Shown: positions 1 through 40,357 of the stretch, one piece after another
Numbering within the stretch: position 1 is the first letter of the stretch
How the letters are laid out: every line of letters begins with the position of its first letter
IMG/VR virus record: IMGVR_UViG_2740892106_000010
Strand: one strand, 5' to 3'
DNA length: 40,357 bases
From: a virus
Taxonomy: Duplodnaviria; Heunggongvirae; Uroviricota; Caudoviricetes
Made by a program: the position numbers and the translations under genes
Notes under the pieces: generated by a model
The model's database searches: none
Seen by the model: the letters and a program-made list of their open reading frames with translations, nothing else
What the model was told of the DNA's origin: nothing

Positions 1-1251
1 GTGCTTACCGATACAAAATTAAAAAACCTCAAGCCGCAGGACAAACTGTACAAGGTCTCCGATCGTGACGGGCTGTATGTAGCTGTGCTTACGTCAGGCA
101 CGGTCTCGTTTCGCTATGACTACCGTATCAACGGTCGCCGCGAAACACTGGTAATCGGGCAGTATGGGCGTGACGGTATCAGCCTGGCAGAAGCGCGAGA
201 AGAACTGATTGCTGCAAAGAAGCTGCTTAAAGCAGGCCAGTCACCGGCTGCGGCTAAACGTGACGGTATCAAAAAGATTCGTGGTGCCGAGACGTTTGCG
301 GTACATACCGACAGTTATATGAAACATGTCATCCTGGCTGACAGTACCCGCGCAATGAAGCAGGTGGTGATCGACCGTGACATACTTCCGGTTCTTGGCA
401 ACAAAATGATGACTGAAATTACCACATCGATGGTTCGTGATTTGTGTGACCGGATTGTCGAACGCGGCGGCCGGGCAACAGCAGTGCAGGCCAGGGAGAT
501 CATCAGCAGCGTATACCGTCATGCCAATGACCGTGGTCATGGTTTGTTTAATCCTGCGGCTGACATTAAACCTTCGTCTATCGCCATATTTAAACCACGA
601 GAGCGAACACTGACACCAGAAGAAATTGGTCTGTTCTTCCGCACGCTGGATGCCATTGGTGCTATGGGCACTATGAAAATGGCTTTAAAGCTGGTGCTTA
701 TCACTATGGTTCGTAAAGGCGAATTCACCAATGCAACGTGGGATGAAATAGATTTTAAAAAATGGACATGGACAATTCCTTCAGACCGCATGAAGGGAAG
801 CCGGGCGCACGTTATTTACCTGCCTAAACAGGCACAGGATATATTGGTTGGGTTGCAGATGTGCGCTGGTGGAAGTGAATATCTGGTTCCTGGTCGTTAC
901 AATTTCCGGAAGCCATTATCTAATGCCGCGCTGAACTCTCTGATCGACAGAACGGTGAAAATAATAAATGAAGATGGTGAGCATATTCAGGGCTTCACCG
1001 TACACGATATGCGCCGTACAGCCAGTACGTTGTTGCATGAGGCTGGTTATCCTTCAGACTGGATTGAAAAGGCTCTGGCACATGAGCAGAAAGGTGTGCG
1101 CGCCGTATATAACAAAGCGGAATACGCCAGACAGCGCGCCTACATGTTGCAGCAGTGGGCCGATATGATTGATTCCTGGATTAACGGGGAGCATACGGAT
1201 CTGATTCCGTTCTCCCCGTCGAAGTTTGAGAAGTGGATGGCGGGGGAATAA
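1..1251 (+). CDS. int: Tyrosine recombinase (phage integrase); 5-prime end may be clipped by the window edge
   Basis: 416-aa ORF beginning with GTG at position 1; C-terminal catalytic region with HDMRRT and VRAVYNKAEY motifs typical of the R-H-R-Y tyrosine recombinase fold; N-terminal arm-binding-like region. Confidence 0.88.
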   Translation: MLTDTKLKNLKPQDKLYKVSDRDGLYVAVLTSGTVSFRYDYRINGRRETLVIGQYGRDGISLAEAREELIAAKKLLKAGQSPAAAKRDGIKKIRGAETFAVHTDSYMKHVILADSTRAMKQVVIDRDILPVLGNKMMTEITTSMVRDLCDRIVERGGRATAVQAREIISSVYRHANDRGHGLFNPAADIKPSSIAIFKPRERTLTPEEIGLFFRTLDAIGAMGTMKMALKLVLITMVRKGEFTNATWDEIDFKKWTWTIPSDRMKGSRAHVIYLPKQAQDILVGLQMCAGGSEYLVPGRYNFRKPLSNAALNSLIDRTVKIINEDGEHIQGFTVHDMRRTASTLLHEAGYPSDWIEKALAHEQKGVRAVYNKAEYARQRAYMLQQWADMIDSWINGEHTDLIPFSPSKFEKWMAGE

Positions 1252-1254
1252 CGT

Positions 1255-1449
1255 TTAATAGTTCTGCTGATTTTCTTCCATCTCTGCTTCTGCTGCCAGT
1301 GATTCAATTTTGTTTTCGAATATTGCTGACAGTGTTGCAAATTCAGCATCAGTGACAGCGGGAATTGGAACAAACCTGATCCCGCTGTGTGCAAGCATGT
1401 TTGCAGTTTCAAGGCATTTTCTTAAATCTGCTGGTGATGCCATGTTCAT
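1255..1449 (-). CDS. Small acidic hypothetical protein (64 aa)
   Basis: Internal ATG of track ORF 1255..1569; its ATG overlaps the stop of the upstream methyltransferase gene (ATGA overlap), suggesting translational coupling. Confidence 0.4.
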   Translation of the reverse strand: MNMASPADLRKCLETANMLAHSGIRFVPIPAVTDAEFATLSAIFENKIESLAAEAEMEENQQNY

Positions 1450-2096
1450 GCAGCACGCTCCCGCCCCTGGTTGTCTGTTGGTGACAGCGGAGAATTGCTG
1501 AATGCATTTGTTAATCCGCCAATATCCAACGCGTATCCAGGGTGTAGTTGCACTGCCGAGTCTTCGCACTGATTACCCCAAACATCGAAGCCATGAGACG
1601 ACTGGCGGGCGAACAGTTCAATGCGAGAAACATCGCCTAACAATTGCACAAGTTTTTCACGAACGACATCTGGTTTTCTTGAGTGCTCAAGCCGCGGTGC
1701 GGTAAATGACTGAACGATCCCTGCATTAATGCGCGGAGGTAGTTTTCCCTTTACCGCAAACAGGCAATCTTCACTATTGGCGCGAGTCATGTGTCCCATA
1801 CCCATAACCAGTTTATCTGGTTGTCGACTACCACATTTTATCCACGTGAAGCCCTTCATGGTCATAAGACGAAATCCCCAGGCTTCAACAACTTTTAGTG
1901 CTTCGAGTGGTTGTGTTGGCACCCACCACATGGCCAACAGACAGTTTTCAGCGGCCAAATCCCACACAGGAAGGCGGCAGATATCCAGCACACTCATAAC
2001 TGGATATTTAAAACCGGCACCGCGATTACCATCTGCGGCTTTGTCCCGGTATACCCATGGTGGATCTGCATAGATTAGCGTGTATTTCTTAGTCAT
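1446..2096 (-). CDS. MT-A70 family DNA N6-adenine methyltransferase
   Basis: 216-aa ORF with the DPPW catalytic motif (LIYADPPWVY) near the N-terminus, as in phage Dam-like methylases. Confidence 0.85.
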   Translation of the reverse strand: MTKKYTLIYADPPWVYRDKAADGNRGAGFKYPVMSVLDICRLPVWDLAAENCLLAMWWVPTQPLEALKVVEAWGFRLMTMKGFTWIKCGSRQPDKLVMGMGHMTRANSEDCLFAVKGKLPPRINAGIVQSFTAPRLEHSRKPDVVREKLVQLLGDVSRIELFARQSSHGFDVWGNQCEDSAVQLHPGYALDIGGLTNAFSNSPLSPTDNQGRERAA

Positions 2097-2388
2097 AAAC
2101 CACCCCGCAACATCCTATACCGCTATAGTCTCCACGGCGAAGGCCGTTACCTTTTGTGATACATTGGTCCCTGCGAACCGCGATCCTTGCACGCTCAACA
2201 TCACCAGAAGCAACATCCATACACTGAAGCCAAAGGTGGGCGGCAATGCGGAACTGCCCTTTTTTCTCTCTTTCAATCGCGCGTTTTTCGAACTCTATCG
2301 CCGCAGGAGTAACGGCGATAACCTTTGAAGGACGGCGCATTGAAACCTTGTTCATGTGATATTTTTCAAGTCGGCTTAACTTTCTCAC
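2089..2388 (-). CDS. Hypothetical protein
   Basis: 99-aa ORF with a GAGAGGG Shine-Dalgarno before a GTG start; an in-frame ATG at 2355 is an alternative start. Confidence 0.4.
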   Translation of the reverse strand: MRKLSRLEKYHMNKVSMRRPSKVIAVTPAAIEFEKRAIEREKKGQFRIAAHLWLQCMDVASGDVERARIAVRRDQCITKGNGLRRGDYSGIGCCGVVYD

Positions 2389-2497
2389 TTAATCCAACCC
2401 TCTCTGAAAATTAATGCCAGCAGATAAAGCCATGCTGAAACAGAGGCCAGGAATAAGTACCATCCTGACCATTTGCTCCAGTGCCTTAGCAGCGCAC

Positions 2498-2746
2498 TCA
2501 TGCAGCGTTGCTCACAGGACGATATACACGTTGCTGAACAGGAGGCTTTTTACCCTGGAACTCTGCCGGGCTTGCTGCCTGACGTTCATCAAGCCAACGC
2601 TCAACTTCGTCACGGTTCCATGCGCAGCGTTTGTCAGTGATATACCAGCGTTTAGGAAATTCCCCTGCGCGCTCCATACGGTCGATAGTGCTCCATGACA
2701 GTGGCACCACCGCCAGGAGTTCCTTCTTACCTAATGCACCTTTCAT
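2498..2746 (-). CDS. AlpA/Xis-like small HTH DNA-binding protein (excisionase or transcriptional regulator family)
   Basis: 82-aa ORF with GAGG RBS; sequence LSWSTIDRMERAGEFPKRWYI...WNRDEVERWLDER resembles the AlpA/excisionase winged-helix family. Confidence 0.65.
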   Translation of the reverse strand: MKGALGKKELLAVVPLSWSTIDRMERAGEFPKRWYITDKRCAWNRDEVERWLDERQAASPAEFQGKKPPVQQRVYRPVSNAA

Positions 2747-2795
2747 AAATACCTCTCTTGGTTGCAGTGCGGCGCGCGTGGCGCCGCGGTGGTGG

Positions 2796-3737
2796 TTACA
2801 TAGATGTTTCGTTTAATTCTTCCCGACGAACGCTGTAAACGTCGGTGGCTTTTGCCAGCAGTTCGTCATCATCTGAAAGTTTCTGTTCAATGTATTTGTA
2901 AGCCTTATCCAGTTCGGAGACAGTGCTGTAATTCATCGCTGCGCTGGTAAAGGCCATCAGCATTTCTTCTGGATCACGGCTATCCGCTTTACGCGTTTGC
3001 TCATCAGGCTTTTTCACTGGTTTAGCGTTGATCAGACTGTTCATTCCCGCAGCAGTGGTCGTTTGCGGAGTAATGTCTCGCTCAACGCGCGGTGCCGTTT
3101 CCTGTAATTCGTCAGGGGTGTAGACGCCCATGATTACGTCAGGACAGTGCAAGCGAGACCAGCGTTTTGTCGCAAGGTATGCGAGTTGTTGTTTCGGATC
3201 ACTGGCCCAAAGTGTGGAGTTTCTTACCTGTGCTTGAGACAGCATTAACTCAAGCACTCGAGGTTGATCCTCGCCCTTCATGGTTGCCCATACGCGAACA
3301 CCGCAGCCTTCTTCGTCTTTTAGAGTCCAGCCTGGTGCGATATATGGATTGCCGTTTTTGGATGTTTTCTCAACAAACTTACCGATCACGCGTTCCCACG
3401 GCCCGAACCACTCGTAGTTGATGCGATCTTTTGTTGGCGACATCGTTGAGATAACTGCGTTTACTAATTGGGCTTCATAACCTAGCGTGCCGTTCACAAC
3501 ATGGGTTTTCTGAGCCACGGCAAACGGGTTCATTCCCCACTGCGCAGCCTGCATTGCCACGGCCATGCAATCAGCTGGTTTCCCGGCGAGGTGCGCCGGT
3601 ACCGTTACGCGGCTTTGCGCCATTACCTCGGCGAATTTCATCAGTTGGTTCAAGCCGTCTGGGCTGAAAATAGTTGCAGCAGTTCCAGCGATTGCTGTGT
3701 CTACTGGTGCGTTGATGTTTGCGATGTCGTTGCTCAT
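2796..3737 (-). CDS. Single-strand annealing recombinase (RecT/Bet-like)
   Basis: ATG at 3737 overlaps the stop of the upstream exonuclease gene (ATGA); size and position immediately downstream of a RecE-type exonuclease match a phage recombination module; family assignment is from memory of similar proteins, not a search. Confidence 0.6.
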   Translation of the reverse strand: MSNDIANINAPVDTAIAGTAATIFSPDGLNQLMKFAEVMAQSRVTVPAHLAGKPADCMAVAMQAAQWGMNPFAVAQKTHVVNGTLGYEAQLVNAVISTMSPTKDRINYEWFGPWERVIGKFVEKTSKNGNPYIAPGWTLKDEEGCGVRVWATMKGEDQPRVLELMLSQAQVRNSTLWASDPKQQLAYLATKRWSRLHCPDVIMGVYTPDELQETAPRVERDITPQTTTAAGMNSLINAKPVKKPDEQTRKADSRDPEEMLMAFTSAAMNYSTVSELDKAYKYIEQKLSDDDELLAKATDVYSVRREELNETSM

Positions 3738-4555
3738 ATGTACATATCCTGTTTGCGTGCCCACTCAGGGCGTTTAATGATTTCCACACCGCCCCATTCA
3801 TCATTGATGCGGCATTCGTGATAGGTATTCAGATCCCGGCGGAACAGAGCGTGCCCGGCATCGACATCCTGCGCATCCAGCTCGAACACGCGTACCGGAT
3901 ACCGACCACAATCAATGCTTTCGCTCACGGCAAGAAAGAAAAAACCATGCGGCTGACCAGTAACCCTCATTGCGCCTTCGCGGTACATTGCGTCCTGCAC
4001 GTGGTAGCGGAATTCCTCGATGTGGCGTGCAAAACGGTCCATATCTGCAACCTTTTTCACGTCGACGATCACGTTGTGCTCGTTCAGCCATTTGTCTGGA
4101 CGAATTCGGCACAACTCCCCCGTCTCTTCATCGTTCCAGTACATTGATGCTTCGCAGTAACCAGGTGCTTCCAACATCCAGCGTGCCGCCGGGTGAGCCA
4201 TTGCGCTATCACGCATCAGCTCCAGTTTCCGCCACTGCTCTGCATCAAGTACCGAAATCCCCATATCCGCAATATCACGAAGAAATGCCTCTTCGTCAGC
4301 TTTACCTTGTTTCGTCCGACGTTCGAATTTCGGTGAAACAATGAAGCGTTTGTCGAACTCTCCAGGCTCCAGAAGCAGACAGTGCAATGCGGTTCCCATA
4401 TCCAGTGCAGACTTTTTCTCTTCGTCTTCTGGTGCTGCCTGAACCCATTTAAGAAGCGCCGGATTCTTGGCAACCATGTCCAGTTGCGACTTACTCACGC
4501 CGTCACCGGCGTGGTAGTCTTCGTTGCTGATGTCGAAATAAATTCCCGGTTTCAT
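3734..4555 (-). CDS. PD-(D/E)XK recombination exonuclease (RecE C-terminal domain / YqaJ-like)
   Basis: 273-aa ORF with AGAGGGA RBS; N-terminal FDISNEDYHAG...SKSQL motif and IVDVKK motif typical of phage PD-(D/E)XK exonucleases. Confidence 0.7.
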   Translation of the reverse strand: MKPGIYFDISNEDYHAGDGVSKSQLDMVAKNPALLKWVQAAPEDEEKKSALDMGTALHCLLLEPGEFDKRFIVSPKFERRTKQGKADEEAFLRDIADMGISVLDAEQWRKLELMRDSAMAHPAARWMLEAPGYCEASMYWNDEETGELCRIRPDKWLNEHNVIVDVKKVADMDRFARHIEEFRYHVQDAMYREGAMRVTGQPHGFFFLAVSESIDCGRYPVRVFELDAQDVDAGHALFRRDLNTYHECRINDEWGGVEIIKRPEWARKQDMYI

Positions 4556-4851
4556 GCCGCGTCCCTCTGCCCATCAAGCTGATCAGCCAGATCCCAGCGG
4601 GCGATAATTGCCATTGCCTCTCGCCGGTAGGAATCCATCAGTTCTTCGAACTCTGGACTGTCTTTAGCGGCCTCCAGTACTTCCTGGCGAACGCCTTTAC
4701 CTGTTACAGCGTCGAAAGTTGAGGCCAGTTGATGAAGCCGGATGCTCTCGATCAGTTCAACTTGTCGGTCATATAGCTGTTCTGACAGGCGGTAGTCCTT
4801 GTCGAATGCCAGCATGATTTTTTGAAGATTTTTCTGCTGATTAACGTTCAT
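4552..4851 (-). CDS. Hypothetical early protein
   Basis: Track ORF 4552..4866 trimmed to the ATG at 4851, which has a strong GGGAGGG RBS; stop overlaps the start of the exonuclease gene. Confidence 0.5.
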   Translation of the reverse strand: MNVNQQKNLQKIMLAFDKDYRLSEQLYDRQVELIESIRLHQLASTFDAVTGKGVRQEVLEAAKDSPEFEELMDSYRREAMAIIARWDLADQLDGQRDAA

Positions 4852-4853
4852 TA

Positions 4854-5006
4854 TCAGCCCTCCCATATCTCGTTATCGTTGGCCACATCGCGAGCTTCTT
4901 TGCTGACGAAAGCCCACTTAATGCCTTCCTGTAAGGTGCGGAACTTCCAGCTCATGAATCCGCATGCAGTAACGCAGTACCAACCGTTGATGATTTTCCA
5001 CTGCAT
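4854..5006 (-). CDS. Small hypothetical protein (50 aa), first ORF of the leftward early operon
   Basis: ORF below the track length cut-off; GAGGT-like RBS upstream of ATG at 5006; lies directly downstream of the leftward early promoter. Confidence 0.3.
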   Translation of the reverse strand: MQWKIINGWYCVTACGFMSWKFRTLQEGIKWAFVSKEARDVANDNEIWEG

Positions 5007-5025
5007 AACTTGTTACCTCGGTCTG

Positions 5026-5102
5026 TTACCGTTGAGGTAATAATTATGCGTATTTGGTTTGATGTCAATAGATATGAGTTAAAAAAATTACCCATTAGGT
5101 AA
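5026..5102. promoter_or_regulatory. Leftward early promoter bracketed by two TTACC-N5-GGTAA palindromes
   Basis: Perfect palindromes at 5026..5040 and 5088..5102; on the minus strand a consensus -35 TTGACA (plus coordinates 5063..5068) and a TAATTA/AATTAT -10 about 17 bp downstream, with the -10 abutting the 5026 palindrome. Confidence 0.55.
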
Positions 5103-5114
5103 TAGTATAGGCAA

Positions 5115-5138
5115 TAAAAAAGCCGCCAGAAGGCGGCT
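5115..5138 (-). terminator. Rho-independent terminator after the repressor gene
   Basis: GC-rich hairpin AGCCGCC-agaa-GGCGGCT followed on the minus strand by a T-run, just downstream of the stop at 5160. Confidence 0.6.
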
Positions 5139-5159
5139 TACTTACTGAAAAATATGATT

Positions 5160-5744
5160 TTATTGTTTGTTTTTTTCGTTCTGGTTGATGACAAATTCAA
5201 TGTAACTTTCGATCTTTGCTTTCTCGGTTTCGGGTAACAATGCGTAGCGCGAGCGGTCATAGTTGATGGTCGCAGGGTCGTGCGGGTGAATCAGTAATTC
5301 ATAGCCGTGACGCCCGAATGCTGATGCAACATTCTCCAGGGTGGAAATGGAAACACTGACCTCATTGTTTAACAGGCGGCTGATTGTCACCTGGGCGACG
5401 CCGGATGCGCGGTGAAGTTTTCCCTGAGTTGAAAGGTCGCGGCTTTCGCTCATCCAGCGTTCCAGGTTGTGAGCCGCCAGCTGACCAATGTCGCTTGGGC
5501 CGACAGGCTGAAAACCTTCCTGAGAAAGCGAGCGATCGATATCAAGCCAGTTACGTGGTTTATTGGCGGCAGCTTCAATTTTTCGCGCAACCTGGTCGCC
5601 GATAACCTTCTTGCCAAGAGCCCAGCGGTTTACCAGATTTGCCTGAGTTCCAAGTTTTTCTGCCATCCGCGTCTGAACACCATTGAATTCACGGTCGATC
5701 AAGTCGTTGAGATTTTGCCTGCGGACGTCCTGGATACTTTTCAT
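5160..5744 (-). CDS. Prophage repressor candidate with two helix-turn-helix (XRE-type) domains and no peptidase S24 domain
   Basis: 194-aa ORF; two HTH-like segments (QTRMAEKLGTQANLVNRWALGKK and VAQVTISRLLNNEVSVSISTLENVA); divergent from a cro-like gene with operator-like palindromes between them; no Ala-Gly/Ser-Lys autocleavage module evident. Confidence 0.7.
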   Translation of the reverse strand: MKSIQDVRRQNLNDLIDREFNGVQTRMAEKLGTQANLVNRWALGKKVIGDQVARKIEAAANKPRNWLDIDRSLSQEGFQPVGPSDIGQLAAHNLERWMSESRDLSTQGKLHRASGVAQVTISRLLNNEVSVSISTLENVASAFGRHGYELLIHPHDPATINYDRSRYALLPETEKAKIESYIEFVINQNEKNKQ

Positions 5745-5799
5745 TTTCTGGAAAATCGCCTCATATATGAATCAGTAGATGATTCAATTTAAAGCAATA

Positions 5800-5862
5800 T
5801 TACCCAACAGGTAAATGCACCTCATGGGTAACTATCCTTGATTTTTGTTACCTTATGGGTGA
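5800..5862. promoter_or_regulatory. Immunity-region operators between the divergent repressor and cro-like genes
   Basis: Three adjacent sites: TTACCcaacaGGTAA (5800..5814, perfect), GCACCtcatgGGTAA (about 5817..5831, degenerate left half) and TTACCttatgGGTGA (5848..5862, one mismatch); a TTGATT -35-like hexamer lies between them. Confidence 0.6.
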
Positions 5863-5898
5863 ATATTTATTATCTGAAATAAATATCAGGCAATAGCT

Positions 5899-6129
5899 AT
5901 GAGCGATAACGGACATTTCGATTTCAAAAAGCACTGGCTTGCACTTACTCCGGATGAGCGTGAAGCCTTCGCACAGGAAGCCGGAACGACGAGTCACTAT
6001 ATCCAGACTCACTTAACAGGTAAGCGCAAAATGCCAGGTAAAGTATTGATGAATGGGCTTTTTAAAGCCTGTAAAACAAGACAATGGCTGCGCTCAAAAG
6101 CAGAACTGGCATACTTCTTCTACTCATGA
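5899..6129 (+). CDS. Cro-like small HTH regulator
   Basis: 76-aa ORF divergent from the repressor; HTH-like segment AQEAGTTSHYIQTHLTGKR; followed by an intrinsic terminator. Confidence 0.55.
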   Translation: MSDNGHFDFKKHWLALTPDEREAFAQEAGTTSHYIQTHLTGKRKMPGKVLMNGLFKACKTRQWLRSKAELAYFFYS

Positions 6130-6151
6130 TATCCAGCTACAACCCTCTGTA

Positions 6152-6174
6152 GACCGCCACCCGGCGGTCTTTTC
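6152..6174 (+). terminator. Rho-independent terminator after the cro-like gene
   Basis: Hairpin GACCGCC-accc-GGCGGTC followed by TTTTC. Confidence 0.6.
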
Positions 6175-6184
6175 ATATCTATTC

Positions 6185-6199
6185 GTACCTCAAAGGTAA
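6185..6199. promoter_or_regulatory. Operator-like site GTACC-N5-GGTAA (one mismatch to the TTACC-N5-GGTAA palindrome)
   Basis: Lies between the cro terminator and the downstream replication genes. Confidence 0.4.
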
Positions 6200-6277
6200 T
6201 AAAAAACCAAATCTGGTTGATCAAATTTTCCAATTGTGCAAAATAGCCAATATCAATAACAAAAAGGGGCGGAAAAA

Positions 6278-6490
6278 TTGAAGATAGTAACCAGAATGGA
6301 GGCCGCAAAAGCCGGGTTAAATCGCTATTTCACAGGAAAGCGGTGCCGTCACGGCCATCTCTCTGAAAGGTATGTTCTGAACGGAACATGTGTTGAATGT
6401 GCAATGAATAGCGCCAACCGCCATCGTAATGAATTTGCTTGTGCACTAAAGAGTGCAAGAGGGGAAACCTATGGCAAGCAGCTGGATTAA
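6278..6490 (+). CDS. Small Cys/His-rich hypothetical protein
   Basis: 70-aa ORF (TTG start in track; alternative ATG at 6296); C-x-H-G-H...C-x-x-C pattern suggests a small zinc-binding protein; sits where cII-like genes occur in lambdoid phages. Confidence 0.4.
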   Translation: MKIVTRMEAAKAGLNRYFTGKRCRHGHLSERYVLNGTCVECAMNSANRHRNEFACALKSARGETYGKQLD

Positions 6491-7301
6491 GGTTGAAGTT
6501 ATCACTCCTGATAAACCTGAAATTTTTCAGATAGCAGAAATTCTGGGTATTGATCCAGATGCTGTTCTTGGAAAGCTGGTTCGTATATGGGCATGGGCTG
6601 ACCAGCAAACAATAGACGGTAACGCTGGCAGCGTTACAAAAGGAGTACTTGATAGACTCGCTTTTATTACAGGATTTGCTGACGCCCTCATTAGCGTCGG
6701 ATGGCTTGCTTATCATGACGGCAAACTAATTCTTCCAAACTTTGAGCGACATAATGGAGAATCATCGAAAAAACGTGCACTTACGAATAGAAGAGTGGCA
6801 GAGCATCGAAAACGAGTAACGCAAAAAGTAACGCCAACAGCGTTACAAAAGGAGTTACCAGAGGAAGAGGAAGAGGAAGATATATATAAAACCCCACACA
6901 TAGCGCACGTGCGCGAGGGTGCTCCGACCAGTGAAGCGAACGGTATGCCGTTGCAGGTGGCTGAACCTGAATTTCTGGATGGCCTGAGTGAACCCATCGG
7001 GAAATTTCCGATGACCGATGGCTGGCATCCGTCGCCGGATTTTCGACGGCGTGCTGCGCTGTGGGGAACGGCCCTGCCGGAACCGGAATTTACACCTGCT
7101 GAACTTGCTGCATTCCGGGATTACTGGATGGCTGAGGGCAAAGTGTTCACGCAGGTTCAGTGGGAACAAAAATTCGCCAGGCACGTAAATCATATCAGGG
7201 GAAAATCAAAAAACGCCGGGAAAAGCGATGAGCTTGACTGGAATAACACTGACTGGATAGAAGGGGTGTGGGATGAAATCAACTCCAGAACTTCTCAATG
7301 A
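6471..7301 (+). CDS. Replication initiator, lambda O-like replisome organizer
   Basis: ATG at 6471 with GGGGAA RBS, in frame with track ORF 6453..7301; acidic linker (EEEEEED); contains DNA-level iteron-like repeats as lambda O does; immediately upstream of a lambda P-like gene. Confidence 0.65.
   Translation: MASSWIKVEVITPDKPEIFQIAEILGIDPDAVLGKLVRIWAWADQQTIDGNAGSVTKGVLDRLAFITGFADALISVGWLAYHDGKLILPNFERHNGESSKKRALTNRRVAEHRKRVTQKVTPTALQKELPEEEEEEDIYKTPHIAHVREGAPTSEANGMPLQVAEPEFLDGLSEPIGKFPMTDGWHPSPDFRRRAALWGTALPEPEFTPAELAAFRDYWMAEGKVFTQVQWEQKFARHVNHIRGKSKNAGKSDELDWNNTDWIEGVWDEINSRTSQ
6619..6855. repeat. Iteron-like repeats (putative replication origin) inside the O-like gene
   Basis: Palindrome GTAACGC-N5-GCGTTAC at 6619..6637 and 6828..6846, an extra GTAACGC at 6816..6822, and the 16-mer GCGTTACAAAAGGAGT at 6631..6646 and 6840..6855 read in different codon phases; followed by a GA-rich then AT-rich stretch. 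Confidence 0.5.
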
Positions 7302-8049
7302 GTACGATCGCTTACGTGAGCATGGTGTTGCTGTGCATGAAGAGCGGCGTGACAGCAATGGCAAAAAGGAGCAGGTTGCTAGAATTTTCAATGAACTATT
7401 TGTCCAGTTACAGGCTGCATTTCCTGCAAGCGTTTCGACCATAAGGGAGCAGAACAAACTTAATGAATTCCGTAAGCAATGGATGCTTGCGTTTCTGGAG
7501 AATGGGATCACAACAATGGAACAGGTTAACGCTGGTATGCGCCACGCCCGCGCCAGTGAATCTCCGTTCTGGCCGTCGCCTGGGCAATTCATCAAGTGGT
7601 GCAAAGACAGCAAGATGGTTCTTGGCGTCACCATTGACGATGTGATGGCGGAGTTTCACCGGTACAGCAAGGAAAAAAGTTTATATCCTGGTGGTCCCGA
7701 AAGATTCCCGTGGCGACATCCGGTTATGTACTGGGTCGTATGTGATACCCGCCGTGCAATGTATCAGCGCCAGCTTAGCGAGATTGAGGTTGAGAAACAC
7801 GCGCGCAGGCTGCTCGATGATTGGGCGAAAAAGGTGGCTTCCGGACAGCAGATACCCGATCCGGTGATCAGCATACAGGCAAAGCCAGAACCCATGAGTA
7901 CACCTCCGGACACAGGGAGAGACGTTTACCATCCACCAGGGCGAAGTTTCGGGTGTATGCCTAACGCCGCCACCCTGGGGGGAATAACACCGGCGCAGTG
8001 GCTGATGGAGGAATACAGGCGGGGAAAGGCGGCAGGATTTATCAAGTAA
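7273..8049 (+). CDS. Lambda P-like replication protein (helicase loader)
   Basis: Recalled similarity to lambda P: FPAS...REQNKLNEFRKQWMLAFLENGITTMEQVNAGMRHAR...PFWPSPGQFIKWC. Confidence 0.85.
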   Translation: MKSTPELLNEYDRLREHGVAVHEERRDSNGKKEQVARIFNELFVQLQAAFPASVSTIREQNKLNEFRKQWMLAFLENGITTMEQVNAGMRHARASESPFWPSPGQFIKWCKDSKMVLGVTIDDVMAEFHRYSKEKSLYPGGPERFPWRHPVMYWVVCDTRRAMYQRQLSEIEVEKHARRLLDDWAKKVASGQQIPDPVISIQAKPEPMSTPPDTGRDVYHPPGRSFGCMPNAATLGGITPAQWLMEEYRRGKAAGFIK

Positions 8050-8086
8050 TACCAGCGCGATAGCGCATTTTTTTACGTCTTGATAA

Positions 8087-8163
8087 TTACCTGTTTGGTA
8101 ATAAAATATTCTAAACTCTATTGATTTCGTGTCTTATGTGGTTTTTAATTACCTCAGGGGTAA
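8087..8163. promoter_or_regulatory. Promoter bracketed by two TTACC-N5-GGTAA palindromes upstream of gene 8167
   Basis: Perfect palindromes at 8087..8101 and 8149..8163; between them TTGATT (-35-like), a 17-bp spacer containing ATGTGGTT, and TTTAAT (-10-like) abutting the second palindrome. Confidence 0.55.
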
Positions 8164-8166
8164 ATC

Positions 8167-8511
8167 ATGAGAAAACAGATACAGGCTCTTGGTCGACTCA
8201 AAACAGGCCAGATGAACAAAACAGAATCTGCGTATTGCCAGCACCTTGAGCTGCGTAAACGTGCAGGGGAAATCGCCTGGTATCGATTCGAGGGTATCAA
8301 GCTGCGGTTAGCTGATAACACGTTCTATACGCCAGATTTCGCTGTGATGCTCGCCACCGGAGAGATGGAACTGCACGAAGTGAAAGGTTTCTGGACCGAC
8401 GACGCCAGGGTGAAAACCAAAGTCGCCGCAGATCAATATCCGTTCCGAATCATCGGGGTAACTGTTAAGCCAAAGAAAGCAGGTGGCGGATGGAAAATCG
8501 AAGAGTTCTGA
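8167..8511 (+). CDS. PD-(D/E)XK-like nuclease family protein (DUF1064/VRR-NUC-like)
   Basis: 114-aa ORF; YTPDF...ELHEVKG motif consistent with a PD-(D/E)XK fold; family name recalled, not searched. Confidence 0.45.
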   Translation: MRKQIQALGRLKTGQMNKTESAYCQHLELRKRAGEIAWYRFEGIKLRLADNTFYTPDFAVMLATGEMELHEVKGFWTDDARVKTKVAADQYPFRIIGVTVKPKKAGGGWKIEEF

Positions 8512-8572
8512 ATCGACGATCTTTTTAGTTATCAATGTAATCAATAAGTTATGTGGATAAGCGAGGGTAAAG

Positions 8573-17220: not shown

Positions 17221-17513
17221 CAGATTACGAAGACGATCAACTGAAAGAAGAAAACGCCCGTAAGCAACGTGACATGGCACAGCGTGAAATTGATGACATT
17301 CGCTTTGTCATGAGCAGTGAACAGGGGCGTCGCGTTGTCTGGTCGGTGCTGGAGAAAGGCCGTGTGTTTTCCGCTATCTCACCGATGGACGCTATGGCAA
17401 TGGCATTTAATGAGGGGCAACGCAATCTGGCGCTGGAACTGTTTCAGCGCGTTATGGCGCATTGCCCTGAACAGTATTTGAAGATGGCCAAAGAGGCCAG
17501 TGAACAGGAGTGA
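17217..17513 (+). CDS. Hypothetical protein between portal and scaffold genes
   Basis: 98-aa ORF, start overlaps the portal stop. Confidence 0.5.
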   Translation: MTDYEDDQLKEENARKQRDMAQREIDDIRFVMSSEQGRRVVWSVLEKGRVFSAISPMDAMAMAFNEGQRNLALELFQRVMAHCPEQYLKMAKEASEQE

Positions 17514-17515
17514 TC

Positions 17516-18211
17516 ATGAATTTATTTGAGCGTTTGCTGTATCGCCGTCTTTGCAATGAGCAACCAGTCGATGGTGGAGCAGCTCCGGCTGCGTCAGAAC
17601 CGTCAGCGCCTGCAGGTGATAACCCTGCTCCAGTTGGTGATCCATCACAACAGGAAGGTGATAAGCCACAACCTGTTGCTGATGGCGATAAACCTGCTGA
17701 TGACAAAAAGCCTGAAAACGATAAGCAGGATGAAAAAAAGGACGGCGATAAACCAGAGGGTGCGCCTGAAAAGTACGAGTTTCAGGCTGCCGAAGGCGTA
17801 GAGCTGGATACAGAAGCGTTGAAGGAATTCGAGCCGGTGGCGCGAGAACTAAACCTGACCAACGAGCAAGCGCAAAAGCTGGTTGATGCTTATCCGAAGA
17901 TTCTGGCAGGTGTGCAGCAGCGCCAGGCAGAAGCCTGGCAGAAAACAACCGAGCAGTGGGCTGCTGATGTAAAAGCTGACAAAGAAATTGGTGGCGACAA
18001 GTTGATTTCTAACCTTAGCGCCGCACAGCGTGCGCTTGACCAGTTCGGGACACCCGAGCTCAAAGAATATCTGAACACCACCGGACTGGGTAATCACCCT
18101 GATCTGGTCAAAACGTTCGTGAAAATCGGAAAGGCGATGTCTGAAGATGGCATGGTCACCGGTGGTAATGAAGGCCAGCGTAGTGCGGCCGAAGTGCTCT
18201 ATGGCAAATAA
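17516..18211 (+). CDS. Capsid scaffolding protein
   Basis: ATG at 17516 with GGAG RBS; acidic low-complexity N-terminal region and helical C-terminal region; positioned between portal and major capsid genes. Confidence 0.65.
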   Translation: MNLFERLLYRRLCNEQPVDGGAAPAASEPSAPAGDNPAPVGDPSQQEGDKPQPVADGDKPADDKKPENDKQDEKKDGDKPEGAPEKYEFQAAEGVELDTEALKEFEPVARELNLTNEQAQKLVDAYPKILAGVQQRQAEAWQKTTEQWAADVKADKEIGGDKLISNLSAAQRALDQFGTPELKEYLNTTGLGNHPDLVKTFVKIGKAMSEDGMVTGGNEGQRSAAEVLYGK

Positions 18212-18225
18212 GAGAGGAAATGACA

Positions 18226-19212
18226 ATGGCTGTTAAAGGCTTAACTGCGCTGACGCTGGCTGACTGGGGTAAGCGCGTCGATCCAAACGGGAAAGTCGAT
18301 AAGATTATCGAGCTTCTCGGTCAAACTAACCCGATCCTTCAGGATATGCCTTTTGTCGAAGGGAACCTTCCTACCGGACACCGAACCACCATTCGTTCTG
18401 GTTTACCTTCAGCTACCTGGCGTTTGCTGAACTATGGCGTACAGCCAAGCAAATCAACCACAGTGCAGGTAACCGATTCCGTGGGCATGCTGGAAACCTA
18501 TGCTGAAGTCGATAAGTCACTGGCTGATCTGAACGGCAATACCGCCGAATTCCGCCTGTCTGAAGACCGCGCATTTATTGAAGCGATGAATCAGCAGATG
18601 GCGCAGACGCTGTTTTATGGTGATTCCAGCGTTAACCCTCAGCAGTTTATGGGACTGTCCTCCCGCTATTCCAGCCTGTCTGCGGGTAATGCTCAGAACA
18701 TCATTGATGCTGGTGGCACGGGTACAGATAACACCTCAATCTGGTTAGTAGTGTGGGGCGAAAACACCGTGCATGGCATCTTCCCGAAAGGGAAGAAGGC
18801 TGGCATCCAGATGGAAGATAAAGGCCAGGTGACACTGGAAGATGCGAATGGCGGCAAGTACGAAGGCTACCGTACCCATTACAAATGGGACAACGGACTT
18901 GCTCTGCGTGACTGGCGTTATGTTGTTCGCATTGCAAACATCGATGTCAGCAATCTTTCAGAACCTTCCTCTGCCGCAAATATTGCGAAGTTGATGGTTA
19001 AAGCACTGCATCGCATTCCGAACCGTGGCATGGGGCGCCCGGTGTTCTACATGAACCGCACTGTAGGCCAGGCTCTTGATTTGCAGTCTCTGGAGAAAAC
19101 ATCTCTGGCGATCAGCGTAAAAGAGACAGAAGGCGAGTGGTGGACTTCATTCCGTGGTGTACCAATCCGTGAAACTGATGCGCTTCTGGAAACAGAAGCC
19201 CGCGTGGTGTAA
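18226..19212 (+). CDS. Major capsid protein
   Basis: ATG at 18226 with GAGG RBS 8 nt upstream (track start 18220); about 330 aa, directly after the scaffold gene and followed by a stem-loop. Confidence 0.75.
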   Translation: MAVKGLTALTLADWGKRVDPNGKVDKIIELLGQTNPILQDMPFVEGNLPTGHRTTIRSGLPSATWRLLNYGVQPSKSTTVQVTDSVGMLETYAEVDKSLADLNGNTAEFRLSEDRAFIEAMNQQMAQTLFYGDSSVNPQQFMGLSSRYSSLSAGNAQNIIDAGGTGTDNTSIWLVVWGENTVHGIFPKGKKAGIQMEDKGQVTLEDANGGKYEGYRTHYKWDNGLALRDWRYVVRIANIDVSNLSEPSSAANIAKLMVKALHRIPNRGMGRPVFYMNRTVGQALDLQSLEKTSLAISVKETEGEWWTSFRGVPIRETDALLETEARVV

Positions 19213-19228
19213 CGCCTGTTATTAACCT

Positions 19229-19248
19229 GTGGGTCGTAACAGACCCAC
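19229..19248 (+). terminator. Stem-loop immediately after the capsid gene (possible partial terminator or RNA stability element)
   Basis: GTGGGTC-gtaaca-GACCCAC hairpin; no strong T-run. Confidence 0.3.
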
Positions 19249-19263
19249 TAATGGAGAAAGAAG

Positions 19264-19701
19264 ATGATCACCGACAAACTGTTGATGTTCTCCGAAGCAC
19301 AGGCGGTAACTGATACCGCGGCTTCTACTGACGTAATCGATCTCGGTCCAATTGACGGAAAACGTCGTGATATCGGCGTTGGTTACCCGCTTGAGTTTTG
19401 GGCGCTGGTTAACACAGCCGCCGCGGCAAGCGGTGATGCAACTGTAAACATCCAGTTGCAGACGAGTGAGAATAACAGCTCATGGACCACTATTTATGAT
19501 AGTGGCGCACTGGTAAAGACCGCCCTGACAGCAGGTAAACGAGTTGTTTCTGCAAAGGTGCCTGCCGGTGTTCAGCGATATCTGCGTGTTAACTACTCCG
19601 TCGCAACTGGCCCACTAACGGCTGGCGAATTCACTGCTGGTATCAGTCTTGATGTTGATGCCAATACGCCGTATCCGATCCGCTCAAAAGTAACTGGTTA
19701 A
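19264..19701 (+). CDS. Putative minor capsid or decoration protein
   Basis: 145-aa Ala/Thr/Val-rich ORF directly after the major capsid gene; function is from position only. Confidence 0.4.
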   Translation: MITDKLLMFSEAQAVTDTAASTDVIDLGPIDGKRRDIGVGYPLEFWALVNTAAAASGDATVNIQLQTSENNSSWTTIYDSGALVKTALTAGKRVVSAKVPAGVQRYLRVNYSVATGPLTAGEFTAGISLDVDANTPYPIRSKVTG

Positions 19702-19711
19702 GGTGATATCG

Positions 19712-20047
19712 ATGTCAGGTGAGAAACCAAGATACCGCGTTCTGCGCCTCTCTCATATCCATAACACTCTGTGGCCGGAGGGGGCAGAAATCGAATACGA
19801 AGGTGAGCCTGGTAGCGCACTGGAACCTGTTAACGATGCAGCCAGACAGGCAAAAGCAAAAGTTGCAGGAAAGGTGTCAATGGCAGCAACCAGCACCAAA
19901 ATCATCAACGATGTGTCAGATGATGGTGAACTGGATAAGCTCCGTGAAGAGTACGAATTGCTCTTTAACGAGAAGCCACACCATAACGCCAAAGCAGAAA
20001 CGCTCCGCGAGAAGATCGCAGATAAGCGTAAAGAACTGGGCGTGTAA
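19712..20047 (+). CDS. Hypothetical structural-region protein
   Basis: ATG at 19712 with AAGGTGA RBS (track start 19703); followed by an intrinsic terminator. Confidence 0.45.
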   Translation: MSGEKPRYRVLRLSHIHNTLWPEGAEIEYEGEPGSALEPVNDAARQAKAKVAGKVSMAATSTKIINDVSDDGELDKLREEYELLFNEKPHHNAKAETLREKIADKRKELGV

Positions 20048-20064
20048 GCCTCGCGAATCAGACA

Positions 20065-20085
20065 AGGGGCTTCGGCCCCTTTATT
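20065..20085 (+). terminator. Rho-independent terminator
   Basis: Hairpin AGGGGC-ttcg-GCCCCT followed by TTATT. Confidence 0.55.
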
Positions 20086-20103
20086 GCAGGAGTATAGAAA
20101 CTT

Positions 20104-20709
20104 ATGGCCTCTGTAGTAGAGATCTGCAATCGTGCGCTGTCCAATATTGGCAACAGCCGCAGCATTAACAGCCTGACGGAAGCCAGCAAGGAAGCTGGGG
20201 AATGTTCGCTGCACTTTGAGGCCTGCCGTGATGCTGTGCTTTCTGATTTTGACTGGAACTTTGCTACCAAACGCGTGGCGCTTGCAGATACGAGCAATCC
20301 ACCGCCTGACTGGGAATATGCGTACCAGTACCCGTCCGATTGTCTGCGCATTACTGAAATTATGCTTCCTGGTGTACGCAATCCAACAGCAGCAATGCGC
20401 GTTCAGTACGAAGTTGGTGCAGACACCAACGGAACAGGAAAATTGATCTACACAGACCAGCCGCAGGCATGGCTCAAGTATGTCTCTCGCGTTACAGATG
20501 TGAACATGTTTGATGCCATTTTTATGGAGGCGTTGGCTTGGCGTCTTGCGGCAGCTATTAACATGGCGCTGACTGGGAATGCAGACCTCGGTACGTTTGC
20601 CCTCAATATGTACAATCGCGTGATTCTTAGTGCTGGCTCGCATAGCCAGAATGAATCACAGGAACCACTGCCACCGGTTGACGAGTTTACCATTGCGAGG
20701 TTGTCCTGA
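20104..20709 (+). CDS. Tail tubular protein A-like (tail adaptor)
   Basis: 201-aa ORF with GGAG RBS; size and position (before a roughly 820-aa protein and internal virion proteins) match the T7 gp11/gp12 arrangement; sequence similarity is tentative. Confidence 0.45.
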   Translation: MASVVEICNRALSNIGNSRSINSLTEASKEAGECSLHFEACRDAVLSDFDWNFATKRVALADTSNPPPDWEYAYQYPSDCLRITEIMLPGVRNPTAAMRVQYEVGADTNGTGKLIYTDQPQAWLKYVSRVTDVNMFDAIFMEALAWRLAAAINMALTGNADLGTFALNMYNRVILSAGSHSQNESQEPLPPVDEFTIARLS

Positions 20710-23180
20710 TGGCTATCAGTTGGATCCAGCCCAGCTTTGCCGGTGGTGAGATTGGACCGTCGTTGTACGGTCGTATCGACATGGCGAAGTACCAGGTGGC
20801 ATTGCGCAAGTGCGATAACTTTATCGTGCGGCAGTATGGCGGAGTTGAGAATCGACCTGGTACGCGTTTTGTCGGTGCCGCCAAATACCCAAATCGGAAA
20901 TGCCGCCTGATCCCGTTCCAGTTCTCGACGGTTCAGACCTATGCTCTGGAGTTCGGACACCAGTACATGCGCGTTATCAAAGATGGTGCGTTGGTGCTGA
21001 ACAGCAGCAATGTTATTTATGAAATTGCCACGCCATATACTGAAGCCGATCTGTTCCGAATTAAATTCACGCAAAGCGCCGACGTGCTTACGCTTGTTCA
21101 TCCGGCATACCCGCCGAAAGAGTTGCGTCGCTATGCGCATGACAACTGGCAACTGGTTGATGTGGTAACGAAGAACGGACCATTTGAAGATATCAATATT
21201 GACGAGTCAGTGACGGTTTATGCCAGCGCCAGCACCGGGACAATTACGCTAACGGCAAGCGCCTCTATTTTTGGCGCGGAGCAGGTAGGCAAATTGTTCT
21301 ATCTGGAACAGCCTGCAGTGGATTCTGTGCCGGTATGGGAAACCAGTAAGAGTACGTCGATTGGCGATATTCGCCGAGCAGACAGTAACTACTATCGCGC
21401 CGTTAAAGCAGGCAAAACAGGTACTTTGCGCCCTTCGCATACAGAAGGCACATCATGGGATGGCTGGGGCGGATCCGGTGATGATGATACTGGCATTGAG
21501 TGGGAATATCTGCACAGTGGTTTTGGCATTGCCCGTATCACTGCTGCAAATGGAACTACTGCAACTGCCGAGGTGATTTCCTATATCCCTTCGCAGGTAG
21601 TTGGCGAGGATAATGCCAGCTATAAATGGGCTAAATATGCCTGGAACAGTGTTAACGGTTATCCTGGCACTGTTGTTTATTATCAACAACGCCTTTACTT
21701 CGCCGCATCGACTGCGTTCCCTCAGACTATCTGGGCCAGCCGTACCGGGGATTATAAGGATTTTGGCAAAAGCAATCCTACGCAGGATGACGACAGAATT
21801 ATCTACACCTATGCCGGGCGTCAGGTTAATGAGATCCGTCACCTGATTGATGTTGGTTCGCTGGTGGCGCTGACTTCCGGAGGTGAGTACGTCATCACTG
21901 GCGACCAGAACAAAGTGCTTACCCCATCATCATTTGCATTCAGCTCTCAGGGATCAAATGGCTCGAGCAATGTCCCACCAATTGCCGTGGCGAATATTGC
22001 TCTGTTCGTCCAGGAGAAAGGCAGTGTTGTCCGTGATCTGGCCTACTCATTCGATGTTGACGGCTATCAGGGGAACGACCTGACCATCCTTGCCAATCAT
22101 CTTTTTCAGAAGCACAGCATTGTTGACTGGTGCTTCTCTATTGTCCCTTACTCCAGCGCCTTCTGCATTCGTGATGACGGTAAATTACTGGTGATGACCT
22201 ATTTGCGTGATCAGCAGGTTTTTGCATGGGCACCACAATCCAGTACCGGAAAATATGAAAGCACATGCAGTATCAGCGAAGGCAATGAAGATGCGGTGTA
22301 TTTCGTCGTTAACCGAACCGTTAACGGGCAAACAGTGAGATACATCGAGCGGCTGTCCAGCCGTTTATTTACCGGCGATGAAGATGCTTTCTTTGTTGAT
22401 TCTGGACTTAGCTATGATGGAAGAAATACGTCTGACAGAACGATGACCATCACTGGTGGTTCTGGTGAATGGGATTACCGTGCGGAATATACAATCAGTG
22501 TTTCTGGTGGTGCGTACTTCACCAGTAGTGATGTCGGCGCGCAACTACAGTTCCCTTATACCGGAACTGATCCTGATACTGGCGATGAAGTGTCAAAAGA
22601 ATTACGTTGCGACATTATTTCTGTAACCAGCAATACCGCTGTAGTGGTTCGTGCTAACAGGAACGTCCCGCCATCCCTCAGGAATGTGGCCACCACGAAC
22701 TGGCAGATGGCGCGCCGGACATTTGGAGGCCTGTCTCATCTTGAAGGCCAGACCGTAAACATTCTTTCTGATGCGAATGTTGAGCCACAGAAAGTTGTTT
22801 CCGGAGGTGCCGTCACACTGGAATCACCGGGGGCTGTAGTGCACATCGGCCTGCCAATAACTGCTGAATTCGAAACACTGGATATCAACATTAACGGACA
22901 GGAAACGCTGCTGGACAAAAAACAGGTGATCCCCTCCGTTACTCTGGTTGTGAATGCCAGCCGCGGCATCTGGGCGACTACGCCTGGCGGTAAATGGTAC
23001 GAACATCCACAGCGTGAATTCGAGTTCTACGATGATCCTGTTGATGATGCTACCGGAAAAGTAGAAGTGAAACTGGACAGTAACTGGGGCAAAAACGGAC
23101 GTGTAAAAATCCGTCAGCTTGACCCGTTGCCGCTGTCTGTTCTTGCCGTTATTCCTCGCCTTACTGTTGGGGGATTCTGA
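20709..23180 (+). CDS. Tail tubular protein B-like (nozzle)
   Basis: 823-aa ORF directly after the gp11-like gene; Gly-rich N-terminus reminiscent of T7 gp12; assignment by synteny and size. Confidence 0.5.
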   Translation: MAISWIQPSFAGGEIGPSLYGRIDMAKYQVALRKCDNFIVRQYGGVENRPGTRFVGAAKYPNRKCRLIPFQFSTVQTYALEFGHQYMRVIKDGALVLNSSNVIYEIATPYTEADLFRIKFTQSADVLTLVHPAYPPKELRRYAHDNWQLVDVVTKNGPFEDINIDESVTVYASASTGTITLTASASIFGAEQVGKLFYLEQPAVDSVPVWETSKSTSIGDIRRADSNYYRAVKAGKTGTLRPSHTEGTSWDGWGGSGDDDTGIEWEYLHSGFGIARITAANGTTATAEVISYIPSQVVGEDNASYKWAKYAWNSVNGYPGTVVYYQQRLYFAASTAFPQTIWASRTGDYKDFGKSNPTQDDDRIIYTYAGRQVNEIRHLIDVGSLVALTSGGEYVITGDQNKVLTPSSFAFSSQGSNGSSNVPPIAVANIALFVQEKGSVVRDLAYSFDVDGYQGNDLTILANHLFQKHSIVDWCFSIVPYSSAFCIRDDGKLLVMTYLRDQQVFAWAPQSSTGKYESTCSISEGNEDAVYFVVNRTVNGQTVRYIERLSSRLFTGDEDAFFVDSGLSYDGRNTSDRTMTITGGSGEWDYRAEYTISVSGGAYFTSSDVGAQLQFPYTGTDPDTGDEVSKELRCDIISVTSNTAVVVRANRNVPPSLRNVATTNWQMARRTFGGLSHLEGQTVNILSDANVEPQKVVSGGAVTLESPGAVVHIGLPITAEFETLDININGQETLLDKKQVIPSVTLVVNASRGIWATTPGGKWYEHPQREFEFYDDPVDDATGKVEVKLDSNWGKNGRVKIRQLDPLPLSVLAVIPRLTVGGF

Positions 23181-23644
23181 TGATCGATGTTCAAATTATT
23201 CCCGCAACCGAAGAGCATCTTCAGATGATTTTGCCGGATGTTCGTCAGGCTGATATTGACGAACTGTATGCGGTATCGCTGATGACTACCGAAGATGCGC
23301 TGCGTGTTGGTCTTCGCACTGCGACTATGGCCTGGTCAGGGTTCGCGAACGGAGAACTGGTAACCATGTTTGGTGTATCTCCGGCGTCAATGATCGGTGG
23401 CAATGGTACGCCCTGGCTGGTCGGAACCAGCCGTATTGAAAAATATCAGAAGACATTTCTTCGCCACTGCAGACCTGTATTGCAGCAGATGCTGGCAGTT
23501 TATCCGCGCCTGGAAAACTACGTCGACGAGCGAAACCATATTGCCAAAGCATGGCTGCACTGGCTTGGATTTAGGCTTGAAGAAGCCGCGCCTTATGGTG
23601 CTCTTGGTCTTAATTTCCACAGATTTCACATGGAGAGAAAATAA
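23180..23644 (+). CDS. Virion protein (gp13-position)
   Basis: 154-aa ORF overlapping the upstream stop; position matches T7 gp13. Confidence 0.45.
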   Translation: MIDVQIIPATEEHLQMILPDVRQADIDELYAVSLMTTEDALRVGLRTATMAWSGFANGELVTMFGVSPASMIGGNGTPWLVGTSRIEKYQKTFLRHCRPVLQQMLAVYPRLENYVDERNHIAKAWLHWLGFRLEEAAPYGALGLNFHRFHMERK

Positions 23645-24189
23645 TGTGCGATCCGGTTATTGCTGGTGGCGCAATGCTCGCCATGAGTGGCATTCAGGCA
23701 TACACCCAGTACCAACAGGGAAAGTATGCCTCGAAGGTTGCAGAAGCGAACGCAGATATAGCCACTGCTCAGGCAAATGATGCAATAAACAGAGGTAACG
23801 CTGAAGCTGAGCAACGGCGCAGAGAGACCCGACAGCGGCTTGGTACACAGGCGGCGACAATGGGGGCGACCGGCGCTGATTTATCTACAGGTAACGCGCT
23901 GGATATATTTGGCGACACTGCCCAGTTTGGCGCTCTTGATTCTCTGACGACGGTGAATAACGCGCAACGCGAGGCTTACGGTTATCAGGTTCAGGCTGCC
24001 AACTATAAAGCAGAAGCCAGTTCAGCCCGTAAACAGGGGAATGTGGGAGCAGCAACAACATTGCTCACTGCGCCTCTGAAGGCATACGGTGCGTACCAGA
24101 TGTTTGGTGGGACGTGGAGTCCGTTTACTCAAAGCACCCCTGCGCCAATCGGGGCAGCAGCAGGAACCAGATTACCCGGAGGATTATAA
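23644..24189 (+). CDS. Internal virion protein (Ala/Gln-rich, gp14-position)
   Basis: 181-aa ORF with low-complexity Ala/Gln-rich composition. Confidence 0.45.
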   Translation: MCDPVIAGGAMLAMSGIQAYTQYQQGKYASKVAEANADIATAQANDAINRGNAEAEQRRRETRQRLGTQAATMGATGADLSTGNALDIFGDTAQFGALDSLTTVNNAQREAYGYQVQAANYKAEASSARKQGNVGAATTLLTAPLKAYGAYQMFGGTWSPFTQSTPAPIGAAAGTRLPGGL

Positions 24190-26810
24190 TGCCAGTCGTA
24201 CCAACAGTATCCGGCCGTCAGGTTCAGAGCCGTGGAGTTCAGTCAGCAGGCTTGCAGACGTTTTCTCAGCCAGGTATTGGTGATGCTTTTGTTCGGGCAG
24301 GGACAGAGGCAATTGATGTTTTTGGTCAGGCAAAACAGCGTGCCAATATCGCTCTGGCTCAGGAGGCATCTCTTAACCTCAGTCAGATAAGCAGTGATCT
24401 GCTGAATAATCCTGAAACAGGATTGCTTAACCTGAAAGGGAAAAATGCTATTGGAAAAGGTCAGGAGTATACGCAGCAGTTTGATGCTCAGGTCGAACAA
24501 CTGGCTATGTCGCTGCCGGATGAACAGGCTCGTAATGCTTTCATGCAGCAGGCGCAGCAGCAGCGCATTCAGTTCACTACGCAGGCCGGGAGGTACGAAA
24601 TAGGACAGGTTCGCCAGTATGAGGCGGATATGCAGGATGCGACACTAAAAAACCTATCGATGCAGTTCCGTAACCCGACAATGGCAAACCAGGCAGGATT
24701 GAAGGCATATCATAGCATCATCGCTTACGGCGAAGCCCACGGCCAGAGTCAGGAAGAGATCGAACAGAACTGGGTTTCGTGGCGCGAGAATGCCGCGAAC
24801 GGTGCGGCGGAGGCGTGGTATGTGCCGATGTATCAACAGATGATGGGTCCGAACGGCAAGATTGAGGTAACCGATACACCGAGTGAGGCGCAGTTATTCT
24901 CTGCAATAATCTGGCAGGAGAGTGGCGGAAATCAGTACGGAAAGGACGGAACACCTCTGGTGTCGCCAAAAGGCGCTGTTGGCGTAGCGCAGGTGACGGA
25001 AGATACTGGCCCCGAAGCTGCCCGCCTTGCTGGCGTGCCGTGGGACCGCGATAAATGGTTGAATGACCCGCGCTATAATGCCCGCTTGGGGCAAGCTTAT
25101 TTCGGCGCGCAGATGAAGAAATACGACAATAACCCGGTTCTGGCAGTAGCTGCCTATAACGCTGGCCCAGGAAAGGTTGACGGCTGGATTAAACAGATTG
25201 GCGATCCGCGCACAGGCGAAGTCAGTAACGCCCAGTTTGCCGCAGCTATCCCATACGACGAGACGCGCAATTATGTGGCAAAAGTAACTGGCAGTGCTGG
25301 AGCTATTCCTGGATCTGCGACGATGGAAAACCTCATCGCACAGCCATTCTGGAACGCCATGAGTCCGGACAAAAAGTCGCAGATGATGAGCAAGGTTGCT
25401 GGCATGTACGACATGCAGGCTTCAGCCGGTCGCGTTGCGCTACAGAGTCGAATGCAGGACGACCTATCCAAAATTGAGGCCGGTAAGCAGGTGACGCCTA
25501 TTTCAGCGCACGAATGGGCCGCCGTTATGCCGCTTCAGGCAGCGCCTGCCGAGCGCCTGCAGATGGAAAAAACCTTCCAGCAATACCAGCAGGCAATGAC
25601 GCTACAACCTGTTTATCAGACCATTATGCAGGGCAACGTCCAGCAGGGTACCGCCGCCGTGCAGGCAATGGCACCGCAGGAAAACGACCCTGACTTTAAA
25701 TACAAAGCAGAGCTTTATGCATCGGCAAAGGTCAAGCTTGGGCAGGTACTGAAGGCGCGGGAAGCGGATCCGGGGGCATGGCTGCAACAAAACTCTCCGG
25801 TTGTGCAGGCTGCATTCCAGCAGTACCTGAATGACCCTTCATCTGGTGAATACCTAGTTTCCCGCATACAGTCTGAAAAAGACCGCCTGGGGATAATGAG
25901 CAAAAAAGTTTTACCGGAGTCCATGGTCAATGATGTACTGCAGCGTATTGACAACACGCAGGAATCTAGCGTTAAGGCCATTCAGTCGGTGGCGCAGTCG
26001 TTCGGCAAATACTCGGATCAGGTGATGCAGCAGGTTCAGAAGAGCGCTTATCCTGCGTTGCAGGTTGTCATGGCTACCGAGAACCCGCGCGCGGCAAATG
26101 CGCTCTGGCAAAACCGTAGCGTTAAAACTGCTGACTTACGCGGCAGTCTTGAGAAAACCGACGCGGATAGCGCCGACTCGTCATGGAATGACCAATCGAA
26201 AGATTTTGCTGGCACGATGGTTGTTCAGCCTGGTGGCACTGCCGTGTGGAATAACTTCAACGAGCAGGGAAAACGACTTACTTACATCAACATGCAGCGC
26301 GGAATGTCGGCGTCTGATGCAGCAAAACAGGCGTATCAGGACATCCTCGGCGAGCAGTACCAGACCAATGGCACTTGGCGGCTACCTAATCGTGCAGGGA
26401 TAGATATTCGTGACGTTAACGATGGTGCCAATGCGTATCTGAAAAACCTGTCAGCAGATCAGATTATGCCGCTTATTGGTGACCCAAGGCTACCTGATGA
26501 GGTCAACCGTGAGCAGAGTATCTCCCGCATTCGTGATAATGCGCAGTGGGTTACCAACAGCGACGAAACAGGACTTACCCTGATGCTCAACGGGCTGATC
26601 GTCAACGGTGCCGACGGCAACCCGATTACGGTGCCGTTCAACGATCTGGCGAAACTGGGAACAACCAACCGATCAGTATGGAACAGCATTACCAAGTTCA
26701 TTGATACTCCGGTGAAATATACTCCCGGACAGTCTAAGGAATACAGCGCAGAAAGTCAGCGCGACAACCTGATTAACATTTTCCAGAACGGCCAGCAATC
26801 AGGACGATAA
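24189..26810 (+). CDS. Internal virion protein with lytic transglycosylase (SLT) domain
   Basis: ATG at 24189 with GGAGG RBS (track start 24114 overlaps the upstream gene); SLT motifs AIIWQESGGNQYG, GAVGVAQV and AYNAGPGKV. Confidence 0.8.
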   Translation: MPVVPTVSGRQVQSRGVQSAGLQTFSQPGIGDAFVRAGTEAIDVFGQAKQRANIALAQEASLNLSQISSDLLNNPETGLLNLKGKNAIGKGQEYTQQFDAQVEQLAMSLPDEQARNAFMQQAQQQRIQFTTQAGRYEIGQVRQYEADMQDATLKNLSMQFRNPTMANQAGLKAYHSIIAYGEAHGQSQEEIEQNWVSWRENAANGAAEAWYVPMYQQMMGPNGKIEVTDTPSEAQLFSAIIWQESGGNQYGKDGTPLVSPKGAVGVAQVTEDTGPEAARLAGVPWDRDKWLNDPRYNARLGQAYFGAQMKKYDNNPVLAVAAYNAGPGKVDGWIKQIGDPRTGEVSNAQFAAAIPYDETRNYVAKVTGSAGAIPGSATMENLIAQPFWNAMSPDKKSQMMSKVAGMYDMQASAGRVALQSRMQDDLSKIEAGKQVTPISAHEWAAVMPLQAAPAERLQMEKTFQQYQQAMTLQPVYQTIMQGNVQQGTAAVQAMAPQENDPDFKYKAELYASAKVKLGQVLKAREADPGAWLQQNSPVVQAAFQQYLNDPSSGEYLVSRIQSEKDRLGIMSKKVLPESMVNDVLQRIDNTQESSVKAIQSVAQSFGKYSDQVMQQVQKSAYPALQVVMATENPRAANALWQNRSVKTADLRGSLEKTDADSADSSWNDQSKDFAGTMVVQPGGTAVWNNFNEQGKRLTYINMQRGMSASDAAKQAYQDILGEQYQTNGTWRLPNRAGIDIRDVNDGANAYLKNLSADQIMPLIGDPRLPDEVNREQSISRIRDNAQWVTNSDETGLTLMLNGLIVNGADGNPITVPFNDLAKLGTTNRSVWNSITKFIDTPVKYTPGQSKEYSAESQRDNLINIFQNGQQSGR

Positions 26811-26811
26811 C

Positions 26812-28509
26812 ATGCCAATTTACACAGATGATCCGGGACAGGGAATTAACCAGCCAATTGGCAACGCGCCAGCAGGGCTTGGCGAATCGCTGCTTTCTTC
26901 CCTTAAGCAGGGATTTGAAGAGGGGCCGGTCATGTCCGGCTACCGCTTTGCGCAGGCCGACTCGCTGGCGAATGACCCAAACTCTACAGTTATCAGTAAG
27001 CAGGAAGCGGATGAGCTCCTGAAGCAGTACGGCGTAAAGAGCATAAACGTGCCAGATTCTGGCGTTACGCAGGCTTTTCTCGATCATGTTATTGCCGAAC
27101 GCAAAGATTCTCTGGCACGCCAGCAGATCGCGATGTCGGCACCGAGCGGATGGGTAGCCACGCCGCTTAATTTCGCAGCCAGCCTAGCTGGTTCAATGGC
27201 AGATCCTGGTAACGTGGCGCTGGCGCTGGTTCCGTTCGCTGGAGAAGCAAAGGCGGCTTCTGTGCTTGGCCGATTTGGCGAGCGATTTGTTGCTGGTGCA
27301 CGCATGGGGGCAGCGCAGGCGGTGGTGACCGTGCCGCTTACCGGGCTGGCAGCGGCGGCGGAAGGTGACGACTTCACCTATAGCAACGCGTTGGAAAGTA
27401 CTTTCTTTAACACGATGGCTGGCGGTCTAATGCATGCCGGCGGCGGCCTTATCGCCGATATCGTGCGACCGCGTCGCGTTCCCGATGCTGCAACGGGAGA
27501 GTCCCCGGCGTTTTCTGGCGATGCGCAGCCAACCCCGGTGATAACGCCTGACAACATTCCGGCGGGCGTGAATATCCCTGAGGTTGGCGCTAACGCAGAT
27601 CTGGCGGCGGCCATTTCCAGTGAAGCGGAGAGCTACGCATACAGCCGGGCTTATGACGACGTGGTTCCTGACTATATGGCGCGCCAGCAGGAATTACAGA
27701 GCGGTCAGATCGGTAACGTTGCCGACCTGCGTGCCGAGCTTGCGGCTAATCAACGTCATGCTGACTCGCTTGATGCGACGCTGCAGCAGCGCACCAAAAA
27801 GTATCAGGGGCAGCGGATGAAGTTTAAGGATGCGCGCTCTAGGGCACTGAAAGAGATTCAGGCCGAGAAAGACGCCATCGCTGCACGCAATCAGGAGATC
27901 AACACATCGCTGGAGCAGAACGCGACAGCAGAGCAGGCGCGCTGGCGCCAGTCTCAGATTTCCCGCGGTGAGATCCCAGACGACCTGAAAGTCACCATTT
28001 CCGAGCGTGCGCAGCAGATCCTGGACGGCATGCAGATGTCGCCGGTCGCTGGCGCAGTTCGCACTGCCGCAAGCGCCATCAGGGATGCTGACTGGAACGT
28101 GAACCAGCAGGCGTATCGCGCTGCGCTGGCACACATGATGGAAGGACGTAGCCCAGATGTTGAGCCCTTCTATGAACTGCACAAACCGGCACTGCGTGAA
28201 CGCGCCATCCATCGCATACAGAACCCGGCACGGCAGGTTGATGAAACGGCTCGCCCAGCAAGCGAAACAGCCGATCGGGTTTATCAAGAAACGCAAAAGG
28301 CAGATCATGAAATTACCGCTGCCGCTGCAGACCTTGATAACGAGCTCAACCTGAGTAACGCCCTGCTTGACGATATCGCTGTCGATAACCCTGATCTTGC
28401 GACCACGTTGCGCCAGAAACTCAATGATATTCGTGCCGACGCCAGCGACAATAGCATGAGCAACGCTTTCCGGGCATTTGCCGCCTGTATGATTAACCGG
28501 GGGATGTGA
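26812..28509 (+). CDS. Internal virion/ejection protein
   Basis: 565-aa ORF in the same array; Ala-rich with predicted coiled-coil segments. Confidence 0.55.
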   Translation: MPIYTDDPGQGINQPIGNAPAGLGESLLSSLKQGFEEGPVMSGYRFAQADSLANDPNSTVISKQEADELLKQYGVKSINVPDSGVTQAFLDHVIAERKDSLARQQIAMSAPSGWVATPLNFAASLAGSMADPGNVALALVPFAGEAKAASVLGRFGERFVAGARMGAAQAVVTVPLTGLAAAAEGDDFTYSNALESTFFNTMAGGLMHAGGGLIADIVRPRRVPDAATGESPAFSGDAQPTPVITPDNIPAGVNIPEVGANADLAAAISSEAESYAYSRAYDDVVPDYMARQQELQSGQIGNVADLRAELAANQRHADSLDATLQQRTKKYQGQRMKFKDARSRALKEIQAEKDAIAARNQEINTSLEQNATAEQARWRQSQISRGEIPDDLKVTISERAQQILDGMQMSPVAGAVRTAASAIRDADWNVNQQAYRAALAHMMEGRSPDVEPFYELHKPALRERAIHRIQNPARQVDETARPASETADRVYQETQKADHEITAAAADLDNELNLSNALLDDIAVDNPDLATTLRQKLNDIRADASDNSMSNAFRAFAACMINRGM

Positions 28510-31058
28510 TGGCAGCAAACGAATTTTTGACGCAGTGCGAGCGCAGTGTAAATGCTGCCGCTGGTCGCGAGCTTTCTTCCGATGAGATGGAGTCGCTGGT
28601 GCGTGACATGAACGACACCACTAGGCGAATTCTGGCGACCAATGAGGCGCTGTCTCTGGAAGAGGCCGCGATGCGCGCAGCGGAAGAACTGAGCAATGCC
28701 GATATGCTGGCAAAACAGATTGAGGCTCGCAATAAGGCAATCAACGCCCGTATTGCCGCACAACGACTTAGAGAGCTTCGTACTATCTGGAAAGACCGCC
28801 CGGATATCGGGCTTGAAGCAATGCTGGTTGGCCGCAACGATGCGCGTACCGGCGCCCGCCGGTCGGTATCTTCGGAGGTGGCGCAACTGCGCGGCAAGTA
28901 TCATTCCGGTATCAACTACGATTTTGACCGTGCCGGGCTGGTGCAATTCATCGCCAGCGGCAGCAATGACCGGGAAATTGCCGATGCAATGTGGCGCATA
29001 GGGCGCGGGCAGTCAACTGACGGTATGACAAAGCAATCCGTAAGCGCTGCACAAATCATCATGAAATGGCAGGAAACTGCGCGCATTGATGAGAACCGCG
29101 CCGGGGCATGGATACGCAAAGAGCCGGGCTATATAGTGCGCCAGTCACACGACATCATGAAGATCCGCGCCGCAGGTTATGAAGCATGGCGAAATGCTAT
29201 TCTCCCGCGCCTTGATGAGCGCACTTTTGACGGCGTGGCTGACCGCGAGCAGTTCACGCGTAACATTTATAACGGGCTGGCTTCCGGCGTGCATCTTACA
29301 TCTGAAAAGCCCGATTGGATGAATGGCTTTAAGGGATCGGCGAACGCAGCTAAACGCGCCAGCCAAGAGCGAATTTTGCACTTCAAAGATGGTATCTCGT
29401 GGCACGAGTACAACCAGCAATTCGGCACCGGCAGCCTGCGAGAAGCGCTGTTTGGTGGCTTAAACAGCGCTGCCCGCACAACGGGCATGATGCGCGTACT
29501 GGGCACTAACCCACAGAACATGTTTAAGTACCTGACGGACGCCATTGCTGAAGATATCAGCAAATCCGGAAGACCGGCAGCGTTGGCTGACTACATGACG
29601 AAGGTGCGTCGCATTAACCGTACCGTAATGCCGCAGGTTGACGGCTCGCTAAATATTCCTGGCAGCGTAGGCTGGGCCAATGCGTCGGCGGCTGTACGCG
29701 GCTGGTTGCGTATGAGCCAACTTGGTGGCGCGGTAATCTCATCGTTTAACGACGTGCCTATCGCCGCTACCGAGATGCGCTACCAAGGGCAGAATTTTAT
29801 GCAGGCGTTGCTTGGTGCTATGAGAGGCCGCTTCACGCGTTACAACAGCGCGGAGCAGAAAGAGATCCTTTCCTCTATCGGAGTTTATTCCGACTCCATG
29901 ACGCAGGAAATCATCCGGCGCATATCTGGTGATGACACGCTGAATGGAAAGCTTGGTCGCGCGCAGCAGCTTTTCTTTAAGTACAACCTCATGAACTTCT
30001 GGACCGAGAGCGGTCGCAACAGCAACGCCATGATGATAACCAACTGGCTTGCAAAGAATGCTGACCAGTCTCATGCGCGGCTACCGGAAGACCTGCGACG
30101 CGTGCTGGATCTGCACGGTATTGGCGAACGTGAGTGGGAAATTTTTCGCAACATGGACATGGCCGATAGCGAAGGTCGTAAGTTCATGACGACCAGCGGC
30201 ATCCGCGGCGTGCCTGACGAAGTGATTGCCGGTTATGTAGAGAGTAAGGGGATCAAACCAACGCAGCGCGCTATCGCTGACGCACGCGATCAATTGGAAG
30301 GGCAGTTGCGCGGCTACATCCTTGACCGCCTGAATATCGCCATGTCAGAGCCTGGCGATCGCACGCAGGCGTTTATGAAGATGGGCACGGTGCCAGGAAC
30401 GGTGGCTGGGGAAGCAATACGATTCGCTGGTCAGTACAAATCGTTCACTGCAAGCTTCATGCAGAACGTACTAGGACGCGAAGTATTCGGGCGTGGTTAT
30501 ATTCCTGCTGGGCTTGGTGAGTCGAAAACCGGATCGCTGACGAATGCGCTGCTACGTAACGGGAAGGGGGCTTTCCTTGGTGCTGCAAACCTCTTTGTCT
30601 GGGCGACTATGTTTGGTTATATCTCCATGCAGTCAAAACTCATGCTGAAAGGGCAAACACCACGCCCGGCAGATGCCAAGACGTTTCTCGCAGCCGCATC
30701 TCAGGGGGGCGGTCTTGGCATCTTGGGTGACTTCATGTTTGGCGAGGTCAACCGCATGGGGGCCGGGCCGGTTACGTCGCTAATGGGGCCAGCAGCATCG
30801 AACGCTGACAGCATTATCACGCTGCTCCAGCAGACCACGAGAGGGGATGCAGATTTGGGTGACTGGTATCGCACGGCACTTGACAATACGCCATTCCTCA
30901 ACGTGTTCTGGCTTCGTACGGCGATGAATGGTTTAATATTGAACCGGATACAAGATGCCCTTGACCCAGGCTCTCTTGAGCGTTATCAGCGCCGTGTTGA
31001 GCGTGAGCAGGGTAACGACTTTCTGATCCCACCATCGCAGTTCATGCTAGGTAAATAA
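28506..31058 (+). CDS. Large internal virion/ejection protein
   Basis: 850-aa ORF overlapping the upstream stop; last gene of the virion array before the moron island. Confidence 0.55.
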   Translation: MMAANEFLTQCERSVNAAAGRELSSDEMESLVRDMNDTTRRILATNEALSLEEAAMRAAEELSNADMLAKQIEARNKAINARIAAQRLRELRTIWKDRPDIGLEAMLVGRNDARTGARRSVSSEVAQLRGKYHSGINYDFDRAGLVQFIASGSNDREIADAMWRIGRGQSTDGMTKQSVSAAQIIMKWQETARIDENRAGAWIRKEPGYIVRQSHDIMKIRAAGYEAWRNAILPRLDERTFDGVADREQFTRNIYNGLASGVHLTSEKPDWMNGFKGSANAAKRASQERILHFKDGISWHEYNQQFGTGSLREALFGGLNSAARTTGMMRVLGTNPQNMFKYLTDAIAEDISKSGRPAALADYMTKVRRINRTVMPQVDGSLNIPGSVGWANASAAVRGWLRMSQLGGAVISSFNDVPIAATEMRYQGQNFMQALLGAMRGRFTRYNSAEQKEILSSIGVYSDSMTQEIIRRISGDDTLNGKLGRAQQLFFKYNLMNFWTESGRNSNAMMITNWLAKNADQSHARLPEDLRRVLDLHGIGEREWEIFRNMDMADSEGRKFMTTSGIRGVPDEVIAGYVESKGIKPTQRAIADARDQLEGQLRGYILDRLNIAMSEPGDRTQAFMKMGTVPGTVAGEAIRFAGQYKSFTASFMQNVLGREVFGRGYIPAGLGESKTGSLTNALLRNGKGAFLGAANLFVWATMFGYISMQSKLMLKGQTPRPADAKTFLAAASQGGGLGILGDFMFGEVNRMGAGPVTSLMGPAASNADSIITLLQQTTRGDADLGDWYRTALDNTPFLNVFWLRTAMNGLILNRIQDALDPGSLERYQRRVEREQGNDFLIPPSQFMLGK

Positions 31059-31060
31059 TA

Positions 31061-31621
31061 ATGAAGGCAATTATATTTTTTGTTTCAATATTGATGTCTG
31101 CATTTTCTTTTGCAGGGCAAAATGTTAAATGCGAACTTCAATACTTTGGAGATAGCGATAAATTTAAGGTAACTCAGTTTTCTTTTATGGGGATTCCATC
31201 TGATTCATACCTTTATACCTGTGCCGACTGTGGAGGCATCCAGATAAACGTGTTCCCATCTATTCAGACTGTTGCTTCCTACTCATTTGAAAACAACATT
31301 GATTTCGAAAGGAAAATCAATGCTGAATACAACAGAAAAGACATAGCTAAACTTGAGATGGAAAACGTTACTCAAGGCGGGAGAATAAAATATTCAATCA
31401 CCGATACTGGTTTGGCAGAGTTTTACCCAGAGGGCAAAAAGATAAGCTACCTCTACTTTTTAGCCAAGCAACAAAATGGTAAAGAACAAGTAGGTTATTC
31501 AGGATTTGTTACCTCTAACGGGGATAAGTCATGCTCAATTATTGCGACATATCCAGGAAAAGAAATTTCTTTTCTGGGAAGTAAATCTTTAAGCTACTTT
31601 ATGAATCATATATCAATGTAG
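31061..31621 (+). CDS. Secreted protein of unknown function (AT-rich moron)
   Basis: 186-aa ORF with N-terminal signal peptide (MKAIIFFVSILMSAFSFAGQ); markedly lower GC than flanking virion genes; followed by a strong terminator. Confidence 0.6.
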   Translation: MKAIIFFVSILMSAFSFAGQNVKCELQYFGDSDKFKVTQFSFMGIPSDSYLYTCADCGGIQINVFPSIQTVASYSFENNIDFERKINAEYNRKDIAKLEMENVTQGGRIKYSITDTGLAEFYPEGKKISYLYFLAKQQNGKEQVGYSGFVTSNGDKSCSIIATYPGKEISFLGSKSLSYFMNHISM

Positions 31622-31635
31622 TGTGACATGTCACA

Positions 31636-31660
31636 GGCCGCTTTCGCGGCCTTGTTTTTA
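31636..31660 (+). terminator. Rho-independent terminator
   Basis: Hairpin GGCCGC-tttc-GCGGCC followed by a T-rich run. Confidence 0.6.
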
Positions 31661-31819
31661 ACGAATGCCACCGCCGCCCGGACGGGAATCCGCAGAACGC
31701 CCACCGCAGCGGGAGCCGTCAGCAGCAGTGTCGCTGTCGTGCTGACAACGACCGGCAAAGGCCTGAGTTGAAGCTACCAGAGACAACAAAACGAACAGTG
31801 CAGCAAATGCTTTTTTCAT
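31658..31819 (-). CDS. Small secreted Cys-containing peptide (53 aa)
   Basis: Internal ATG of track ORF 31658..31924 giving MKKAFAALFVLLSLVASTQAFA signal peptide followed by a Cys/Gly/Asp-rich tail; weak RBS. Confidence 0.3.
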   Translation of the reverse strand: MKKAFAALFVLLSLVASTQAFAGRCQHDSDTAADGSRCGGRSADSRPGGGGIR

Positions 31820-31911
31820 TGTGAAATTTCCATCTATAAGCCACCTCAATGTGGCGTCAATGAGTGTAGCACTGACTTTTGTTTCGTCCACAAAAAAGCC
31901 CGCGCTGCGGG

Positions 31912-32457
31912 CTATTCCTTCCATTTATCAGAAAAAAGATCTTCTTCTAAAGGCATTGGTTCTGTTTTTGTTTTCTCAAAGAATTGATAACTGATAGTGA
32001 TTGCTGCCTCTTTAAACTCTTCTTGCTCAGTTATGTTGTGGGCATCTGCGTCAACAAAAAACATAACCAGCGCATCACGATTGTGATTTACCGAATAAAC
32101 TAAAAAGCAATCACTTGTTGGTATGCATTTTACTTGCACAGACGCTATATTTTTCCATGCATCCCAAGATGATTTTTTACCAGTGTGTTTTTTATCACTA
32201 TATTCTGGAATATAGTCTTGGTTATCGACATGAGTATGCCTGACATTTAGTTTAAGCATTTCTGTCGGACGAGCAAATGCAGCATCTTTACCAAGAGATG
32301 GATGGTATCCCGTTTTCCAATACTGGGTAAAGGCATCAGATACTTTCTTCAGCTCAAGATCAGATGCACAAAGGGCCGAGAAATTTTGCGTATGCAATAC
32401 TCGACCCTTATATCTGACAATTTGATTTTTATCATTCTGCGACGCAGACGAACTCAT
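31912..32457 (-). CDS. Hypothetical protein (AT-rich moron, 181 aa)
   Basis: ATG at 32457 with AAGGA RBS (track start 32484 is TTG); AT-rich; no recognisable motif. Confidence 0.5.
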   Translation of the reverse strand: MSSSASQNDKNQIVRYKGRVLHTQNFSALCASDLELKKVSDAFTQYWKTGYHPSLGKDAAFARPTEMLKLNVRHTHVDNQDYIPEYSDKKHTGKKSSWDAWKNIASVQVKCIPTSDCFLVYSVNHNRDALVMFFVDADAHNITEQEEFKEAAITISYQFFEKTKTEPMPLEEDLFSDKWKE

Positions 32458-32611
32458 AATTTTCCTTATTGTTACGAGAATCAAAGAAAGCGCGGGATAC
32501 GCGACTTGCGTGATCTTTTGTCATAGTAACTTTTACGTACTCTACGCTTCCATTGAAAGAACGTCTTGCGGCAGCTTGCGCTCTACGCATCTGCAATTTT
32601 TCGTTTCGCAT
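32432..32611 (-). CDS. Small basic protein (59 aa) overlapping the start of the downstream gene
   Basis: ORF below the track cut-off with GAGGT RBS; overlaps the 181-aa gene by about 26 nt in another frame. Confidence 0.25.
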   Translation of the reverse strand: MRNEKLQMRRAQAAARRSFNGSVEYVKVTMTKDHASRVSRAFFDSRNNKENYEFVCVAE

Positions 32612-32671
32612 GACATTACCTCATATCTCATAAGTTCATTACACGGATTAATAAAAATGAAACCAATCCGT

Positions 32672-32714
32672 TTACCCTTGAGGTAATAGTACGCTATTCA
32701 CCCACAGTCTGCAA
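32672..32714. promoter_or_regulatory. Leftward promoter with overlapping TTACC-N5-GGTAA palindrome
   Basis: Perfect palindrome at 32672..32686; on the minus strand TTGCAG (-35-like), a 17-bp spacer and TACTAT (-10-like) abutting the palindrome. Confidence 0.45.
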
Positions 32715-32758
32715 TCTGTACAGAATTATTTAAAGGCACATCCCTGTGCCGCCGCCCG

Positions 32759-33493
32759 TCAGAAGAACCCTGCCTTGTCGTTGATGTACTCCGCGTGCGT
32801 CTGGATATCACGCAGGCATTTGCTCACACCAACGATGTAGCAGAACATGGTGGTCAGCTCCGCCGCCGCGCCCGATACGTCGTGCCCGTCGTCCTGTAAC
32901 TGGTTCAGCAGATTCATCAGCAGTGAGTTCTCCGTCAGGCCGAGAACACCAGACGGAGAATGAATCAGACTGCGGTAGCCGGGCTTCAGTGGGGCACTGT
33001 ATTCTTTTTTGTCTTCCAGCTTGATCGCCTCCATAATGGCGGGCATGAATTTTTCAATTACCTGAGTGGCCTTTGATAAATCAGCTCCACCTGAGAGACG
33101 AACATCTCCGCTGACATTTGCGGGTTTTCTGTCGAAGTAGCAATCTTCCAGTTTTTCGAAGACCTCCCACGCTTTTTCAGTCTCAAGAATTTTCGCATGT
33201 CGTGCTGCACCGCGAGCGGTCCATAAGAAAAGATGACTTACTTTTGGTGCAATATTAAGCAAACCTCTTTGAGAGGACTCGTTCTTAAATGCTCGTAATT
33301 CTTCGCCTATCAGCTTGAAACAATGTTTTCCCTCAATGAATCGATCTGCATTTCGTTGATAGTTTTGACGAATCAGTTTGGGTTCTGTGTCATACAAATC
33401 AGCAAGCATTTCTGTAGTCATTACAGGGATGTTGCAATGAGTTGTTATCGGCAACTTATCAATAGCTATATTACGCATTTTCATTGCCTCCAT
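32759..33493 (-). CDS. Antirepressor-like protein (ORF6N/Rha-type N-terminal domain plus C-terminal domain)
   Basis: 244-aa ORF; N-terminal region (IPVMTTEMLADLYDTEPKLIRQNYQRNADRFIEGKHCFKL) resembles ORF6N/Rha antirepressor domains; C-terminal about 70 aa is paralogous to the small protein encoded at 34292..34549. Confidence 0.65.
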   Translation of the reverse strand: MEAMKMRNIAIDKLPITTHCNIPVMTTEMLADLYDTEPKLIRQNYQRNADRFIEGKHCFKLIGEELRAFKNESSQRGLLNIAPKVSHLFLWTARGAARHAKILETEKAWEVFEKLEDCYFDRKPANVSGDVRLSGGADLSKATQVIEKFMPAIMEAIKLEDKKEYSAPLKPGYRSLIHSPSGVLGLTENSLLMNLLNQLQDDGHDVSGAAAELTTMFCYIVGVSKCLRDIQTHAEYINDKAGFF

Positions 33494-33977
33494 CTTTCAC
33501 GACGAAATAGCAATTATCTTTATAATCTAACTGGATGAACTTTATGTTTTCAGGGAGTTTTACAGAAAGAGTTTTTGCACAAGCAAAACCAAAATCTGCG
33601 CCAGAAGCATCCATATACCTTAATAATTGTTTTAATGCTGAAGGAGAAAAAGTATCTACCTTCACCTCAACAGGGTAACCATCTTTTGTTTTTAGGTCTG
33701 GTTGACCTGGTCCACCAAGTATTTCAGCGTTAAGGTATTTTGCTATTTCTGGATAAGCGTTGTATTCAGAGCGTAGTTTTGCCTTGTTATCGACTGCTAG
33801 TTGCATAAGATGATCAAACAAATTGGTATCTAAATCTGCCCCTTCATCCCACATTCTATTTCTACAGCTAATCAATTCACTGACCAGTGGTGCACTTTCT
33901 TGCCTTAGCATAAGAAGGAGTGGAGAATTAGAAATTAACCAATACAGATCGTCGTTTGAGATTTTTTGGCCTGGCAT
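33471..33977 (-). CDS. Hypothetical protein with PD-(D/E)XK-like motif
   Basis: 168-aa AT-rich ORF with GAGG RBS; D-x(n)-EVK motif (DGYPVEVKVD); overlaps the start of the Ant-like gene. Confidence 0.45.
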   Translation of the reverse strand: MPGQKISNDDLYWLISNSPLLLMLRQESAPLVSELISCRNRMWDEGADLDTNLFDHLMQLAVDNKAKLRSEYNAYPEIAKYLNAEILGGPGQPDLKTKDGYPVEVKVDTFSPSALKQLLRYMDASGADFGFACAKTLSVKLPENIKFIQLDYKDNCYFVVKDGGNENA

Positions 33978-34132
33978 AGCGATACCTCTACTAGTAAGTT
34001 ACCCACCACCGCAACGCCAATTGCTGGTGGTGAACTGGACAAGGTTGGCGTACCGGCCTAGTAGGTACCGGCGCACCTTTCGGTGCCCCTGCCCAGCCCA
34101 CCATAATTCGGATATGACTGTGCTATACGCAT

Positions 34133-34154
34133 AAAAAAACCACGTCTGGCGTGG
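34133..34154 (-). terminator. Rho-independent terminator (minus strand)
   Basis: Hairpin CCACG-ccaga-CGTGG followed on the minus strand by TTTTTTT. Confidence 0.55.
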
Positions 34155-34245
34155 TATGCGCCTACTAGTAATCCGGGACGCCAATCCCGGCACTGGATTT
34201 TGCCAGTGCCCGATTACTATGGCACAAGAGGAGTGCGATGTAAAT

Positions 34246-34288
34246 TTACCGCAAAGGTAAATATAAGCACTCCATTTGGTAATTGCAA
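34246..34288. promoter_or_regulatory. Leftward sigma70-like promoter with overlapping TTACC-N5-GGTAA palindrome
   Basis: On the minus strand: -35 TTGCAA (34283..34288), 16-bp spacer, -10 TTATAT (34261..34266), then the perfect palindrome TTACCgcaaaGGTAA (34246..34260) over the predicted start site. Confidence 0.45.
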
Positions 34289-34291
34289 ACC

Positions 34292-34549
34292 TTATCTGGT
34301 TTGTTTTCGTAATTGTTCGGCACAATAGTCGAGATGTGTTTGCAGATCCTGCATAGACATCTGTGAGCTGGTGACGTAGTTAATCAGTGCAGTCAGTTCG
34401 GCAAGTGGGCCATCGACATTAAATCCATCCTTATCGAGATCCCGGAGTAATTTCATCAAGTGCGATCCCTCCACCAGTGACCTGACGCCTCCCGGCGTGT
34501 GAATCCTTTCGGTAAATCCGTCTTCCAGTGGATAGTGATACTGCTGCAT
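34292..34549 (-). CDS. SOS-regulated small protein (85 aa), paralog of the Ant-like C-terminal domain; antirepressor candidate
   Basis: ATG at 34549 with GGAG RBS (track start 34567 is TTG); near-consensus LexA box 22 bp upstream; alignable by eye to residues about 170-240 of the protein encoded at 32759..33493. Confidence 0.55.
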   Translation of the reverse strand: MQQYHYPLEDGFTERIHTPGGVRSLVEGSHLMKLLRDLDKDGFNVDGPLAELTALINYVTSSQMSMQDLQTHLDYCAEQLRKQTR

Positions 34550-34570
34550 CTTATCTTCTCCATGCAATAA

Positions 34571-34586
34571 CTGTATAAATATACAG
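34571..34586. promoter_or_regulatory. LexA (SOS) box
   Basis: aaCTGTATAAATATACAGta matches the CTGT-N8-ACAG consensus with an AT-rich spacer (one spacer deviation from TACTGTATATATATACAGTA). Confidence 0.8.
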
Positions 34587-34624
34587 TATCAAATAATTTG
34601 TTTGCTATCCAGCACGTTTTGCAA

Positions 34625-34689
34625 ATTACCTGAAAGGTAATATCTATTCATATTCACAGTCTTTCTATCCATATGTGGTTTTTCAGGTA
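34625..34689. promoter_or_regulatory. Divergent regulatory region upstream of the tailspike gene
   Basis: Perfect palindrome TTACCtgaaaGGTAA at 34625..34639 followed about 32 bp later by ATGTGGTTtttcaGGTAA (34672..34689); on the minus strand a TTGCAA -35-like hexamer abuts the palindrome and leads into the LexA box. Confidence 0.5.
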
Positions 34690-34744
34690 ATAGAATAACC
34701 AGATATGCGGCGCAACGGGTGCTGCGACTATCTGGAGATTTAAC

Positions 34745-37207
34745 ATGACGGTCTCAACAGAAGTTGACCACAACGAATACACAGGTAACGGCGTTACGAC
34801 ATCATTTCCGTATACCTTCCGTATTTTCAAAAAATCCGACCTGGTTGTTCAGGTGTCTGACCTTAACGGTAACGTTACAGAACTAGTGCTGGATGCTGGT
34901 TATACGGTAACAGGGGCGGGAACTTATAGTGGCGGTGCAGTGGTTCTTCCGTCGCCGCTTGCTGCTGGCTGGCGAATCACGATAGAGCGTGTGCTTGATG
35001 TGGTGCAGGAGACTGATCTTCGCAATCAGGGAAAATTTTTCCCCGAAGTTCATGAGGATGCATTTGACTACCTGACGATGCTGATCCAGCGATGTTTTGG
35101 GTGGTTCAGACGTGCATTGATGAAACCATCTTTGCTTGCAAAATATTACGATGCAAAGCAAAACAGAATATCTAACCTTGCAGATCCATCATTTGAGCAG
35201 GACGCTGTAAATAATCGCTCAATGCGCAATTATGTCGATGCTGCAATCGCCGGGGTTGTTGGTGGTTTTGGTTGGTTTATTCAGTATGGTTCTGGAGCGG
35301 TATACAGAACACTCCAGGATAAGATGCGTGATGGTGTCAGCATTAAGGATTTTGGAGCTCAAAATGGAATCTTAAATGATAACAAGGAGGCTTTTACAAA
35401 ATCATTACATTCGTTTAGCAGTGTTTTTGTTCCGGAAGGGGTATTCAATACATCTTTAGTTTCTCTTTCACGTTGTGGCTTGTACGGAACAGGTGGGGGA
35501 ACGATAAAACAGTATGACAGAGATGGTAATCATCTGGTTTTTAACATGCCCGATGGTGGCATGCTTAGTACGCTAACAATTATGGGAAATAAATCAGATG
35601 ATAGTGTGCAGGGACACCAGGTGTCATTTTCAGGTGGCCATGATGTATCGGTTAAAAATATCAGATTTACAAATACGCGAGGACCAGGATTTAGCTTGAT
35701 CGCTTATCCGAATAATGGTATTCCGTCAGGTTACATTGTTAGAGATATAAGAGGAGAGTATTTAGGGTTCGCAAATAATAAAAAAGCAGGTTGTGTGCTT
35801 TTTGATTCATCGCAAAACACGCTAATTGATGGTGTGATAGCCAGAAATTATCCTCAGTTTGGTGCAGTGGAACTTAAAACAGCAGCAAAATATAACATTG
35901 TCAGCAATGTTATTGGTGAAGAGTGTCAGCACGTTGTTTACAATGGAACTGAGACGGAAACTGCCCCAACGAATAATATCATTAGCAGTGTAATGGCTAA
36001 CAACCCAAAATACGCCGCAGTAGTTGTTGGCAAGGGGACTGGTAACCTGATTTCGGATGTGCTGGTTGATTACTCTGAATCGGACGCAAAGCAGGCGCAC
36101 GGCGTCACCGTTCAGGGAAATAATAATATTGCCAGTAATATTCTAATGACTGGGTGTGATGGGAAAAATGAATCAGGAGATCTGCAGAAATCTACAACCA
36201 TTCGTTTCTTAAATGCTGCAGGCAGTAATTATGCGTCAATATTCCCCATGTATAGTTCTTCTGGCGTGGTTACCTTCGAGGAAGGGTGTATCAGGAACTT
36301 TGTTGAAATTAAACATCCGGGTGATAGAAATAATATTCTGAGTTCTGCATCAGCGGTGACTGGTATTTCCAGTATAGACGGCACTACAAATAGCAATGTT
36401 GTTCATGTCCCTGCTCTTGGTCAGTACATTGGGACTATGTCAGGGCGTTTTGAATGGTGGGTTAAATATTTTAACCTTGCTAACCAGACGCTTGTTTCTG
36501 CAGATAAATTCAGAATGCTTGCTGAAGGCGATGTATCTCTGGCTGTGGGAGGCGGTATAAGTTCGCAATTGAAATTATTCAATAGTGATAATACTAAAGG
36601 CACTATGTCGCTAATAAATGGAAATATTCGAATATCTACTGGAAATTCAGAATATATACAGTTTTCTGATTCAGCCATGACACCATCGACAACGAATACT
36701 TATTCTCTTGGGTTGGCTGGTCGTGCATGGTCGGGGGGATTTACCCAGTCAGCATTTACGGTGCTGTCCGATGCGCGTTTCAAGACTGCTCCAGAGGTTA
36801 TTGATGAGAAAATACTGGACGCATGGGAAAGAGTGGAATGGGTTTCATACCAGTACCTTGACAGGATCGAAGTGAAAGGTAAAGACGGAGCAAGATGGCA
36901 CTTTGGTGCAGTTGCGCAGCATGTTATCAGTGTATTTCAGAATGAAGGCATAGATGTGTCACGACTGGCATTTATCTGTTATGACAAGTGGAATGAGACC
37001 CCGGCAGAATACAGGGATGTGACGGAAGAAGAGCATTCTGCAGGAGTTTACCCACTTATACAGACAAAGGTTCTGGTACGCGAAGCCGTCGAGGCTGGTG
37101 AATGTTACGGTATCCGTTATGAAGAGGCTCTGATTCTGGAATCTGCGATGATGAGACGCAGGGTTAAAAAGCTGGAAGAGCAAGTTTTGCAATTAACAGG
37201 GAATTGA
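34745..37207 (+). CDS. Tailspike/tail fiber with beta-helix-like central region and C-terminal intramolecular-chaperone-like domain
   Basis: 820-aa ORF; conserved podovirus-type N-terminal adaptor region (YTGNGVTTSFPYTF); Asn/Gly/Ser-rich repetitive middle; C-terminal GARWHFGAVAQHVISVF...RLAF motif like peptidase S74 chaperone domains (recalled). Confidence 0.75.
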   Translation: MTVSTEVDHNEYTGNGVTTSFPYTFRIFKKSDLVVQVSDLNGNVTELVLDAGYTVTGAGTYSGGAVVLPSPLAAGWRITIERVLDVVQETDLRNQGKFFPEVHEDAFDYLTMLIQRCFGWFRRALMKPSLLAKYYDAKQNRISNLADPSFEQDAVNNRSMRNYVDAAIAGVVGGFGWFIQYGSGAVYRTLQDKMRDGVSIKDFGAQNGILNDNKEAFTKSLHSFSSVFVPEGVFNTSLVSLSRCGLYGTGGGTIKQYDRDGNHLVFNMPDGGMLSTLTIMGNKSDDSVQGHQVSFSGGHDVSVKNIRFTNTRGPGFSLIAYPNNGIPSGYIVRDIRGEYLGFANNKKAGCVLFDSSQNTLIDGVIARNYPQFGAVELKTAAKYNIVSNVIGEECQHVVYNGTETETAPTNNIISSVMANNPKYAAVVVGKGTGNLISDVLVDYSESDAKQAHGVTVQGNNNIASNILMTGCDGKNESGDLQKSTTIRFLNAAGSNYASIFPMYSSSGVVTFEEGCIRNFVEIKHPGDRNNILSSASAVTGISSIDGTTNSNVVHVPALGQYIGTMSGRFEWWVKYFNLANQTLVSADKFRMLAEGDVSLAVGGGISSQLKLFNSDNTKGTMSLINGNIRISTGNSEYIQFSDSAMTPSTTNTYSLGLAGRAWSGGFTQSAFTVLSDARFKTAPEVIDEKILDAWERVEWVSYQYLDRIEVKGKDGARWHFGAVAQHVISVFQNEGIDVSRLAFICYDKWNETPAEYRDVTEEEHSAGVYPLIQTKVLVREAVEAGECYGIRYEEALILESAMMRRRVKKLEEQVLQLTGN

Positions 37208-37279
37208 ACCGTAAATGGTGTGTTGTTGCGCGGTATACTTTTCCTGAAGCAGGGTGTTTGCAAATAAACGGGTTTCGTT

Positions 37280-37684
37280 ATGTCATTCCAACTAACCAAT
37301 GAAACTTCAAATCAGTGGCTTAGTGTTAGTTCTCTTGCTGCGGTTATTGCAGGTGTCCCTCCGGAGGTTGCTTTAGGGGCTTTGGCTGGGGCGGTAATTT
37401 TTGTTACCTCTGCAGTAGAGTACCCCATCCGTCGCCGGGTGCTCCTGTCGATGCTCAGCTTTCTTTGCGGCCTTCTCTTTTACAAACCAGCAGCATCAAT
37501 TCTTATCGGCATAGCCAGCCTGATCCCTACCATCACGCAGGACTCTTTTGAAAAAGGGATTGTTTTCTCTGCAGGCGCATTCGTGTCAGCAATTGTCGCC
37601 GTGCGTATTGGCATCTGGCTCTATCACCGTTCCGATAATCCACGCGAGTTAATTCCGGGGAGAAAAGACGATGGTAACGCATGA
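37280..37684 (+). CDS. Holin-like membrane protein
   Basis: 134-aa ORF with 3-4 predicted transmembrane helices and a charged C-terminus; first gene of the lysis cassette. Confidence 0.5.
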   Translation: MSFQLTNETSNQWLSVSSLAAVIAGVPPEVALGALAGAVIFVTSAVEYPIRRRVLLSMLSFLCGLLFYKPAASILIGIASLIPTITQDSFEKGIVFSAGAFVSAIVAVRIGIWLYHRSDNPRELIPGRKDDGNA

Positions 37685-37979
37685 GTTTTTTTTGCTTATC
37701 ACCAATGCAGTTATTTGTACTGGCATAGCAATTCGCGTTGTCACATTCCGGCGTAACGGCTCTCAACATCGAAGATGGGGAGGGTGGCTTGCTTATTTCC
37801 TTATTGTTGCTGCGGCAAGTATTCCTGTTCGTGTCGTCTATGCAATCTGGTTACGCACGCCAATGGCTGTGGATTTATCTGAGGTCATTATCAACGCTGT
37901 CATGCTTGCCGCGGTTATTAAAACACGCGGTAACGTTGTTCATATTTTCAAAATATCGAGGTCTAAACATGGAGATTAA
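37671..37979 (+). CDS. Holin/antiholin-like membrane protein
   Basis: 102-aa ORF with 2-3 predicted transmembrane helices and a basic C-terminal tail; immediately upstream of the endolysin. Confidence 0.45.
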   Translation: MVTHEFFLLITNAVICTGIAIRVVTFRRNGSQHRRWGGWLAYFLIVAAASIPVRVVYAIWLRTPMAVDLSEVIINAVMLAAVIKTRGNVVHIFKISRSKHGD

Positions 37980-38598
37980 ACAATTCCAGCGAGCTGCTGG
38001 TATTAGCGAGGCGCTGGCCGCTCGCTGGTTCTCGCATATAACTTCTGCGATGAAAGAGTTTGGTATCAGCAAACCCGAAGATCAGGCAATGTTTATTGCT
38101 CAGGTCGGGCATGAGTCTGGTGGCTTCAACCGGTTGCAGGAAAATTTCAACTACAGCGTCACCGGACTGGCTAACTTCGTTCGGGCTGGGCGTCTCACCC
38201 AGGGACAGGCTAACGCACTGGGCCGCCGTGCTGGTGAGCCACCATTGCCACTTGAGCGCCAGCGCGCGATCGCAAATCTGGTGTACAGCAAACGCATGGG
38301 TAACAATGCCTCTGGTGATGGCTGGAATTACCGTGGTCGCGGACTTATCCAGATTACCGGTTTGAATAACTATCGTGACTGTGGAAACGGTCTTAAGGTT
38401 GACCTGCTGGAGAGTCCTGAACTGCTGGCGCAGGACGAATACGCGGCTCGTAGCGCGGCGTGGTTCTTTGCCAGCAAAGGATGCATGAAGTATACCGGCG
38501 ATATTGCACGTGTAACTCTGATTATCAATGGTGGCCGGAACGGCATCGACGACCGGCGCGCGCGGTACATCACTGCCAGTAAGGTGCTGGCGGTATGA
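37969..38598 (+). CDS. Endolysin, glycoside hydrolase family 19-like
   Basis: ATG at 37969 with GAGGT RBS (track ORF starts further upstream at 37738); motifs AQVGHESGGF and NYRGRGLIQITG typical of GH19-type phage endolysins (recalled). Confidence 0.8.
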   Translation: MEIKQFQRAAGISEALAARWFSHITSAMKEFGISKPEDQAMFIAQVGHESGGFNRLQENFNYSVTGLANFVRAGRLTQGQANALGRRAGEPPLPLERQRAIANLVYSKRMGNNASGDGWNYRGRGLIQITGLNNYRDCGNGLKVDLLESPELLAQDEYAARSAAWFFASKGCMKYTGDIARVTLIINGGRNGIDDRRARYITASKVLAV

Positions 38599-39092
38599 TC
38601 TGGGCATTCGCAAAAGCATACTGGAAACAGTTGGTTATCATGGCGATGCTTGCTGTTCTGGTCATATCAGGAGTTGTAGCCTGGAATGCACACGGCAGTC
38701 GTCAGTACGACGCCGGGTATGCGCAGGCACAGGAAGATCAGAAACAGGCTGATGATAAGGCCAGGTCACAACGTGATCAGGAGAAAACACAAATTGAACG
38801 TGAAGCACAGTCCCGTATCGATGTGGCGCGTGTTGATGCTGAGCATGCTAATGCCGCTGCTGACAGCCTGCGCGCCGAGCTTGACAAAACCAAGCGACTC
38901 GCCGAACACTATACCGGATCTTTCCCCACTGGCACGCCAGCCAGCAAGGTCATCGGTGTGCTCGCCGACATGCTTGAAGAAAGCAACCGAGTTTACAACG
39001 CAACAGCAGCTGAGGCTGAAAAGTATCGGATTGCAGGAGAATCCTGCGAACAGCAATACGATTCACTGAAGAAGCAAAAATCGTGGCACTGA
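38595..39092 (+). CDS. i-spanin (Rz-like)
   Basis: 165-aa ORF with N-terminal transmembrane helix and charged coiled-coil-like periplasmic domain; start overlaps the endolysin stop. Confidence 0.7.
   Translation: MIWAFAKAYWKQLVIMAMLAVLVISGVVAWNAHGSRQYDAGYAQAQEDQKQADDKARSQRDQEKTQIEREAQSRIDVARVDAEHANAAADSLRAELDKTKRLAEHYTGSFPTGTPASKVIGVLADMLEESNRVYNATAAEAEKYRIAGESCEQQYDSLKKQKSWH
38836..39069 (+). CDS. o-spanin (Rz1-like lipoprotein) embedded in the Rz gene in another frame
   Basis: Within track ORF 38686..39069: MLSMLMPLLTAC lipoprotein signal with lipobox Cys followed by a Pro-rich segment; exact start uncertain (38836, 38845 or 38851). Confidence 0.55.
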   Translation: MLSMLMPLLTACAPSLTKPSDSPNTIPDLSPLARQPARSSVCSPTCLKKATEFTTQQQLRLKSIGLQENPANSNTIH

Positions 39093-39220
39093 TTTCCGGT
39101 GACGGTATATAAAACGGTACGGTGAAAATCATTTGGAAGAAAGTTGTTATCAGTCAATTGTTTATGTGTATCGTAAATAATTGAGTGGGAATGATTTGAC
39201 CCTGCACTATGAATGAACAA

Positions 39221-39250
39221 AACCCTCTGTTACTACAGAGGGTTTTTTAT
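39221..39250. terminator. Strong hairpin terminator, potentially bidirectional
   Basis: 9-bp perfect stem AACCCTCTG-ttacta-CAGAGGGTT followed by TTTTTTAT on the plus strand and flanked by an A-run on the other side. Confidence 0.65.
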
Positions 39251-39286
39251 CCTAAAGAATTATAGGTTTGAAGTTACTAACATCGT

Positions 39287-39826
39287 TTAGTTAAACCAGC
39301 TATCTGATTTATTCTCTTCTGCTTTACCCACGCTTTTCATCAGATCGCGACCGCCTTCAGTCATATTTCTGTTTGCGTCAGCTTCAGATTGCACCACATC
39401 GGTTTGCGCAGCTTTGTGCTTCAGTTCCTGATCGATAAATTCGTTTTCGCGCTTAACGCGGGCTTCTTCTTTCGCCAGCGCCAGTTTTTGTTTCTGAATC
39501 TCTAAGCTACGTAGCTCATCTTCATAACTTTGATCGCGTTTTTTGTCCGCAGTGGCTTCGGCGTCCAGTTTATCCTGACGAGCTTTCTTATTCGCTGCTG
39601 CCGTTGCCGCTCTTTTATTAGCCGCGGCCTGGGCGTTTGCGCGACGTTGCTTCTCTTGCTGGATTTCCCTGTTGCGCTCCGCGACCCATTCGTCATGCTG
39701 CCTTTGCTCTTCATTTTTACCTTGCTGTTCCGCTTCTGCGACAGCCGAGAGTTGATCCTGCAATGATGAGGCGATAGCCGGATAGCTTAAGGAGGCTAAG
39801 ATGGCGCAAAGAAAAACTTTCTTCAT
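39287..39826 (-). CDS. Periplasmic coiled-coil protein with signal peptide (probably host or cargo)
   Basis: 179-aa ORF; N-terminal signal peptide MKKVFLCAILASLSYPAIA; Lys/Glu/Ala/Gln-rich helical remainder. Confidence 0.55.
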   Translation of the reverse strand: MKKVFLCAILASLSYPAIASSLQDQLSAVAEAEQQGKNEEQRQHDEWVAERNREIQQEKQRRANAQAAANKRAATAAANKKARQDKLDAEATADKKRDQSYEDELRSLEIQKQKLALAKEEARVKRENEFIDQELKHKAAQTDVVQSEADANRNMTEGGRDLMKSVGKAEENKSDSWFN

Positions 39827-39841
39827 GACTCCTCCTGATTA

Positions 39842-40357
39842 TTAGCTCTTTTCAGGACATTTGGTATTTGGCTGAATACGCGTTTCGTTATACGTCGTGG
39901 TAATAACAACGGCTAAACCTGTCGTAAACTGGCACTCTTTACCCACTTGGGTGGAGGTATACACTTTGGTGCCTTCCTTATATGTTAAAGAAACACCTTC
40001 CACTAAGGTTTTATCATTCACCATAGAACCCGCTGCCGCGCCTACAGCTCCGCCGCCAACTGCACCTGCCGTCGTTCCGGAATTGCTGCCAGACCCGACG
40101 TTGTGGCCGATAACACCGCCAGCGACAGCGCCAATAAGCGCGCCGAAGGCTTGTGCGTTCCGTTTATTTTGGGCGTTGTCTACGGCAACTTTTGCGGGAA
40201 GAATGGAAATAATATTAACGGTTTTAGTTTCTTGTTTGGTATTCAGTTGATCGGTTTGATAAACATCGGCGGCATGATCATCAGCATTTGACTGGCATCC
40301 TGCCAGAGTGAATGACGCTAACATTGCCACAGGCAGAAGACATTTTTTAAATTTCAT
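39842..40357 (-). CDS. Lipoprotein with glycine-zipper motif (probably host or cargo)
   Basis: 171-aa ORF starting at the last base of the window; lipobox LAGC; Gly-rich GAxxGxxxG segment as in small outer-membrane lipoproteins. Confidence 0.6.
   Translation of the reverse strand: MKFKKCLLPVAMLASFTLAGCQSNADDHAADVYQTDQLNTKQETKTVNIISILPAKVAVDNAQNKRNAQAFGALIGAVAGGVIGHNVGSGSNSGTTAGAVGGGAVGAAAGSMVNDKTLVEGVSLTYKEGTKVYTSTQVGKECQFTTGLAVVITTTYNETRIQPNTKCPEKS

Follow-up and report, generated by a model that had tools for sequence, protein, structure and literature searches.

An apparently complete epsilon15/phiV10-type podovirus prophage in Escherichia coli

The stretch of DNA analyzed here (the window; 40,357 nucleotides of IMG/VR virus record IMGVR_UViG_2740892106_000010) joins a lambdoid early module to a podovirus-like virion module, and this raises the question of what kind of phage it represents and how closely its virion is related to that of T7. 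The original prediction, a temperate podovirus of this mosaic build, is borne out by gene assignments at the family level and by nucleotide identity to Uetakevirus phages. Judged from sequence comparison, positions 1–39196 are very probably a temperate podovirus prophage of E. coli, apparently complete and of epsilon15/phiV10 (Uetakevirus) type. Over the left 24.6 kb, nucleotide identity is ∼97% to isolated lysogenising podoviruses of this genus, among them ZX5, HEMP4, PAS61, and phiV10. Within window positions 1–25000, ∼97% identity covers 80–86% of the sequence for isolated ZX5, HEMP4, and phiv142-3 and for the sequenced prophage TL-2011b; the match to phiV10 begins at terS and continues onward. 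BLASTP against epsilon15 gp1–gp14 gave 36–94% identity in full synteny. The known epsilon15/phiV10 group had not been recognised in the original prediction.

Window position 1 is the GTG start of a tyrosine integrase (1–1251, plus strand; Pfam Arm-DNA-bind_3, Phage_int_M, and Phage_integrase), which is 99.3% identical to the ZX5 integrase. On the right, the prophage ends with the attR core ATTGAGTGGGAATGATT (39180–39196, plus strand), which is intact and has one exact match in the window versus none in 100 shuffles; the end had previously been placed at 39092. The attP/attB core published for phiV10, epsilon15, and ZX5 is the same sequence, and a related lysogen carries it at the stop codon of guaA. 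In the genome context (NZ_CP019015.1), attL and the end of guaA lie ∼190 bp to the left of the window start. The prophage, inserted by its integrase, thus occupies the 3′ end of E. coli guaA, with yfgI as its neighbour on the other side. Beyond attR, the window holds non-phage flanking chromosome with host genes yfgI and yfgH (39287–40357, minus strand; DUF5384, E 4.1e-62, and glycine-zipper matches; PGAP names in NZ_CP019015.1), a region that 5422 of 5426 E. coli genomes share.

Pfam and PHROGs place the integrase, a RecET-like pair, repressor/cro, and a lambda-P gene at the left end, where a lambdoid set had been predicted. Leftward accessory genes (1255–2746, minus strand) include a DUF1382 gene and, from Pfam matches, an MT-A70 adenine methyltransferase (1446–2096), a PerC-like regulator (2089–2388), and an AlpA-like regulator or excisionase candidate (2498–2746). 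RecT (2796–3764; PF03837, E 2.5e-44) and a RecE-like exonuclease (3734–4555; PDDEXK/DUF3799, PF12684, E 1.3e-22) lie on the same strand. The proposed O/P replication genes, both on the plus strand, stand in part: P is a lambda-P-family helicase loader (7273–8049; PF06992, E 1.7e-55), and the supposed O is a DnaT-domain replication initiator rather than lambda O (6453–7301; PF17948, E 6.5e-19; phrog_2509, replication initiation protein). We infer that the prophage is inducible; after induction, RecT, the RecE-like nuclease, the DnaT-type initiator, and the lambda-P-like loader would replicate the DNA.

A CI-like prophage repressor with two HTH regions (5160–5744, minus strand; HTH_3, E 1.2e-9) is identical at 194/194 residues to the ZX5 ORF21 repressor, overexpression of which blocked the lytic cycle (PMC9782041). 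Divergent from it is a small Cro-like regulator (5899–6129, plus strand; phrog_35 “transcriptional repressor,” E 5.6e-13) that is 100% identical to its ZX5 counterpart. A 15-bp operator-like palindrome, TTACC-N5-GGTAA, occurs 15 times versus 0.64 expected and is found near almost every transcription unit. All exact copies (10/10) lie outside genes as called in relatives. The OL/PL-like region (5026–5139, minus strand), downstream of the repressor-gene terminator (5139–5120), has two exact copies (5026 and 5088) and a leftward promoter-like site (5068–5040). The OR-like region (5800–5873) has three (5800, exact; 5817, two mismatches; 5848, one mismatch), which overlap a rightward promoter-like site (5845–5873). 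A terminator (6151–6170) and then a further palindrome (6185) follow the Cro-like gene. Palindromes overlap, or at PL abut, the three best sigma-70-like sites of 4800–15600.

In the lysogen, the CI-like repressor would bind these 15-bp operators in the spacer or −10 region of sigma-70 promoters, at lambda-like OL/PL and tripartite OR/PR, with further operators before the post-replication genes, terminase genes, portal/head operon, antirepressor unit, and tailspike gene. Because the operators lie inside the promoters of most units, host RNA polymerase would be kept off almost every transcription unit. This distribution supports the earlier proposal that transcription relies on the host RNA polymerase and is controlled by the repressor. 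At the distal palindromes, binding of the repressor is predicted, and the Cro-like or another regulator could be their ligand. A second rightward unit (8080–11983, plus strand) has a promoter-like site (8080–8107), palindromes at 8087 and 8149, a DUF1064 gene, variable ea/nin-like accessory genes, including one for a DUF551 protein (10691–11530), and a 115-aa regulator directly ahead of the late genes (11636–11983). Segments inside 9.0–11.5 kb are common to Stx, P22, and mEp460-type phages at roughly 86–98% identity.

A P1 immI-like antirepressor unit (32759–34288, minus strand), with a C4 antisense RNA and an ORF6N antirepressor, would give a route to derepression. It has a promoter-like site (34288–34260, from a promoter scan), a palindrome (34246), an isrK-like RNA (34133–34209; Rfam 68.1 bits, gathering 50), the C4 RNA upstream of the antirepressor (34023–34108; 76.7 bits, gathering 45), a 168-aa ORF (33471–33977), and the ORF6N-domain antirepressor candidate (32759–33493; PF10543, E 1e-18). 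A 103-aa stretch of this candidate is 85% identical to the ZX5 antirepressor, which was likewise tested by overexpression (PMC9782041).

As predicted, the terminase genes (12024–14170, plus strand; PF03592, E 1.4e-29; phrog_2 TerL, E 1.1e-52) precede the head genes and the lysis cassette is at the far right. TerS is 77% identical to epsilon15 gp1, and TerL is 94% identical to gp2. Ahead of them are a terminator (12033–12050) and tandem palindromes (12070 and 12088); the former palindrome falls inside the mechanical TTG-start terS ORF, yet upstream of the probable TerS start at about 12105. An inverted insert (14261–14892, minus strand) with a Gp49/Sf6 gene-66 family protein (14261–14617; PF13876, E 1.7e-34) and a tRNA-Arg(TCT) (14816–14892; ARAGORN; Rfam tRNA, 73.3 bits) separates the terminase and head genes. 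The head genes are all on the plus strand. A palindrome (15215) lies upstream of a 68-aa protein (15320–15526) originally called gp6.7-like; it has no similarity to T7 gp6.7 and is a homologue of epsilon15 gp3 (88% identical; phrog_831, unknown function). The portal (15541–17220) belongs to the T7 gp8 family (PF12236, E 1.8e-187) and matches PDB 8ck0_A (E 1.4e-178) and the cyanophage P-SCSP1u portal (E 1.8e-5). It is followed by a Bbp19-like small protein (17217–17513; PF25181) and a 233-aa scaffold-like protein (17510–18211). Databases label the latter “protease” or “peptidase”; no peptidase family in Pfam or NCBIfam matched. Its N-terminal region is variable, acidic, and Pro-rich, and an AF2 model (pLDDT 43) is disordered toward the N terminus and entirely helical toward the C terminus. 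The major capsid protein (18220–19212) is of the epsilon15/BPP-1 gp7 family (PF20911, E 2.7e-149; PDB BPP-1 3j4u, E 9.8e-129; epsilon15 3j40, E 2.8e-85). A Bbp16-type cement protein (19264–19701; PF21190, E 5.3e-46) and an epsilon15 gp9-like protein (19712–20047) complete the series. An epsilon15/BPP-1-type capsid of HK97 fold would assemble on a separate scaffold protein, with the Bbp16-type protein as cement, and TerS and TerL would package DNA into it via the portal.

The tail genes, also on the plus strand, start with a gp11-like adaptor (20104–20709; 85% identical to epsilon15 gp11), the AF2 model of which (pLDDT 87) matches T7 gp11 (7box_M, E 1.1e-6, probability 1.00). The gp12-like nozzle (20709–23180) is 88% identical to epsilon15 gp12 and matches PDB 8ck1 “Tail Nozzle” (E 1.4e-217); PDB virion chains of phage Carin-1 (portal, nozzle, and connector) match at E 1e-26 to 1e-217. 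Two small internal virion proteins (23180–24189), of 154 aa (epsilon15 gp13-like) and 181 aa (T7 gp14 family), match phrog_308 and phrog_418 “internal virion protein” and PF24072 (E 2.5e-7). Next is a large ejection/core cassette (24189–31621; PHROGs) encoding an 873-aa SLT-domain protein (E 1.5e-17) and proteins of 565, 850, and 186 aa. The adaptor and nozzle would make a stubby tail, and crossing of the envelope would rely on ejection of the gp13/gp14-like, SLT, and large core proteins. The element has no sheath, tube, or tape-measure gene, so none had been overlooked; the sole “tape measure” PHROG match is confined to the SLT domain. To the right lies a moron region (31658–32686, minus strand) with a small ORF (31658–31924), a YafO-like toxin (31912–32484; PF13957, E 1.1e-5), an upstream 59-aa ORF (32432–32611), and a palindrome (32672).

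A palindrome (34626) also lies upstream of the gene for a chimeric tailspike (34745–37207, plus strand), which combines a Uetakevirus N-terminal anchor (residues about 1–180; 71% identical to epsilon15 gp20), a K5 heparosan-lyase β-helix (about 185–675), and an S74 intramolecular chaperone (675–735; Peptidase_S74, E 1.4e-13). It matches the K5 lyase KflA (PDB 2x3h, E 4.9e-185 over residues 199–675; 9vvr, E 6e-225) and is 56–57% identical to tailspikes of the lytic coliphages Kagunavirus, Kayfunavirus, and Vectrevirus. The lysis cassette (37280–39092, plus strand; Pfam, phiV10 and epsilon15 annotation) includes two holin-family proteins, a GH19 endolysin (37969–38598), a DUF2514 i-spanin (38595–39092), and, from its translation, an embedded o-spanin with an LLTAC lipobox (about 38821–39069). 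The cycle would end through the holins, endolysin, and spanins.

Could the element be the same type of phage in a defective (cryptic) state, no longer making infectious particles and persisting only for its moron genes, K5 lyase (ElmA-like), or immunity? ElmA, an enzyme of K5 strains, is known from published work to be encoded on the chromosome or a prophage. The element has no homologue of the epsilon15 gp10 capsid “staple” gene, with only a terminator hairpin at that position (20048–20103); a single related phage record is without this gene, and 433 of ∼557 E. coli genomes with the head/tail module have it. However, the sewage isolate EC.W1-9 lacks it too. The GC-rich (0.55–0.58) replacement cassette from about 24600 to 31620 (∼7 kb) has a nucleotide match in none of 50,697 phage records. 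Against this, 64 of 5426 E. coli genomes carry it (97.7–99.9% identity in 63 of the 64), and homologues of its proteins at 72–91% identity occur in Cronobacter, Klebsiella, Citrobacter, Salmonella, and others across Enterobacterales; this conservation suggests a functioning module under purifying selection. Furthermore, attR is intact, and the essential modules all consist of uninterrupted ORFs that equal those of functional relatives in length; IS elements and obvious frameshifts are absent. We therefore consider a cryptic prophage unlikely.

The gene order (portal, scaffold, capsid, adaptor, nozzle, gp13/gp14-like, large core proteins, and fibre), the T7 gp8 Pfam family portal, the gp14-family protein, and the gp11-fold adaptor would also suit a true T7-supergroup member (Autographiviridae-like) turned temperate. 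RNA polymerase is the defining gene of Autographiviridae. As originally proposed, none is present: all ORFs of 300 aa or more (10/10) are accounted for and none matches a single-subunit RNA polymerase, which excludes membership of that family. The terminase genes upstream of the head genes, and an epsilon15/BPP-1-family capsid plus cement protein, also make membership of the T7 supergroup very improbable. The relationship to T7 rests on profiles and one predicted fold; pairwise BLASTP against T7 proteins, including every structural protein, gave nothing significant. The predicted T7-like virion module thus holds for gene order and tail-machine family and fails for the capsid, which is not T7-like by sequence. 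Portal and capsid nevertheless both fall in podovirus rather than siphovirus or myovirus lineages. A P22-like (Lederbergvirus) or other lambdoid podovirus prophage is scarcely conceivable, despite the lambda/P22-style early region, the short stretches common to P22 (within 10.7–11.5 kb) and to Stx phages (elsewhere in 9.0–11.5 kb) at roughly 90–98%, and the β-helix tailspike: it is already refuted by the virion protein families (portal, capsid, adaptor, nozzle, and internal proteins all epsilon15/BPP-1/T7-like), equivalents of P22 gp1, gp5, gp4, gp10, and gp26 were not found, and, at the nucleotide level, whole modules match Uetakevirus genomes only.

As an epsilon15/phiV10-type prophage, the element is an ordinary new member of a group already characterised, although across the whole genome it is only 33–63% similar to classified Uetakevirus species (BLAST-based, this analysis). 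phiV10, epsilon15, and ZX5 carry the equivalents of the accessory genes at 1255–2746 in identical order. Palindromes occur at equivalent positions in phiV10 and epsilon15, and seven are annotated in the epsilon15 record as repressor-binding sites. Whereas phiV10 and epsilon15 use the O antigen, the receptor here is probably the K5 capsule, since the tailspike carries a K5 heparosan-lyase domain.

The prophage, which occupies positions 1–39196 of the window at the 3' end of E. coli guaA, belongs to the well-described epsilon15/phiV10 type, and the main result is in this sense negative: the "mosaic temperate podovirus" put forward in the original prediction is of a kind common in E. coli (about 10% of complete genomes, 557 of 5426, by head/tail module). 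As such, it calls for no special follow-up as a new system. When the window was compared by megablast with 50,697 phage records, positions 1–24604 were about 97% identical, over 79–86%, to the related Escherichia phages or prophages ZX5, HEMP4, TL-2011b, phiv142-3, and PAS61. The match to phiV10 starts at the small terminase gene (97.6%), and epsilon15 matched at 76.5%. The same phages match the right half of the window in patches, with no more than 45% covered. Homologues of the epsilon15 gp1–gp14 set (terminase, gp3, portal, gp5, gp6, major capsid protein [MCP], gp8, gp9, adaptor, nozzle, gp13, and gp14) are all present, one for one and in order, with 36–94% protein identity by BLASTP. The close identity to isolated relatives, this synteny, and the family assignments support the interpretation of the element as a mosaic temperate podovirus. 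Family evidence led us to reject a P22-like assignment and likewise one to the Autographiviridae, for which the phage RNA polymerase is also lacking. A short-tailed virion and an inducible, lysogenizing cycle are known for ZX5, phiV10, and epsilon15 (PMC9782041) and are predicted for the prophage.

NCBI taxonomy places phiV10, epsilon15, SPN1S, and PAS61 in the genus Uetakevirus. The ICTV guideline for a genus is at least 70% genome-wide nucleotide similarity to member species. BLAST-based estimates of genome similarity to the prophage were 62.6% for ZX5, 58.4% for phiV10, 57.8% for the sewage isolate EC.W1-9, and 33.1% for epsilon15, which leaves even the best classified or related genome below 70%. 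Uetakevirus as constituted also falls short of this figure, since epsilon15 and phiV10, both classified in it, are only 36.1% similar by the same estimate. Judged from similarities of 33.1–62.6% at the sequence level, the prophage is a distinct species-level member of the epsilon15-like group, arguably at the border of the genus, and not a new kind of element. Its ejection cassette, missing capsid staple, K5-lyase tailspike, and operator network are noteworthy and leave that category unchanged.

The integrase gene has its GTG start codon at position 1 of the window. The right boundary had been placed at 39092, which did not hold. The attP/attB core of phiV10, epsilon15, and ZX5, ATTGAGTGGGAATGATT (PMC9782041), has a single exact occurrence in the window at 39180–39196, the integration site of epsilon15-like phages, and the prophage therefore extends to 39196; positions 39287–40357 are host yfgI and yfgH. 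A related lysogen, NZ_CP019015.1 (99% identical), has the same core at the stop codon of guaA, and the element lies there between guaA and yfgI-yfgH-yfgG, with guaA–int and spanin–yfgI junctions. The attL site falls outside the window, some 190 bp beyond its left end. Coverage of the rightmost 16 kb reaches at least 80% in 22 complete E. coli genomes, with 98.7–99.6% identity among the matches listed. The RefSeq record of TL-2011b (NC_019445.1) runs into host DNA, where 24257–25327 corresponds to window positions 39287–40357; yfgH is annotated there as "DNA methyltransferase", and yfgI and yfgG are also included.

The rightward genes form one long array (about 5.9–31.6 kb and 34.7–39.1 kb), and the leftward blocks comprise early genes (1.25–5.7 kb) and a low-GC block (31.6–34.6 kb). 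The single tRNA gene of the window, tRNA-Arg(TCT) at 14816–14892 on the minus strand, is overlapped by an 83-aa plus-strand ORF (region 14635–14892) that is carried as a "hypothetical protein" in relatives (phiV10p04, TL-2011b gp24, ZX5 22176–22427) and is probably a mis-call.

Pfam and PHROG scans of the early region identified a tyrosine integrase together with DUF1382, MT-A70 methyltransferase, PerC-like, and AlpA-like genes, and a RecT protein (E = 2.5e-44) whose gene adjoins that of a PDDEXK/DUF3799 nuclease (E = 1.3e-22). The same scans assigned an HTH repressor (5160–5744, minus strand) and a divergent Cro-like gene (5899–6129, plus strand). Both proteins are 100% identical to those of ZX5, and the integrase is 99.3% identical. 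In ZX5, overexpression of the repressor abolished free phage, and overexpression of the antirepressor favored the lytic cycle (PMC9782041). The early module had been described as lambdoid, with an O/P replication pair. The P half stands, as a lambda-P family protein (PF06992, E = 1.7e-55); the O half gained no support, the initiator being a DnaT-domain protein for which DnaT was the sole Pfam match to reach the cutoff and none was to the lambda O family. Nucleotide sharing with lambdoid phages (Stx, P22, mEp460) was limited to some stretches among the accessory genes (about 9.0–11.5 kb; roughly 86–98% in sampled matches), so the term lambdoid holds for organization and protein families, and nucleotide kinship appears only in this accessory block, to which recent exchange with lambdoid phages would be confined. 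No match to an N or Q antitermination family was found among the proteins scanned, which included part of the small ORFs. The 115-aa protein encoded before the small terminase gene, terS, falls in phrog_536 ("transcriptional regulator") and has no Pfam match.

A 15-bp palindrome, TTACC-N5-GGTAA, occurs 15 times with at most one mismatch, ten times exactly, against 0.64 expected; this enrichment of more than 20-fold was reached in none of 100 shuffles. By the gene calls of relatives, no exact copy falls within a gene; the one at 12070 is inside a mechanically called TTG-start terS ORF, upstream of the probable start at about 12105. Copies at 5026 and 5088 are placed beyond the repressor terminator in an OL-like position (5026–5102), and those at 5800, 5817 (with two mismatches), and 5848 lie between the repressor and Cro-like genes in an OR-like position (5800–5862). 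Others follow the Cro-like gene (6185) or precede the DUF1064 gene (8087 and 8149), terS (12070 and 12088, directly before the gene and after a terminator), the portal operon (15215), a YafO-like unit (32672), and the tailspike gene (34626), and a further copy (34246) is at the antirepressor promoter. The three best sigma-70-like sites in 4800–15600 (5068–5040 on the minus strand; 5845–5873 and 8080–8107 on the plus strand) are overlapped or directly abutted by palindromes: at the plus-strand sites the palindrome fills the spacer, and at the putative PL (5068–5040) copy 5026 abuts. Divergent repressor and cro genes, apparently multipartite operators, and a putative OL/PL at the far end of the repressor gene together reproduce the lambdoid layout.

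The motif has 14 copies in phiV10 and 15 in epsilon15, at equivalent positions. We considered the palindrome as a new feature and rejected this, because the epsilon15 GenBank record annotates seven copies as "repressor" binding sites; the network is thus already known at the level of annotation. The earlier proposal that the phage relies on host RNA polymerase under repressor control gains concrete support from the palindromes in sigma-70-like promoters. Their positions imply that late operons may be repressed directly, and the prophage offers a genome-wide operator network in which repressor control of late genes could be put to a direct test.

Two minus-strand RNAs, a C4 antisense RNA (34023–34108; Rfam RF01695, 76.7 bits against a gathering threshold of 45) and an isrK-like RNA (34133–34209; 68.1 bits), immediately precede a 168-aa ORF and the gene of an ORF6N-domain protein, the antirepressor candidate (32759–33493, minus strand). 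A 103-aa stretch of this protein is 85% identical to the ZX5 antirepressor, which has been tested in ZX5. With C4 upstream of the antirepressor, as in P1-type immI control, the C4 RNA and the ORF6N gene make up a P1 immI-like antirepressor unit. In the immI loci of P1 and P7 (C4, icd, ant), too, a C4-family RNA precedes a small ORF and an antirepressor-type gene; the prophage unit is on the opposite strand to the virion genes. They differ in that the prophage protein has an ORF6N/KilA-N-type N terminus, an isrK-like element precedes C4, and the promoter bears the phage's own palindrome. The DNA of the unit is kept in phiV10, TL-2011b, and EC.W1-9; the C4/isrK-like RNA control unit carries no annotation in related phage records. 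Nearby, at 31912–32611 on the minus strand, a YafO-family toxin-like gene is accompanied by an overlapping upstream ORF of 59 aa (a possible antitoxin) and has a palindrome at its putative promoter; it looks like a moron or toxin-antitoxin pair in the prophage.

The virion genes had been predicted to follow the order of T7-like podoviruses. The portal (15541–17220) belongs to the Pfam "Head-tail_con" family, that of T7 gp8 (PF12236, E = 1.8e-187), and is followed by a Bbp19-like protein (17217–17513; Pfam), the MCP (18220–19212; epsilon15 gp7 family, E = 2.7e-149), and a Bbp16 cement protein (19264–19701; Pfam). The adaptor (20104–20709) and nozzle (20709–23180) match the Carin-1 "Connector Protein" and "Tail Nozzle", respectively. 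Beyond them are internal virion proteins (23180–24189; PHROG "internal virion protein"), with a match to the Pfam T7_gp14 family (PF24072, E = 2.5e-7), an 873-aa protein with an SLT domain (24189–26810), and further core proteins of 565, 850, and 186 aa (26812–31621). An AlphaFold model of the adaptor (34 homologues, pLDDT 87) matched T7 gp11 (7box_M) with a Foldseek probability of 1.00 (E = 1.1e-6, TM 0.56–0.60) and also gp11 homologues of other T7-like phages; the nozzle was matched only through Carin-1 and LME-1 chains. When 18 proteins of the window were compared pairwise by BLASTP with 13 virion proteins of T7 (gp6.7–gp17), nothing significant emerged, the best being the SLT domain against gp16 (E = 0.02). 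The likeness to T7 thus lies in gene order, size, profiles, and fold: the predicted order was upheld, and the portal family, the adaptor fold, and the gp14 family are shared, as pairwise sequence similarity and the capsid family are not. For the same reason, a proposed "gp6.7-like" protein is unsupported; the 68-aa product of 15320–15526 is instead a homologue of epsilon15 gp3 (88% identical). Two further expectations were confirmed. No phage RNA polymerase was matched in Pfam among the ten ORFs of at least 300 aa, all of which were assigned, and the portal and capsid fall in podovirus families, with no sheath, tube, or tape-measure gene in the window.

The nearest solved structure for the MCP is that of BPP-1 (3j4u, E = 9.8e-129), ahead of epsilon15 (3j40, E = 2.8e-85). 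Identity to epsilon15 is 43% for the MCP (gp7) and 36% for the cement protein (gp8), against 81% for the portal and 85–88% for the adaptor and nozzle. The divergence of capsid and cement between close flanks points to mosaicism inside the head module (18220–19701 versus its flanks), the E. coli lineage having a capsid nearer that of BPP-1. The large terminase (12695–14170) was recognized only by PHROGs and by its 94% identity to epsilon15 gp2; it had no Pfam match at E ≤ 0.01 and no PDB sequence match. PDB sequence searches gave no match for the 850-aa core protein or for the 233-aa protein encoded at 17510–18211, and NCBIfam gave nothing meaningful for ten virion proteins.

The 233-aa protein is labeled "protease" or "peptidase" in databases, and it had been called a scaffold in the original prediction. 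The protease label appears to go back to an early remark on similarity in the epsilon15 record, and no peptidase family in Pfam or NCBIfam matched the protein. Residues 13–98 are acidic, proline rich, and variable in length, with indels among close homologues. An AF2 model of low confidence (pLDDT 43, too poor for a fold search) has a disordered acidic/proline-rich part and an all-helical C-terminal half. The MCP, at 330 aa, is close to the 331- and 335-aa deposited chains of BPP-1 and epsilon15, which suggests that no large propeptide would be removed from it. On these four grounds we infer that the protein is a scaffold rather than a protease, siding with the earlier label; this is argued, not demonstrated.

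The region 24600–31620, with a GC content of 0.55–0.58 against about 0.50 elsewhere in the window, codes for the C-terminal portion of the SLT protein and for the proteins of 565, 850, and 186 aa. This ejection cassette had no nucleotide match in the 50,697 phage records, sensitive blastn included. It is not unique: missing from phage records, it is yet common in Enterobacterales prophages. Of 5426 complete E. coli genomes, 64 carry it and 557 carry the head/tail module. Homologues of the 565-aa protein that are 72–91% identical, all "hypothetical proteins", occur in Cronobacter, Pseudescherichia, Enterobacter, Klebsiella, Citrobacter, Salmonella, and Dickeya; its best phage relatives are in Stenotrophomonas (39% identity) and Pseudomonas Ab31-type (31%) phages. 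Similarity to TL-2011b and epsilon15 is distant and restricted to two stretches, the SLT protein's N-terminal third and a C-terminal portion of the 850-aa protein. The cassette looks as if it was swapped as a unit, with a left breakpoint that would lie inside the SLT gene.

The capsid staple, epsilon15 gp10, was sought by tblastn with epsilon15 gp10 and TL-2011b gp32, and nothing was found in the window; its position (20048–20103) holds only a terminator hairpin. The protein is present in phiV10, TL-2011b, ZX5, HEMP4, PAS61, and Tyrion, and its gene was found in about 433 E. coli genomes. EC.W1-9 is the only phage record that shares the gp10-less junction. Both the ejection-protein block and the capsid staple are thus shown as exchangeable or dispensable modules.

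The tailspike (34745–37207, 820 aa) is chimeric, with a Uetakevirus anchor, a K5 heparosan-lyase domain, and a terminal S74 chaperone domain. Its N-terminal 165 aa are 71% identical to epsilon15 gp20. Lytic coliphages have tailspikes with 56–57% identity to residues 185–817, and residues 199–675 match the single-stranded beta-helix lyase domain of KflA from coliphage K5A (PDB 2x3h) with E = 4.9e-185. KflA differs in coming from a lytic phage and in its N-terminal anchor. The whole protein is in no phage record, and the exact 820-aa sequence is on 58 E. coli contigs. ElmA, the chromosomal or prophage heparosan lyase of E. coli K5, has the same length of 820 aa. The literature describes ElmA as a K5 lyase carried by a prophage. 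The tailspike is probably an ElmA-type heparosan lyase as known from E. coli K5, and a long-known chromosomal type of K5 lyase would thereby be linked to an intact-looking Uetakevirus-like prophage.

Taken together, these features could describe a lineage without an isolated representative that targets the K5 capsule, not O antigen, through an ElmA-type spike, has a staple-less capsid and an ejection-protein cassette swapped whole with Cronobacter, Klebsiella, and Citrobacter prophages, and silences every unit, including the late virion operons, with one repressor acting at about a dozen operators. We hold this combined reading tentatively, with slightly more doubt than belief. If it is true, single-repressor silencing of every unit would be a regulatory layout quite unlike the lambda cascade.

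Among known systems, T7 has a similar gene order and similar protein sizes for the portal, scaffold, capsid, gp11, gp12, gp13, gp14, the large core proteins, and the fiber. It also shares the Pfam portal family and the adaptor fold, along with a gp14 family member and an ejected protein that bears an SLT domain. The prophage differs from it in being temperate, in having no RNA polymerase, in placing the terminase upstream of the head genes, in a capsid of another family with a cement protein, and in the place of the SLT domain, which belongs to the first of the large core proteins and not to a gp16 equivalent. BPP-1 has in common the capsid protein (3J4U; E = 9.8e-129 for the MCP), the Bbp16 cement, and the Bbp19-like protein, and Carin-1 chains (8CJZ, 8CK0, 8CK1) match the portal, nozzle, and connector; a full-text literature search for these three PDB ids found no paper. 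Both phages have other hosts and showed no nucleotide similarity in the searches run. Epsilon15, the type species (cryo-EM structure 3J40 and others), shares the att core, the palindrome positions, and the three-protein core architecture (SLT protein, mid-size protein, large protein). It differs in genome similarity (33%), in an MCP to which that of the prophage, nearer BPP-1, is only 43% identical, and in its gp10 staple; it has O-antigen conversion genes, which the prophage lacks, and its record annotates no P-family gene, whereas the prophage carries lambda P. The nearest systems are phiV10, ZX5, HEMP4, PAS61, phiv142-3, and TL-2011b, in which gene order is the same from integrase through spanin. 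Identity to this group is about 97% over the int, RecET-like, immunity, replication, terminase, portal, capsid, adaptor, nozzle, and gp13/gp14-like genes, and the att core, the guaA integration site, and the palindrome network are all held in common. Overall similarity is nevertheless 58–63%: the accessory genes at 8.5–11.5 kb are unlike, the ejection cassette (about 24600–31620) is another one, and the gp10 staple gene is missing from the prophage. PhiV10 also has an O-acetyltransferase gene (oac) after the tailspike, absent from the prophage, and where the tailspikes of this group bear an O-antigen-specific domain, that of the prophage bears a K5-lyase domain.

Follow-up and report, generated by a model that had tools for sequence, protein, structure and literature searches.

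An SPC32H-type Rep/Ant immunity switch as the very probable function of the rep-cro interval in a phiV10/epsilon15-like prophage

The 154-bp interval between the divergent rep and cro-like genes of the window, that is, the whole 40,357-nucleotide stretch analysed here, can with high confidence be regarded as an immunity switch of the SPC32H Rep/Ant type, carried by a phiV10/epsilon15-like prophage. Sequence comparison assigns this system to the SPC32H/epsilon15 Rep-Ant family rather than to the lambda CI/S24 family, and the three operators of the switch belong to a much larger set, at least 13 predicted operators across the prophage. The operator sites and their conservation, the Rep and Ant homologies, the absence of an S24 domain and the LexA box were all computed in this work.

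Uetakevirus phages, phiV10, vB_EcoP_ZX5 and TL-2011b among them, match the window at 97-99% identity. A 100%-identical sister E. coli prophage, located between guaA and yfgI, carries int, recET-like, repressor, replication, terminase, portal, capsid, tail, tailspike and lysis genes, and the window is therefore read as a complete phiV10/epsilon15-like (Uetakevirus) prophage. phiV10 and ZX5 differ from it in the accessory genes right of the tail genes, which vary between isolates. The immunity region was found in 562 of 5426 complete E. coli genomes, about one in ten. A tRNA-Arg gene (anticodon TCT) occupies 14816-14892 on the minus strand between the terminase and portal genes, as is likewise the case in SPC32H and the sister prophage.

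The extent of the interval given in the first-pass annotation, 154 bp between a minus-strand repressor frame and a plus-strand frame for a small HTH protein, was reproduced exactly, and the same rep and cro-like frames were called by PGAP in the sister prophage. No Pfam family was assigned to the 76-aa cro-like protein. The genes and terminators that frame the interval are as follows.

5120..5139, minus strand: intrinsic terminator 3' of rep, annotated at the same place in phiV10
5160..5744, minus strand: rep, 194-aa non-cleavable prophage repressor, assigned by 5D50_A homology and Pfam
5899..6129, plus strand: cro-like gene for a 76-aa HTH protein, first in the rightward operon (PHROG 35 'transcriptional repressor', E 5.6e-13)
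6151..6170, plus strand: intrinsic terminator 3' of the cro-like gene

Rep is 100% identical to phiV10 gp40, which is annotated with two HTH motifs, and to ZX5 ORF21. Phmmer searches against the PDB matched residues 1-190 to 5D50_A, the SPC32H Rep (E 4e-42), and residues 89-190 to 5D4Z_A, a crystallised C-terminal fragment (E 4e-20). The alignment to SPC32H Rep is collinear with residues 160-189 conserved, and the C-terminus of Rep aligns with the SPC32H tetramerisation domain instead of forming an S24 domain with a Ser-Lys dyad. Pfam detected HTH_3 in two stretches (E 1.2e-9, the best at residues 106-147) together with a weak YdaS/Cro-type HTH at residues 21-61, and returned no Peptidase_S24 in Rep even at E values up to 1. 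The proposal that the repressor lacks an autocleavage domain was thus borne out by the Pfam search as well as by the homology to SPC32H Rep. The accompanying proposal of two HTH domains stood in part: two HTH-type Pfam regions are present, but the second is predicted to be a dimerisation domain rather than a DNA reader, because the protein is homologous to SPC32H Rep. A distant homologue of the Rep N-terminal domain, encoded in a Paraburkholderia metagenome-assembled genome (L093, 1201-1413), is fused to a LexA/CI-like S24 domain, and the DNA-binding module of Rep is therefore used with autocleavage in other lineages.

The family has been solved structurally in SPC32H, with Rep determined alone and bound to Ant (PDB 5D4Z and 5D50). 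In SPC32H Rep, DNA is bound by the N-terminal domain, dimers form through the middle one, and a p53-like domain at the C-terminus serves both tetramerisation and antirepressor binding (PMC9986798). It binds DNA as a tetramer in which the paired DNA-binding domains come from different dimers, one such tetramer suffices for repression, and the tetrameric Ant splits Rep into dimers (PMC9638917). Overexpression of ZX5 ORF21 abolished free phage, blocked lytic growth and cut the endolysin and holin transcripts by more than 99.9%, with a 99.99% drop for endolysin (PMC9782041).

Between rep and the cro-like gene, three copies of the palindrome TTACC-N5-GGTAA were located together with candidate core promoters, and two further palindromic elements lie within or close to the interval.

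5769-5785: GAATCAgtagaTGATTC, second perfect palindrome (6-5-6) over the predicted rep transcription start, clade-specific
5787..5815, minus strand: candidate rep promoter, -35 TTTACC at 5815..5810, 17-bp spacer, -10 TTAAAT at 5792..5787
5800-5814: O3, TTACCCAACAGGTAA, 0 mismatches to TTACC-N5-GGTAA, rep-proximal and inside the candidate rep promoter
5817-5831: O2, GCACCTCATGGGTAA, 2 mismatches, between both -35 elements
5838..5843, plus strand: -35 TTGATT of the candidate rightward lytic promoter PR, proposed from conservation, with the -10 at about 5861-5867 (GAATAT/AATATT)
5845-5850, plus strand: -35 TTGTTA of an alternative PR, 17-bp spacer, -10 TATTAT at 5868-5873, preferred by a consensus scan
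5848-5862: O1, TTACCTTATGGGTGA, 1 mismatch, over the spacer and -10 of candidate PR
6185-6199: auxiliary operator GTACCTCAAAGGTAA, 1 mismatch, just beyond the cro terminator

The one perfect and two imperfect copies reported earlier for the interval were recovered base for base, with start-to-start spacings of 17 and 31 bp, and the TTGATT element described as -35-like indeed falls between O2 and O1. When the window was searched for TTACC-N5-GGTAA with up to two mismatches, 39 matches were obtained, versus 11.0 +/- 3.4 in 100 dinucleotide-preserving shuffles, none of which reached 39. With two mismatches O2 is unremarkable taken alone, and it is accepted as a site because its position matches perfect sites in three other repressor clades, namely those of epsilon15, SPC32H and Klebsiella.

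The conservation of the interval was followed at three depths. A scan of viral contigs with alignment of Rep yielded 80 metagenomic or viral loci, all encoding the identical protein, which gives a map of single-nucleotide variation within the clade and not of covariation; among 12 variable intergenic positions, none fell in the half-sites and five fell in the N5 spacers. Alignment of the rep-cro region across five clades (the window, Enterobacter phage Tyrion, Klebsiella BUCT711, epsilon15 and SPC32H), whose repressors share 78% (Tyrion), 45% (BUCT711) and 42% (epsilon15 and SPC32H) identity with that of the window, revealed conserved half-sites of O1, O2 and O3, an invariant TTGATTTTT and a conserved AATTTAAA block beside O3. 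A scan of species-representative genomes then added six full-length Rep lineages for a total of 11, and the three-site layout was the same in all six. All 11 lineages retain TTGATT, and its flank varies in one of them, L091, which reads TTGATTTCC. O3 is a perfect palindrome in every lineage, and O1 is imperfect in every lineage, the mismatched half-site differing between clades. For O2, five of the 11 lineages, those of the epsilon15, SPC32H, Klebsiella and Citrobacter types, have a perfect site, another has one mismatch, and the site is more degenerate in the remainder, the window included. The 6185-6199 operator has a one-mismatch counterpart at the same position in Tyrion and BUCT711. The palindrome at 5769-5785 is partly kept in Tyrion, absent from epsilon15-type phages and not conserved outside the clade; as a candidate site for the cro-like protein, GAATCA-N5-TGATTC was rejected, since it is unique in the window and not above chance at two mismatches. 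In epsilon15 itself the three rep-cro sites are present (33341, 33358 and 33388, within L003 33341-33402), and the RefSeq record leaves them unannotated.

The promoter assignments are consensus matches backed by conservation. The starts predicted from them, besides that of rep, lie near 5873-5880 (plus strand, cro-like gene), 5033 (minus, leftward early), 8114 and 8156 (plus, middle) and 34253 (minus, second antirepressor module). Whichever PR is taken, its core is overlapped by O1. On the rep strand, a T precedes O3 in 11 of 11 lineages to give TTTACC, followed by 17 bases and then TTAAAT, TTTAAT or TCTAAT. TTTACC-17-TTAAAT is accordingly put forward as the putative rep promoter, with a predicted start near 5780, so that O3 would fill the -35 and the spacer, and O2 would be centred near -44 relative to the predicted rep start.

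With these assignments the predicted topology is that of lambda OR: three operators between divergent promoters, with O1 in the lytic promoter, O2 between the -35s and O3 in the rep promoter. As read from the palindromes, site quality runs opposite to that in lambda, the rep-proximal site being always perfect and the PR site always imperfect in 11 of 11 lineages; palindrome match, which is not affinity itself, suggests an affinity order opposite to lambda's. The lambda-like three-operator layout suggested by the first-pass annotation therefore holds as a conserved topology, but graded occupancy in lambda's order is unsupported, because the best site is always next to rep and the PR site is never perfect.

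A strict lambda-type switch would have Rep dimers fill O1, O2 and O3 in turn, with O2 activating rep and O3 shutting it at high concentration. Such a switch, to which the shared topology and the position of O2 about -44 from the predicted rep start would lend themselves, is nevertheless unlikely. The quality gradient runs the wrong way in all 11 lineages, the spacings are 17 and 31 bp and not about 24, Rep has no S24 domain, and the homologous Rep is reported to be a tetramer whose DNA-binding domains pair across dimers and of which one is enough. Lambda CI thus differs from the repressor of the window in its S24 domain and in acting as cooperating dimers, where the literature describes a tetramer with a p53-like domain for this family, and lambda differs further in lacking the many operators that lie here outside OL and OR.

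In the preferred reading, an SPC32H-type Rep/Ant switch, Rep would read TTACC-N5-GGTAA through its N-terminal HTH, with NLVNRW as the recognition helix. Bound at O1, O2 and O3, it would shut the rightward lytic promoter and limit its own synthesis, since O1 lies in PR and O3 in the candidate rep promoter; this negative autoregulation, like the promoter positions and the joining of sites by a tetramer, we infer, and the tetramer itself, the domain roles and repression on overexpression are taken from the literature. Rep would also act on at least 10 further operators at leftward early, middle, terminase, portal, tailspike and accessory promoters. As Rep would sit at dispersed operators, which precede nearly all transcription units, the prophage would be silenced promoter by promoter and not by a cascade.

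Ten perfect copies of TTACC-N5-GGTAA are present in the window (starts 5026, 5088, 5800, 8087, 8149, 12070, 15215, 32672, 34246 and 34626), versus 0.04 expected from base composition, and all ten are intergenic, although only about 8% of the sister prophage is. The one-mismatch copies at 5848, 6185 and 12088 are intergenic as well, and those at 31423 and 34858, inside genes, are probably noise. The operators outside the switch are given below.

5026-5040: OL1, perfect, directly next to the -10 and transcription start of the leftward early promoter (-35 TTGACA at 5068..5063, -10 AATTAT at 5045..5040)
5088-5102: OL2, perfect, 62 bp from OL1
8087-8101: perfect operator upstream of the middle operon, between the hexamers of TTGATA-16-TAAAAT
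8149-8163: perfect operator at the start of TTGATT-17-TTTAAT (8121-8149), 4 bp before the DUF1064 gene
12070-12102: operator pair, one perfect and one with 1 mismatch, 18 bp apart, immediately in front of the small terminase gene
15215-15229: perfect operator separating tRNA-Arg from the portal operon; the annotated epsilon15 site 2931-2947 is syntenic
32672-32686: perfect operator upstream of a minus-strand 59-aa/YafO-like gene pair
34246-34260: perfect operator at the start of the promoter TTGCAA (34288..34283)-17-TATATT (34265..34260)
34626-34640: perfect operator in the gap from ant to the tailspike gene; its syntenic counterpart in epsilon15 is the annotated site 19895-19911

For several of these dispersed operators, including 34626-34640, no core promoter is evident at the site itself. 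The gene pair behind the operator at 32672-32686 is toxin-antitoxin-like (31912-32686, minus strand), comprising a 59-aa frame and a 190-aa frame with a marginal Pfam match to the YafO toxin (E 1.1e-5).

The dispersed sites are syntenic with repressor-binding sites that are already annotated in epsilon15 (NC_004775), the repressor of which is gp38. Its RefSeq record holds seven 'protein_bind: repressor' features reading ATTACC-N5-GGTAAT, located before terS, the portal operon, the tailspike gene and the middle operon, with three between the leftward early genes and rep, and the position of the 12070-12102 pair is among those annotated 'repressor'. The genomes of epsilon15, Tyrion, SPC32H and BUCT711 hold 13-18 matches each at up to one mismatch versus 0.4-0.7 expected, a 25- to 30-fold enrichment of the motif. 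The Rep operator consensus deduced from these sites is TTACC-N5-GGTAA, or ATTACC-N5-GGTAAT in extended form. Operators were mapped neither in the phiV10 record, for the stretch around the switch, nor in the ZX5 paper (PMC9782041), and when the literature was searched for the half-site strings, the matches were all to unrelated primer sequences.

The putative recognition helix NLVNRW is invariant across the Rep clades. Because the motif is enriched and this helix does not change, operator specificity appears to be shared despite the 42% Rep identity. Five homologues that possess only the N-terminal domain have another recognition helix, and the motif is absent from them; one of the five is fused to S24. 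As all full-length clades keep both helix and half-sites, covariation between the two says little.

These data bear on a second alternative, in which the palindromes mainly serve the cro-like HTH protein or another phage regulator and Rep acts elsewhere. The 76-aa protein is HTH-like (PHROG 35), and lambda Cro shares the CI operators, which makes shared use plausible; as the main explanation, however, this is improbable, more so than the strict lambda switch, as the sites occur at late and accessory promoters that must stay silent in a lysogen, track the invariant NLVNRW helix and disappear where the helix differs, and were given to the repressor by the epsilon15 curators. A third possibility, that no protein binds the repeats and they are short RNA hairpins or palindromes arising by chance, can be dismissed almost entirely: two-mismatch matches are expected about 11 times per window, but the excess of perfect copies, their exclusively intergenic location and the conservation of their positions across genera do not fit chance, and an RNA hairpin with a stem of only 5 bp around a 5-nt loop would be too weak to act.

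The SPC32H-type operators also recur in pairs of fixed geometry. The leftward early pair is 62 bp apart in the window (5026/5088) and 61-63 bp apart in the other ten lineages (L003, L004, L005, L006 and L087-L092), and the middle-operon pair is 62 bp apart in all five genomes examined (8087/8149 in the window). In epsilon15 (L003) the two 62-bp pairs are 32555/32617 and 35907/35969. The pairs are taken to be centred near +1 and -62, since in each of them the downstream site directly adjoins the -10 or start of a well-matched promoter. The 31 bp between O2 and O1 is half of 62, and both distances are near whole helical turns. Operator pairs on the same face of the helix may therefore be bridged by one Rep tetramer in a phase-dependent manner, as a working hypothesis.

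Induction was predicted at the outset to need an antirepressor, and a gene of the SPC32H type was found behind a LexA box.

34292..34549, minus strand: ant, 85-aa antirepressor (PDB 5D50_E 'Anti-repressor protein', E 4e-47)
34571-34586: LexA box CTGTATAAATATACAG, near-consensus, 22 nt upstream of ant

Ant is identical to 5D50_E at 73 of 83 aligned residues (about 88%), and the arrangement of LexA box, ant start and a Rep operator beyond is conserved in SPC32H, epsilon15 and Klebsiella BUCT711. The prediction is upheld because an Ant homologue follows a near-consensus LexA box. On DNA damage, LexA would leave the box before ant, and Ant would be made with no cleavage of the repressor; Ant would then bind the C-terminal domain of Rep, and Rep would leave the DNA. 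Kim and Ryu (2013) reportedly found that SPC32H Rep stays uncleaved on SOS induction and is inactivated by a LexA-controlled Ant. Gifsy and Fels-2 prophages are likewise said to carry non-cleavable repressors inactivated by LexA-repressed antirepressors (Lemire et al. 2011, cited in PMC7380047), and differ in belonging to other repressor and antirepressor families. As a candidate ant promoter, TTGATA-17-TATTGC was rejected, its predicted start lying inside the ribosome-binding site.

Within the C-terminal half of Rep, conservation is highest in the stretch that binds Ant. Identity to the SPC32H counterpart is about 88% for Ant and about 42% for Rep, and because Ant is so much better conserved than Rep, the antirepressors of the group may cross-induce related prophages. 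The ZX5 study gave the anti-repressor label to a Bro-N protein and not to the small Ant (PMC9782041).

A second antirepressor module, with matches to PHROG 1760/450, lies to the left of ant on the same strand.

32759..34209, minus strand: second antirepressor module of isrK, C4, orf168 and an ORF6N-Ant fusion
34133-34209, minus strand: isrK RNA (Rfam, 68.1 bits)
34023-34108, minus strand: C4 antisense RNA (Rfam, 76.7 bits)
33471-33977, minus strand: orf168
32759-33493, minus strand: 244-aa fusion of an N-terminal ORF6N domain (Pfam) and a C-terminal Ant domain

The promoter TTGCAA-17-TATATT reads into isrK, C4, orf168 and the ORF6N-Ant gene, and its predicted start is covered by the operator at 34246-34260. 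The order operator, isrK, C4 and antirepressor is the same in Tyrion. In the sister E. coli prophage, mapping of the RNA genes only gave two isrK-C4 pairs, both of them followed by a gene of an antirepressor family, and no isrK-C4-large antirepressor module was found in SPC32H.

In phage P1, one repressor, C1, acts on many operators scattered over the genome. The second module resembles P1 immI (c4-icd-ant) in having a repressor-controlled promoter and a C4 antisense RNA before the antirepressor operon, here a C4 upstream of the antirepressor gene and a promoter that is predicted to be controlled by Rep. P1 C1 differs in being unrelated in sequence and in using asymmetric sites, where those of the window are symmetric and the primary trigger is predicted to be a separate LexA-gated Ant. 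The module could act as a feedback latch once Ant fires.

A combined model, in which the best operator sits on the rep promoter and the worst on PR, the 31- and 62-bp pairs are clamped or looped by one tetramer through its p53-like domain, and the second antirepressor serves as a positive-feedback latch, is offered tentatively and, taken as a whole, is possible rather than probable. If the latch is true, removal of some Rep by LexA-gated Ant would lead to more antirepressor and would commit the prophage to lysis.

Among known systems, SPC32H comes close in most respects: its Rep is a full-length homologue, rep is divergent from a small HTH gene, ant stands beside the tailspike gene behind a LexA box, and operators occur at the same positions, including a 17/30-bp triplet and the 62-bp pairs. 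It differs from the window, besides the moderate Rep identity, in a perfect O2 where that of the window is degenerate and in N5 spacers that are less A/T-rich. epsilon15 shares the motif and the sites before terS, portal, tailspike, leftward early and middle operons. Much of the system is therefore already known, as publications on phiV10 and ZX5 cover the repressor, structures have explained how the family works and the epsilon15 operators have been annotated. What is added is modest, namely the reversed gradient, the pairing at 31 and 62 bp and the second antirepressor with its predicted Rep control, and the primary papers on SPC32H (Kim and Ryu 2013; Kim et al. 2016) and epsilon15 (Kropinski et al. 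2007) may already describe it.

Conceptually the operator map adds little beyond SPC32H and epsilon15; in practical terms, footprinting, ChIP and reporter experiments can be designed from it directly. The immunity region governs the induction of a very common prophage, some members of whose group modify the O-antigen. Control by Rep/Ant with LexA gating, and not by a cleavable CI, would tell which stresses induce this prophage, and co-resident relatives could cross-induce each other.

Follow-up and report, generated by a model that had tools for sequence, protein, structure and literature searches.

Several systems are known in which a phage or plasmid initiator acts on repeats within or near its own gene. 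Firmicute phages such as SPP1, whose oriL lies in gene 38, carry an origin inside the gene of the replisome organizer. This organizer, a winged-helix protein, binds repeats, and a helicase loader then takes over. The iterons of theta plasmids, bound by initiators such as Rep, pi and RepA, are generally direct repeats of about 17-22 bp and lie outside the rep gene. Iteron-binding initiators, as exemplified by the plasmid Rep proteins, commonly autoregulate. Initiator-binding sites as such can serve autoregulation, initiation or both. The origin of phage lambda (ori-lambda) comprises four 18-bp iterons and is accompanied by two annotated recombination features (lambda sequence record). Finally, the single-stranded DNA (ssDNA)-binding domain of E. 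coli DnaT forms helical filaments on ssDNA (PMC13377028).

We compared these systems with a locus in the early region of a window of 40,357 nucleotides, which is the whole stretch of viral DNA that was analysed. It matches the epsilon15/phiV10-like podophages TL-2011b, vB_EcoP_ZX5 and HEMP4 at 98-99%. The early region around the initiator gene is organized in lambdoid style, with these features:

5160-5744, minus strand: gene for a CI-like repressor (ORF list and domain search)
5899-6129: small regulator gene in the early region
6151-6170: terminator-like hairpin upstream of the initiator gene
6278-6490: 70-aa ORF for a small Cys/His-rich protein (phrog_1081), directly 5' of the initiator gene
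6471-7301, plus strand: initiator gene of 276 aa (ORF list; phrog_2509 'replication initiation protein', E 1.5e-129)
7005-7217, plus strand: coding region of a DnaT-type ssDNA-binding domain
7233-7268, plus strand: C-terminal tail LDWNNTDWIEGV of the initiator, which resembles the lambda O C-terminus LDLTNTDWIYGV (BLASTP E 0.003)
7273-8049, plus strand: lambda P homologue, a helicase loader (PF06992, E 1.7e-55; 39% identity to lambda P, E 2e-49)

Inside the initiator gene, two clusters of a short repeat are followed by a purine-rich and an AT-rich tract. From these sequence features we consider it likely that the gene contains an iteron-type replication origin, embedded in its own initiator gene and analogous to ori-lambda. 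The cumulative GC skew of the window reaches its minimum near 5000, which is also where the direction of transcription switches, so the skew is uninformative on the position of the origin.

The locus mirrors ori-lambda, as the original prediction for this DNA had held. In both, repeated dyad-symmetric sites lie within the initiator ORF at a domain boundary, between the N-domain and the loader-recruiting C-part. The iterons are followed by a purine-rich AT tract where mosaic exchange takes place, and a P-type loader gene comes next. The cluster begins at about nt 349 of the gene in lambda, and site B of the window at about nt 346. The two loci also differ. The initiator of the window is not a homologue of lambda O and has a DnaT-like C-domain, and its repeats are 7-mers at 12 bp, compared with 18-19-mers at 20-24 bp in lambda. 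In addition, the window has a second cluster 209 bp upstream, and its AT run, which follows a 21-nt GA tract, is short, at about 12 bp versus about 40 bp in lambda. Considering that the two loci follow one logic with unrelated initiators, and that the window has a 7-mer word, an extra cluster and a DnaT-like C-domain, we filed the locus as one that would work like ori-lambda outside the O family.

The other systems are similar in part. With the SPP1 type the locus has in common the placement of the putative origin in the organizer gene, and winged helices of the DnaD N-terminal domain (DnaD-NTD) are among the weak fold matches found here. The two differ in repeats, C-domain and host range, and Pfam searches detected no sequence-level relationship to the Firmicute replisome organizers. 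Theta-plasmid origins likewise combine short repeats at the helical repeat with a winged-helix initiator and an adjoining AT-rich unwinding element, and their iterons co-evolve with the initiator, whereas the repeats of the window are 7-mers in mixed orientation inside the gene. Compared with E. coli DnaT, the N-domain has been replaced by an unrelated winged-helix-like domain. While DnaT acts at forks marked by PriA/PriB, the initiator of the window appears to be tied to a sequence-specific site.

The gene had been described as O-like, which is apt for its position and logic but not for its domains. Pfam shows no lambda O-family domain in the initiator, and in a BLASTP comparison with lambda O only residues 213-266 align, a C-terminal resemblance of 55 aa (E 0.003). 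The tail within this segment is a candidate P-docking peptide. The sole Pfam domain of the initiator at a cut-off of E <= 0.01 is DnaT (PF17948, residues 179-249, E 6.5e-19), and the C-terminal domain classifies as a DnaT three-helix ssDNA-binding domain. With the NCBIfam DnaT equivalog NF002770 the protein reaches 93.4 bits, where the cut-off is 201, and the alignment takes in profile positions 82-161 only. The N-terminal oligomerisation domain of DnaT is absent, and the N-domain found in its place is unrelated to it.

All homologues of the initiator begin with MASSW or MAGDW. A Pfam search with the N-terminal 130 residues returned nothing credible even at E <= 10. An AlphaFold2 model of the protein was built from 28 homologues. 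In this model, residues 10-90 of the N-domain have a pLDDT above 84 and form four helices and a beta-hairpin, and residues 97-119 form a long basic helix. A disordered acidic linker spans about residues 125-173; site B ends at residue 130, near the start of this linker. The N-domain gives weak fold matches to winged helices, including DnaD-NTD, pSK41 RepA and the winged-helix domains of ORC2 and MCM8. The N-domain is predicted to be winged-helix-like.

The repeat unit is the heptamer GTAACGC/GCGTTAC. Six sites are grouped into two clusters, A and B, inside the initiator gene (codon counts are from homologues):

6619-6625, plus strand: site A, heptamer A1, GTAACGC; codons G50 GGT in 30/32 and N51 AAC in 30/31
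6631-6637, minus strand: site A, heptamer A2 (GCGTTAC on the plus strand); S54 AGC in 27/27, V55 GTT in 31/31, T56 ACA in 31/31
6816-6822, plus strand: site B, heptamer B1, GTAACGC; GAAACGC in several relatives
6828-6834, plus strand: site B, heptamer B2, GTAACGC; V120 GTA in 19/19, T121 ACG in 19/19
6840-6846, minus strand: site B, heptamer B3 (GCGTTAC on the plus strand); A124 GCG in 23/23, L125 TTA in 19/19
6852-6858, minus strand: site B, heptamer B4, degenerate (GAGTTAC); L129 TTA in 32/32, P130 CCA in 31/32

Site A is a two-site palindrome, GTAACGC-TGGCA-GCGTTAC, at 6619-6637. The inner palindrome of site B reads GTAACGC-CAACA-GCGTTAC (6828-6846). Because a further GTAACGC lies at 6816-6822 and a degenerate GaGTTAC at 6852-6858, site B as a whole is an array of four heptamers (6816-6858) with an exact 12-bp period in the order > > < <. 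At the position of B4, most relatives have GCGTTAC(C).

The original prediction had reported the palindrome GTAACGC-N5-GCGTTAC twice, about 210 bp apart and in different codon phases, together with a duplicated 16-mer. Both copies are indeed exact and are spaced 209 bp apart (3x69+2), which places them in different phases. Site A is read as GGT AAC GCT GGC AGC GTT ACA (G N A G S V T), and site B as GTA ACG CCA ACA GCG TTA CAA (V T P T A L Q). The 16-mer, GCGTTACAAAAGGAGT, is found at 6631-6646 and 6840-6855 and sits in a 28-nt direct repeat with 25/28 positions matching. The description of the repeats as iteron-like agrees with the use of one word, the helical period and the concerted change between lineages, but the unit is a 7-mer and not a 19-mer. 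Both palindromes are directly followed by AAAAGGAGT. At site B this sequence consists of the 5-nt spacer and what is left of the fourth heptamer after decay. In some distant relatives (L090 and others), a genuine second GCGTTAC occupies the corresponding position of site A; in the window it is unrecognisable there. B1, the degenerate B4 and this source of the duplicated AAAAGGAGT had previously been overlooked.

Allowing up to two mismatches, 0.07 occurrences of the palindrome pattern are expected in the window; two were seen, both exact. Moreover, five of the 17 exact heptamers in the window lie inside 228 bp. Chance is therefore excluded as the source of the repeats. Directly downstream of site B are two further features:

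6860-6880, plus strand: homopurine tract AGAGGAAGAGGAAGAGGAAGA, the proposed start of an unwinding element
6880-6891: AT run ATATATATAAAA, the proposed melting point

The GA-rich and then AT-rich stretch that had been predicted after the repeats is thus located at 6860-6891. Its homopurine part is the longest homopurine or homopyrimidine run of the 40-kb window, and none of the 40342 16-mers ranked in the window has a lower nearest-neighbour stability than the one that starts at 6876. The homopurine tract is kept in other lineages as (GAGGAA)n or (GAGAA)n, where it encodes EEEEEE or EKRREEK by lineage.

To see how the repeats vary, homologous loci were gathered from named phages, GTDB genomes and IMG/VR. 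A scan of genome contigs with a single protein query yielded only five loci, and far more came from viral contigs scanned with alignments. Layout was compared in 45 genes less than 95% identical. All 242 exact heptamers in these genes fall inside the two zones, with none elsewhere in the first 560 nt. Neighbouring heptamers are spaced by 12 bp in 104/154 cases and otherwise by 11 bp or near multiples (22-24, 33, 45). Their orientation patterns are varied and often unpaired (><<, >><, <><<, <<<<, <<<, >>). The homologous locus L006 has seven or more heptamers, including tandem same-strand copies at 12 bp.

The word itself differs between lineages. Locus L167 uses GTCACGC/GCGTGAC in both clusters, epsilon15 and Pseudomonas phage phiPSA1 use GTCCGCA/TGCGGAC, Ralstonia phage Raharianne uses GTAGACG/CGTCTAC, and a Vibrio phage has a GTCAC-type word. 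In epsilon15, 8/12 GTCCGC/GCGGAC hexamers of 9.7 kb are within the initiator gene, where they form two clusters. In L167, epsilon15, phiPSA1 and Raharianne, the 3' cluster is directly followed by a purine tract of the (GAGAA)n type and a short stretch rich in A/T; in the Vibrio phage, another purine-rich repeat takes the position of this tract. In Akkermansia prophages, at 37% identity, GTAACGC ... GCGTTACC is retained, with a GA tract and then an AT-rich run behind it. Five words are known, and each lineage uses its own word at all sites of its genome. Considering that the same word is found at all sites of a genome and that both clusters change together, we suggest that the sites have one trans-acting reader. 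The repeat word co-varies with the domain encoded around it, as is classic for initiators and their iterons. The sites are real, they evolve together with the protein domain that surrounds them, and the least stable DNA of the window is right next to them.

A reader of this kind could also be a regulator. The sites might be operators or roadblocks rather than parts of an origin, with the initiator-P operon autoregulated by the initiator or controlled by another phage DNA-binding protein such as the product of 6278-6490. Iteron-binding initiators often autoregulate, the sites are inside a transcribed operon, and the 70-aa phrog_1081 ORF is directly upstream in the window, in Enterobacter phage BUCT554, in a Klebsiella phage and in Samsonia. 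However, this small ORF is missing upstream of L006, where seven or more heptamers are nevertheless kept. The sites also lie 150-390 nt into the ORF and not at a promoter; no promoter-like site was found there, and a promoter scan of 5700-7500 gave nothing above shuffle expectation. Operators alone would leave unexplained the conserved homopurine/AT tract, the lowest stability in the window and the mosaic joint described below. Since autoregulation and origin function are compatible and not mutually exclusive, regulation by these sites would not speak against an origin, and we consider it unlikely that they are operators only.

Somewhat less likely again is that the palindromes act as hairpins in mRNA or ssDNA, through RNA processing or stability, as an antisense terminator or in the manner of a primosome-assembly site, and are not protein-binding sites in duplex DNA. 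The hairpins do fold more stably than shuffled sequences (z-scores from -3.9 to -4.9). The site B palindrome, read on the minus strand, precedes a T-rich tail and has a terminator-like score, and the arms remain complementary through the change of word between lineages. Conversely, many arrays are unequal or have a single orientation (<<<<, <<<, >>, ><<) and are unable to pair, and the tandem same-strand copies of L006 at 12 bp also argue against hairpins. The use of one word per genome, with both clusters changing together, points to the trans-acting reader instead. A search of 6200-7400 with Rfam covariance models returned no match at E <= 1.

Homology to other phages breaks at the end of the element. 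The homology to BUCT554 and the Klebsiella phage covers 6471-6895 only, and that to Actinobacillus phage pPE4 covers 6882-7200 only. Likewise, ydaU of the K-12 Rac prophage and a Rac-like allele with the window-type N-domain have in common only the part after gene nt 428. The mosaic joints therefore lie just past the AT run in three independent comparisons. The N-domain and its sites are thus a single travelling cassette, with exchange right after the AT run. The clustering of homology breaks at this place might also be read as the mark of a recombination or packaging signal, where the joint results from site-specific exchange and there is no origin. We find this very unlikely, as ori-lambda shows a like clustering, with two misc_recomb features just 3' of the iterons, and as the joints follow from the N-domain having to stay with its sites. 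In addition, the ORF list has no terminase or recombinase genes next to the element.

The part of the gene beyond the joint has varied partners. In the window, BUCT554 and pPE4, the gene continues with a DnaT domain, and a lambda P homologue comes next. The Rac-like prophage and phiPSA1 have other C-parts, followed by a DnaC-like loader, and in Raharianne a DnaB-like helicase is encoded downstream of the initiator gene. Neither epsilon15 nor the Klebsiella phage has a loader gene immediately downstream. Since epsilon15 does have the DnaT domain, the C-domain and the loader do not always go together. The oriJ of Rac was considered as experimental support and rejected: K-12 YdaU and the Rac-like allele are alike only in the 3' half, which indicates that the mapped oriJ goes with a different N-domain.

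Codon choice was compared in 32 non-redundant homologues with genes less than 97% identical. Over 95 other N-terminal codons, the normalised synonymous codon entropy is 0.77, which is near saturation. It is 0.075 for the codons of the site A heptamers, 0.115 for those of site B and 0.24 for those of the GA/AT tract. One more island was found between the clusters:

6759-6785: third island of frozen codon choice, GAATCATCGAAAAAACGTGCACTTAC, with an entropy of 0.22 versus 0.77 elsewhere

None of 20,000 random blocks of the remaining codons was as low as any of these four frozen places. The third island is retained in L006 at 52% amino-acid identity. By eye, it fits no heptamer variant, DnaA box, IHF site or slippery site.

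The same heptamer pair is found in two readings, as some lineages encode it in (G/S)NAxSVT and others in VTxxAL. Site A itself has shifted to the other frame in a Xanthomonadales prophage of 52% amino-acid identity. Some lineages have a 12-nt (4-codon) insertion in site A, which adds exactly one more GTAACGC 12 bp upstream. Conservation at the DNA level had been proposed from the two codon phases in the window, and the frozen codons at the sites, together with the same motif in two frames across lineages, bear this out. The comparison of homologues thus shows that the sites are under DNA-level selection. That the repeats have no function as DNA and are a by-product of codon bias and the peptide motifs GNAxSVT and VTxxALP, of which the protein alignment shows GNA.SVT and ALP to be conserved, is extremely improbable, given that the six-fold degenerate Ser and Leu are fixed at the sites as AGC (27/27) and TTA (32/32) while Leu positions elsewhere in the gene use five or six synonymous codons, that the motif is retained where frame and peptide differ, and that the 5-nt spacers between heptamers vary freely.

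Taking the origin as the preferred reading, we infer that the initiator binds the sites, melts the adjoining DNA and hands over to the helicase, and that the element is active as an origin. The winged-helix N-domain would bind GTAACGC at the two sites of 6619-6637 and at the four sites of 6816-6858 with their 12-bp period. The palindromic heptamer pairs suggest dimers of the N-domain, and the 12-bp phasing suggests a one-sided array of N-domains. The two clusters might be bridged as in the lambda O-some, which is possible because they are 209 bp, or about 20 helical turns, apart. The nucleoprotein complex would stress the homopurine/AT tract at 6860-6891 until it melts. The DnaT-type C-domain could then coat the exposed single strand and stabilise the bubble, and the C-terminal tail may recruit the lambda-P-like loader from the next gene, carrying host DnaB.

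A broader interpretation is possible, although we hold it only tentatively. The locus may represent a widespread and so far uncharacterised class of origin and initiator, in which a sequence-specific winged helix is joined to a host-derived DnaT filament domain and origin firing borrows the replication-restart machinery. A filament on the homopurine tract, followed by the swapped P, DnaC or DnaB partners, would then take the place of melting in the style of DnaA or lambda O. In such a class, the origin would in part dictate the peptide of the initiator, namely the GNAxSVT loop and the EEEEEE or EKRREEK of the linker.

Annotations of family members do not go beyond 'replication initiation protein', 'primosomal protein I' or 'hypothetical protein'. 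In the replication region of epsilon15, the RefSeq record marks repressor sites, IHF sites and stem-loops and has no origin in or around the initiator gene. Searching the literature, we found no published description of a GTAACGC-type origin and no report of binding or origin function for the N-domain family. The principle of an embedded origin is textbook knowledge; what is new is a common pairing of initiator and origin with a natural specificity series. If the reading is correct, the origin of these phages is narrowed to about 80 bp, and the five heptamer words are such a series for the recognition of DNA by an initiator. The locus would also be an example of a cis-element that shapes the protein encoded over it, would connect a DnaT-type filament domain to origin firing and would define a minimal replicon for vectors. 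For annotators, it would mean that synonymous recoding of the initiator gene is not neutral.

The N-domain family is represented by at least 584 confirmed IMG/VR matches and 59 named phage records. Named carriers include epsilon15, TL-2011b, Xanthomonas phage CP2 and Rac-like prophages, and homologues of the N-domain extend to Xanthomonadales, Akkermansia and Planctomycetes. The Rac-like allele, with at least 80% of the gene covered, is present in 680 of the 5426 complete E. coli genomes.

The heptamer GTAACGC/GCGTTAC was found 17 times in the whole window, where 4.05 ± 2.2 copies were expected. Within the initiator gene (6471-7301, + strand; 276 aa), cluster A (6619-6637) probably once had a third site, judging from its sequence and that of its relatives. 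The motif ttATTAC lies at 6664-6670, 33 bp after heptamer A2 (6631-6637), and the same position is occupied by a true GCGTTAC in the distant relatives L006 (a Xanthomonadales prophage), L090-L095, L158 and L162. The ttATTAC motif would then be a decayed copy. Further features of the gene and its surroundings are as follows.

6151-6170: strong terminator-like hairpin of 8 bp, with six G-C pairs and a T-rich tail
6278-6490: 70-aa ORF with CxxH...CxxC motifs (phrog_1081, unknown function)
6759-6785: third island in which synonymous codon choice is frozen, GAATCATCGAAAAAACGTGCACTTAC; peptide E-S-S-K-K-R-A-L-T
6903-6914: perfect 12-bp palindrome GCGCACGTGCGC, just 3' of the AT run (6880-6891)
7233-7268: extreme C-terminus of the initiator, LDWNNTDWIEGV, resembling that of lambda O
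34785-34797: 13-nt perfect palindrome GTAACGGCGTTAC with two heptamer-like halves

In the third island, normalised synonymous codon entropy was 0.22, compared with 0.77 elsewhere, and a Xanthomonadales prophage with 52% amino-acid identity retains the island nearly unchanged. Heptamers are absent from it, and inspection by eye revealed neither a DnaA box nor an IHF site or slippery sequence.

Inverted repeats also occur 3' of the purine/AT tract that follows heptamer site B (6816-6858). The palindrome at 6903-6914 is not conserved in the related podophage TL-2011b; in lambda, too, the AT-rich region has an inverted repeat on its right. Klebsiella-type relatives (L002 and L055-L072) carry a C-run/G-run inverted repeat, CCCCCCTAACCCCCCAAGGGGGAGGG, past the tract and roughly 60-90 nt after site B, where a different C-terminal module begins.

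The DnaT-domain module of the initiator is shared with Actinobacillus phage vB_Apl-pPE4, in which positions 1501-1820 are 86% identical in nucleotide sequence to window positions 6882-7200 and are joined to a different N-domain. The two carriers are an E. coli phage and one recorded from Actinobacillus pleuropneumoniae. In E. coli 442/2, a Rac-like prophage allele of this gene is annotated as ydaU. Of 5426 complete E. coli genomes, 1513 had DNA matching the allele, and in 680 the match covered at least 80% of the gene. The N-terminal half of K-12 YdaU differs from that of this allele.

In BLASTP (E-value 0.003), the initiator tail showed similarity to the C-terminus of lambda O, LDLTNTDWIYGV; the two proteins are otherwise unrelated. 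This tail is a candidate peptide for docking the P-type loader, the lambda P homologue encoded at 7273-8049 (+ strand).

Upstream, the 70-aa ORF and the start of the initiator gene share 20 nt. This ORF likewise lies just upstream of the initiator in BUCT554, a Klebsiella phage and Samsonia, and is absent from this position in the Xanthomonadales prophage L006. The hairpin separates a small regulator ORF (5899-6129) from the replication genes, the same position that a tR1-type terminator occupies in lambdoid early operons.

Outside the initiator gene, 12 more lone heptamers are spread across the window (4969, 10141, 19209, 20489, 23795, 23891, 25225, 27062, 28355, 29837, 34791 and 37674). Either weak, scattered sites for the initiator or a peculiarity of composition could account for them. 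In the palindrome at 34785-34797, the heptamer-like halves are differently spaced.

Follow-up and report, generated by a model that had tools for sequence, protein, structure and literature searches.

A fixed cargo slot between the ejection and tailspike genes of an Escherichia coli prophage carries a gene for a predicted periplasmic protein

Classical morons, such as lambda bor and lom and HK97 gp15, have their own promoter; the moron concept is said to come from Juhala, Hendrix and colleagues. Lambda Bor and Lom are phage-encoded factors of the surface or serum-resistance type, and T5 Llp is an example of lytic conversion. T4 Spackle (Sp), a small, helical, early-made protein of a virulent myovirus, is a Sec-exported soluble periplasmic inhibitor of the gp5 tail lysozyme, which blocks peptidoglycan cutting by superinfecting phage. 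Judged by position, the closest characterised analogue of the gene described here is the superinfection exclusion gene sieA of P22, a temperate podovirus in which sieA sits between the tailspike gene and that for the last ejection protein (PMC10883804). Its product is an envelope protein of proven function that spans the inner membrane several times, is expressed from a promoter of its own, PsieA, and genetically targets the ejection proteins (Leavitt et al. 2024, PMC10883804). The gene is confined to prophages of a single lineage, always at that position, and the SieA types are very divergent, at ~25% identity (PMC10883804).

We analysed a window of 40,357 nucleotides (the whole stretch of DNA considered here), which is an E. 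coli prophage with accessory regions of the phiV10 type. Its last ejection protein shares more than 50% identity with no isolated phage in the phage collection searched. The original prediction had placed a gene of lysogenic-conversion type between the last internal virion gene and the tailspike module, and this position was confirmed by the phrog_684 gene upstream and a tailspike at 34745-37207; the lysis cassette is located elsewhere, 3' of the tailspike. Like P22 sieA, the gene in question, which encodes a 186-aa protein, lies between the last ejection gene and the tailspike and is lineage-restricted. However, the motif FxRYPxEAxxFNK of SieA types A-C is missing from the 186-aa protein, whose sole hydrophobic segment is the signal peptide. 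Lacking both the motif and transmembrane (TM) segments, the protein is therefore not a member of the SieA family, although a similar action may still hold. The features of the locus are listed in Table 1.

Table 1. Positions, strands and supporting evidence of the features at the cargo slot
Feature	Position	Strand	Evidence or details
850-aa last internal virion (ejection) protein gene	28506..31058	+	phrog_684, E = 9e-272
Upstream junction	31049..31060	+	SD-like AGGT 31049-31052; TAA of 850-aa gene 31056-31058; 2-base gap; ATG
186-aa exported-protein precursor gene	31061..31621	+	ATG-start ORF; PHROG 11983; WP_000643933.1 (RefSeq)
Sec signal peptide, residues 1-19 (predicted)	31061..31117	+	MKAIIFFVSILMSAFSFA/G; n/h/c layout, small residues at -3 and -1
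Perfect palindrome TGTGACATGTCACA	31622..31635		Directly 3' of stop; conserved right edge of slot
Intrinsic terminator of late virion operon	31635..31658	+	Stem-loop 31635-31652 AGGCCGC-TTTC-GCGGCCT, then TGTTTTT
53-aa signal-peptide precursor gene	31658..31819	-	ATG 31819, stop 31660-31658; PHROG 14503; WP_000708858.1 (PGAP)
Promoter-like elements and 5' leader of small gene	31833..31890	-	Consensus resemblance; alignment with TL-2011b, BUCT711, ST512-KPC3phi13.3
Terminator of leftward antirepressor/YafO-like operon	31897..31913	-	AGCCCGC-AGC-GCGGGCT, then TTTTTT

The 186-aa gene is real: it belongs to a conserved family, its product matched phrog_11983 (E = 1e-130), and pN was well below pS. 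Note that synonymous sites were saturated, so that dN/dS was dropped and pN versus pS was used instead. The gene has a GC content of 0.355 and a GC3 of 0.342, versus 0.552 and 0.610 for the 850-aa gene upstream, and a GC deficit of 12-19 points was likewise found in six other lineages. The AT-richness claimed for the region thus holds for the 186-aa gene, but not for the convergent small gene, where windows are ~50% GC.

The N-terminus of the 186-aa protein (MKAIIFFVSILMSAFSFA/GQN) is organised like a Sec signal peptide (n/h/c), in the parts MK-AIIFFVSILMSAFSF-A/G, with small residues at -3 and -1. A signal peptide is present in every family member, and its layout is kept in 19/19 members although the sequence varies. 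The mature protein has no hydrophobic segment (the Kyte-Doolittle maximum over 19 residues was ≤1.03), and no lipobox, outer-membrane beta-barrel or anchoring signal was found in the protein, so that it should remain periplasmic. As judged from these features, the product looks exported, in line with the original prediction; together with the structural model described below, they suggest that it would be exported by the Sec pathway and that the signal peptide is cleaved after SFA. Four cysteines, C24, C54, C57 and C158, are invariant in all family members, down to 29% identity; they include a CxxC motif and probably form two disulfides in the predicted structure.

By sequence, the 186-aa protein has no recognisable domain: Pfam (no match at E ≤0.1), NCBIfam, PADLOC and PDB profile searches returned nothing relevant, and these searches together with hhalign gave no sequence-level tie to any characterised protein. 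The only matches were weak and confined to the signal-peptide region (NlpE, E = 0.033; T5 Llp, E = 0.3). No match was obtained by tblastn against 50,697 phage records, no Rfam family was found within 31061-31924, and WP_000643933 is mentioned in no paper found by literature search. Members of the very small PHROG 11983 family come from Enterobacterales alone; they fall into 17 clusters when grouped at 90% identity and into 8 when grouped at 50%. When 1.84 billion proteins were searched exhaustively with a profile, 8 clusters were obtained, namely the window's own cluster, two short fragments and five distinct full-length relatives, four of them in the same slot and one on a 1.5-kb contig, where it adjoins a SymE toxin gene; all other contexts examined were the phage slot. 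The gene was present in 54-56 of 5426 complete E. coli genomes (~1%), and many Salmonella and Klebsiella genomes also have the protein. An exported protein encoded by an AT-rich prophage gene, with human, pig (ETEC) and poultry isolates among the carriers, could be a host-interaction or virulence factor that alters surface, adhesion or serum resistance, in the manner of lambda Bor and Lom or of the mycobacterial PsbP-fold proteins Apa and MTC28, two secreted antigens that are among the fold matches of the structural model. This is nevertheless very improbable, as carriage spans pathotypes and genera with no visible enrichment, no characterised homologue was found in the searches above, and a protein with no lipobox, beta-barrel or anchor is expected to be periplasmic rather than at the surface.

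The structure prediction that had been proposed as a check gave a usable model. With 14 close homologues only, AF2 reached a pLDDT of 44, which was unusable, but inclusion of five distant members raised the pLDDT to 86.8, with a pTM of 0.81. The model shows a PsbP/Mog1/DcrB-like fold, the alpha/beta sandwich of the Mog1/PsbP/DUF1795 (DcrB) superfamily, with PsbP and Mog1 as the best matches, so that the absence of a recognisable domain applies to sequence searches and not to the predicted fold. The mature product may accordingly be pictured, from sequence and model, as a soluble periplasmic domain of ~19 kDa with a fold of this type. Searches of Pfam and PDB profiles found no sequence or profile homology to these families, and representatives of the group (CyanoP 2xb3, PsbP 3jcu_P, Mog1 5yfg, DcrB 6e8a and SciW/Eag 6xrb) share 4-12% identity with the 186-aa protein. 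Unlike this group, the 186-aa family has four invariant cysteines with a CxxC motif and is restricted to phages. Homology to DcrB was rejected, with an hhalign probability of 0.05 against E. coli DcrB, and a BFVD structure search with the model returned just two weak lipoprotein matches. An Eag-chaperone-like capture of TM helices of the 850-aa protein was also considered and was weakened, since that protein has no 19-residue window with a Kyte-Doolittle value >1.6. The PsbP-like fold is a general protein-binding scaffold.

We then compared the locus among relatives. The 186-aa gene starts 2-23 bases after the ejection gene (~848 aa) in E. coli, Salmonella, Klebsiella, Hafnia and four distant clusters, and it has stayed at this position even in relatives that have diverged deeply, to as little as 35% identity. 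Every cargo variant is preceded by a homologue of the 850-aa ejection protein (51-92% identical), and the 3' end of the ejection gene forms the left edge of the slot. At the right edge, the palindrome is found 3' of the cargo, whichever cargo is present, in Hafnia (as a variant), Salmonella, Klebsiella sp., Leclercia, Pseudescherichia, phiV10 and BUCT711; further copies occur at window positions 11980 and 14245 and at the equivalent phiV10 sites. Between these edges the content differs: loci whose ejection proteins are 78-92% identical hold other genes, encoding a Rap1a-family protein, a lipoprotein or a 2-TM protein. Slot genes in close relatives mostly encode envelope proteins (Rap1a/Tai4 immunity proteins, a lipoprotein and small membrane proteins). 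The slot of phiV10 holds a 2-TM protein and that of BUCT711 a multi-TM protein, the slot gene of ST512-KPC3phi13.3 has no export signal, and Pseudomonas phage Ab31, whose upstream gene is 45% identical, has no annotated gene there. Between two loci (L004 and L015), dN was 0.031 for the ejection gene and 0.535 for the cargo gene, which points to exchange of the cargo as a cassette. Since slot genes differ among close relatives, the 186-aa gene is exchangeable accessory cargo in a fixed slot, not a structural component.

In E. coli, the 186-aa gene and the ejection gene always co-occur (54-56 genomes). We therefore considered whether the former is a conserved near-core gene tied to the ejection protein, and rejected this because the GTDB loci with 78-92% identical ejection proteins hold other cargo; near-identical ejection proteins with unrelated cargo mean that there is no obligatory pairing of the two. 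It had been stated in advance that a conserved structural component would count against cargo, and on this point the evidence is divided: the position is kept down to 35% identity, as for such a component, but the gene itself is replaced or absent in relatives and is in this respect accessory. That the gene is always found where the structural operon ends could indeed suggest a virion structural or assembly component. This reading, and with it that of a non-functional ORF, has hardly any probability, given that a cleavable signal peptide and periplasmic cysteines are incompatible with cytoplasmic assembly, that relatives replace or lack the gene, and that its strong conservation and low pN relative to pS argue against an ORF with no function.

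The strong terminator noted earlier after the 186-aa gene was confirmed (-16.6 kcal/mol, z = -2.7 on the plus strand), and phiV10 has the identical sequence, annotated as a terminator. On the minus strand, the same hairpin (-15.7 kcal/mol, z = -3.9; no U-run) also immediately follows the small convergent gene's stop codon. A strict scan found no separate promoter for the 186-aa gene on the plus strand, and a weight-matrix scan upstream gave only moderate sites at -100, -153 and -181 against a background of 0.4-0.9 per kb. Furthermore, the junction with the ejection gene is tight in all related loci (2-23 bases), leaving no space for a promoter between the two genes. Lysogenic conversion needs expression from the prophage; with no convincing promoter of its own, the 186-aa gene is best read as closing the late virion operon. 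Like classical morons, it deviates in composition (GC 0.355 versus 0.552), is variably present, being present or replaced among relatives at the same junction, has a terminator on its 3' side and encodes a product directed to the envelope; unlike them, it has no evident promoter of its own, and the small peptide gene fits the definition better. The 2-base gap to the late operon, the shared terminator and the arrangement kept over deep divergence could also mean that the protein is a late lytic accessory, which would be made with the virion proteins and not from the prophage, and would act periplasmically as the cell dies, for example in the timing of lysis, in changes to the envelope or in sparing progeny from debris (lytic conversion, as with T5 Llp). 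We consider this quite unlikely: the lysis cassette lies elsewhere, after the tailspike, no similarity of the protein to spanins, antiholins or Llp was found, and relatives carry unrelated replacements, including an immunity-family protein, or, in Ab31, no annotated gene.

The convergent 53-aa gene is also real, and its product looks exported. It reads MKKAFAALFVLLSLVASTQAFA/GRCQHDSDTAADGSRCGGRSADSRPGGGGIR and matched phrog_14503 over residues 1-53 (E = 2.3e-40; annotated as "transmembrane anchored protein"), a family of 57 clusters in Enterobacterales; it is annotated by PGAP, and comparison with Klebsiella phages gave a pN of 0.10-0.12 and a pS of 0.77, indicating purifying selection. The only hydrophobic stretch of the protein is N-terminal and ends in AFA/G, a signal-peptidase motif. 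Predicted cleavage at this site would free a soluble 31-residue peptide with two cysteines, which likely form one disulfide. The mature sequence CxHDxDxAxDGSRCGGRSxDSRPGG shows almost no variation between E. coli and either Pectobacterium or Dickeya, and the signal peptide is variable. The small peptide has no Pfam or PDB relative, and no paper found by literature search mentions a "transmembrane anchored protein" in connection with phage. A relationship to HxsA3 was rejected, as the match was not significant (E = 0.073) and the peptide has a single H-x-S and no repeats.

The end coordinate of 31924 given originally for this region corresponds to an upstream in-frame ATG of an 88-aa ORF and was corrected: that ORF runs through the terminator of the YafO-like gene (31913-31897), and the real start is at 31819. 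The same terminator separates the antirepressor/YafO-like operon from the small gene. Upstream of the latter are two promoter candidates, TGGACG (31890-31885) and TACACT (31868-31863) spaced by 16 bases and conserved in Klebsiella phages, and TTGACG (31860-31855) and TATAGA (31838-31833), also spaced by 16 bases; neither was listed by the strict promoter scan. The leader contains a hairpin, GCCAC-N6-GTGGC, at 31855-31840. With its ORF, promoter-like elements and flanking hairpins, the 53-aa gene makes up a self-contained moron of its own. It was found in 422-442 of the 5426 complete E. coli genomes (~8%), versus 54-56 for the 186-aa gene, and the Salmonella, Hafnia and Klebsiella loci with the 186-aa gene have no peptide gene; the two genes do not form one unit, contrary to what was first proposed.

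As for the function of the 186-aa protein, our best explanation is a tentative one, held at somewhat less than even confidence and drawn from context: it may be a periplasmic superinfection-exclusion protein. Exported by Sec and folded in the periplasm, it would act as a binder that neutralises an incoming envelope-breaching machine, most likely the apparatus by which superinfecting phages of its own lineage deliver DNA across the periplasm (ejection proteins, including the SLT transglycosylase). In this role it would correspond to P22 SieA, but in soluble form, and would parallel T4 Spackle in function. Like Spackle, the 186-aa protein is predicted to be soluble, periplasmic and Sec-exported, but it is unrelated to Spackle in sequence and fold. 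Unlike SieA, it is predicted to be soluble, periplasmic and disulfide-bonded with a PsbP-like fold, and its gene has no evident promoter. Several observations speak against exclusion. The gene is joined to the late operon and lacks a clear promoter, which fits poorly with exclusion by the prophage unless there is an internal promoter or exclusion takes place at a late stage; the best fold matches, PsbP and Mog1, have no phage connection, and no characterised protein is linked to it by sequence; close relatives with nearly identical ejection proteins make do with unrelated cargo; the slot gene of ST512-KPC3phi13.3 has no export signal; and one slot-mate belongs to a genuine T6SS immunity family, which points to a rival explanation.

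On this rival explanation, the 186-aa protein would be an orphan immunity protein that blocks a periplasm-acting effector from competing bacteria (a T6SS peptidoglycan hydrolase or lipase, or similar), so that the prophage shields its host. Rap1a/Tai4-family genes occupy the same slot in sibling prophages of Klebsiella sp., Leclercia and a MAG; the Rap1a slot protein scored 48.8 bits in Pfam versus a cutoff of 27.7 (E = 1e-12), and its PDB matches were Tai4 alone. Self-immunity of Rap1a to an amidase of the ejection protein was rejected, as Pfam finds an SLT domain alone in the ejection proteins of the Rap1a-slot phages and no amidase for Rap1a to act on, which favours immunity to a foreign effector. 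The signal-peptide, lipoprotein and small-TM nature of the slot-mates also fits, and the PsbP-like fold of the 186-aa model is used by the T6SS immunity proteins Tsi3 (4luq_C), TplEi (5h7y/5h7z) and PA3488 (7wdk_B), which are small periplasmic binders of incoming hydrolases. On the other hand, this fold match is weaker than that to PsbP, the 186-aa protein has no sequence similarity to T6SS immunity proteins, and no cognate effector, T6SS locus or T6SS-linked homologue was found beside the gene or its homologues in the contexts examined. Immunity of this kind is the leading rival, though unlikely, for the 186-aa protein; taken together, the two readings make it probable that the protein blocks incoming phages or toxins. 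A broader proposal, possible though doubtful, is that the lineage keeps a recombination-delimited "periplasmic immunity slot" from the ejection stop codon to the GTGACATGTCAC palindrome and terminator, in which prophages would exchange inhibitors, whether soluble or in the membrane, of enzymes that breach the envelope. On that view, the 186-aa family would represent a new class of such inhibitors: PsbP-fold proteins of the periplasm, soluble and disulfide-bonded, that trap the ejection apparatus of incoming phage or neutralise T6SS-type effectors, alongside recruited Rap1a/Tai4 proteins.

The locus contributes an uncharacterised exported protein present in ~1% of complete E. coli genomes and a small peptide present in ~8%. 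Should the 186-aa protein prevent phage DNA from entering, a podovirus lineage with no close isolate in the phage collection searched would have a soluble exclusion factor acting in the periplasm, which would matter for host range in phage therapy and for the passage of ejection proteins across the periplasm. If instead the 186-aa protein or its Rap1a slot-mates neutralise T6SS effectors, prophages would spread immunity to interbacterial weapons; in the literature searched, we found no description of such a prophage-borne route for T6SS immunity or of Rap1a/Tai4 in prophages. Whichever function holds, the slot is a defined place to seek new envelope-defence proteins.

The window is a prophage that combines phiV10-like accessory and lysis regions with a structural module without counterpart among isolated phages. 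From position 31623 rightwards, it is 97-99% identical to Escherichia phages TL-2011b, phiv142-3 and HEMP4, and its terminator matches phiV10, whereas neither the 186-aa gene nor the 850-aa gene's 3' end matched any isolated phage, as DNA or by tblastn. Across 50,697 phage records, no protein exceeded 49% identity to the 850-aa protein; its best matches were in Stenotrophomonas BUCT708 and Pseudomonas Ab31, and phiV10 and epsilon15-type phages were not among its 40 best records, which reach down to 23% identity. RefSeq E. coli genomes carry the element as a prophage. The 850-aa product falls into phrog_684 (virion structural or internal protein, E = 9e-272) and completes a T7-type ejection set composed of a gp14-like, an 898-aa SLT-domain, a 565-aa and, last, the 850-aa protein. 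Its gene ends two bases 5' of the 186-aa gene, whose GC content is 0.355 (GC3 0.342) as compared with 0.552 (GC3 0.610) for the 850-aa gene. The original prediction of a low-GC 186-codon ORF with a signal peptide, a downstream hairpin and a 53-codon ORF on the minus strand was confirmed with one correction: the end at 31924 given for the region is an upstream in-frame ATG, and the 53-aa gene really starts at 31819, since the longer ORF would read through its neighbour's terminator.

Coordinates of the cargo slot, its surroundings and related loci (window positions unless another locus is named)
Feature	Coordinates	Strand	Remarks
186-aa gene	31061-31621	+	ORF, 186 codons, TAG stop
CxxC motif of the 186-aa protein	31220-31231		residues 54-57, C-A-D-C in the window
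Candidate sigma-70 promoter	31634-31605	-	GTGACA-18-TATGAT, 10/12 positions
Perfect palindrome TGTGACATGTCACA	31622-31635		directly 3' of the TAG stop of the 186-aa gene
GC-rich hairpin with T-run	31635-31658		3' of the 186-aa gene
53-codon ORF	ATG at 31819, stop 31660-31658	-	
Hairpin upstream of the 53-aa gene	31913-31897		neighbour's terminator
Hairpin downstream of the 53-aa gene	31652-31635		no U-run on the minus strand
Palindrome GTGACATGTCAC	11980-11991, 14245-14256, 31623-31634		12 bases
GTGACATGTCAC in phiV10 (L028)	2262-2273, 19493-19504		
Phage_gp49_66 family ORF	14261-14617	-	
tRNA gene	14819-14892	-	73.3 bits
YafO-family toxin gene	31912-32484	-	Pfam 25.9 bits, just over the cutoff of 25
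59-aa ORF	32432-32611	-	phrog_6685
ORF6N antirepressor	32759-33493		
C4 antisense RNA	34023-34108	-	Rfam, 76.7 bits
isrK Hfq-binding RNA	34133-34209	-	Rfam, 68.1 bits
Tailspike	34745-37207		beta-helix and Peptidase_S74 domains; downstream of the 186-aa gene
Rap1a/Tai4-family slot genes	L019:7547-7930, L022:7547-7930, L020:7556-7912, L025:1007-1363		phrog_3870

In every context with enough flanking DNA, members of the 186-aa family start 2-23 bases 3' of an 845-855-codon homologue of the 850-aa gene. This constant position was seen in E. coli, Salmonella (8 places), Klebsiella and Hafnia, as well as in four distant clusters whose proteins are 35-45% identical to that of the window; a fifth distant cluster is located on a 1.5-kb contig, adjoining a SymE toxin gene. 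In all seven lineages measured (six related loci besides the window), the GC content of the cargo gene is 12-19 points below that of the gene upstream. Between the related loci L004 and L015, the ejection gene has a dN of 0.031 and the cargo gene one of 0.535; this much faster divergence of the cargo indicates cassette replacement rather than simple co-descent. GTDB genomes in which the ejection protein at this junction is 78-92% identical to that of the window have other content in the slot. In Klebsiella sp., Leclercia and a MAG, it holds signal-peptide-bearing members of the Rap1a family (Pfam PF18602 at 48.8-49.1 bits, cutoff 27.7; sole PDB relatives, Tai4); Pseudescherichia has a 67-aa protein with two TM segments and Serratia a 136-aa lipoprotein with an LSSC lipobox, and in Chimaeribacter there is nothing on that strand. 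Among isolated phages, it holds a 46-aa two-TM protein in phiV10, a 98-aa multi-TM protein in BUCT711, a 204-aa protein without export signal in ST512-KPC3phi13.3 and no annotated gene in Ab31. On the left, the slot is bounded by the conserved 3' terminus of the ejection gene (...GGGAAATAAT-ATG), and on the right, in nearly all loci and irrespective of cargo, by the palindrome GTGACATGTCAC or a close variant. The 186-aa gene is thus exchangeable cargo of a fixed recombination slot whose other occupants are mostly envelope proteins. A structural or null reading of the 186-aa gene is very improbable. In E. coli, the gene occurs in 54-56 of 5426 complete genomes, always together with this ejection gene, a pairing that reflects a single E. 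coli phage lineage. Separately, positions 1-16558 of L015/L016 (Logan SRR5440666 / NCBI GCA_006035975.1) carry a family member (45% identical) together with genes for the SLT, 562-aa and 848-aa ejection proteins, flanked by an integrase on one side and an AlpA/DUF927-primase module on the other; no other virion genes were called in that stretch, which may represent a P4-like satellite or else a mosaic island with an ejection operon.

The 186-aa family is catalogued as phrog_11983 (function unknown). A word-indexed homology search gave 17 clusters at 90% identity from Salmonella, Cronobacter, Citrobacter, Enterobacter, Klebsiella and Hafnia, and when 1.84 billion representative proteins were searched exhaustively by profile, only 8 clusters at 50% identity emerged. 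The signal peptide is variable yet classical in every member, and no member has a further hydrophobic segment. The mature part contains four cysteines, neither more nor fewer, in each of them; across 19 aligned sequences with identities down to 29%, C24, C54, C57 and C158 are invariant, with C54 and C57 forming a CxxC within a non-thioredoxin fold, suggesting either a pair of structural disulfides or a site for redox chemistry or metal binding. Non-synonymous differences were far fewer than synonymous ones (pN 0.16-0.44 against pS of about 0.77-0.86, with synonymous sites saturated in every comparison), indicating purifying selection. AlphaFold2 gave an unusable model from 14 close sequences (pLDDT 44), and a model with pLDDT 86.8 and pTM 0.81 from the 19-sequence alignment. 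Its fold matches, with scores, were CyanoP (11.6), PsbP (10.0), the Eag chaperone SciW (9.7), Mog1 (9.6), PA0094 (9.5), LpqN (8.9), Apa (8.3), DcrB (7.7) and the T6SS immunity proteins Tsi3 (7.9), TplEi (7.6) and PA3488 (6.5); Foldseek gave the same set. The earlier statement that the protein has no recognisable domain therefore holds for sequence, as Pfam, NCBIfam and PADLOC yielded no relatives, but not for structure. The modelled family resembles the PsbP/Mog1/DcrB superfamily in fold and is not placed in any of its sequence families; an hhalign comparison with E. coli DcrB was null.

Taken with this model, the 186-aa product appears to be exported to the periplasm as a soluble protein that bears cysteines and has a fold of a protein-binding type, and the alternatives in its slot include a proven family of periplasmic enzyme inhibitors. 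Such a protein would bind and neutralise something that attacks the envelope from outside. We tentatively rank a phage first as the target, i.e. superinfection exclusion, because the family is virtually restricted to a single slot in a single phage lineage and because the exhaustive search found no relatives beside bacterial toxins. Its distribution is that described for SieA of P22, which blocks DNA injection and whose escape mutations map to ejection proteins (PMC10883804). Orphan immunity to T6SS-type effectors, the main rival, is favoured by the Rap1a slot-mates and by the fold in common with Tsi3, TplEi and PA3488, and we consider it unlikely for the 186-aa protein. For the Rap1a cargo itself, a bacterial target is the simpler reading, since the phages' own ejection proteins show no amidase domain for Rap1a to target. 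A role of the 186-aa protein in host interaction is more doubtful still.

The two-base gap leaves no room for a promoter directly 5' of the 186-aa gene, and the junction contains nothing except an SD-like AGGT 8 bases 5' of the ATG. A strict sigma-70 scan found no plus-strand site in 30500-31060. A weight-matrix scan found TTGACC-17-TATCAG at -100 and TTGACA-18-TGTTCT at -181, both inside the 850-aa gene and both moderate; in the structural operon, sites of this quality occur 0.4-0.9 times per kb. From the present data, the gene is predicted to be transcribed with the late virion genes. A purely late-lytic role is rather improbable. The region's best sigma-70 match begins within the palindrome and is oriented leftwards, antisense to the final part of the 186-aa gene. 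Furthermore, convergent read-through from the 53-aa gene into the 186-aa gene is possible, as the hairpin 3' of that gene has no U-run on the minus strand.

The 53-aa product matches phrog_14503 ('membrane associated protein', moron category; E = 2e-40), and its family, which goes by the name 'transmembrane anchored protein', comprises 57 clusters in Enterobacterales; searches for other structural or family relatives gave none. From E. coli to Pectobacterium and Dickeya, the mature part hardly changes (CxHDxDxAxDGSRCGGRSxDSRPGG), while the signal peptide varies. In comparison with Klebsiella phages, the gene has pN 0.10-0.12 and pS 0.77. As AFA|G closes the hydrophobic stretch, release of a 31-residue peptide by cleavage (about 3.1 kDa, pI about 8, two cysteines) is predicted to be no less likely than membrane anchoring. 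Upstream of the gene, promoter-like elements and a hairpin in the leader show partial conservation in Klebsiella phages. The 53-aa gene occurs in 422-442 of 5426 E. coli genomes and in TL-2011b and Klebsiella Uetakevirus phages without the 186-aa gene, and it is absent from Salmonella, Hafnia and Klebsiella loci with the 186-aa gene, indicating that the two genes are independent.

The three window copies of GTGACATGTCAC lie at module junctions beside terminators: one overlaps the stop codon of a gp55-like regulator ORF upstream of the terminase genes, another lies after these genes and before a convergent Sf6-gene-66-like ORF, and the third follows the cargo slot. Counts were 3 against 0.13 expected in phiV10, and 4 against 1.6 expected in the window with 2 mismatches allowed. 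The palindrome may serve as the operator of a dimeric regulator or mark where recombination stops. It likewise bounds a second accessory island, situated immediately 3' of the terminase genes, which holds the tRNA gene and the convergent Phage_gp49_66 family ORF. At the head of the leftward operon, the C4 and isrK RNAs suggest a P1/P7-type immI (C4/ant) control region upstream of a 168-aa ORF and the ORF6N antirepressor. The 59-aa ORF precedes and overlaps the YafO-family gene, and the two may form a toxin-antitoxin pair ending the antirepressor operon; TL-2011b has the same pair (gp44 and gp45).

Both ORFs were already known, being catalogued in PHROGs and called 'hypothetical protein' by PGAP in RefSeq E. 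coli prophages (WP_000643933.1 and WP_000708858.1). A literature search returned nothing on the 186-aa fold, the cargo slot and its palindrome boundary, or prophage-borne Rap1a/Tai4. What is new is the confident, model-based fold assignment for the 186-aa family, the definition of the cargo slot with its palindrome boundary, and the presence of Rap1a/Tai4-family immunity proteins in the same slot of sibling prophages. The 186-aa gene is an envelope-directed accessory gene of a temperate phage, a known kind, probably with a protective role, and its interest would be higher if a periplasmic exclusion or immunity function were demonstrated.

Follow-up and report, generated by a model that had tools for sequence, protein, structure and literature searches.

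Two overlapping reading frames, encoding proteins of 59 and 181 amino acids, lie in an AT-rich stretch of an Escherichia coli prophage, and the question that they raise is whether they form a toxin-antitoxin pair and, if so, which regulator sets their expression. The window, that is, the whole stretch of 40,357 nucleotides that was analysed (IMG/VR virus record IMGVR_UViG_2740892106_000010), is an essentially complete epsilon15/phiV10-like (Uetakevirus-type) E. coli prophage. An earlier note, made from the letters of the window and a list of its open reading frames, had recognised a toxin-antitoxin-like or defence-like layout in this module. The analysis described here indicates that the two genes probably constitute a self-contained phage-borne type II toxin-antitoxin-type cassette, in which a YafO/RelE-type mRNase is sequestered by its 59-aa partner and transcription is set by the repressor of the prophage.

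The module occupies a variable, AT-rich site with virion/ejection genes on one side and the tailspike gene on the other, the neighbouring genes being:

28506..31058: last virion/ejection gene
34745..37207: tailspike gene

An antirepressor operon is located directly upstream of the module. The GC content of the module is 0.393, compared with 0.495 for the whole window and 0.528 for the structural block, which bears out the AT-richness that had been described before. The region is 99% identical to that of phage TL-2011b and 100% identical to that of a prophage of E. coli KOr019. Of 5426 complete E. coli genomes, 61 contain the full module and 174 match the queried stretch at least in part. Phage phiV10 lacks the module and, in phiv142-3, two tiny ORFs that form an unrelated mini-cassette occupy its site. 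Because it is absent from one relative and replaced in another, the module is accessory cargo that is dispensable for this type of phage. The pair formed by the toxin and its partner has also been found in other phage architectures and beside a type I restriction-modification (R-M) system, and relatives of the module occur in Salmonella, Hafnia, Serratia, Klebsiella and other prophages. A scan of genome contigs gave no confirmed relative. No tandem repeats were detected between positions 31000 and 35000, and no Rfam family was detected inside the module.

The two genes, their translation signals and the structures that delimit them are located as follows:

31912..32457, minus strand: 181-aa ORF, predicted long-form YafO-family toxin gene and candidate mRNA endoribonuclease, with its ATG start codon at 32457-32455
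32463..32467, minus strand: Shine-Dalgarno sequence AAGGA of the toxin gene, read from the sequence and falling within the coding sequence of the small ORF
32432..32611, minus strand: gene of the 59-aa basic partner, candidate antitoxin (PHROG 6685)
32618..32622, minus strand: Shine-Dalgarno sequence GAGGT of the small ORF, within a block GAGGTnATGTC-ATG that is conserved in the homologue alignment
31897..31913, minus strand: intrinsic terminator AGCCCGC-AGC-GCGGGCT followed by TTTTTTG, from the terminator scan
32735..32750, minus strand: hairpin GGCACA-GGGA-TGTGCC located 3' of the antirepressor stop codon (fold of -10.1 kcal/mol)

The small ORF indeed precedes the large one on the same strand and, as the earlier note had stated, overlaps its start in a different frame, the overlap comprising the last 26 nt of the small ORF. 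In the program-made ORF list the large ORF starts further upstream, with a TTG at 32484, which would yield a protein of 190 aa. The ATG at 32457 was preferred because it is the RefSeq start and because distant homologues without the TTG extension also begin with MSS. The terminator overlaps the stop codon of the large ORF and folds with -13.7 kcal/mol (z = -2.3). On the other side, the stem of the hairpin at 32735..32750 is retained through paired changes in the homologues, for example as GGCGC...GCGCC in loci L035, L042 and L043, and it separates the antirepressor operon from the module. The terminator at 31913..31897 and this hairpin therefore define the two genes as a transcription unit of their own, and the small ORF and the toxin gene are the only genes bracketed by promoter and terminator. 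Adjacent, co-oriented, translationally coupled and co-inherited genes in a single unit are the general layout of type II systems, and the pair conforms to it.

The evidence that the small ORF encodes a conserved protein came from its homologues. Upstream of the toxin gene and overlapping its start, the small ORF was present in 50 of the 50 loci that carry a toxin relative. Over codons 1-50, which lie outside the overlap with the toxin gene, dN/dS was 0.17-0.36 in its own frame versus about 0.8-4.2 in the two other frames. Proteins from 13 clusters (Salmonella, Lelliottia, Hafnia and others) display 75-97% identity to the 59-aa protein, with the frame unchanged and the length of 59 aa kept save for two exceptions. 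Across loci, the identities of partner and toxin co-vary (r = 0.91). The association extends to remote relatives: a homologous partner of 84 aa precedes a toxin about 34% identical in an Arsenophonus prophage, one of 53 aa precedes a toxin about 29% identical next to a type I R-M methylase, and one of 55 aa precedes a toxin 44% identical in a viral contig (L051). In a siphovirus tail module, a 63-aa partner with only 12-14% identity takes the same position before a toxin about 46-48% identical. Two further relatives comprise a short form, whose 65-aa upstream partner overlaps the toxin start, and a long form with a 57-aa partner that ends 77 nt upstream. By this pattern of conservation, the small ORF is a real gene and a co-inherited partner of the toxin gene, and the toxin-antitoxin reading that had been proposed for the layout of the pair holds up.

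The opposite explanation would be that the 59-aa frame stays open by chance in DNA that is rich in AT, and that only a leader precedes the toxin gene. Short ORFs are common in the program-made ORF list, and the NCBI annotation pipeline PGAP leaves this one unannotated in RefSeq E. coli genomes. The restriction of purifying selection to its own frame effectively refutes a chance origin, and the maintenance of length and frame in the 13 protein clusters, the conserved Shine-Dalgarno sequence and ATG, and the existence of a PHROGs family (phrog_6685) make it extremely improbable. A consequence of the omission by PGAP is that the toxin looks like an orphan in RefSeq E. coli.

The 59-aa protein is basic, as had been pointed out, with a pI of 10.0 and 12 lysine and arginine residues versus 7 aspartate and glutamate residues. 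The deepest conservation of the partner lies in a VKVTMT beta-strand-like segment, in a helix and, above all, in a C-terminal ...NYEF(V)... motif. Its family is tiny (38 clusters), every source-named member is called 'hypothetical protein', and PHROGs lists the function of phrog_6685 as unknown. No match to the 59-aa protein was obtained in Pfam, NCBIfam, PADLOC or the PDB, sequence searches in Pfam, NCBIfam and the PDB detected no DNA-binding or antitoxin domain, and comparison with YafN revealed no similarity. Judged from these comparisons, the small partner belongs to no described antitoxin family. The charge pattern of the pair, with a partner of pI 10.0 and a mildly acidic toxin of pI 6.2, is unusual and counts against the type II reading.

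With respect to the 181-aa protein, the earlier note had found no recognisable motif in it, which turned out to be wrong. The protein matches the Pfam family PF13957 (YafO_toxin) with a marginal score of 26.1 bits (E = 9.6e-6; the curated gathering cutoff is 25 bits) over residues 46-148, corresponding to positions 3-88 of the 101 positions of the profile. For TL-2011b and the listed E. coli genomes, its PGAP name in RefSeq is 'type II toxin-antitoxin system YafO family toxin'. The same profile gives 24.7 bits for L003 and 26.6 bits for L051, two diverged homologues. BLASTP gave no match between the 181-aa protein and YafO of E. coli K-12, and hhalign of the profile against the single K-12 YafO sequence was insignificant (E = 0.006, probability 6%). 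Because the PF13957 score was marginal and the direct comparison with K-12 YafO insignificant, a wider test of membership was performed. An exhaustive profile search among 1.84 billion representative proteins recovered only 70 clusters, which form an unbroken size range from forms of 165-200 aa down to YafO-sized proteins of 130-150 aa. Among the 59 clusters that were tested, 38 matched PF13957 (best E-value 1e-39) and none matched other families. An alignment with K-12 YafO among its members has G56 and H76 as invariant positions and F43, D58, P64, S115, Y121 and H140 as near-invariant ones. The 181-aa protein and K-12 YafO have in common the motifs G-[KR]-D, H-x-H and T-[SN]-D..L-[VI]-Y and a late histidine, and the set of histidine, aspartate, tyrosine and arginine residues that is conserved throughout the family is retained in the 181-aa protein. 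The prototype of the family is a single domain of about 130 residues, whereas the protein encoded here has 181 residues; its N-terminal extension, an insert at about 80-112 and its C-terminal tail are common to a long subfamily of 165-200 aa. The HigB/RelE families of Pfam did not match the 181-aa protein, and PHROGs contains it as phrog_1651 with the function given as unknown. Profile, motif and model evidence together place the 181-aa protein in the RelE/ParE (BECR) superfamily, as a long form within its YafO branch. The barely exceeded PF13957 cutoff, the insignificant direct comparison with K-12 YafO and the unsupported autoregulation, which is considered below, count against the cassette explanation as a whole.

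Structure prediction, which had been suggested as a check, was run for the 181-aa protein and produced a confident RelE/HigB-fold model (AF2; pLDDT 91.7, pTM 0.87). The successful run used 73 diverse sequences; a run with 24 close homologues reached a pLDDT of 53 and its model was unusable. The model shows two helices at the N-terminus, a sheet of four strands and a long helix at the C-terminus, together with the insert (about 80-112) and the terminal extensions that are missing from short YafO proteins. N-terminal helices packed on an antiparallel sheet that is followed by a C-terminal helix are the hallmark arrangement of the BECR fold. A Foldseek comparison of the model with the PDB placed RelE-type toxins at the top, all with insignificant E-values, and a search of the viral folds in BFVD returned nothing meaningful. 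PDB sequence searches with the 181-aa protein gave no match and found no member of the YafO family. According to the model, the fold of the 181-aa protein is that of the RelE/HigB (BECR) endoribonucleases and is nearest to HigB2 and HigB1. The N-terminus of the toxin, which is encoded in the overlapping DNA, is predicted to be disordered, so that selection on the overlap would act on the tail of the small protein. From the model, we infer that this C-terminal tail is the part of the small protein that contacts the toxin.

The next question is what controls transcription of the pair. Two elements were located upstream of the small ORF:

32686..32714, minus strand: inferred sigma-70-type promoter candidate, with -35 TTGCAG at 32714-32709, a 17-nt spacer and -10 TACTAT at 32691-32686
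32672..32686, no strand assigned: putative operator palindrome TTACC-N5-GGTAA (here TTACC-TCAAG-GGTAA), over the -10/+1 of the promoter

The promoter scan does not list the module promoter because the -35 of the window is too weak. The arrangement of a -35 TTGnnn, a spacer of 17-18 nt, a -10 TAATAT and the palindrome is kept in 8 diverged homologous loci, whose promoters display -35 TTGACG or TTGCAA and -10 TAATAT. The shared promoter with a -10 abutting a palindrome, as it had been described, thus holds as a consensus reading; in the window, the -10 TACTAT and the palindrome share one base. Among 9 diverged loci the palindrome shows no change, and indels alter its spacing from the start codon. 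The Shine-Dalgarno sites are conserved along with the promoter and the operator.

A palindrome copy is indeed present at the promoter, and it is not special to the module. The window contains 10 exact copies of the 15-mer (at 5026, 5088, 5800, 8087, 8149, 12070, 15215, 32672, 34246 and 34626), and with up to 2 mismatches there are 30 matches versus 1.8 expected. Copies flank the gene of a 194-aa protein with two helix-turn-helix (HTH) motifs (5160..5744), whose homologue in phiV10 and epsilon15 is the putative repressor, and they also precede the cro-like (early), replication, terminase, portal, tailspike and antirepressor units. Phage phiV10 carries the palindrome at the same places, and a copy is also present in the mini-cassette that stands in place of the module in phiv142-3. 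With 10 copies, 9-10 of them intergenic, the palindrome is therefore a phage-wide operator and not one private to the module. Its distribution suggests that it is the operator of the main repressor of the phage, to which this repressor would bind. Early promoters have operator pairs 47-62 bp apart, whereas the module has a single isolated operator. Under an operator of the main repressor, the cassette may be repressed, and silent, in the lysogen. Since the sole conserved operator at the promoter is phage-wide, the data lend no support to classical autoregulation by the antitoxin. The epsilon15 genome paper reportedly describes a 17-bp hyphenated inverted repeat ATTACC...GGTAAT at promoters, which is not used as evidence here.

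Other explanations of the sequences in this region were considered. An RNA hairpin formed by the palindrome would be weak (-5.3 kcal/mol, z = -1.4), and it is the sequence of the palindrome, not pairing alone, that is conserved genome-wide. A private toxin-antitoxin operator, made of the repeat TAAACGGATT/AATCCGTGTA (32640-32674) and accompanied by a window-specific promoter TTGGTT-17-TGTAAT, was rejected because the repeat sits in a lineage-specific insertion that is absent from all diverged homologues. A translational switch in which ATTACCTCA (32687-32679) pairs with the Shine-Dalgarno region TGAGGTAAT (32623-32615) was set aside because its 5' arm is the operator, which lies at or before the predicted start site, and because the distance between the arms varies through indels.

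On these grounds, the following mechanism can be proposed. A single transcript would start at the sigma-70 promoter, whose -10/+1 is covered by the phage-wide operator, and would encode the 59-aa basic protein and then the 181-aa YafO-family protein, the latter with its own Shine-Dalgarno sequence inside the small ORF. The 181-aa protein most likely cleaves mRNA and thereby arrests translation, like YafO of E. coli, and the 59-aa protein most likely binds and neutralises it, probably through the conserved C-terminal ...NYEF... motif. Because the small protein has no recognisable DNA-binding domain, the two-HTH repressor of the prophage, not the antitoxin, appears to control transcription. The role of the cassette could be to benefit the prophage or its host, by growth arrest on derepression, by exclusion or by stabilisation.

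The comparison with known systems places the cassette close to YafN-YafO of E. coli K-12 without making it identical. YafO is a toxin of the BECR fold whose gene follows that of the antitoxin (PMC11980606), and the locus described here agrees with yafNO in the toxin family as recognised by profile, in the shared motifs and in the tightly coupled antitoxin-then-toxin order. E. coli YafO cleaves mRNA in a translation-dependent manner, and by analogy an mRNA cleavage that blocks translation would be expected here (PMC2814082), although the ribosome dependence of YafO has been questioned and its enzymology is disputed (PMC8546651). Compared with the 132-aa YafO, the toxin encoded here is longer (181 aa): it is extended at the N-terminus, contains a Trp-bearing insert of some 30 residues (about 80-112) and has a tail PMPL..DLFSDKW at the C-terminus, and its pairwise similarity to YafO is insignificant. 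Further, its partner is a basic 59-aa protein unrelated to the 97-aa YafN, and the pair sits in a prophage under a phage operator, whereas yafNO belongs to the dinB-yafNOP operon. The nearest folds, HigB2 of Vibrio cholerae and HigB1 of M. tuberculosis, are ribosome-dependent mRNases of the RelE superfamily with an identity of only 8-9%. In higBA loci the toxin gene comes before the antitoxin gene and the antitoxin has an HTH (PMC11980606). The module is not a higBA locus, since its genes stand in the opposite order and its small protein lacks an HTH.

In terms of regulation, the closest comparison is PaaR2-PaaA2-ParE2 of the cryptic prophage CP-933P of E. coli O157:H7, whose expression is embedded in a CI/Cro-type network (PMC8630535). 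Both combine a toxin of the RelE/ParE superfamily with a small protein of about 60 aa, an antitoxin in CP-933P and a candidate antitoxin here, which exerts no transcriptional control of its own, this last trait being putative for the partner described here. The differences are that the ParE-type toxin acts on gyrase and is not an RNase, and that the PaaR2 system is located in the immunity region and co-transcribed with its own CI-like regulator, whereas the cassette analysed here has no regulator gene. In addition, an operator of the main repressor would predict the opposite wiring for this cassette, which would be off when the repressor is present.

The operator wiring is the reason for proposing another explanation, in which the cassette is a lytic-cycle effector that the operator keeps off in the lysogen and that fires only after infection or induction. 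The biochemistry would be that of the type II cassette, and the biological logic would be different: the RNase would serve the phage, through host mRNA shut-off, anti-defence or commitment to lysis, and the small protein would be its timer or inhibitor. This agrees with an operator that overlaps the -10/+1 of the promoter and does not vary among diverged phages, with the copies that flank the two-HTH repressor gene and front the early, replication, terminase, portal, tailspike and antirepressor units, and with the operator of the replacement cassette in phiv142-3. Neither protein matches any defence model of PADLOC-DB 2.0 at E <= 0.1, which also points in this direction. T4 RegB, a sequence-specific endoribonuclease of a virulent phage, is said to be structurally related to RelE/YoeB; it is not known to have a partner protein, and as a lead it would be, by analogy, a precedent for a RelE-like RNase in the lytic growth of a phage. 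Nevertheless, a lytic effector is unlikely. It depends on a putative binding of the repressor to the palindrome, the repression exerted by a single isolated operator, compared with the pairs of the early promoters, could be leaky, and the module is dispensable for this type of phage. Moreover, outside epsilon15-like phages, in the siphovirus tail module and beside the R-M system, the pair occurs without the operator, which fits an autonomous selfish or defensive cassette. A related and likewise rather unlikely proposal assigns the cassette to the global repressor regulon of the prophage, as a lytic device and not as an addiction or defence system expressed in the lysogen, with the 59-aa protein representing a new antitoxin family that has ceded control to the phage repressor.

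It is also conceivable, though quite improbable, that the small protein is not an antitoxin at all. It would then be a separate regulator or an RNA- or DNA-binding protein with an arginine-rich N-terminal helix, and the YafO-like protein would be an orphan or domesticated RNase that is controlled otherwise. The basic partner next to a mildly acidic toxin, its dissimilarity to YafN or any antitoxin family and the treatment of the toxin as an orphan by PGAP are compatible with this explanation, as is the listing of 'Toxin YafO' without an antitoxin in P. aeruginosa prophages (PMC10449497). What argues against it is the strict adjacency and overlap of the genes in all 50 loci and in remote relatives, the co-divergence of partner and toxin, and the location of the deepest conservation in the C-terminal NYEF motif, not in the basic N-terminus. 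Further, the unit between promoter and terminator contains no other candidate antitoxin. The type II cassette with a YafO/RelE-type toxin and a sequestering partner thus remains the probable explanation of the pair.

The annotation of the toxin family in RefSeq was already known. What this analysis adds is a conserved and so far unannotated partner family, a long-form subfamily whose confident model resembles HigB, and a connection between the pair and the phage-wide operator. The annotation of an 'orphan' YafO-family toxin is thereby turned into a complete, testable two-gene system, and a small gene that PGAP systematically misses is flagged. At the level of families, a long-form YafO subfamily is defined, with a confident model that resembles HigB2, together with a tiny partner family of 38 clusters that has no described domain. 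If the operator wiring is true, the locus would be a clean example of a toxin-antitoxin cassette placed under the repressor of its host phage instead of its own antitoxin, and it would bear on the purpose of the toxin-antitoxin modules carried by prophages.

Ten exact copies of the 15-bp palindrome TTACC-N5-GGTAA, the predicted operator of the phage's main repressor, are found in the window (at 5026, 5088, 5800, 8087, 8149, 12070, 15215, 32672, 34246 and 34626), and almost all of them are intergenic. Copies flank the gene of the two-HTH repressor (5160..5744) and precede the early, replication, terminase, portal, tailspike and antirepressor units. Pairs of copies, with a spacing of 47-62 bp, are found at the early promoters. 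From this distribution, a single operator type seems to govern the entire phage genome.

Upstream of the YafO-family toxin and its 59-aa candidate antitoxin, the following features accompany the gene of the 244-aa ORF6N-type antirepressor (32759..33493, minus strand):

33471..33977, minus strand: 168-aa ORF, phrog_18738
34023..34108 and 34133..34209, minus strand: C4 antisense RNA (RF01695, 76.7 bits) and isrK Hfq-binding RNA (RF01394, 68.1 bits), identified with Rfam
34292..34567, minus strand: 91-aa ORF matching phrog_450 and phrog_15539

The two RNAs lie in tandem, bounded by the operator at 34246 and by the genes of the 168-aa ORF and the antirepressor, the start of which is overlapped over 23 nt by the 168-aa ORF. 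The region directly upstream of the module is, as predicted from sequence, an antirepressor control region resembling P1 immI and the isrK region of Gifsy-1. The 168-aa ORF takes the slot that icd occupies in P1 immI; it has no match in Pfam or PADLOC. By eye only, a D...EVK stretch in this ORF recalls PD-(D/E)xK nucleases. Both phrogs matched by the 91-aa ORF are also matched by the antirepressor, and the ORF is a predicted stand-alone copy of the antirepressor C-terminal domain. It shares a divergent promoter region, with the operator at 34626, with the tailspike gene.

Two AT-rich cargo genes adjoin the module, and a tRNA gene is located elsewhere in the window:

31061..31621, plus strand: 186-aa protein, phrog_11983, with a signal-peptide-like N-terminal segment
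31658..31822, minus strand: 54-aa membrane protein, phrog_14503, moron category
14816..14892, minus strand: tRNA-Arg, anticodon TCT, between the terminase and portal regions

The 54-aa membrane protein gene is retained in phiV10 and phiv142-3, related phages that lack the module. The module leader carries a lineage-specific insertion of ~27 nt (32640..32674) bearing a 10-nt inverted repeat (TAAACGGATT / AATCCGTGTA), which was found in none of the diverged homologues of the module.

In RefSeq NZ_CP091665.1 (5547..5848 of the retrieved locus L002) and the other matching E. coli genomes, PGAP annotates the YafO-family toxin but does not call the ORF of its 59-aa partner, which makes the toxin look like an orphan there; the phage RefSeq record TL-2011b does call the partner (gp45). 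Small upstream partners accompany other YafO relatives: a 65-aa ORF (L063 1813..2010) precedes a short 134-aa relative and a 57-aa ORF (L064 700..873) precedes one of 180 aa, neither partner having a Pfam match on record. Because these toxins also have small, Pfam-less upstream partners, antitoxins of the YafN type may be the exception within the YafO toxin family PF13957.

Follow-up and report, generated by a model that had tools for sequence, protein, structure and literature searches.

An SPC32H-type antirepressor predicted to be LexA-controlled, and an adjoining long antirepressor predicted to be RNA-gated, in a phiV10-like prophage

How would a prophage respond to DNA damage if its repressor is incapable of cleaving itself? 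The question is raised by a 40,357-nt stretch of DNA (the window), in which a LexA box precedes a small gene whose product resembles the C terminus of a longer, ORF6N-containing protein. By sequence, the window is a phiV10/epsilon15-like (Uetakevirus) prophage. We predict that it has the Rep/Ant antirepression switch originally reported for Salmonella phage SPC32H (Kim and Ryu 2013; Kim et al. 2016; PDB entries 5D50 and 5D4Z). To the whole explanation, in which an SOS-gated small Ant is accompanied by an RNA-gated long antirepressor, we assign a probability of roughly 0.8. It builds on computed homologies, the LexA box, RNA families, base complementarity and covariation, and gene overlap, and it presumes binding by LexA, Rep and Ant.

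The small-gene part of this finding is correct, as judged from sequence, yet already known: an SPC32H-type SOS antirepressor was rediscovered from raw sequence. The system is not new because the 85-aa protein is closely related to the crystallised, DNA damage-triggered Ant of SPC32H. More unusual is a longer antirepressor copy adjoining ant, a second one whose expression seems to be under the control of small antisense RNAs. A match to part of this region occurs in about 10% of complete E. coli genomes.

The small antirepressor gene and its LexA box

The initial annotation placed an 85-aa gene at 34292..34549, and this minus-strand ORF holds up, with an ATG 8 nt past a GGAG. Its product matches chain E of PDB 5D50 ("Anti-repressor protein", SPC32H) over residues 2-84 (phmmer, E 4e-47). 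By tblastn it is 88% identical to SPC32H ant (KC911856) and 100% identical to its counterpart in phage ZX5, and it is under strong purifying selection across genera. As in SPC32H, the gene is divergent from the tailspike gene, which starts at 34745 on the opposite strand. At 34.3-34.5 kb, ant is not part of the immunity region, with rep located at 5.2-5.7 kb.

PHROGs alone among the family databases recognises the protein, as phrog_450 of "unknown function"; no significant family was identified in Pfam or NCBIfam, and no DinI-like region in Pfam. A word-indexed protein search returned close orthologs only. Fused forms surfaced only in an exhaustive profile search, whose 64 clusters consist solely of SPC32H-Ant-type proteins and fusions of them. 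Membership in the Tum or Gifsy antirepressor families was rejected, as no homology was detectable in Pfam or in the exhaustive search. The proposed paralogy with the C terminus of the long protein was confirmed by formal alignment: BLASTP aligns residues 2-75 of the small Ant with residues 163-236 of the 244-aa ORF without gaps, at 31/74 identities (42%; E 7e-16).

A near-consensus LexA box had been reported at 34571..34586, and this too is borne out. That interval is the core, CTGTATAAATATACAG; the full 20-mer at 34569-34588 (AACTGTATAAATATACAGTA) matches the E. coli consensus TACTGTATATATATACAGTA at 18 of 20 positions. It is the sole site in the window within three mismatches of the consensus, and none of 100 shuffles gave any. 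The looser pattern CTGT-N8-ACAG matches the window three times, against 0.66 expected, and an AT-rich core is found only in the LexA box copy. The box lies upstream of the 85-aa gene, as stated, at a distance of 21 nt from the start codon rather than the 22 bp originally given. It aligns with the SPC32H box CTGTATGTTTATACAG at the same position and is kept in ZX5, phiV10, a Klebsiella prophage and Salmonella L006 (six loci conserved). Across E. coli, Salmonella and Klebsiella phages its position is constant while the neighbouring bases vary. LexA presumably binds this site.

A simple consensus scan upstream of ant identified no sigma-70 promoter. The best candidate by eye pairs a -35 element, TTGATA at 34592-34587, with a weak -10 element, and by SPC32H precedent we infer that the LexA box overlaps the ant promoter. 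Assignment of the box to the divergent tailspike gene was rejected because 157 bp separate it from the tailspike start codon but just 21 nt from that of ant, and because box and ant are conserved as a pair.

The repressor and its candidate operators

The initial annotation also held that the repressor lacks an autocleavage domain. Pfam agrees: the window Rep has HTH domains only (HTH_3/HTH_26) and no match there to Peptidase_S24 or an autocleavage domain. Over its full length it matches chain A of PDB 5D50 ("Repressor", E 4e-42). It is 100% identical to the Rep of phiV10 and ZX5 and 41.8% identical to that of SPC32H, at 54% in the N-terminal and 39% in the C-terminal domain. That the Ant-Rep interface is conserved in the window phage is an assumption, since Rep is 42% and Ant 88% identical to the SPC32H counterparts; given that assumption, Ant would bind Rep here as well. 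The homologies of Ant and Rep to the SPC32H pair, the lack of an S24 match and the aligned LexA box together support the earlier proposal of a LexA-repressed small antirepressor that acts on a repressor without self-cleavage.

The motif TTACC-N5-GGTAA occurs 15 times in the window against 0.64 expected, clustered around rep. It also flanks rep in SPC32H (6 occurrences versus 0.03 expected). Its enrichment and position suggest that it is the probable Rep operator, and Rep presumably binds these sites. Related palindromes near the two antirepressor genes are listed in Table 1.

Table 1. Coordinates of the features discussed, numbered from the first letter of the window
Feature	Position	Strand	Basis or remarks
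rep, 194-aa prophage repressor, presumed target of both antirepressors	5160..5744	-	5D50_A match, HTH_3, no S24 match in Pfam
TTACC-N5-GGTAA sites flanking rep, probable Rep operators	5026, 5088, 5800, 5848, 6185		
TTTACCCTTGAGGTAAT palindrome	32671..32687	.	Downstream of the long antirepressor, upstream of a 59-aa/YafO-like gene pair
Long antirepressor, 239 aa (longest ORF to 33493, 244 aa)	32759..33478	-	ORF6N plus Ant-like C-terminal domain
168-aa ORF, in the "icd/orf45" position	33471..33977	-	phrog_18738; first gene under predicted C4 control
C4 target a2/b2, covering the RBS of the 168-aa ORF	33985..34020	-	b2 UUGGCGU 34020-34014; a2 CUAGUAG 33994-33988; SD GAGG 33988-33985
C4 antisense RNA	34023..34108	-	a' CCUACUAG 34065-34058; b' ACGCCAA 34051-34045
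isrK-type Hfq-binding RNA/c4-a1b1 target element	34133..34222	-	Rfam RF01394, RF03163 and complementarity to C4; b1 UUGGCGU 34184-34178; a1 CUAGUAGG 34168-34161; intrinsic terminator 34155-34139
TTTACCGCAAAGGTAAA palindrome, probable Rep operator	34245..34261	.	Abuts the -10 of putative P_isrK; conserved in ZX5, phiV10, Salmonella L006 and Klebsiella
Putative P_isrK, promoter-like TTGCAA-17-TATATT	34260..34288	-	9/12 to consensus; begins 4 nt past the ant stop; position kept in relatives
ant, predicted 85-aa SOS-controlled antirepressor, SPC32H Ant ortholog	34292..34549	-	PDB 5D50_E match, 88% identity, phrog_450
LexA (SOS) box	34569..34588	.	Core CTGT-N8-ACAG, 34571-34586
ATTACCTGAAAGGTAAT palindrome, probable Rep operator in the ant/tailspike divergent region	34625..34641	.	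Motif; position kept in 5 phages

The RNA module and the long antirepressor

The initial annotation passed over the 314 bp that separate ant from the next ORF, in which two RNAs are encoded, one of the isrK/c4-a1b1 type and the other a C4 antisense RNA. The isrK family (RF01394) scores 68.1 bits at 34209-34133 against a gathering threshold of 50, and C4 (RF01695) scores 76.7 bits against 45; c4-a1b1 (RF03163), at 45.1 bits, falls just under its threshold of 46.7. Exact 7-8-mer complementarity links the a' and b' segments of C4 both to CUAGUAG(AGG) and UUGGCGU at the ribosome binding site of the 168-aa ORF and to the a1 and b1 segments of isrK. These C4/a1b1/a2b2 pairings show three-way compensatory covariation in four phage lineages, ZX5/phiV10, Salmonella and Klebsiella among them. 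The module is found in phiV10, TL-2011b, ZX5 and the Klebsiella prophage, each with a long Ant-like gene (truncated in phiV10), and both the module and that gene are missing from SPC32H.

On the strength of the Rfam matches, the complementarity of C4 to the ribosome binding site and the covariation, the long paralog appears to lie in an RNA-gated operon of the P1 immI/Gifsy-1 IsrK type. It had been placed under a different, operator-controlled promoter. This is plausible, as a promoter-like site at 34288-34260 runs straight into a TTACC-N5-GGTAA palindrome, but the probable main control, the isrK/C4 module, was missed. Two induction routes had also been suggested. Their independence need not hold: no terminator was found between ant and isrK, so the routes may be coupled.

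The 168-aa ORF always adjoins the ORF6N gene in E. coli and Salmonella. It has no match in Pfam, NCBIfam or PADLOC, and no tblastn match among 50,697 phage records; its AlphaFold model (pLDDT 44) is unusable. A PD...E-x-K-like motif seen by eye (PDLKTKDGYPVEVK) is a lead only. The ORF's stop overlaps the start of the long antirepressor at 33478 by 8 nt (ATGCGTAA), as it does in Salmonella L006, and this overlap predicts that the two are translationally coupled.

The ORF6N-type, Ant-like gene originally drawn at 32759..33493 does encode an ORF6N domain (PF10543, E 1e-18, residues 16-102, nt 33188-33448). Its start, by contrast, is most likely the ATG at 33478 rather than 33493, given a GGAGG Shine-Dalgarno sequence and the overlap with the 168-aa ORF; NCBI annotates identical proteins as 239 aa. 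The protein matches phrog_1760 ("anti-repressor") over profile positions 1-232 of 232 (1.5e-97), and its C-terminal Ant-like domain (32777-33007) matches 5D50_E with E 1e-13. In the predicted structure this domain has a pLDDT of 81-95 and its top PDB match is 5d50_G (TM 0.82, rmsd 1.9 A), although this is no independent evidence, as 5D50 had been released by the time AlphaFold was trained. The linker between the domains is modelled with low confidence and is probably flexible. When PADLOC was applied to the neighbours of the small Ant (the small Ant itself excluded), only the ORF6N region of the long protein was matched.

Across long antirepressors the C-terminal domain is constant and the N-terminal domain is swapped: ORF6N in the window, Bro-N in ZX5, TL-2011b and phiV10, and AntA in many E. 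coli prophages. phiV10, in which the gene is truncated, shows that at least one phage is viable without an intact long copy. In ZX5, Rep and small Ant are identical to those of the window and the C-terminal domain of the long antirepressor (ORF4) is one residue apart. Overexpression of that protein lowered lysogens about 1000-fold, and ZX5 is inducible by mitomycin C (PMC9782041). The analysis in that study was confined to the long antirepressor, and LexA and SPC32H go unmentioned (PMC9782041).

The predicted switch, its alternatives and known counterparts

We propose that, in the lysogen, host LexA at its box silences ant. DNA damage would remove LexA and allow Ant to be made; Ant would then bind the two-HTH Rep, which cannot cleave itself, and Rep would be released from its TTACC-N5-GGTAA operators, leading to prophage induction. 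In SPC32H, tetrameric Ant splits the DNA-binding Rep tetramer into dimers (PMC9638917), and reviews have the antirepressor produced upon LexA cleavage and inhibiting the repressor (PMC7380047). Directly downstream on the same strand, the second route would comprise the promoter-like site with its Rep-operator-like palindrome, isrK/a1b1 with its terminator, C4, the 168-aa ORF and the long antirepressor. In the lysogen two controls may hold off the long antirepressor: Rep would block its promoter, and C4 RNA its translation.

The order of events in both routes is inferred. Our best guess for their interplay is that small Ant made during the SOS response relieves the Rep-repressed P_isrK. Transcripts of ant would also bear the a1b1 element, as no terminator separates ant from isrK, and could titrate C4. 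Expression of the long antirepressor would follow as the second step and would secure the inactivation of Rep. That the two antirepressors form such a relay instead of independent routes, with the ant-isrK transcript titrating C4 or acting in trans like Gifsy-1 IsrK and small Ant freeing the isrK promoter, is a tentative suggestion that we consider possible but on balance doubtful. If it is true, a transient SOS pulse would be converted into a self-sustaining second antirepressor carrying the same Rep-binding fold. As a corollary, Bro-N/AntA/ORF6N/pRha antirepressors would have their immunity-specific "warhead" in the constant Ant-fold C-terminal domain, and their swappable N-terminal domains would have some other task.

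Other explanations give the small Ant a different role. It is unlikely that the long RNA-gated antirepressor is the dominant inducer in the E. coli lineage and that the small Ant is an accessory, which triggers the long one or forms mixed oligomers instead of inactivating Rep. The ability of the overexpressed ZX5 long antirepressor to shift the phage from lysogeny on its own (PMC9782041) speaks for this, as do the fold common to both proteins, tetrameric in SPC32H, and the strong divergence of Rep, and not of the small Ant, from SPC32H. Yet SPC32H and epsilon15 have the small Ant only, phiV10 combines an identical Rep with a truncated long antirepressor, and purifying selection on the small Ant is strong across genera; reviews attribute SPC32H induction to the LexA-controlled antirepressor (PMC7380047). 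We consider it slightly less probable still that the small Ant is kept mainly for cross-talk with repressors of heteroimmune Uetakevirus or unrelated prophages, with the resident Rep inactivated by other means. Antirepressor cross-talk of this kind among heteroimmune prophages is documented for Gifsy and Fels-1 (PMC3121763), and Ant has stayed at 88% identity between phages in which Rep identity is down to 42%. Against this, ZX5 is mitomycin C-inducible with the same Ant and the same Rep, which has no autocleavage domain, and the N-terminal domain is the better conserved part of Rep. Both Rep types also apparently use the same operator motif, which suggests that the DNA-binding surface is conserved and that a single Ant could recognise it.

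Least probable is that the LexA-like palindrome is fortuitous or vestigial and that the small gene is expressed independently of SOS. No consensus promoter was found around the box, as would fit, but a match of 18/20 is hard to reconcile with chance when none of 100 shuffles reaches even 17/20, and the position is conserved in E. coli, Salmonella and Klebsiella phages while the flanks vary. A single-base change in the SPC32H box reportedly renders Ant constitutive (Kim and Ryu 2013).

We favour the reading in which an SOS-gated small Ant is accompanied by an RNA-gated long antirepressor. It predicts from sequence comparison that the SPC32H-type switch operates in phiV10-like E. coli prophages too, and that of the two copies of one fold that lie in tandem in these phages, one is SOS-gated and the other antisense RNA-gated. 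The added value is modest but real: the crystallised fold of a small antirepressor is linked to the C-terminal domain of widespread long antirepressors, proteins in which it was previously unclear which domain is the functional one. These phages offer a tractable system for how DNA-damage and RNA-based immunity controls combine in one lysis-lysogeny switch.

The likeness to SPC32H extends from the orthologous 85/86-aa Ant and the homologous two-HTH Rep without a cleavage domain to the aligned LexA box, the divergent arrangement of ant and tailspike gene and the TTACC-N5-GGTAA sites around rep. The two differ in that Rep is only 42% identical and in that SPC32H has no second Ant-like gene or isrK/C4 RNAs downstream of ant.

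For the second unit the closest comparison is with the immI operon of P1 and P7, which runs c4 antisense RNA, icd, ant, and in which C4 is co-transcribed with its own target (Citron and Schuster 1990; Biere et al. 1992). Shared with immI are a C4 RNA (RF01695) upstream of the antirepressor gene on the same strand, an a1/b1 pair upstream and an a2/b2 pair downstream, the latter over the ribosome binding site of the first ORF, an antirepressor gene that overlaps the C4-controlled ORF, and a repressor-operator-like site at the promoter, a candidate analogue of Op51. Specificity loops differ between relatives of the window phage, as they do between P1 and P7. Unlike immI, the window has a first ORF of 168 aa without a Pfam or NCBIfam match and an antirepressor composed of ORF6N and an SPC32H-Ant-fold domain, the phage is a podovirus with another repressor family, and the module sits directly behind a paralog predicted to be SOS-controlled.

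In Gifsy-1, the IsrK-orf45-AnrP mechanism was shown experimentally, with IsrK turning on downstream translation in trans (Hershko-Shalev et al. 2016, PMC4825925). In both systems an isrK RNA (RF01394) that ends in a leaky terminator precedes a short processed RNA/ORF region and an antirepressor-like gene, whose translational coupling is predicted in the window. The window differs from Gifsy-1 in the length of the first ORF (168 aa versus 45 aa), in the C-terminal domain of the antirepressor, and in having a predicted LexA-controlled ant directly upstream with no terminator before isrK.

The small Ant had been likened to Tum of coliphage 186 and to the Gifsy antirepressors. The induction logic stands: Tum, AntC (N15) and GfoA/GftA/GfhA (Gifsy) are LexA-repressed small antirepressors, encoded outside the immunity region, that bind non-cleavable repressors (PMC3121763). 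The family does not, as the true family is SPC32H Ant; Pfam and the profile search of the small Ant detected no sequence relation to these proteins, and the repressor families differ. Finally, the long protein belongs with the long antirepressors that have Bro-N, AntA, pRha or ORF6N N-terminal domains (phrog_1760, phrog_377; ZX5 ORF4), as it matches phrog_1760 over its full length; it shares an almost identical C-terminal domain with ZX5 ORF4, whose N-terminal domain is Bro-N where the window has ORF6N.

The small antirepressor, its LexA box and its repressor

The 85-aa product of ant, the small gene behind the LexA box, hits PDB 5D50 chain E ("Anti-repressor protein") with an E-value of 4e-47. 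In tblastn searches its identity is 88% with the ant gene annotated in Salmonella phage SPC32H, and 100% with a product of E. coli phage vB_EcoP_ZX5 listed as "hypothetical protein". A 194-aa ORF, rep, matches chain A of the same entry ("Repressor") over its whole length (E 4e-42) and is 100% identical to the phiV10 and ZX5 repressors and 41.8% identical to SPC32H Rep. As the initial annotation had stated, the repressor lacks an autocleavage domain; only HTH domains were identified in Rep, and no S24 peptidase domain. Judged by homology, the window carries an E. coli ortholog of SPC32H Rep/Ant, so that the small protein belongs to a system already known and is no novel candidate.

SPC32H has its ant at the corresponding position, with the tailspike gene running the other way, and when the sequences upstream of ant are aligned its LexA box (CTGTATGTTTATACAG) falls exactly over that of the window. 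ZX5, phiV10 and two prophages, one of Klebsiella and one of Salmonella, have retained the box as well. The box of the window, taken as a 20-mer, shares 18 bases with the E. coli consensus TACTGTATATATATACAGTA; no other site with three or fewer mismatches occurs in the 40-kb window, and none of 100 dinucleotide-preserving shuffles contained one. The looser pattern CTGT-N8-ACAG has three matches (0.66 expected), and only the site in front of ant has an AT-rich core. The earlier placement of a LexA box before the 85-aa gene is thus borne out, with 21 nt between the box and the ATG. We infer the position of the ant promoter, for which a consensus scan found no clear sigma-70 site.

DNA around the locus is ~91-96% identical to phiV10, TL-2011b, phiv142-3 and ZX5, across 21-59% of the query depending on the matching phage; annotated members of Uetakevirus are among these phages. 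For SPC32H, two papers describe LexA self-cleavage leading to an antirepressor that inhibits the repressor via protein-protein interaction (PMC7380047), and an Ant tetramer that breaks the DNA-binding Rep tetramer by binding two Rep dimers (PMC9638917). Relative to SPC32H, Ant is much more conserved than Rep (88% versus 42%; Rep N-domain 54%, C-domain 39%), and therefore a conserved Ant-Rep interface is an assumption.

Features of the ant region and related loci in the window
Feature	Position	Strand	Remarks
TTACC-N5-GGTAA, 5 sites			flank rep and its divergent cro-like gene
rep, 194 aa	5160-5744	(-)	
tRNA-Arg (anticodon TCT)	14816-14892	(-)	Rfam 73.3 bits, ARAGORN
59-aa/190-aa ORF pair	31912-32611	(-)	overlapping
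TTACC-N5-GGTAA	32671-32687		downstream of long antirepressor
Long antirepressor, 244-aa ORF	32759-33493	(-)	
168-aa ORF	33471-33977	(-)	"icd/orf45" slot of C4-controlled operon
C4 antisense RNA	34108-34023	(-)	Rfam 76.7 bits, gathering score 45
isrK Hfq-binding RNA	34209-34133	(-)	Rfam 68.1 bits, gathering score 50
isrK terminator	34155-34139	(-)	
c4-a1b1 target motif	34222-34170	(-)	overlaps isrK; 45.1 bits, just under 46.7
TTACC-N5-GGTAA	34245-34261		abuts -10 of promoter-like site
Promoter-like TTGCAA-17-TATATT	34288-34260	(-)	begins 4 nt past ant stop codon
Small ant ORF, 85 aa	34292-34549	(-)	ATG with GGAG in front
LexA box core	34571-34586		CTGTATAAATATACAG
LexA box, 20-mer	34569-34588		AACTGTATAAATATACAGTA
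TTACC-N5-GGTAA	34625-34641		between ant and tailspike gene
Tailspike gene, 820 aa	34745-37207	(+)	divergent from ant

Putative operators and the RNA module downstream of ant

With one mismatch allowed, the window has 15 TTACC-N5-GGTAA palindromes, against 0.64 expected. The motif surrounds rep in SPC32H too (six sites in 3 kb versus 0.03 expected), though the two Reps are merely 42% identical, and the two ant-proximal positions are conserved in all relatives aligned. From this distribution we infer a putative Rep operator. The sites are dispersed over 5026-15229 and 32672-34640, and those at 8087, 8149, 12070, 12088 and 15215 are distant from the immunity region.

The ant stop codon is separated from the next ORF by 314 bp, in which Rfam places two RNAs on the (-) strand, isrK and C4, a point overlooked in the initial annotation. 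The two exposed C4 segments, CCUACUAG and ACGCCAA, have perfect complements, CUAGUAGG and UUGGCGU, within the isrK element. Another set of complements, CUAGUAG-AGG and UUGGCGU, lies just upstream of the 168-aa ORF (33977), where the CUAGUAG-AGG target overlies the Shine-Dalgarno sequence. These pairings show three-way covariation across four lineages; the Klebsiella prophage differs in the second pair too, with AGACCAA/UUGGUCU in place of ACGCCAA/UUGGCGU. The module was found in phiV10, TL-2011b, ZX5 and the Klebsiella prophage, each with a long Ant-like gene (truncated in phiV10). From the end of ant to the 168-aa ORF, the (-) strand has no terminator-like structure other than the isrK terminator, so LexA-controlled ant transcripts should run on into the isrK element.

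Covariation of C4 with its two targets
Lineage	C4	a1	a2 at ribosome-binding site
Window	CCUACUAG	CUAGUAGG	CUAGUAGAGG
ZX5 / phiV10	CCUUUUAG	CUAAAAGG	CUAAAAGG
Salmonella prophage	CCGUUUAG	CUAAACGG	CUAAACGAGG
Klebsiella prophage	CCUUUGUAG	CUACAAAGG	CUACAAAGG

The long antirepressor and neighboring genes

The likeness between small Ant and the C-terminus of the long protein, previously noted by eye, is formally significant, as BLASTP aligns 74 residues without gaps at 42% identity (E 7e-16). Assignment of the long protein to the ORF6N type also holds (PF10543, residues 16-102, E 1e-18). Its C-terminal 80 residues match 5D50_E (E 1e-13), and PHROGs assigns it at full length to phrog_1760 ("anti-repressor") and small Ant to phrog_450 ("unknown function"). 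The start at ATG 33478 is preceded by GGAGG and is the NCBI start for identical 239-aa proteins; it overlaps the stop of the 168-aa ORF by 8 nt (ATGCGTAA). An AlphaFold model (mean pLDDT 78) comprises the ORF6N domain, a low-confidence linker that is probably flexible, and a helical C-terminal domain (pLDDT 81-95). The top PDB match of this last domain is 5d50_G (TM 0.82, rmsd 1.9 A, 38% identity), although the model and the deposited structure are not independent.

The Ant fold family is small, with 64 clusters at 50% identity among 1.84 billion representatives, and occurs stand-alone or as a C-terminal domain behind AntA, Bro-N, pRha or ORF6N domains. In ZX5 and TL-2011b this C-terminal domain differs at a single residue and is joined to Bro-N; in many E. 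coli prophages it is joined to AntA, at 92-93% identity. By these comparisons the C-terminal domain of long antirepressors is constant and the N-domain exchangeable. Overexpression of the Bro-N version in ZX5 (ORF4) lowered lysogens ~1000-fold, and the phage is inducible by mitomycin C; the paper makes no mention of the small ant gene or LexA (PMC9782041). In the type phage phiV10, the long antirepressor looks truncated, with isrK and C4 intact: gp23 (1607-2191, "putative anti-immunity protein") loses its Ant-like C-domain after ~40 residues, and its alignment with 32759-33007 of the window ends in RTTGMMYQARRRS.

No match to the 168-aa ORF was found in Pfam, NCBIfam or PADLOC, or by tblastn in 50,697 phage records. 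It has only 11 database clusters, all from Enterobacteriaceae, and lies directly upstream of the ORF6N antirepressor in the window and both Salmonella contigs examined. Its structure model is unusable (pLDDT 44); a nuclease fold is tentatively suggested by a PD...E-x-K-like motif (PDLKTKDGYPVEVK) together with secondary-structure elements in the order alpha-beta-beta-beta-alpha-beta. Among 5,426 complete E. coli genomes, 21 contain the cassette of both genes and 533 have at least a partial match to the broader region. The cassette also occurs, in the same layout, in a Salmonella prophage.

Immediately past the long antirepressor gene, and preceded by an operator-like site, come two overlapping ORFs of 59 and 190 aa, the latter resembling YafO-family toxins (PF13957, E 1e-5; "type II toxin-antitoxin system YafO family toxin" per PGAP). 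These may be Rep-controlled toxin-antitoxin-like accessory genes. On the other side of ant, the tailspike shares its N-terminus with phiV10/epsilon15 tail fibres. PGAP annotates its counterpart in near-identical E. coli prophages mostly as "tail fiber domain-containing protein" and once as an endosialidase beta-propeller protein, which indicates swapping of the receptor-binding module beside the conserved ant locus. The phage genome also contains a tRNA-Arg gene.

Two proposed induction routes and comparison with known systems

The observation that began this analysis is confirmed, and its interpretation as SOS-controlled antirepression is supported. We predict, with a probability of about 0.85, that ant is repressed by LexA, that DNA damage lifts this repression, and that Ant then inactivates the non-cleavable Rep. 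By analogy with P1 immI and Gifsy-1 IsrK, it is fairly likely that the long antirepressor would be silenced at two levels: Rep would act on the isrK promoter, and C4 RNA on the ribosome-binding site of the upstream ORF to which it is coupled.

The initial annotation suggested two possible induction routes, which may be independent. A relay is conceivable, because ant transcripts would carry the a1b1/IsrK element and Rep inactivation would open the isrK promoter. Adjacency of ant and isrK is not universal, since in TL-2011b (2788-3703) ~900 bp, annotated in part only as "similar to hypothetical protein", are inserted between them; this bears on the weight of read-through coupling. We consider a relay less likely than not.

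Two features are modestly interesting, the tandem of ant and a paralog that is probably gated by RNA, and the domain kinship of small and long antirepressors; we found no earlier description of either in the available literature. SPC32H differs from the window in having neither the RNA module nor a long Ant-like gene. Phage P1 has many scattered C1 operators, which the dispersed TTACC-N5-GGTAA sites recall. The immI operon of P1/P7, with the order c4-icd-ant, has the same architecture as the C4 RNA, 168-aa ORF and overlapping long antirepressor of the window. The RNA-gated operon also matches the experimentally dissected isrK-orf45-anrP of Gifsy-1, where providing IsrK in trans switches on the translation of the genes coupled to each other downstream (PMC4825925).

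Follow-up and report, generated by a model that had tools for sequence, protein, structure and literature searches.

Organization of the ORF168–Ant2 locus

The window, by which we mean the whole 40,357-nt stretch of viral DNA that was analysed, carries on its minus strand (the strand of every gene and RNA element described below) an ATG-started open reading frame of 168 codons, ORF168 (33471..33977), which lies where an initial sequence-only reading had placed it and is listed in RefSeq/PGAP as the hypothetical protein WP_001119419.1. Downstream lies Ant2 (32759..33478, PGAP coordinates), a 239-aa protein whose N-terminal ORF6N domain, also recognized in that reading, is matched by Pfam at 1e-18 and whose C-terminal part is a copy of the small Ant domain (residues 158–231 are 42% identical to the product of orf85, described below; E 7e-16); Ant2 additionally matches the anti-repressor family phrog_1760. 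The two genes do overlap as claimed, but the reported 23 nt applies only to the longest frame, from ATG 33493, and the overlap is 8 nt (ATGCGTAA) when counted from ATG 33478, the start used in PGAP and in the gene calls of all close homologues. A GGAGG Shine–Dalgarno site for the ORF6N gene (33487..33491), read from the sequence, is embedded in the last codons of ORF168, 8 nt ahead of this ATG, such that the disordered tail of the protein, GGNENA, codes for both the Shine–Dalgarno site and the start codon of the downstream gene. GGAGG lies inside the upstream frame in the same manner at two homologous loci, L007 and L014. Folding of the mRNA around the Ant2 start gave no significant sequestering structure (z −0.77), so that it is the overlap that speaks for translational coupling of the two genes in this phage, which we consider probable.

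Upstream, a LexA (SOS) box, CTGTATAAATATACAG (34571..34586), stands before the operon; it is an exact CTGT-N8-ACAG palindrome and is kept in phages phiV10 and phiv142-3. The window has three such palindromes (0.66 expected), of which only this one is AT-rich. Next comes ant (orf85, 34292..34549), which encodes an 85-aa small antirepressor with a match to phrog_450 and 88% identity to 'ant: anti-repressor protein' of Salmonella phages SPC32H and SPC32N, and which we take as the orthologue of SPC32H Ant. A promoter-like site, TTTACA-17-CATAGT with TG (34216..34244), was picked up by a consensus scan only; it ends about 7 nt ahead of the first base of the adjoining IsrK match and is placed to start that RNA. 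The IsrK small RNA, or c4-a1b1 element (34133..34222), scores 68.1 bits with the Rfam isrK model RF01394 (gathering threshold 50) and 45.1 bits with the c4-a1b1 model (gathering threshold 46.7). It contains the short elements b1, TTGGCGT (34184–34178), and a1, ACTAGTAG (34169–34162), along with an intrinsic terminator (34155–34139 plus a U run).

A C4 antisense RNA follows (34023..34108), matched over the full length of Rfam RF01695 (positions 1–87) at 76.7 bits (gathering threshold 45). Its recognition elements are a′, CCTACTAGG, in a hairpin loop (34065–34057), and b′, ACGCCAA (34051–34045), and their exact complements form a target on the mRNA (33985..34020) that consists of b2, TTGGCGT (34020–34014), and a2, ACTAGTAG (33995–33988), the latter running into AGAGG, the Shine–Dalgarno site of ORF168 (33989–33985). 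The upstream pair b1/a1 is likewise exactly complementary to b′/a′. The heptamer CTAGTAG occurs in the 40-kb window at a1, a′ and a2 only. The a and b elements co-vary across eight loci representing six specificities; joint changes of a1/a′/a2 and b1/b′/b2 are seen in the window, L006/7/9, L014, L016, L012, phiv142-3 and phiV10, and we infer that C4 represses ORF168 in this phage.

At the other end of the unit, a YafO-family toxin-like gene (31912..32457; PGAP product name; Pfam YafO_toxin, 1.1e-05 and 25.9 bits, the cut-off being 25) with a GC content of 37.5% is possibly co-transcribed with the antirepressor operon, its membership being uncertain. A strong intrinsic terminator-like hairpin (31897..31913), with a 7-bp stem of which 6 pairs are GC followed by TTTTTT, is a candidate for the end of the transcription unit. 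The accessory region between a virion gene and the tailspike gene, which includes the YafO-type toxin gene, is of low GC content.

A predicted PD-(D/E)XK nuclease

Conservation, profile matches, a fold search and a dN/dS of 0.12 relative to the Salmonella homologue together show that ORF168 is a real, constrained gene. The sequence-only reading had pointed to a nuclease on the basis of the string DGYPVEVKVD, although such a D-x(n)-ExK string is on its own hardly informative. That string, at residues 99–108, does contain two conserved residues, E104 and K106, but its aspartate is not the conserved acid: D99 was rejected as a catalytic residue, as the position holds D, E, G or N among homologues. 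The conserved signature is instead E71 ... P93-D94 ... E104-V-K106 ... Q117-x-x-x-Y121, in which E71, D94, E104, K106, Q117 and Y121 are invariant in an alignment of 25 sequences reaching down to 27% identity and P93 is kept in at least 90% of them. In 112 more distant relatives, the equivalent D, K, Q and Y show no variation and the E hardly any.

An AlphaFold2 (AF2) model built on the 25-sequence alignment reached a pLDDT of 91.6, for which distant full-length homologues were needed (47.7 with 9 close sequences only). It divides the protein into a helical N-terminal domain (residues ~1–82) and a core (~83–163) with the alpha-beta-beta-beta-alpha-beta arrangement of the PD-(D/E)XK superfamily, and places the (P)D ... 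(D/E)xK catalytic-type signature of that superfamily on strands 2 and 3. Profile comparison matched the family to the Cas4 structure 4r5q (E 0.0023) with D, ExK and QxxxY in register, Q117-L-L-R-Y121, the QhxxY motif that follows the ExK strand, aligning with QLQIY. Model and profile search agree on a PD-(D/E)XK fold, with which the initial reading had called its signature compatible. Among the 112 distant relatives, 14 match NucS_C, with a best E value of 4.4e-6. Foldseek against PDB and BFVD returned the right fold class, yet every match was weaker than E 1e-3, and a single-sequence phmmer search of PDB yielded only noise such as bromodomains.

ORF168 is, on its predicted fold and motifs, a small PD-(D/E)XK nuclease with a RecB/Cas4-type motif set and a private helical N-terminal domain, the latter matching nothing. 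It has in common with the RecB/Cas4 and NucS C-terminal nuclease domains the core fold and the E, (P)D, ExK and QxxxY motifs, and it differs from them in having no helicase or single-stranded-DNA-binding partner domain and no four-cysteine Fe–S cluster as in Cas4 (its only cysteines are C38, C133 and C155, none invariant among the 25 sequences). It also differs in reaching no curated family threshold: no Pfam, NCBIfam or PADLOC model matched ORF168 itself, its relatives fall near or below the cut-offs for NucS_C, PDDEXK_3 and HSDR_N_2, and its only PHROGs matches are the unknown-function families 18738 and 25037. Given the conserved residues, the protein is probably catalytically active.

Recurrence and exchange of the nuclease–antirepressor pair

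The ORF168 family is absent from the sequenced isolates within a set of 50,697 phage records, where tblastn with ORF168, P0012 and P0031 gave no match. Locus searches yielded little: two broad alignments contained no conserved stretch that could be used, one scan of genome contigs came back empty and a second gave a single Pseudomonas locus, and a metagenome search found four copies only, all identical. Among the 14 distinct lineages whose gene context was read, 9 have an antirepressor-family gene (ORF6N or P22_AR_N) overlapping the 3′ end of the nuclease gene. These lineages take in both C4-type and P22 Arc/Mnt-type operons. For homologues of 34–80% identity, the overlap is 8 nt with an ORF6N gene at L006, L007, L009 and L014, and 4 nt with a P22_AR_N gene at L013, L016 and L033. 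A core-only relative at L020 likewise shares 4 nt with an ORF6N+ORF6C gene. For three of the four core-only relatives with context read, the neighbour is a helicase or a DNA methyltransferase, or there is no recognizable one. Two full-length homologues, at L012 and L015, have no downstream Ant gene. The operons at L013 and L033 are of P22 type, with Arc/Mnt-like repressors, and show over the nuclease ribosome-binding site a sar-like antisense RNA that is sub-threshold (26.8 bits against the Rfam gathering threshold of 43).

Iyer, Koonin and Aravind reportedly described in 2002 the Bro-N, KilA-N, Rha and ORF6N proteins as modular phage regulators that join Ant-type N-terminal DNA-binding domains to varied C-terminal domains. 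Six of the 112 distant relatives have this architecture with the PD-(D/E)XK core as the C-terminal domain (3 Bro-N and 3 Rha fusions), whereas the nuclease in the window is a separate upstream cistron. Since the Ant-type domain takes the place of the ORF168 N-terminal domain in these fusions, they indicate an affinity between domain types and not a physical complex of ORF168 with Ant2. The earlier suggestion that the nuclease partners the Ant-like protein in DNA recognition agrees with these fusions, and ORF168 and Ant2 may work as functional partners.

ORF168 and the ORF6N domain form a single low-GC cassette (37.7% versus 49.5%) with sharp junctions at the a2/Shine–Dalgarno site and in the interdomain linker of Ant. 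It is held by 22 of the 456 Escherichia coli genomes that have the flanking sequence. In phiV10 and phiv142-3, a Bro-N-type N terminus of the Ant gene stands in its place; these phages have the same C4 module with no leader ORF, and the basic switch can therefore do without the nuclease.

A proposed nuclease effector in an antirepressor switch

The layout of the locus is that of phage P1/P7 immI, with the same order of a1 b1, C4 RNA, a2 b2, leader ORF and overlapping ant, and with the antisense target on the ribosome-binding site of the leader ORF. The P1 record gives a1 b1 c4 a2 b2 icd ant1 with a 4-nt icd/ant1 overlap and calls icd 'apparently required for expression of ant'. The window departs from P1 as follows: its leader is an unrelated 168-aa PD-(D/E)XK protein where P1 has the 73-aa cell-division inhibitor Icd (homology was rejected; BLASTP E 17, hhalign probability 0.1%); its Ant2 combines ORF6N with an SPC32H-Ant domain; a LexA box and a small ant gene stand upstream in place of the C1 operator; and an IsrK-type terminator separates a1/b1 from C4. 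The isrK-orf45-anrP operon of Gifsy-1 is similarly built, from an IsrK small RNA with a terminator, a read-through mRNA and an upstream ORF coupled to the antirepressor gene, and there translation of orf45 was shown to be necessary for translation of anrP (Hershko-Shalev et al. 2016, PMC4825925). The 45-aa orf45 peptide is not conserved, in contrast to the conserved, enzyme-like ORF168. ORF168 occupies the slot of icd and orf45, with IsrK and C4 directly upstream; the arrangement, which the sequence-only reading had held not to be a standard induction module, is canonical in layout, and what is unusual and new is the nuclease cargo.

SPC32H has a small antirepressor, Ant, that is reported to be under LexA control (Kim and Ryu 2013, cited in PMC7380047), and resembles the window in this small ant gene, which in the window is preceded by the LexA box; its ant stands alone, without IsrK, C4, a nuclease or a second Ant. 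A further point of comparison is the mnt/arc/sar/ant immI region of P22: at L013 and L033 the nuclease homologue is flanked by an Arc-like gene on one side and a P22_AR_N ant on the other. L033 also has a Mnt-like divergent gene and the weak sar-like RNA, whereas the divergent gene at L013 encodes an HTH_3-type repressor. We know of no gene between arc and ant in P22 itself.

On balance, and with modest confidence, we judge that a phiV10/epsilon15-like prophage here carries a riboregulated antirepressor (immI-like) operon of the P1/Gifsy-1 type, that ORF168 is the cistron translated first in it, and that the nuclease acts as an effector together with the Ant-type protein. In the lysogen, the upstream ant promoter would be held by LexA, and C4 RNA made from the same leader would use its loop a′ and its single-stranded b′ to pair with the b2/a2 site of the mRNA. 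With the ORF168 Shine–Dalgarno site covered by this pairing, neither ORF168 nor the overlapping Ant2 would be translated, and the untranslated leader may, by analogy with P1, also become prone to Rho termination. DNA damage or a fresh infection would raise transcription, copies of IsrK/a1b1 would compete for C4, and ORF168 would gain ribosomes which, ending 8 nt inside Ant2, could hand translation on to it. Because ORF168 would deliver ribosomes to Ant2 in this way, nuclease and Ant-type protein would be made together, and only while immunity is lifted. The nuclease and the DNA-binding N-terminal domain of the Ant-type protein may then form a DNA-cutting effector at the transition from lysogeny to lysis, a joint action suggested by the retention of the nuclease upstream of different Ant N-terminal domains and by the Bro-N and Rha fusions. 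This role, and DNA as the substrate, are what we would propose for ORF168, the candidate targets being host, resident-prophage or the phage's own DNA. A wider version, in which the family supplies the catalytic half of an unrecognized, widespread 'antirepressor-associated nuclease' system whose Ant-type N-terminal domains (ORF6N, P22_AR_N, Bro-N, Rha) aim the nuclease at specific DNA when immunity lifts on infection or SOS induction, is tentative, and we regard it as rather unlikely.

The same pairing could instead serve competition between phages, the ORF6N/P22_AR_N protein recognizing foreign or resident-prophage DNA that the nuclease cuts, as a two-part exclusion weapon fired on infection or induction and not as part of the switch. 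KilA-N-type proteins can be defence proteins, which speaks for such a use, as do the YafO-type toxin gene in the low-GC accessory region and the patchy distribution of the cassette. Bro-N-type proteins, too, can serve in defence (BstA preprint). We nevertheless consider this explanation distinctly unlikely: control by C4, LexA and Arc/Mnt predicts silence in the lysogen, the opposite of most prophage defence genes, and PADLOC-DB 2.0 gave no match to ORF168, only two to three relatives touching Cas4 models at E 3e-4 or weaker. The defence or anti-defence pair offered by the sequence-only reading finds no direct support here.

The low GC content, sharp mosaic junctions and patchy occurrence of the cassette would also suit a selfish free-standing homing endonuclease that inserted behind the C4 gene and borrows its ribosome-binding site, with the exchanged ORF6N domain as a co-conversion tract; the Bro-N and Rha fusions, with DNA-binding and nuclease domains in one protein, resemble known homing enzymes, which we treat as a lead only. 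Mobility of this kind would not account for the place kept immediately 5′ of ant, with its start–stop overlap, from 80% down to 34% identity and in both C4-type and Arc/Mnt-type operons that have no common insertion-site sequence. Nor does it fit an a2 target that has co-evolved with each local C4, or the dN/dS value, which indicates long-term selection on the protein, and we hold it to be quite improbable. We give a similarly low probability to a host-directed analogue of Icd, whereby nicks or cuts made by the nuclease in the host chromosome would keep RecA active and LexA cleaved, impose an SOS division block and commit the cell to induction. ORF168 does stand in the operon slot of P1 icd, and the LexA box ahead of the operon makes positive feedback structurally possible, but the proposal is inference only, ORF168 is unrelated to Icd, and the conserved pairing with Ant N-terminal domains and the fusions would be left unexplained. 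That ORF168 is a translation-only leader, its product catalytically irrelevant or a degenerate nuclease fold kept as a scaffold, with the poorly conserved Gifsy-1 orf45 as a parallel, is very improbable, because a mere spacer would not keep catalytic-type residues invariant or nearly so in more than 130 sequences or show the low dN/dS of ORF168, even though phiV10-type phages need no leader ORF.

The explanation that we prefer, of a nuclease effector in a riboregulated antirepressor operon, bears on how prophages leave dormancy. Antirepressor modules set the waking of many enterobacterial prophages, including carriers of toxin and O-antigen-conversion genes, and the cargo that they carry besides Ant, such as Icd in P1 and orf45 in Gifsy-1, is poorly understood. 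The recurrence of the pairing in distantly related phages points to a part of this exit that has so far not been described. If a conserved and apparently active nuclease stands at the tightest point of control, the antisense-covered ribosome-binding site, and is obligatorily co-translated with Ant-type proteins, a switch so far thought to act through protein sequestration alone would gain an enzymatic step. Should the nuclease prove to be no more than a passenger, or else a homing element, the locus would still offer a clean natural cassette exchange within a riboregulated operon with co-evolving C4 specificities. The pairing also provides a concrete hypothesis for the enigmatic ORF6N, Bro-N, Rha and P22_AR_N domains that are called 'antirepressor' in thousands of phage genomes; if the wider version were true, many annotated antirepressors would, besides binding repressors, be nuclease-targeting factors in conflicts between phages or between phage and host, or in committing the cell to lysis.

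A nuclease-like gene overlapping an ORF6N gene

The window derives from an E. coli prophage of the phiV10/epsilon15 type (Uetakevirus). Its flanks match phiV10, phiv142-3 and related phages at 91–96% identity, and among 5,426 complete E. coli genomes 22 contain the exact region. ORF168, the 168-aa nuclease-like frame singled out by the sequence-only reading, occupies 33977..33471 of the minus strand (168 codons, ATG start; annotated by PGAP as a hypothetical protein), with the reported DGYPVEVKVD string at residues 99–108. The gene directly downstream, which we call Ant2, is as proposed of the ORF6N type (Pfam, 1e-18), and also matches PHROG 1760 'anti-repressor'. The 23-nt overlap described between the two genes applies to the longest ORF6N frame only: from ATG 33478, the start used by PGAP and by all homologue gene calls and preceded at 8 nt by GGAGG (33491–33487), the overlap is 8 nt (ATGCGTAA). 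Because the mRNA junction revealed no significant sequestering structure, coupling of ORF168 to Ant2 would depend on this overlap alone. With a dN/dS of 0.12 against the Salmonella homologue, ORF168 is therefore a real, constrained gene. Its GGNENA tail (window 33471–33491) is conserved, yet modelled as disordered (pLDDT <50); the same nucleotides double as the GGAGG Shine–Dalgarno and ATG of Ant2, so this conservation probably acts at the RNA level.

ORF168 combines conserved residues of active-site type with a PD-(D/E)XK fold. It matched no curated family in Pfam or NCBIfam. Its close family is tiny, with 11 clusters among 5.8 billion proteins (named members all Enterobacteriaceae), and exhaustive profile searching recovered 307 relatives, approximately 20 of them full length and the remainder sharing only residues about 90–155. 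In a 25-sequence alignment extending down to 27% identity, invariant residues include E71, Y75, D94, P102, E104, K106, Q117, R120, Y121 and G130, with P93 nearly invariant; in 112 more divergent relatives the D, K, Q and Y likewise never vary and the ExK glutamate hardly does. We take the resulting E/PD/ExK/QxxxY pattern to be the motif set of RecB/Cas4-type PD-(D/E)XK nucleases. This assignment is supported by a profile match to Cas4 4r5q with motif residues aligned (E 0.0023), by NucS_C matches from 14 of the 112 distant relatives (best E 4.4e-6) and by structure prediction, in which AlphaFold2 pLDDT was 47.7 with a shallow alignment and 91.6 with a deeper one; the N-terminal part of the latter model is helical and its core alpha-beta-beta-beta-alpha-beta. 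Foldseek searches of PDB and BFVD returned the same fold class, weakly. The fold and ExK of the original proposal thus hold, but its D99 is variable and was rejected as the catalytic acid, the conserved acid being D94. The Cas4-type cysteine cluster is absent from ORF168.

Antisense RNA elements and their co-varying targets

The ORF168 locus carries RNA elements, complementary targets and co-variation between them. Directly upstream on the same (minus) strand, Rfam matched three elements: IsrK (34209..34133, 68.1 bits), the c4-a1b1 target motif (34222..34170, 45.1 bits, just below threshold) and a full-length C4 antisense RNA (34108..34023, 76.7 bits). The C4 fold exposes a' as a hairpin loop (CCUACUAGG) and b' as single-stranded ACGCCAA, and exact complements of both occur twice on the mRNA, as b1 and a1 (34184–34178 and 34169–34162) within IsrK and as b2 and a2 (34020–34014 and 33995–33988) just past C4, where the a2 site reaches the AGAGG Shine–Dalgarno 7 nt ahead of the ORF168 ATG. 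CTAGTAG has no further occurrence in the 40-kb window outside the a elements. Further upstream, a perfect LexA box (CTGTATAAATATACAG, 34571–34586) directly precedes an 85-aa gene, small Ant, whose 88%-identical counterpart in Salmonella phage SPC32H is annotated ant; a review cites SPC32H ant as a LexA-controlled antirepressor (PMC7380047). Together they (34292–34586) are probably the primary SOS-induction switch of the prophage. Ant2 residues 158–231 share 42% identity with small Ant (E 7e-16), the paralogous stretches being 32759–33030 (C-terminal 75 residues of Ant2) and 34292–34549; the 'Ant-like' gene is therefore an ORF6N domain fused to a second Ant-domain copy.

The P1 genome annotation lists the same order, a1, b1, c4, a2, b2, icd and ant1 (4-nt overlap with icd); its notes assign 'repression of icd ant translation' to the a2/b2 sites and describe icd as 'apparently required for expression of ant'. 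The isrK-orf45-anrP locus of Gifsy-1 operates via IsrK terminator read-through, and experiments there have shown that orf45 is translationally coupled to the gene for the antirepressor (PMC4825925). ORF168 therefore sits in the icd/orf45 slot; it was rejected as an Icd homologue, the sequences being unrelated.

Alignment shows that phiV10 and phiv142-3 share the LexA box, ant, IsrK and C4 with the window. SPC32H has ant alone. The a and b elements vary from phage to phage, the three copies of each (a1, a', a2 and b1, b', b2) changing as a set, as expected for immunity specificities. Six a-specificities, with elements and both target pairs shifting in concert, were seen across the window (33985–34222) and loci L001, L002, L006, L007, L009, L014 and L016, and look like heteroimmune immI types. 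In phiV10 and phiv142-3 the a2/Shine–Dalgarno site stands directly ahead of a Bro-N-type Ant gene, without a leader ORF; in the window this Ant N-terminus is replaced by ORF168 plus the ORF6N domain (GC 37.7% and 41.6%, below the 48–56% of the flanks), and homology returns in the Ant C-terminal domain.

A YafO-family toxin-like gene (31912–32457, GC 37.5%) lies further downstream, also on the minus strand, and is followed by a strong terminator-like hairpin (31913–31897). The start of this gene is overlapped in other strains by a 108-aa ORF, but the window shows no intact partner for it. Past the gene for the 850-aa virion protein, where phiV10 has a 46-aa membrane protein, lies a plus-strand 186-aa ORF (31061–31621) whose N-terminus resembles a signal peptide (MKAIIFFVSILMSAFSFAG).

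Recurrence of the nuclease–Ant pair

The overlap with Ant-type genes is conserved, fusions exist and the suggested pairing recurs elsewhere with more than one Ant family. Homologues at 71–80% (L006, L007, L009) and 51% identity (L014) lie between IsrK–C4 and an ORF6N gene overlapping by 8 nt, and one at 44% (L016) between C4 and a P22_AR_N ant gene overlapping by 4 nt. In P22-type immI operons the nuclease homologue stands between arc and ant, with a 4-nt overlap into P22_AR_N ant and then KilA-N; these are L013 (3287–6440, 44%; Arc-like protein and divergent HTH_3 repressor upstream) and L033 of Pseudomonas antarctica (2073–5154; Arc-like and divergent Mnt-like genes upstream), where a sar-like antisense RNA scoring below threshold (26.8 bits) covers the nuclease ribosome-binding site (RBS), its UUCUCC facing the Shine–Dalgarno. 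Each locus with C4 carries, on the nuclease RBS, an a2 that its own a' matches. Among four core-only relatives read for context, three adjoin a helicase, a DNA methyltransferase or nothing recognizable; the fourth (L020) follows a cI/cro-like region and overlaps an ORF6N+ORF6C gene by 4 nt. The nuclease core is fused to N-terminal Bro-N in three and to Rha in three of the 112 distant relatives, about ten of which match antirepressor PHROGs. For L015 we found no upstream control, and it has no Ant neighbour.

L012 (34% identity) has no Ant downstream, Rha two genes upstream and a C4-like RNA that Rfam scores as sRNA-Xcc1 (70.7 bits), with the b/a target logic of C4 placed on the nuclease RBS. 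Its layout (3790–4003: b1/a1, terminator, RNA, b2/a2 on the Shine–Dalgarno) points to sRNA-Xcc1 being a phage immunity RNA of the C4 type. Separately, E. coli MS 196-1 (L027, 672–5900) carries two convergent immI-type modules in one prophage, ant–C4–BRO-N Ant and a separate IsrK–C4–ORF168–ORF6N block with DUF2335 and YafO-type genes after it; PGAP called a spurious 'Rha family' pseudogene over C4.

A putative effector in antirepressor operons

The regulatory layout is already known from P1 immI, Gifsy-1 isrK, P22 immI and SPC32H LexA–Ant, and the fold of ORF168 is that of a known superfamily. We found no description of antirepressor operons whose first cistron, under antisense control, belongs to a conserved PD-(D/E)XK family, nor of such a family repeatedly paired with or fused to Ant-type N-terminal domains; literature searches with the ORF168 accession or related terms matched no paper, and the PHROG families that ORF168 matched are labelled 'unknown function'.

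By analogy with P1 and Gifsy-1, C4 would occlude the ORF168 RBS in the lysogen and so prevent synthesis of both ORF168 and the overlapping Ant2. The P1 untranslated leader is also subject to Rho-dependent termination, as Biere et al. are said to have reported in 1992. LexA cleavage or fresh infection would supply more transcript and more a1/b1 (IsrK) copies, relieving the block, and ribosomes would then translate ORF168 and pass to Ant2.

That ORF168 and Ant2 form a competition or defence pair is unlikely: this predicted silence in lysogens and the absence of a PADLOC match argue against it, although the accessory island is low in GC and adjoined by the YafO-type toxin gene. We consider a homing-endonuclease cassette improbable; patchy distribution and sharp junctions fit, but the pre-ant position is kept across unrelated operon types and a2 co-evolves with each local C4. 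Equally improbable is an Icd-like, host-directed SOS amplifier, a purely conjectural role. Least credible is a leader ORF with an irrelevant product, contradicted by the low dN/dS and by catalytic residues that do not vary. On our preferred reading, drawn from adjacency and fusions, the nuclease may act jointly with the Ant-type protein's DNA-binding N-terminal domain, as a putative DNA-cutting effector in the brief immunity-free period.
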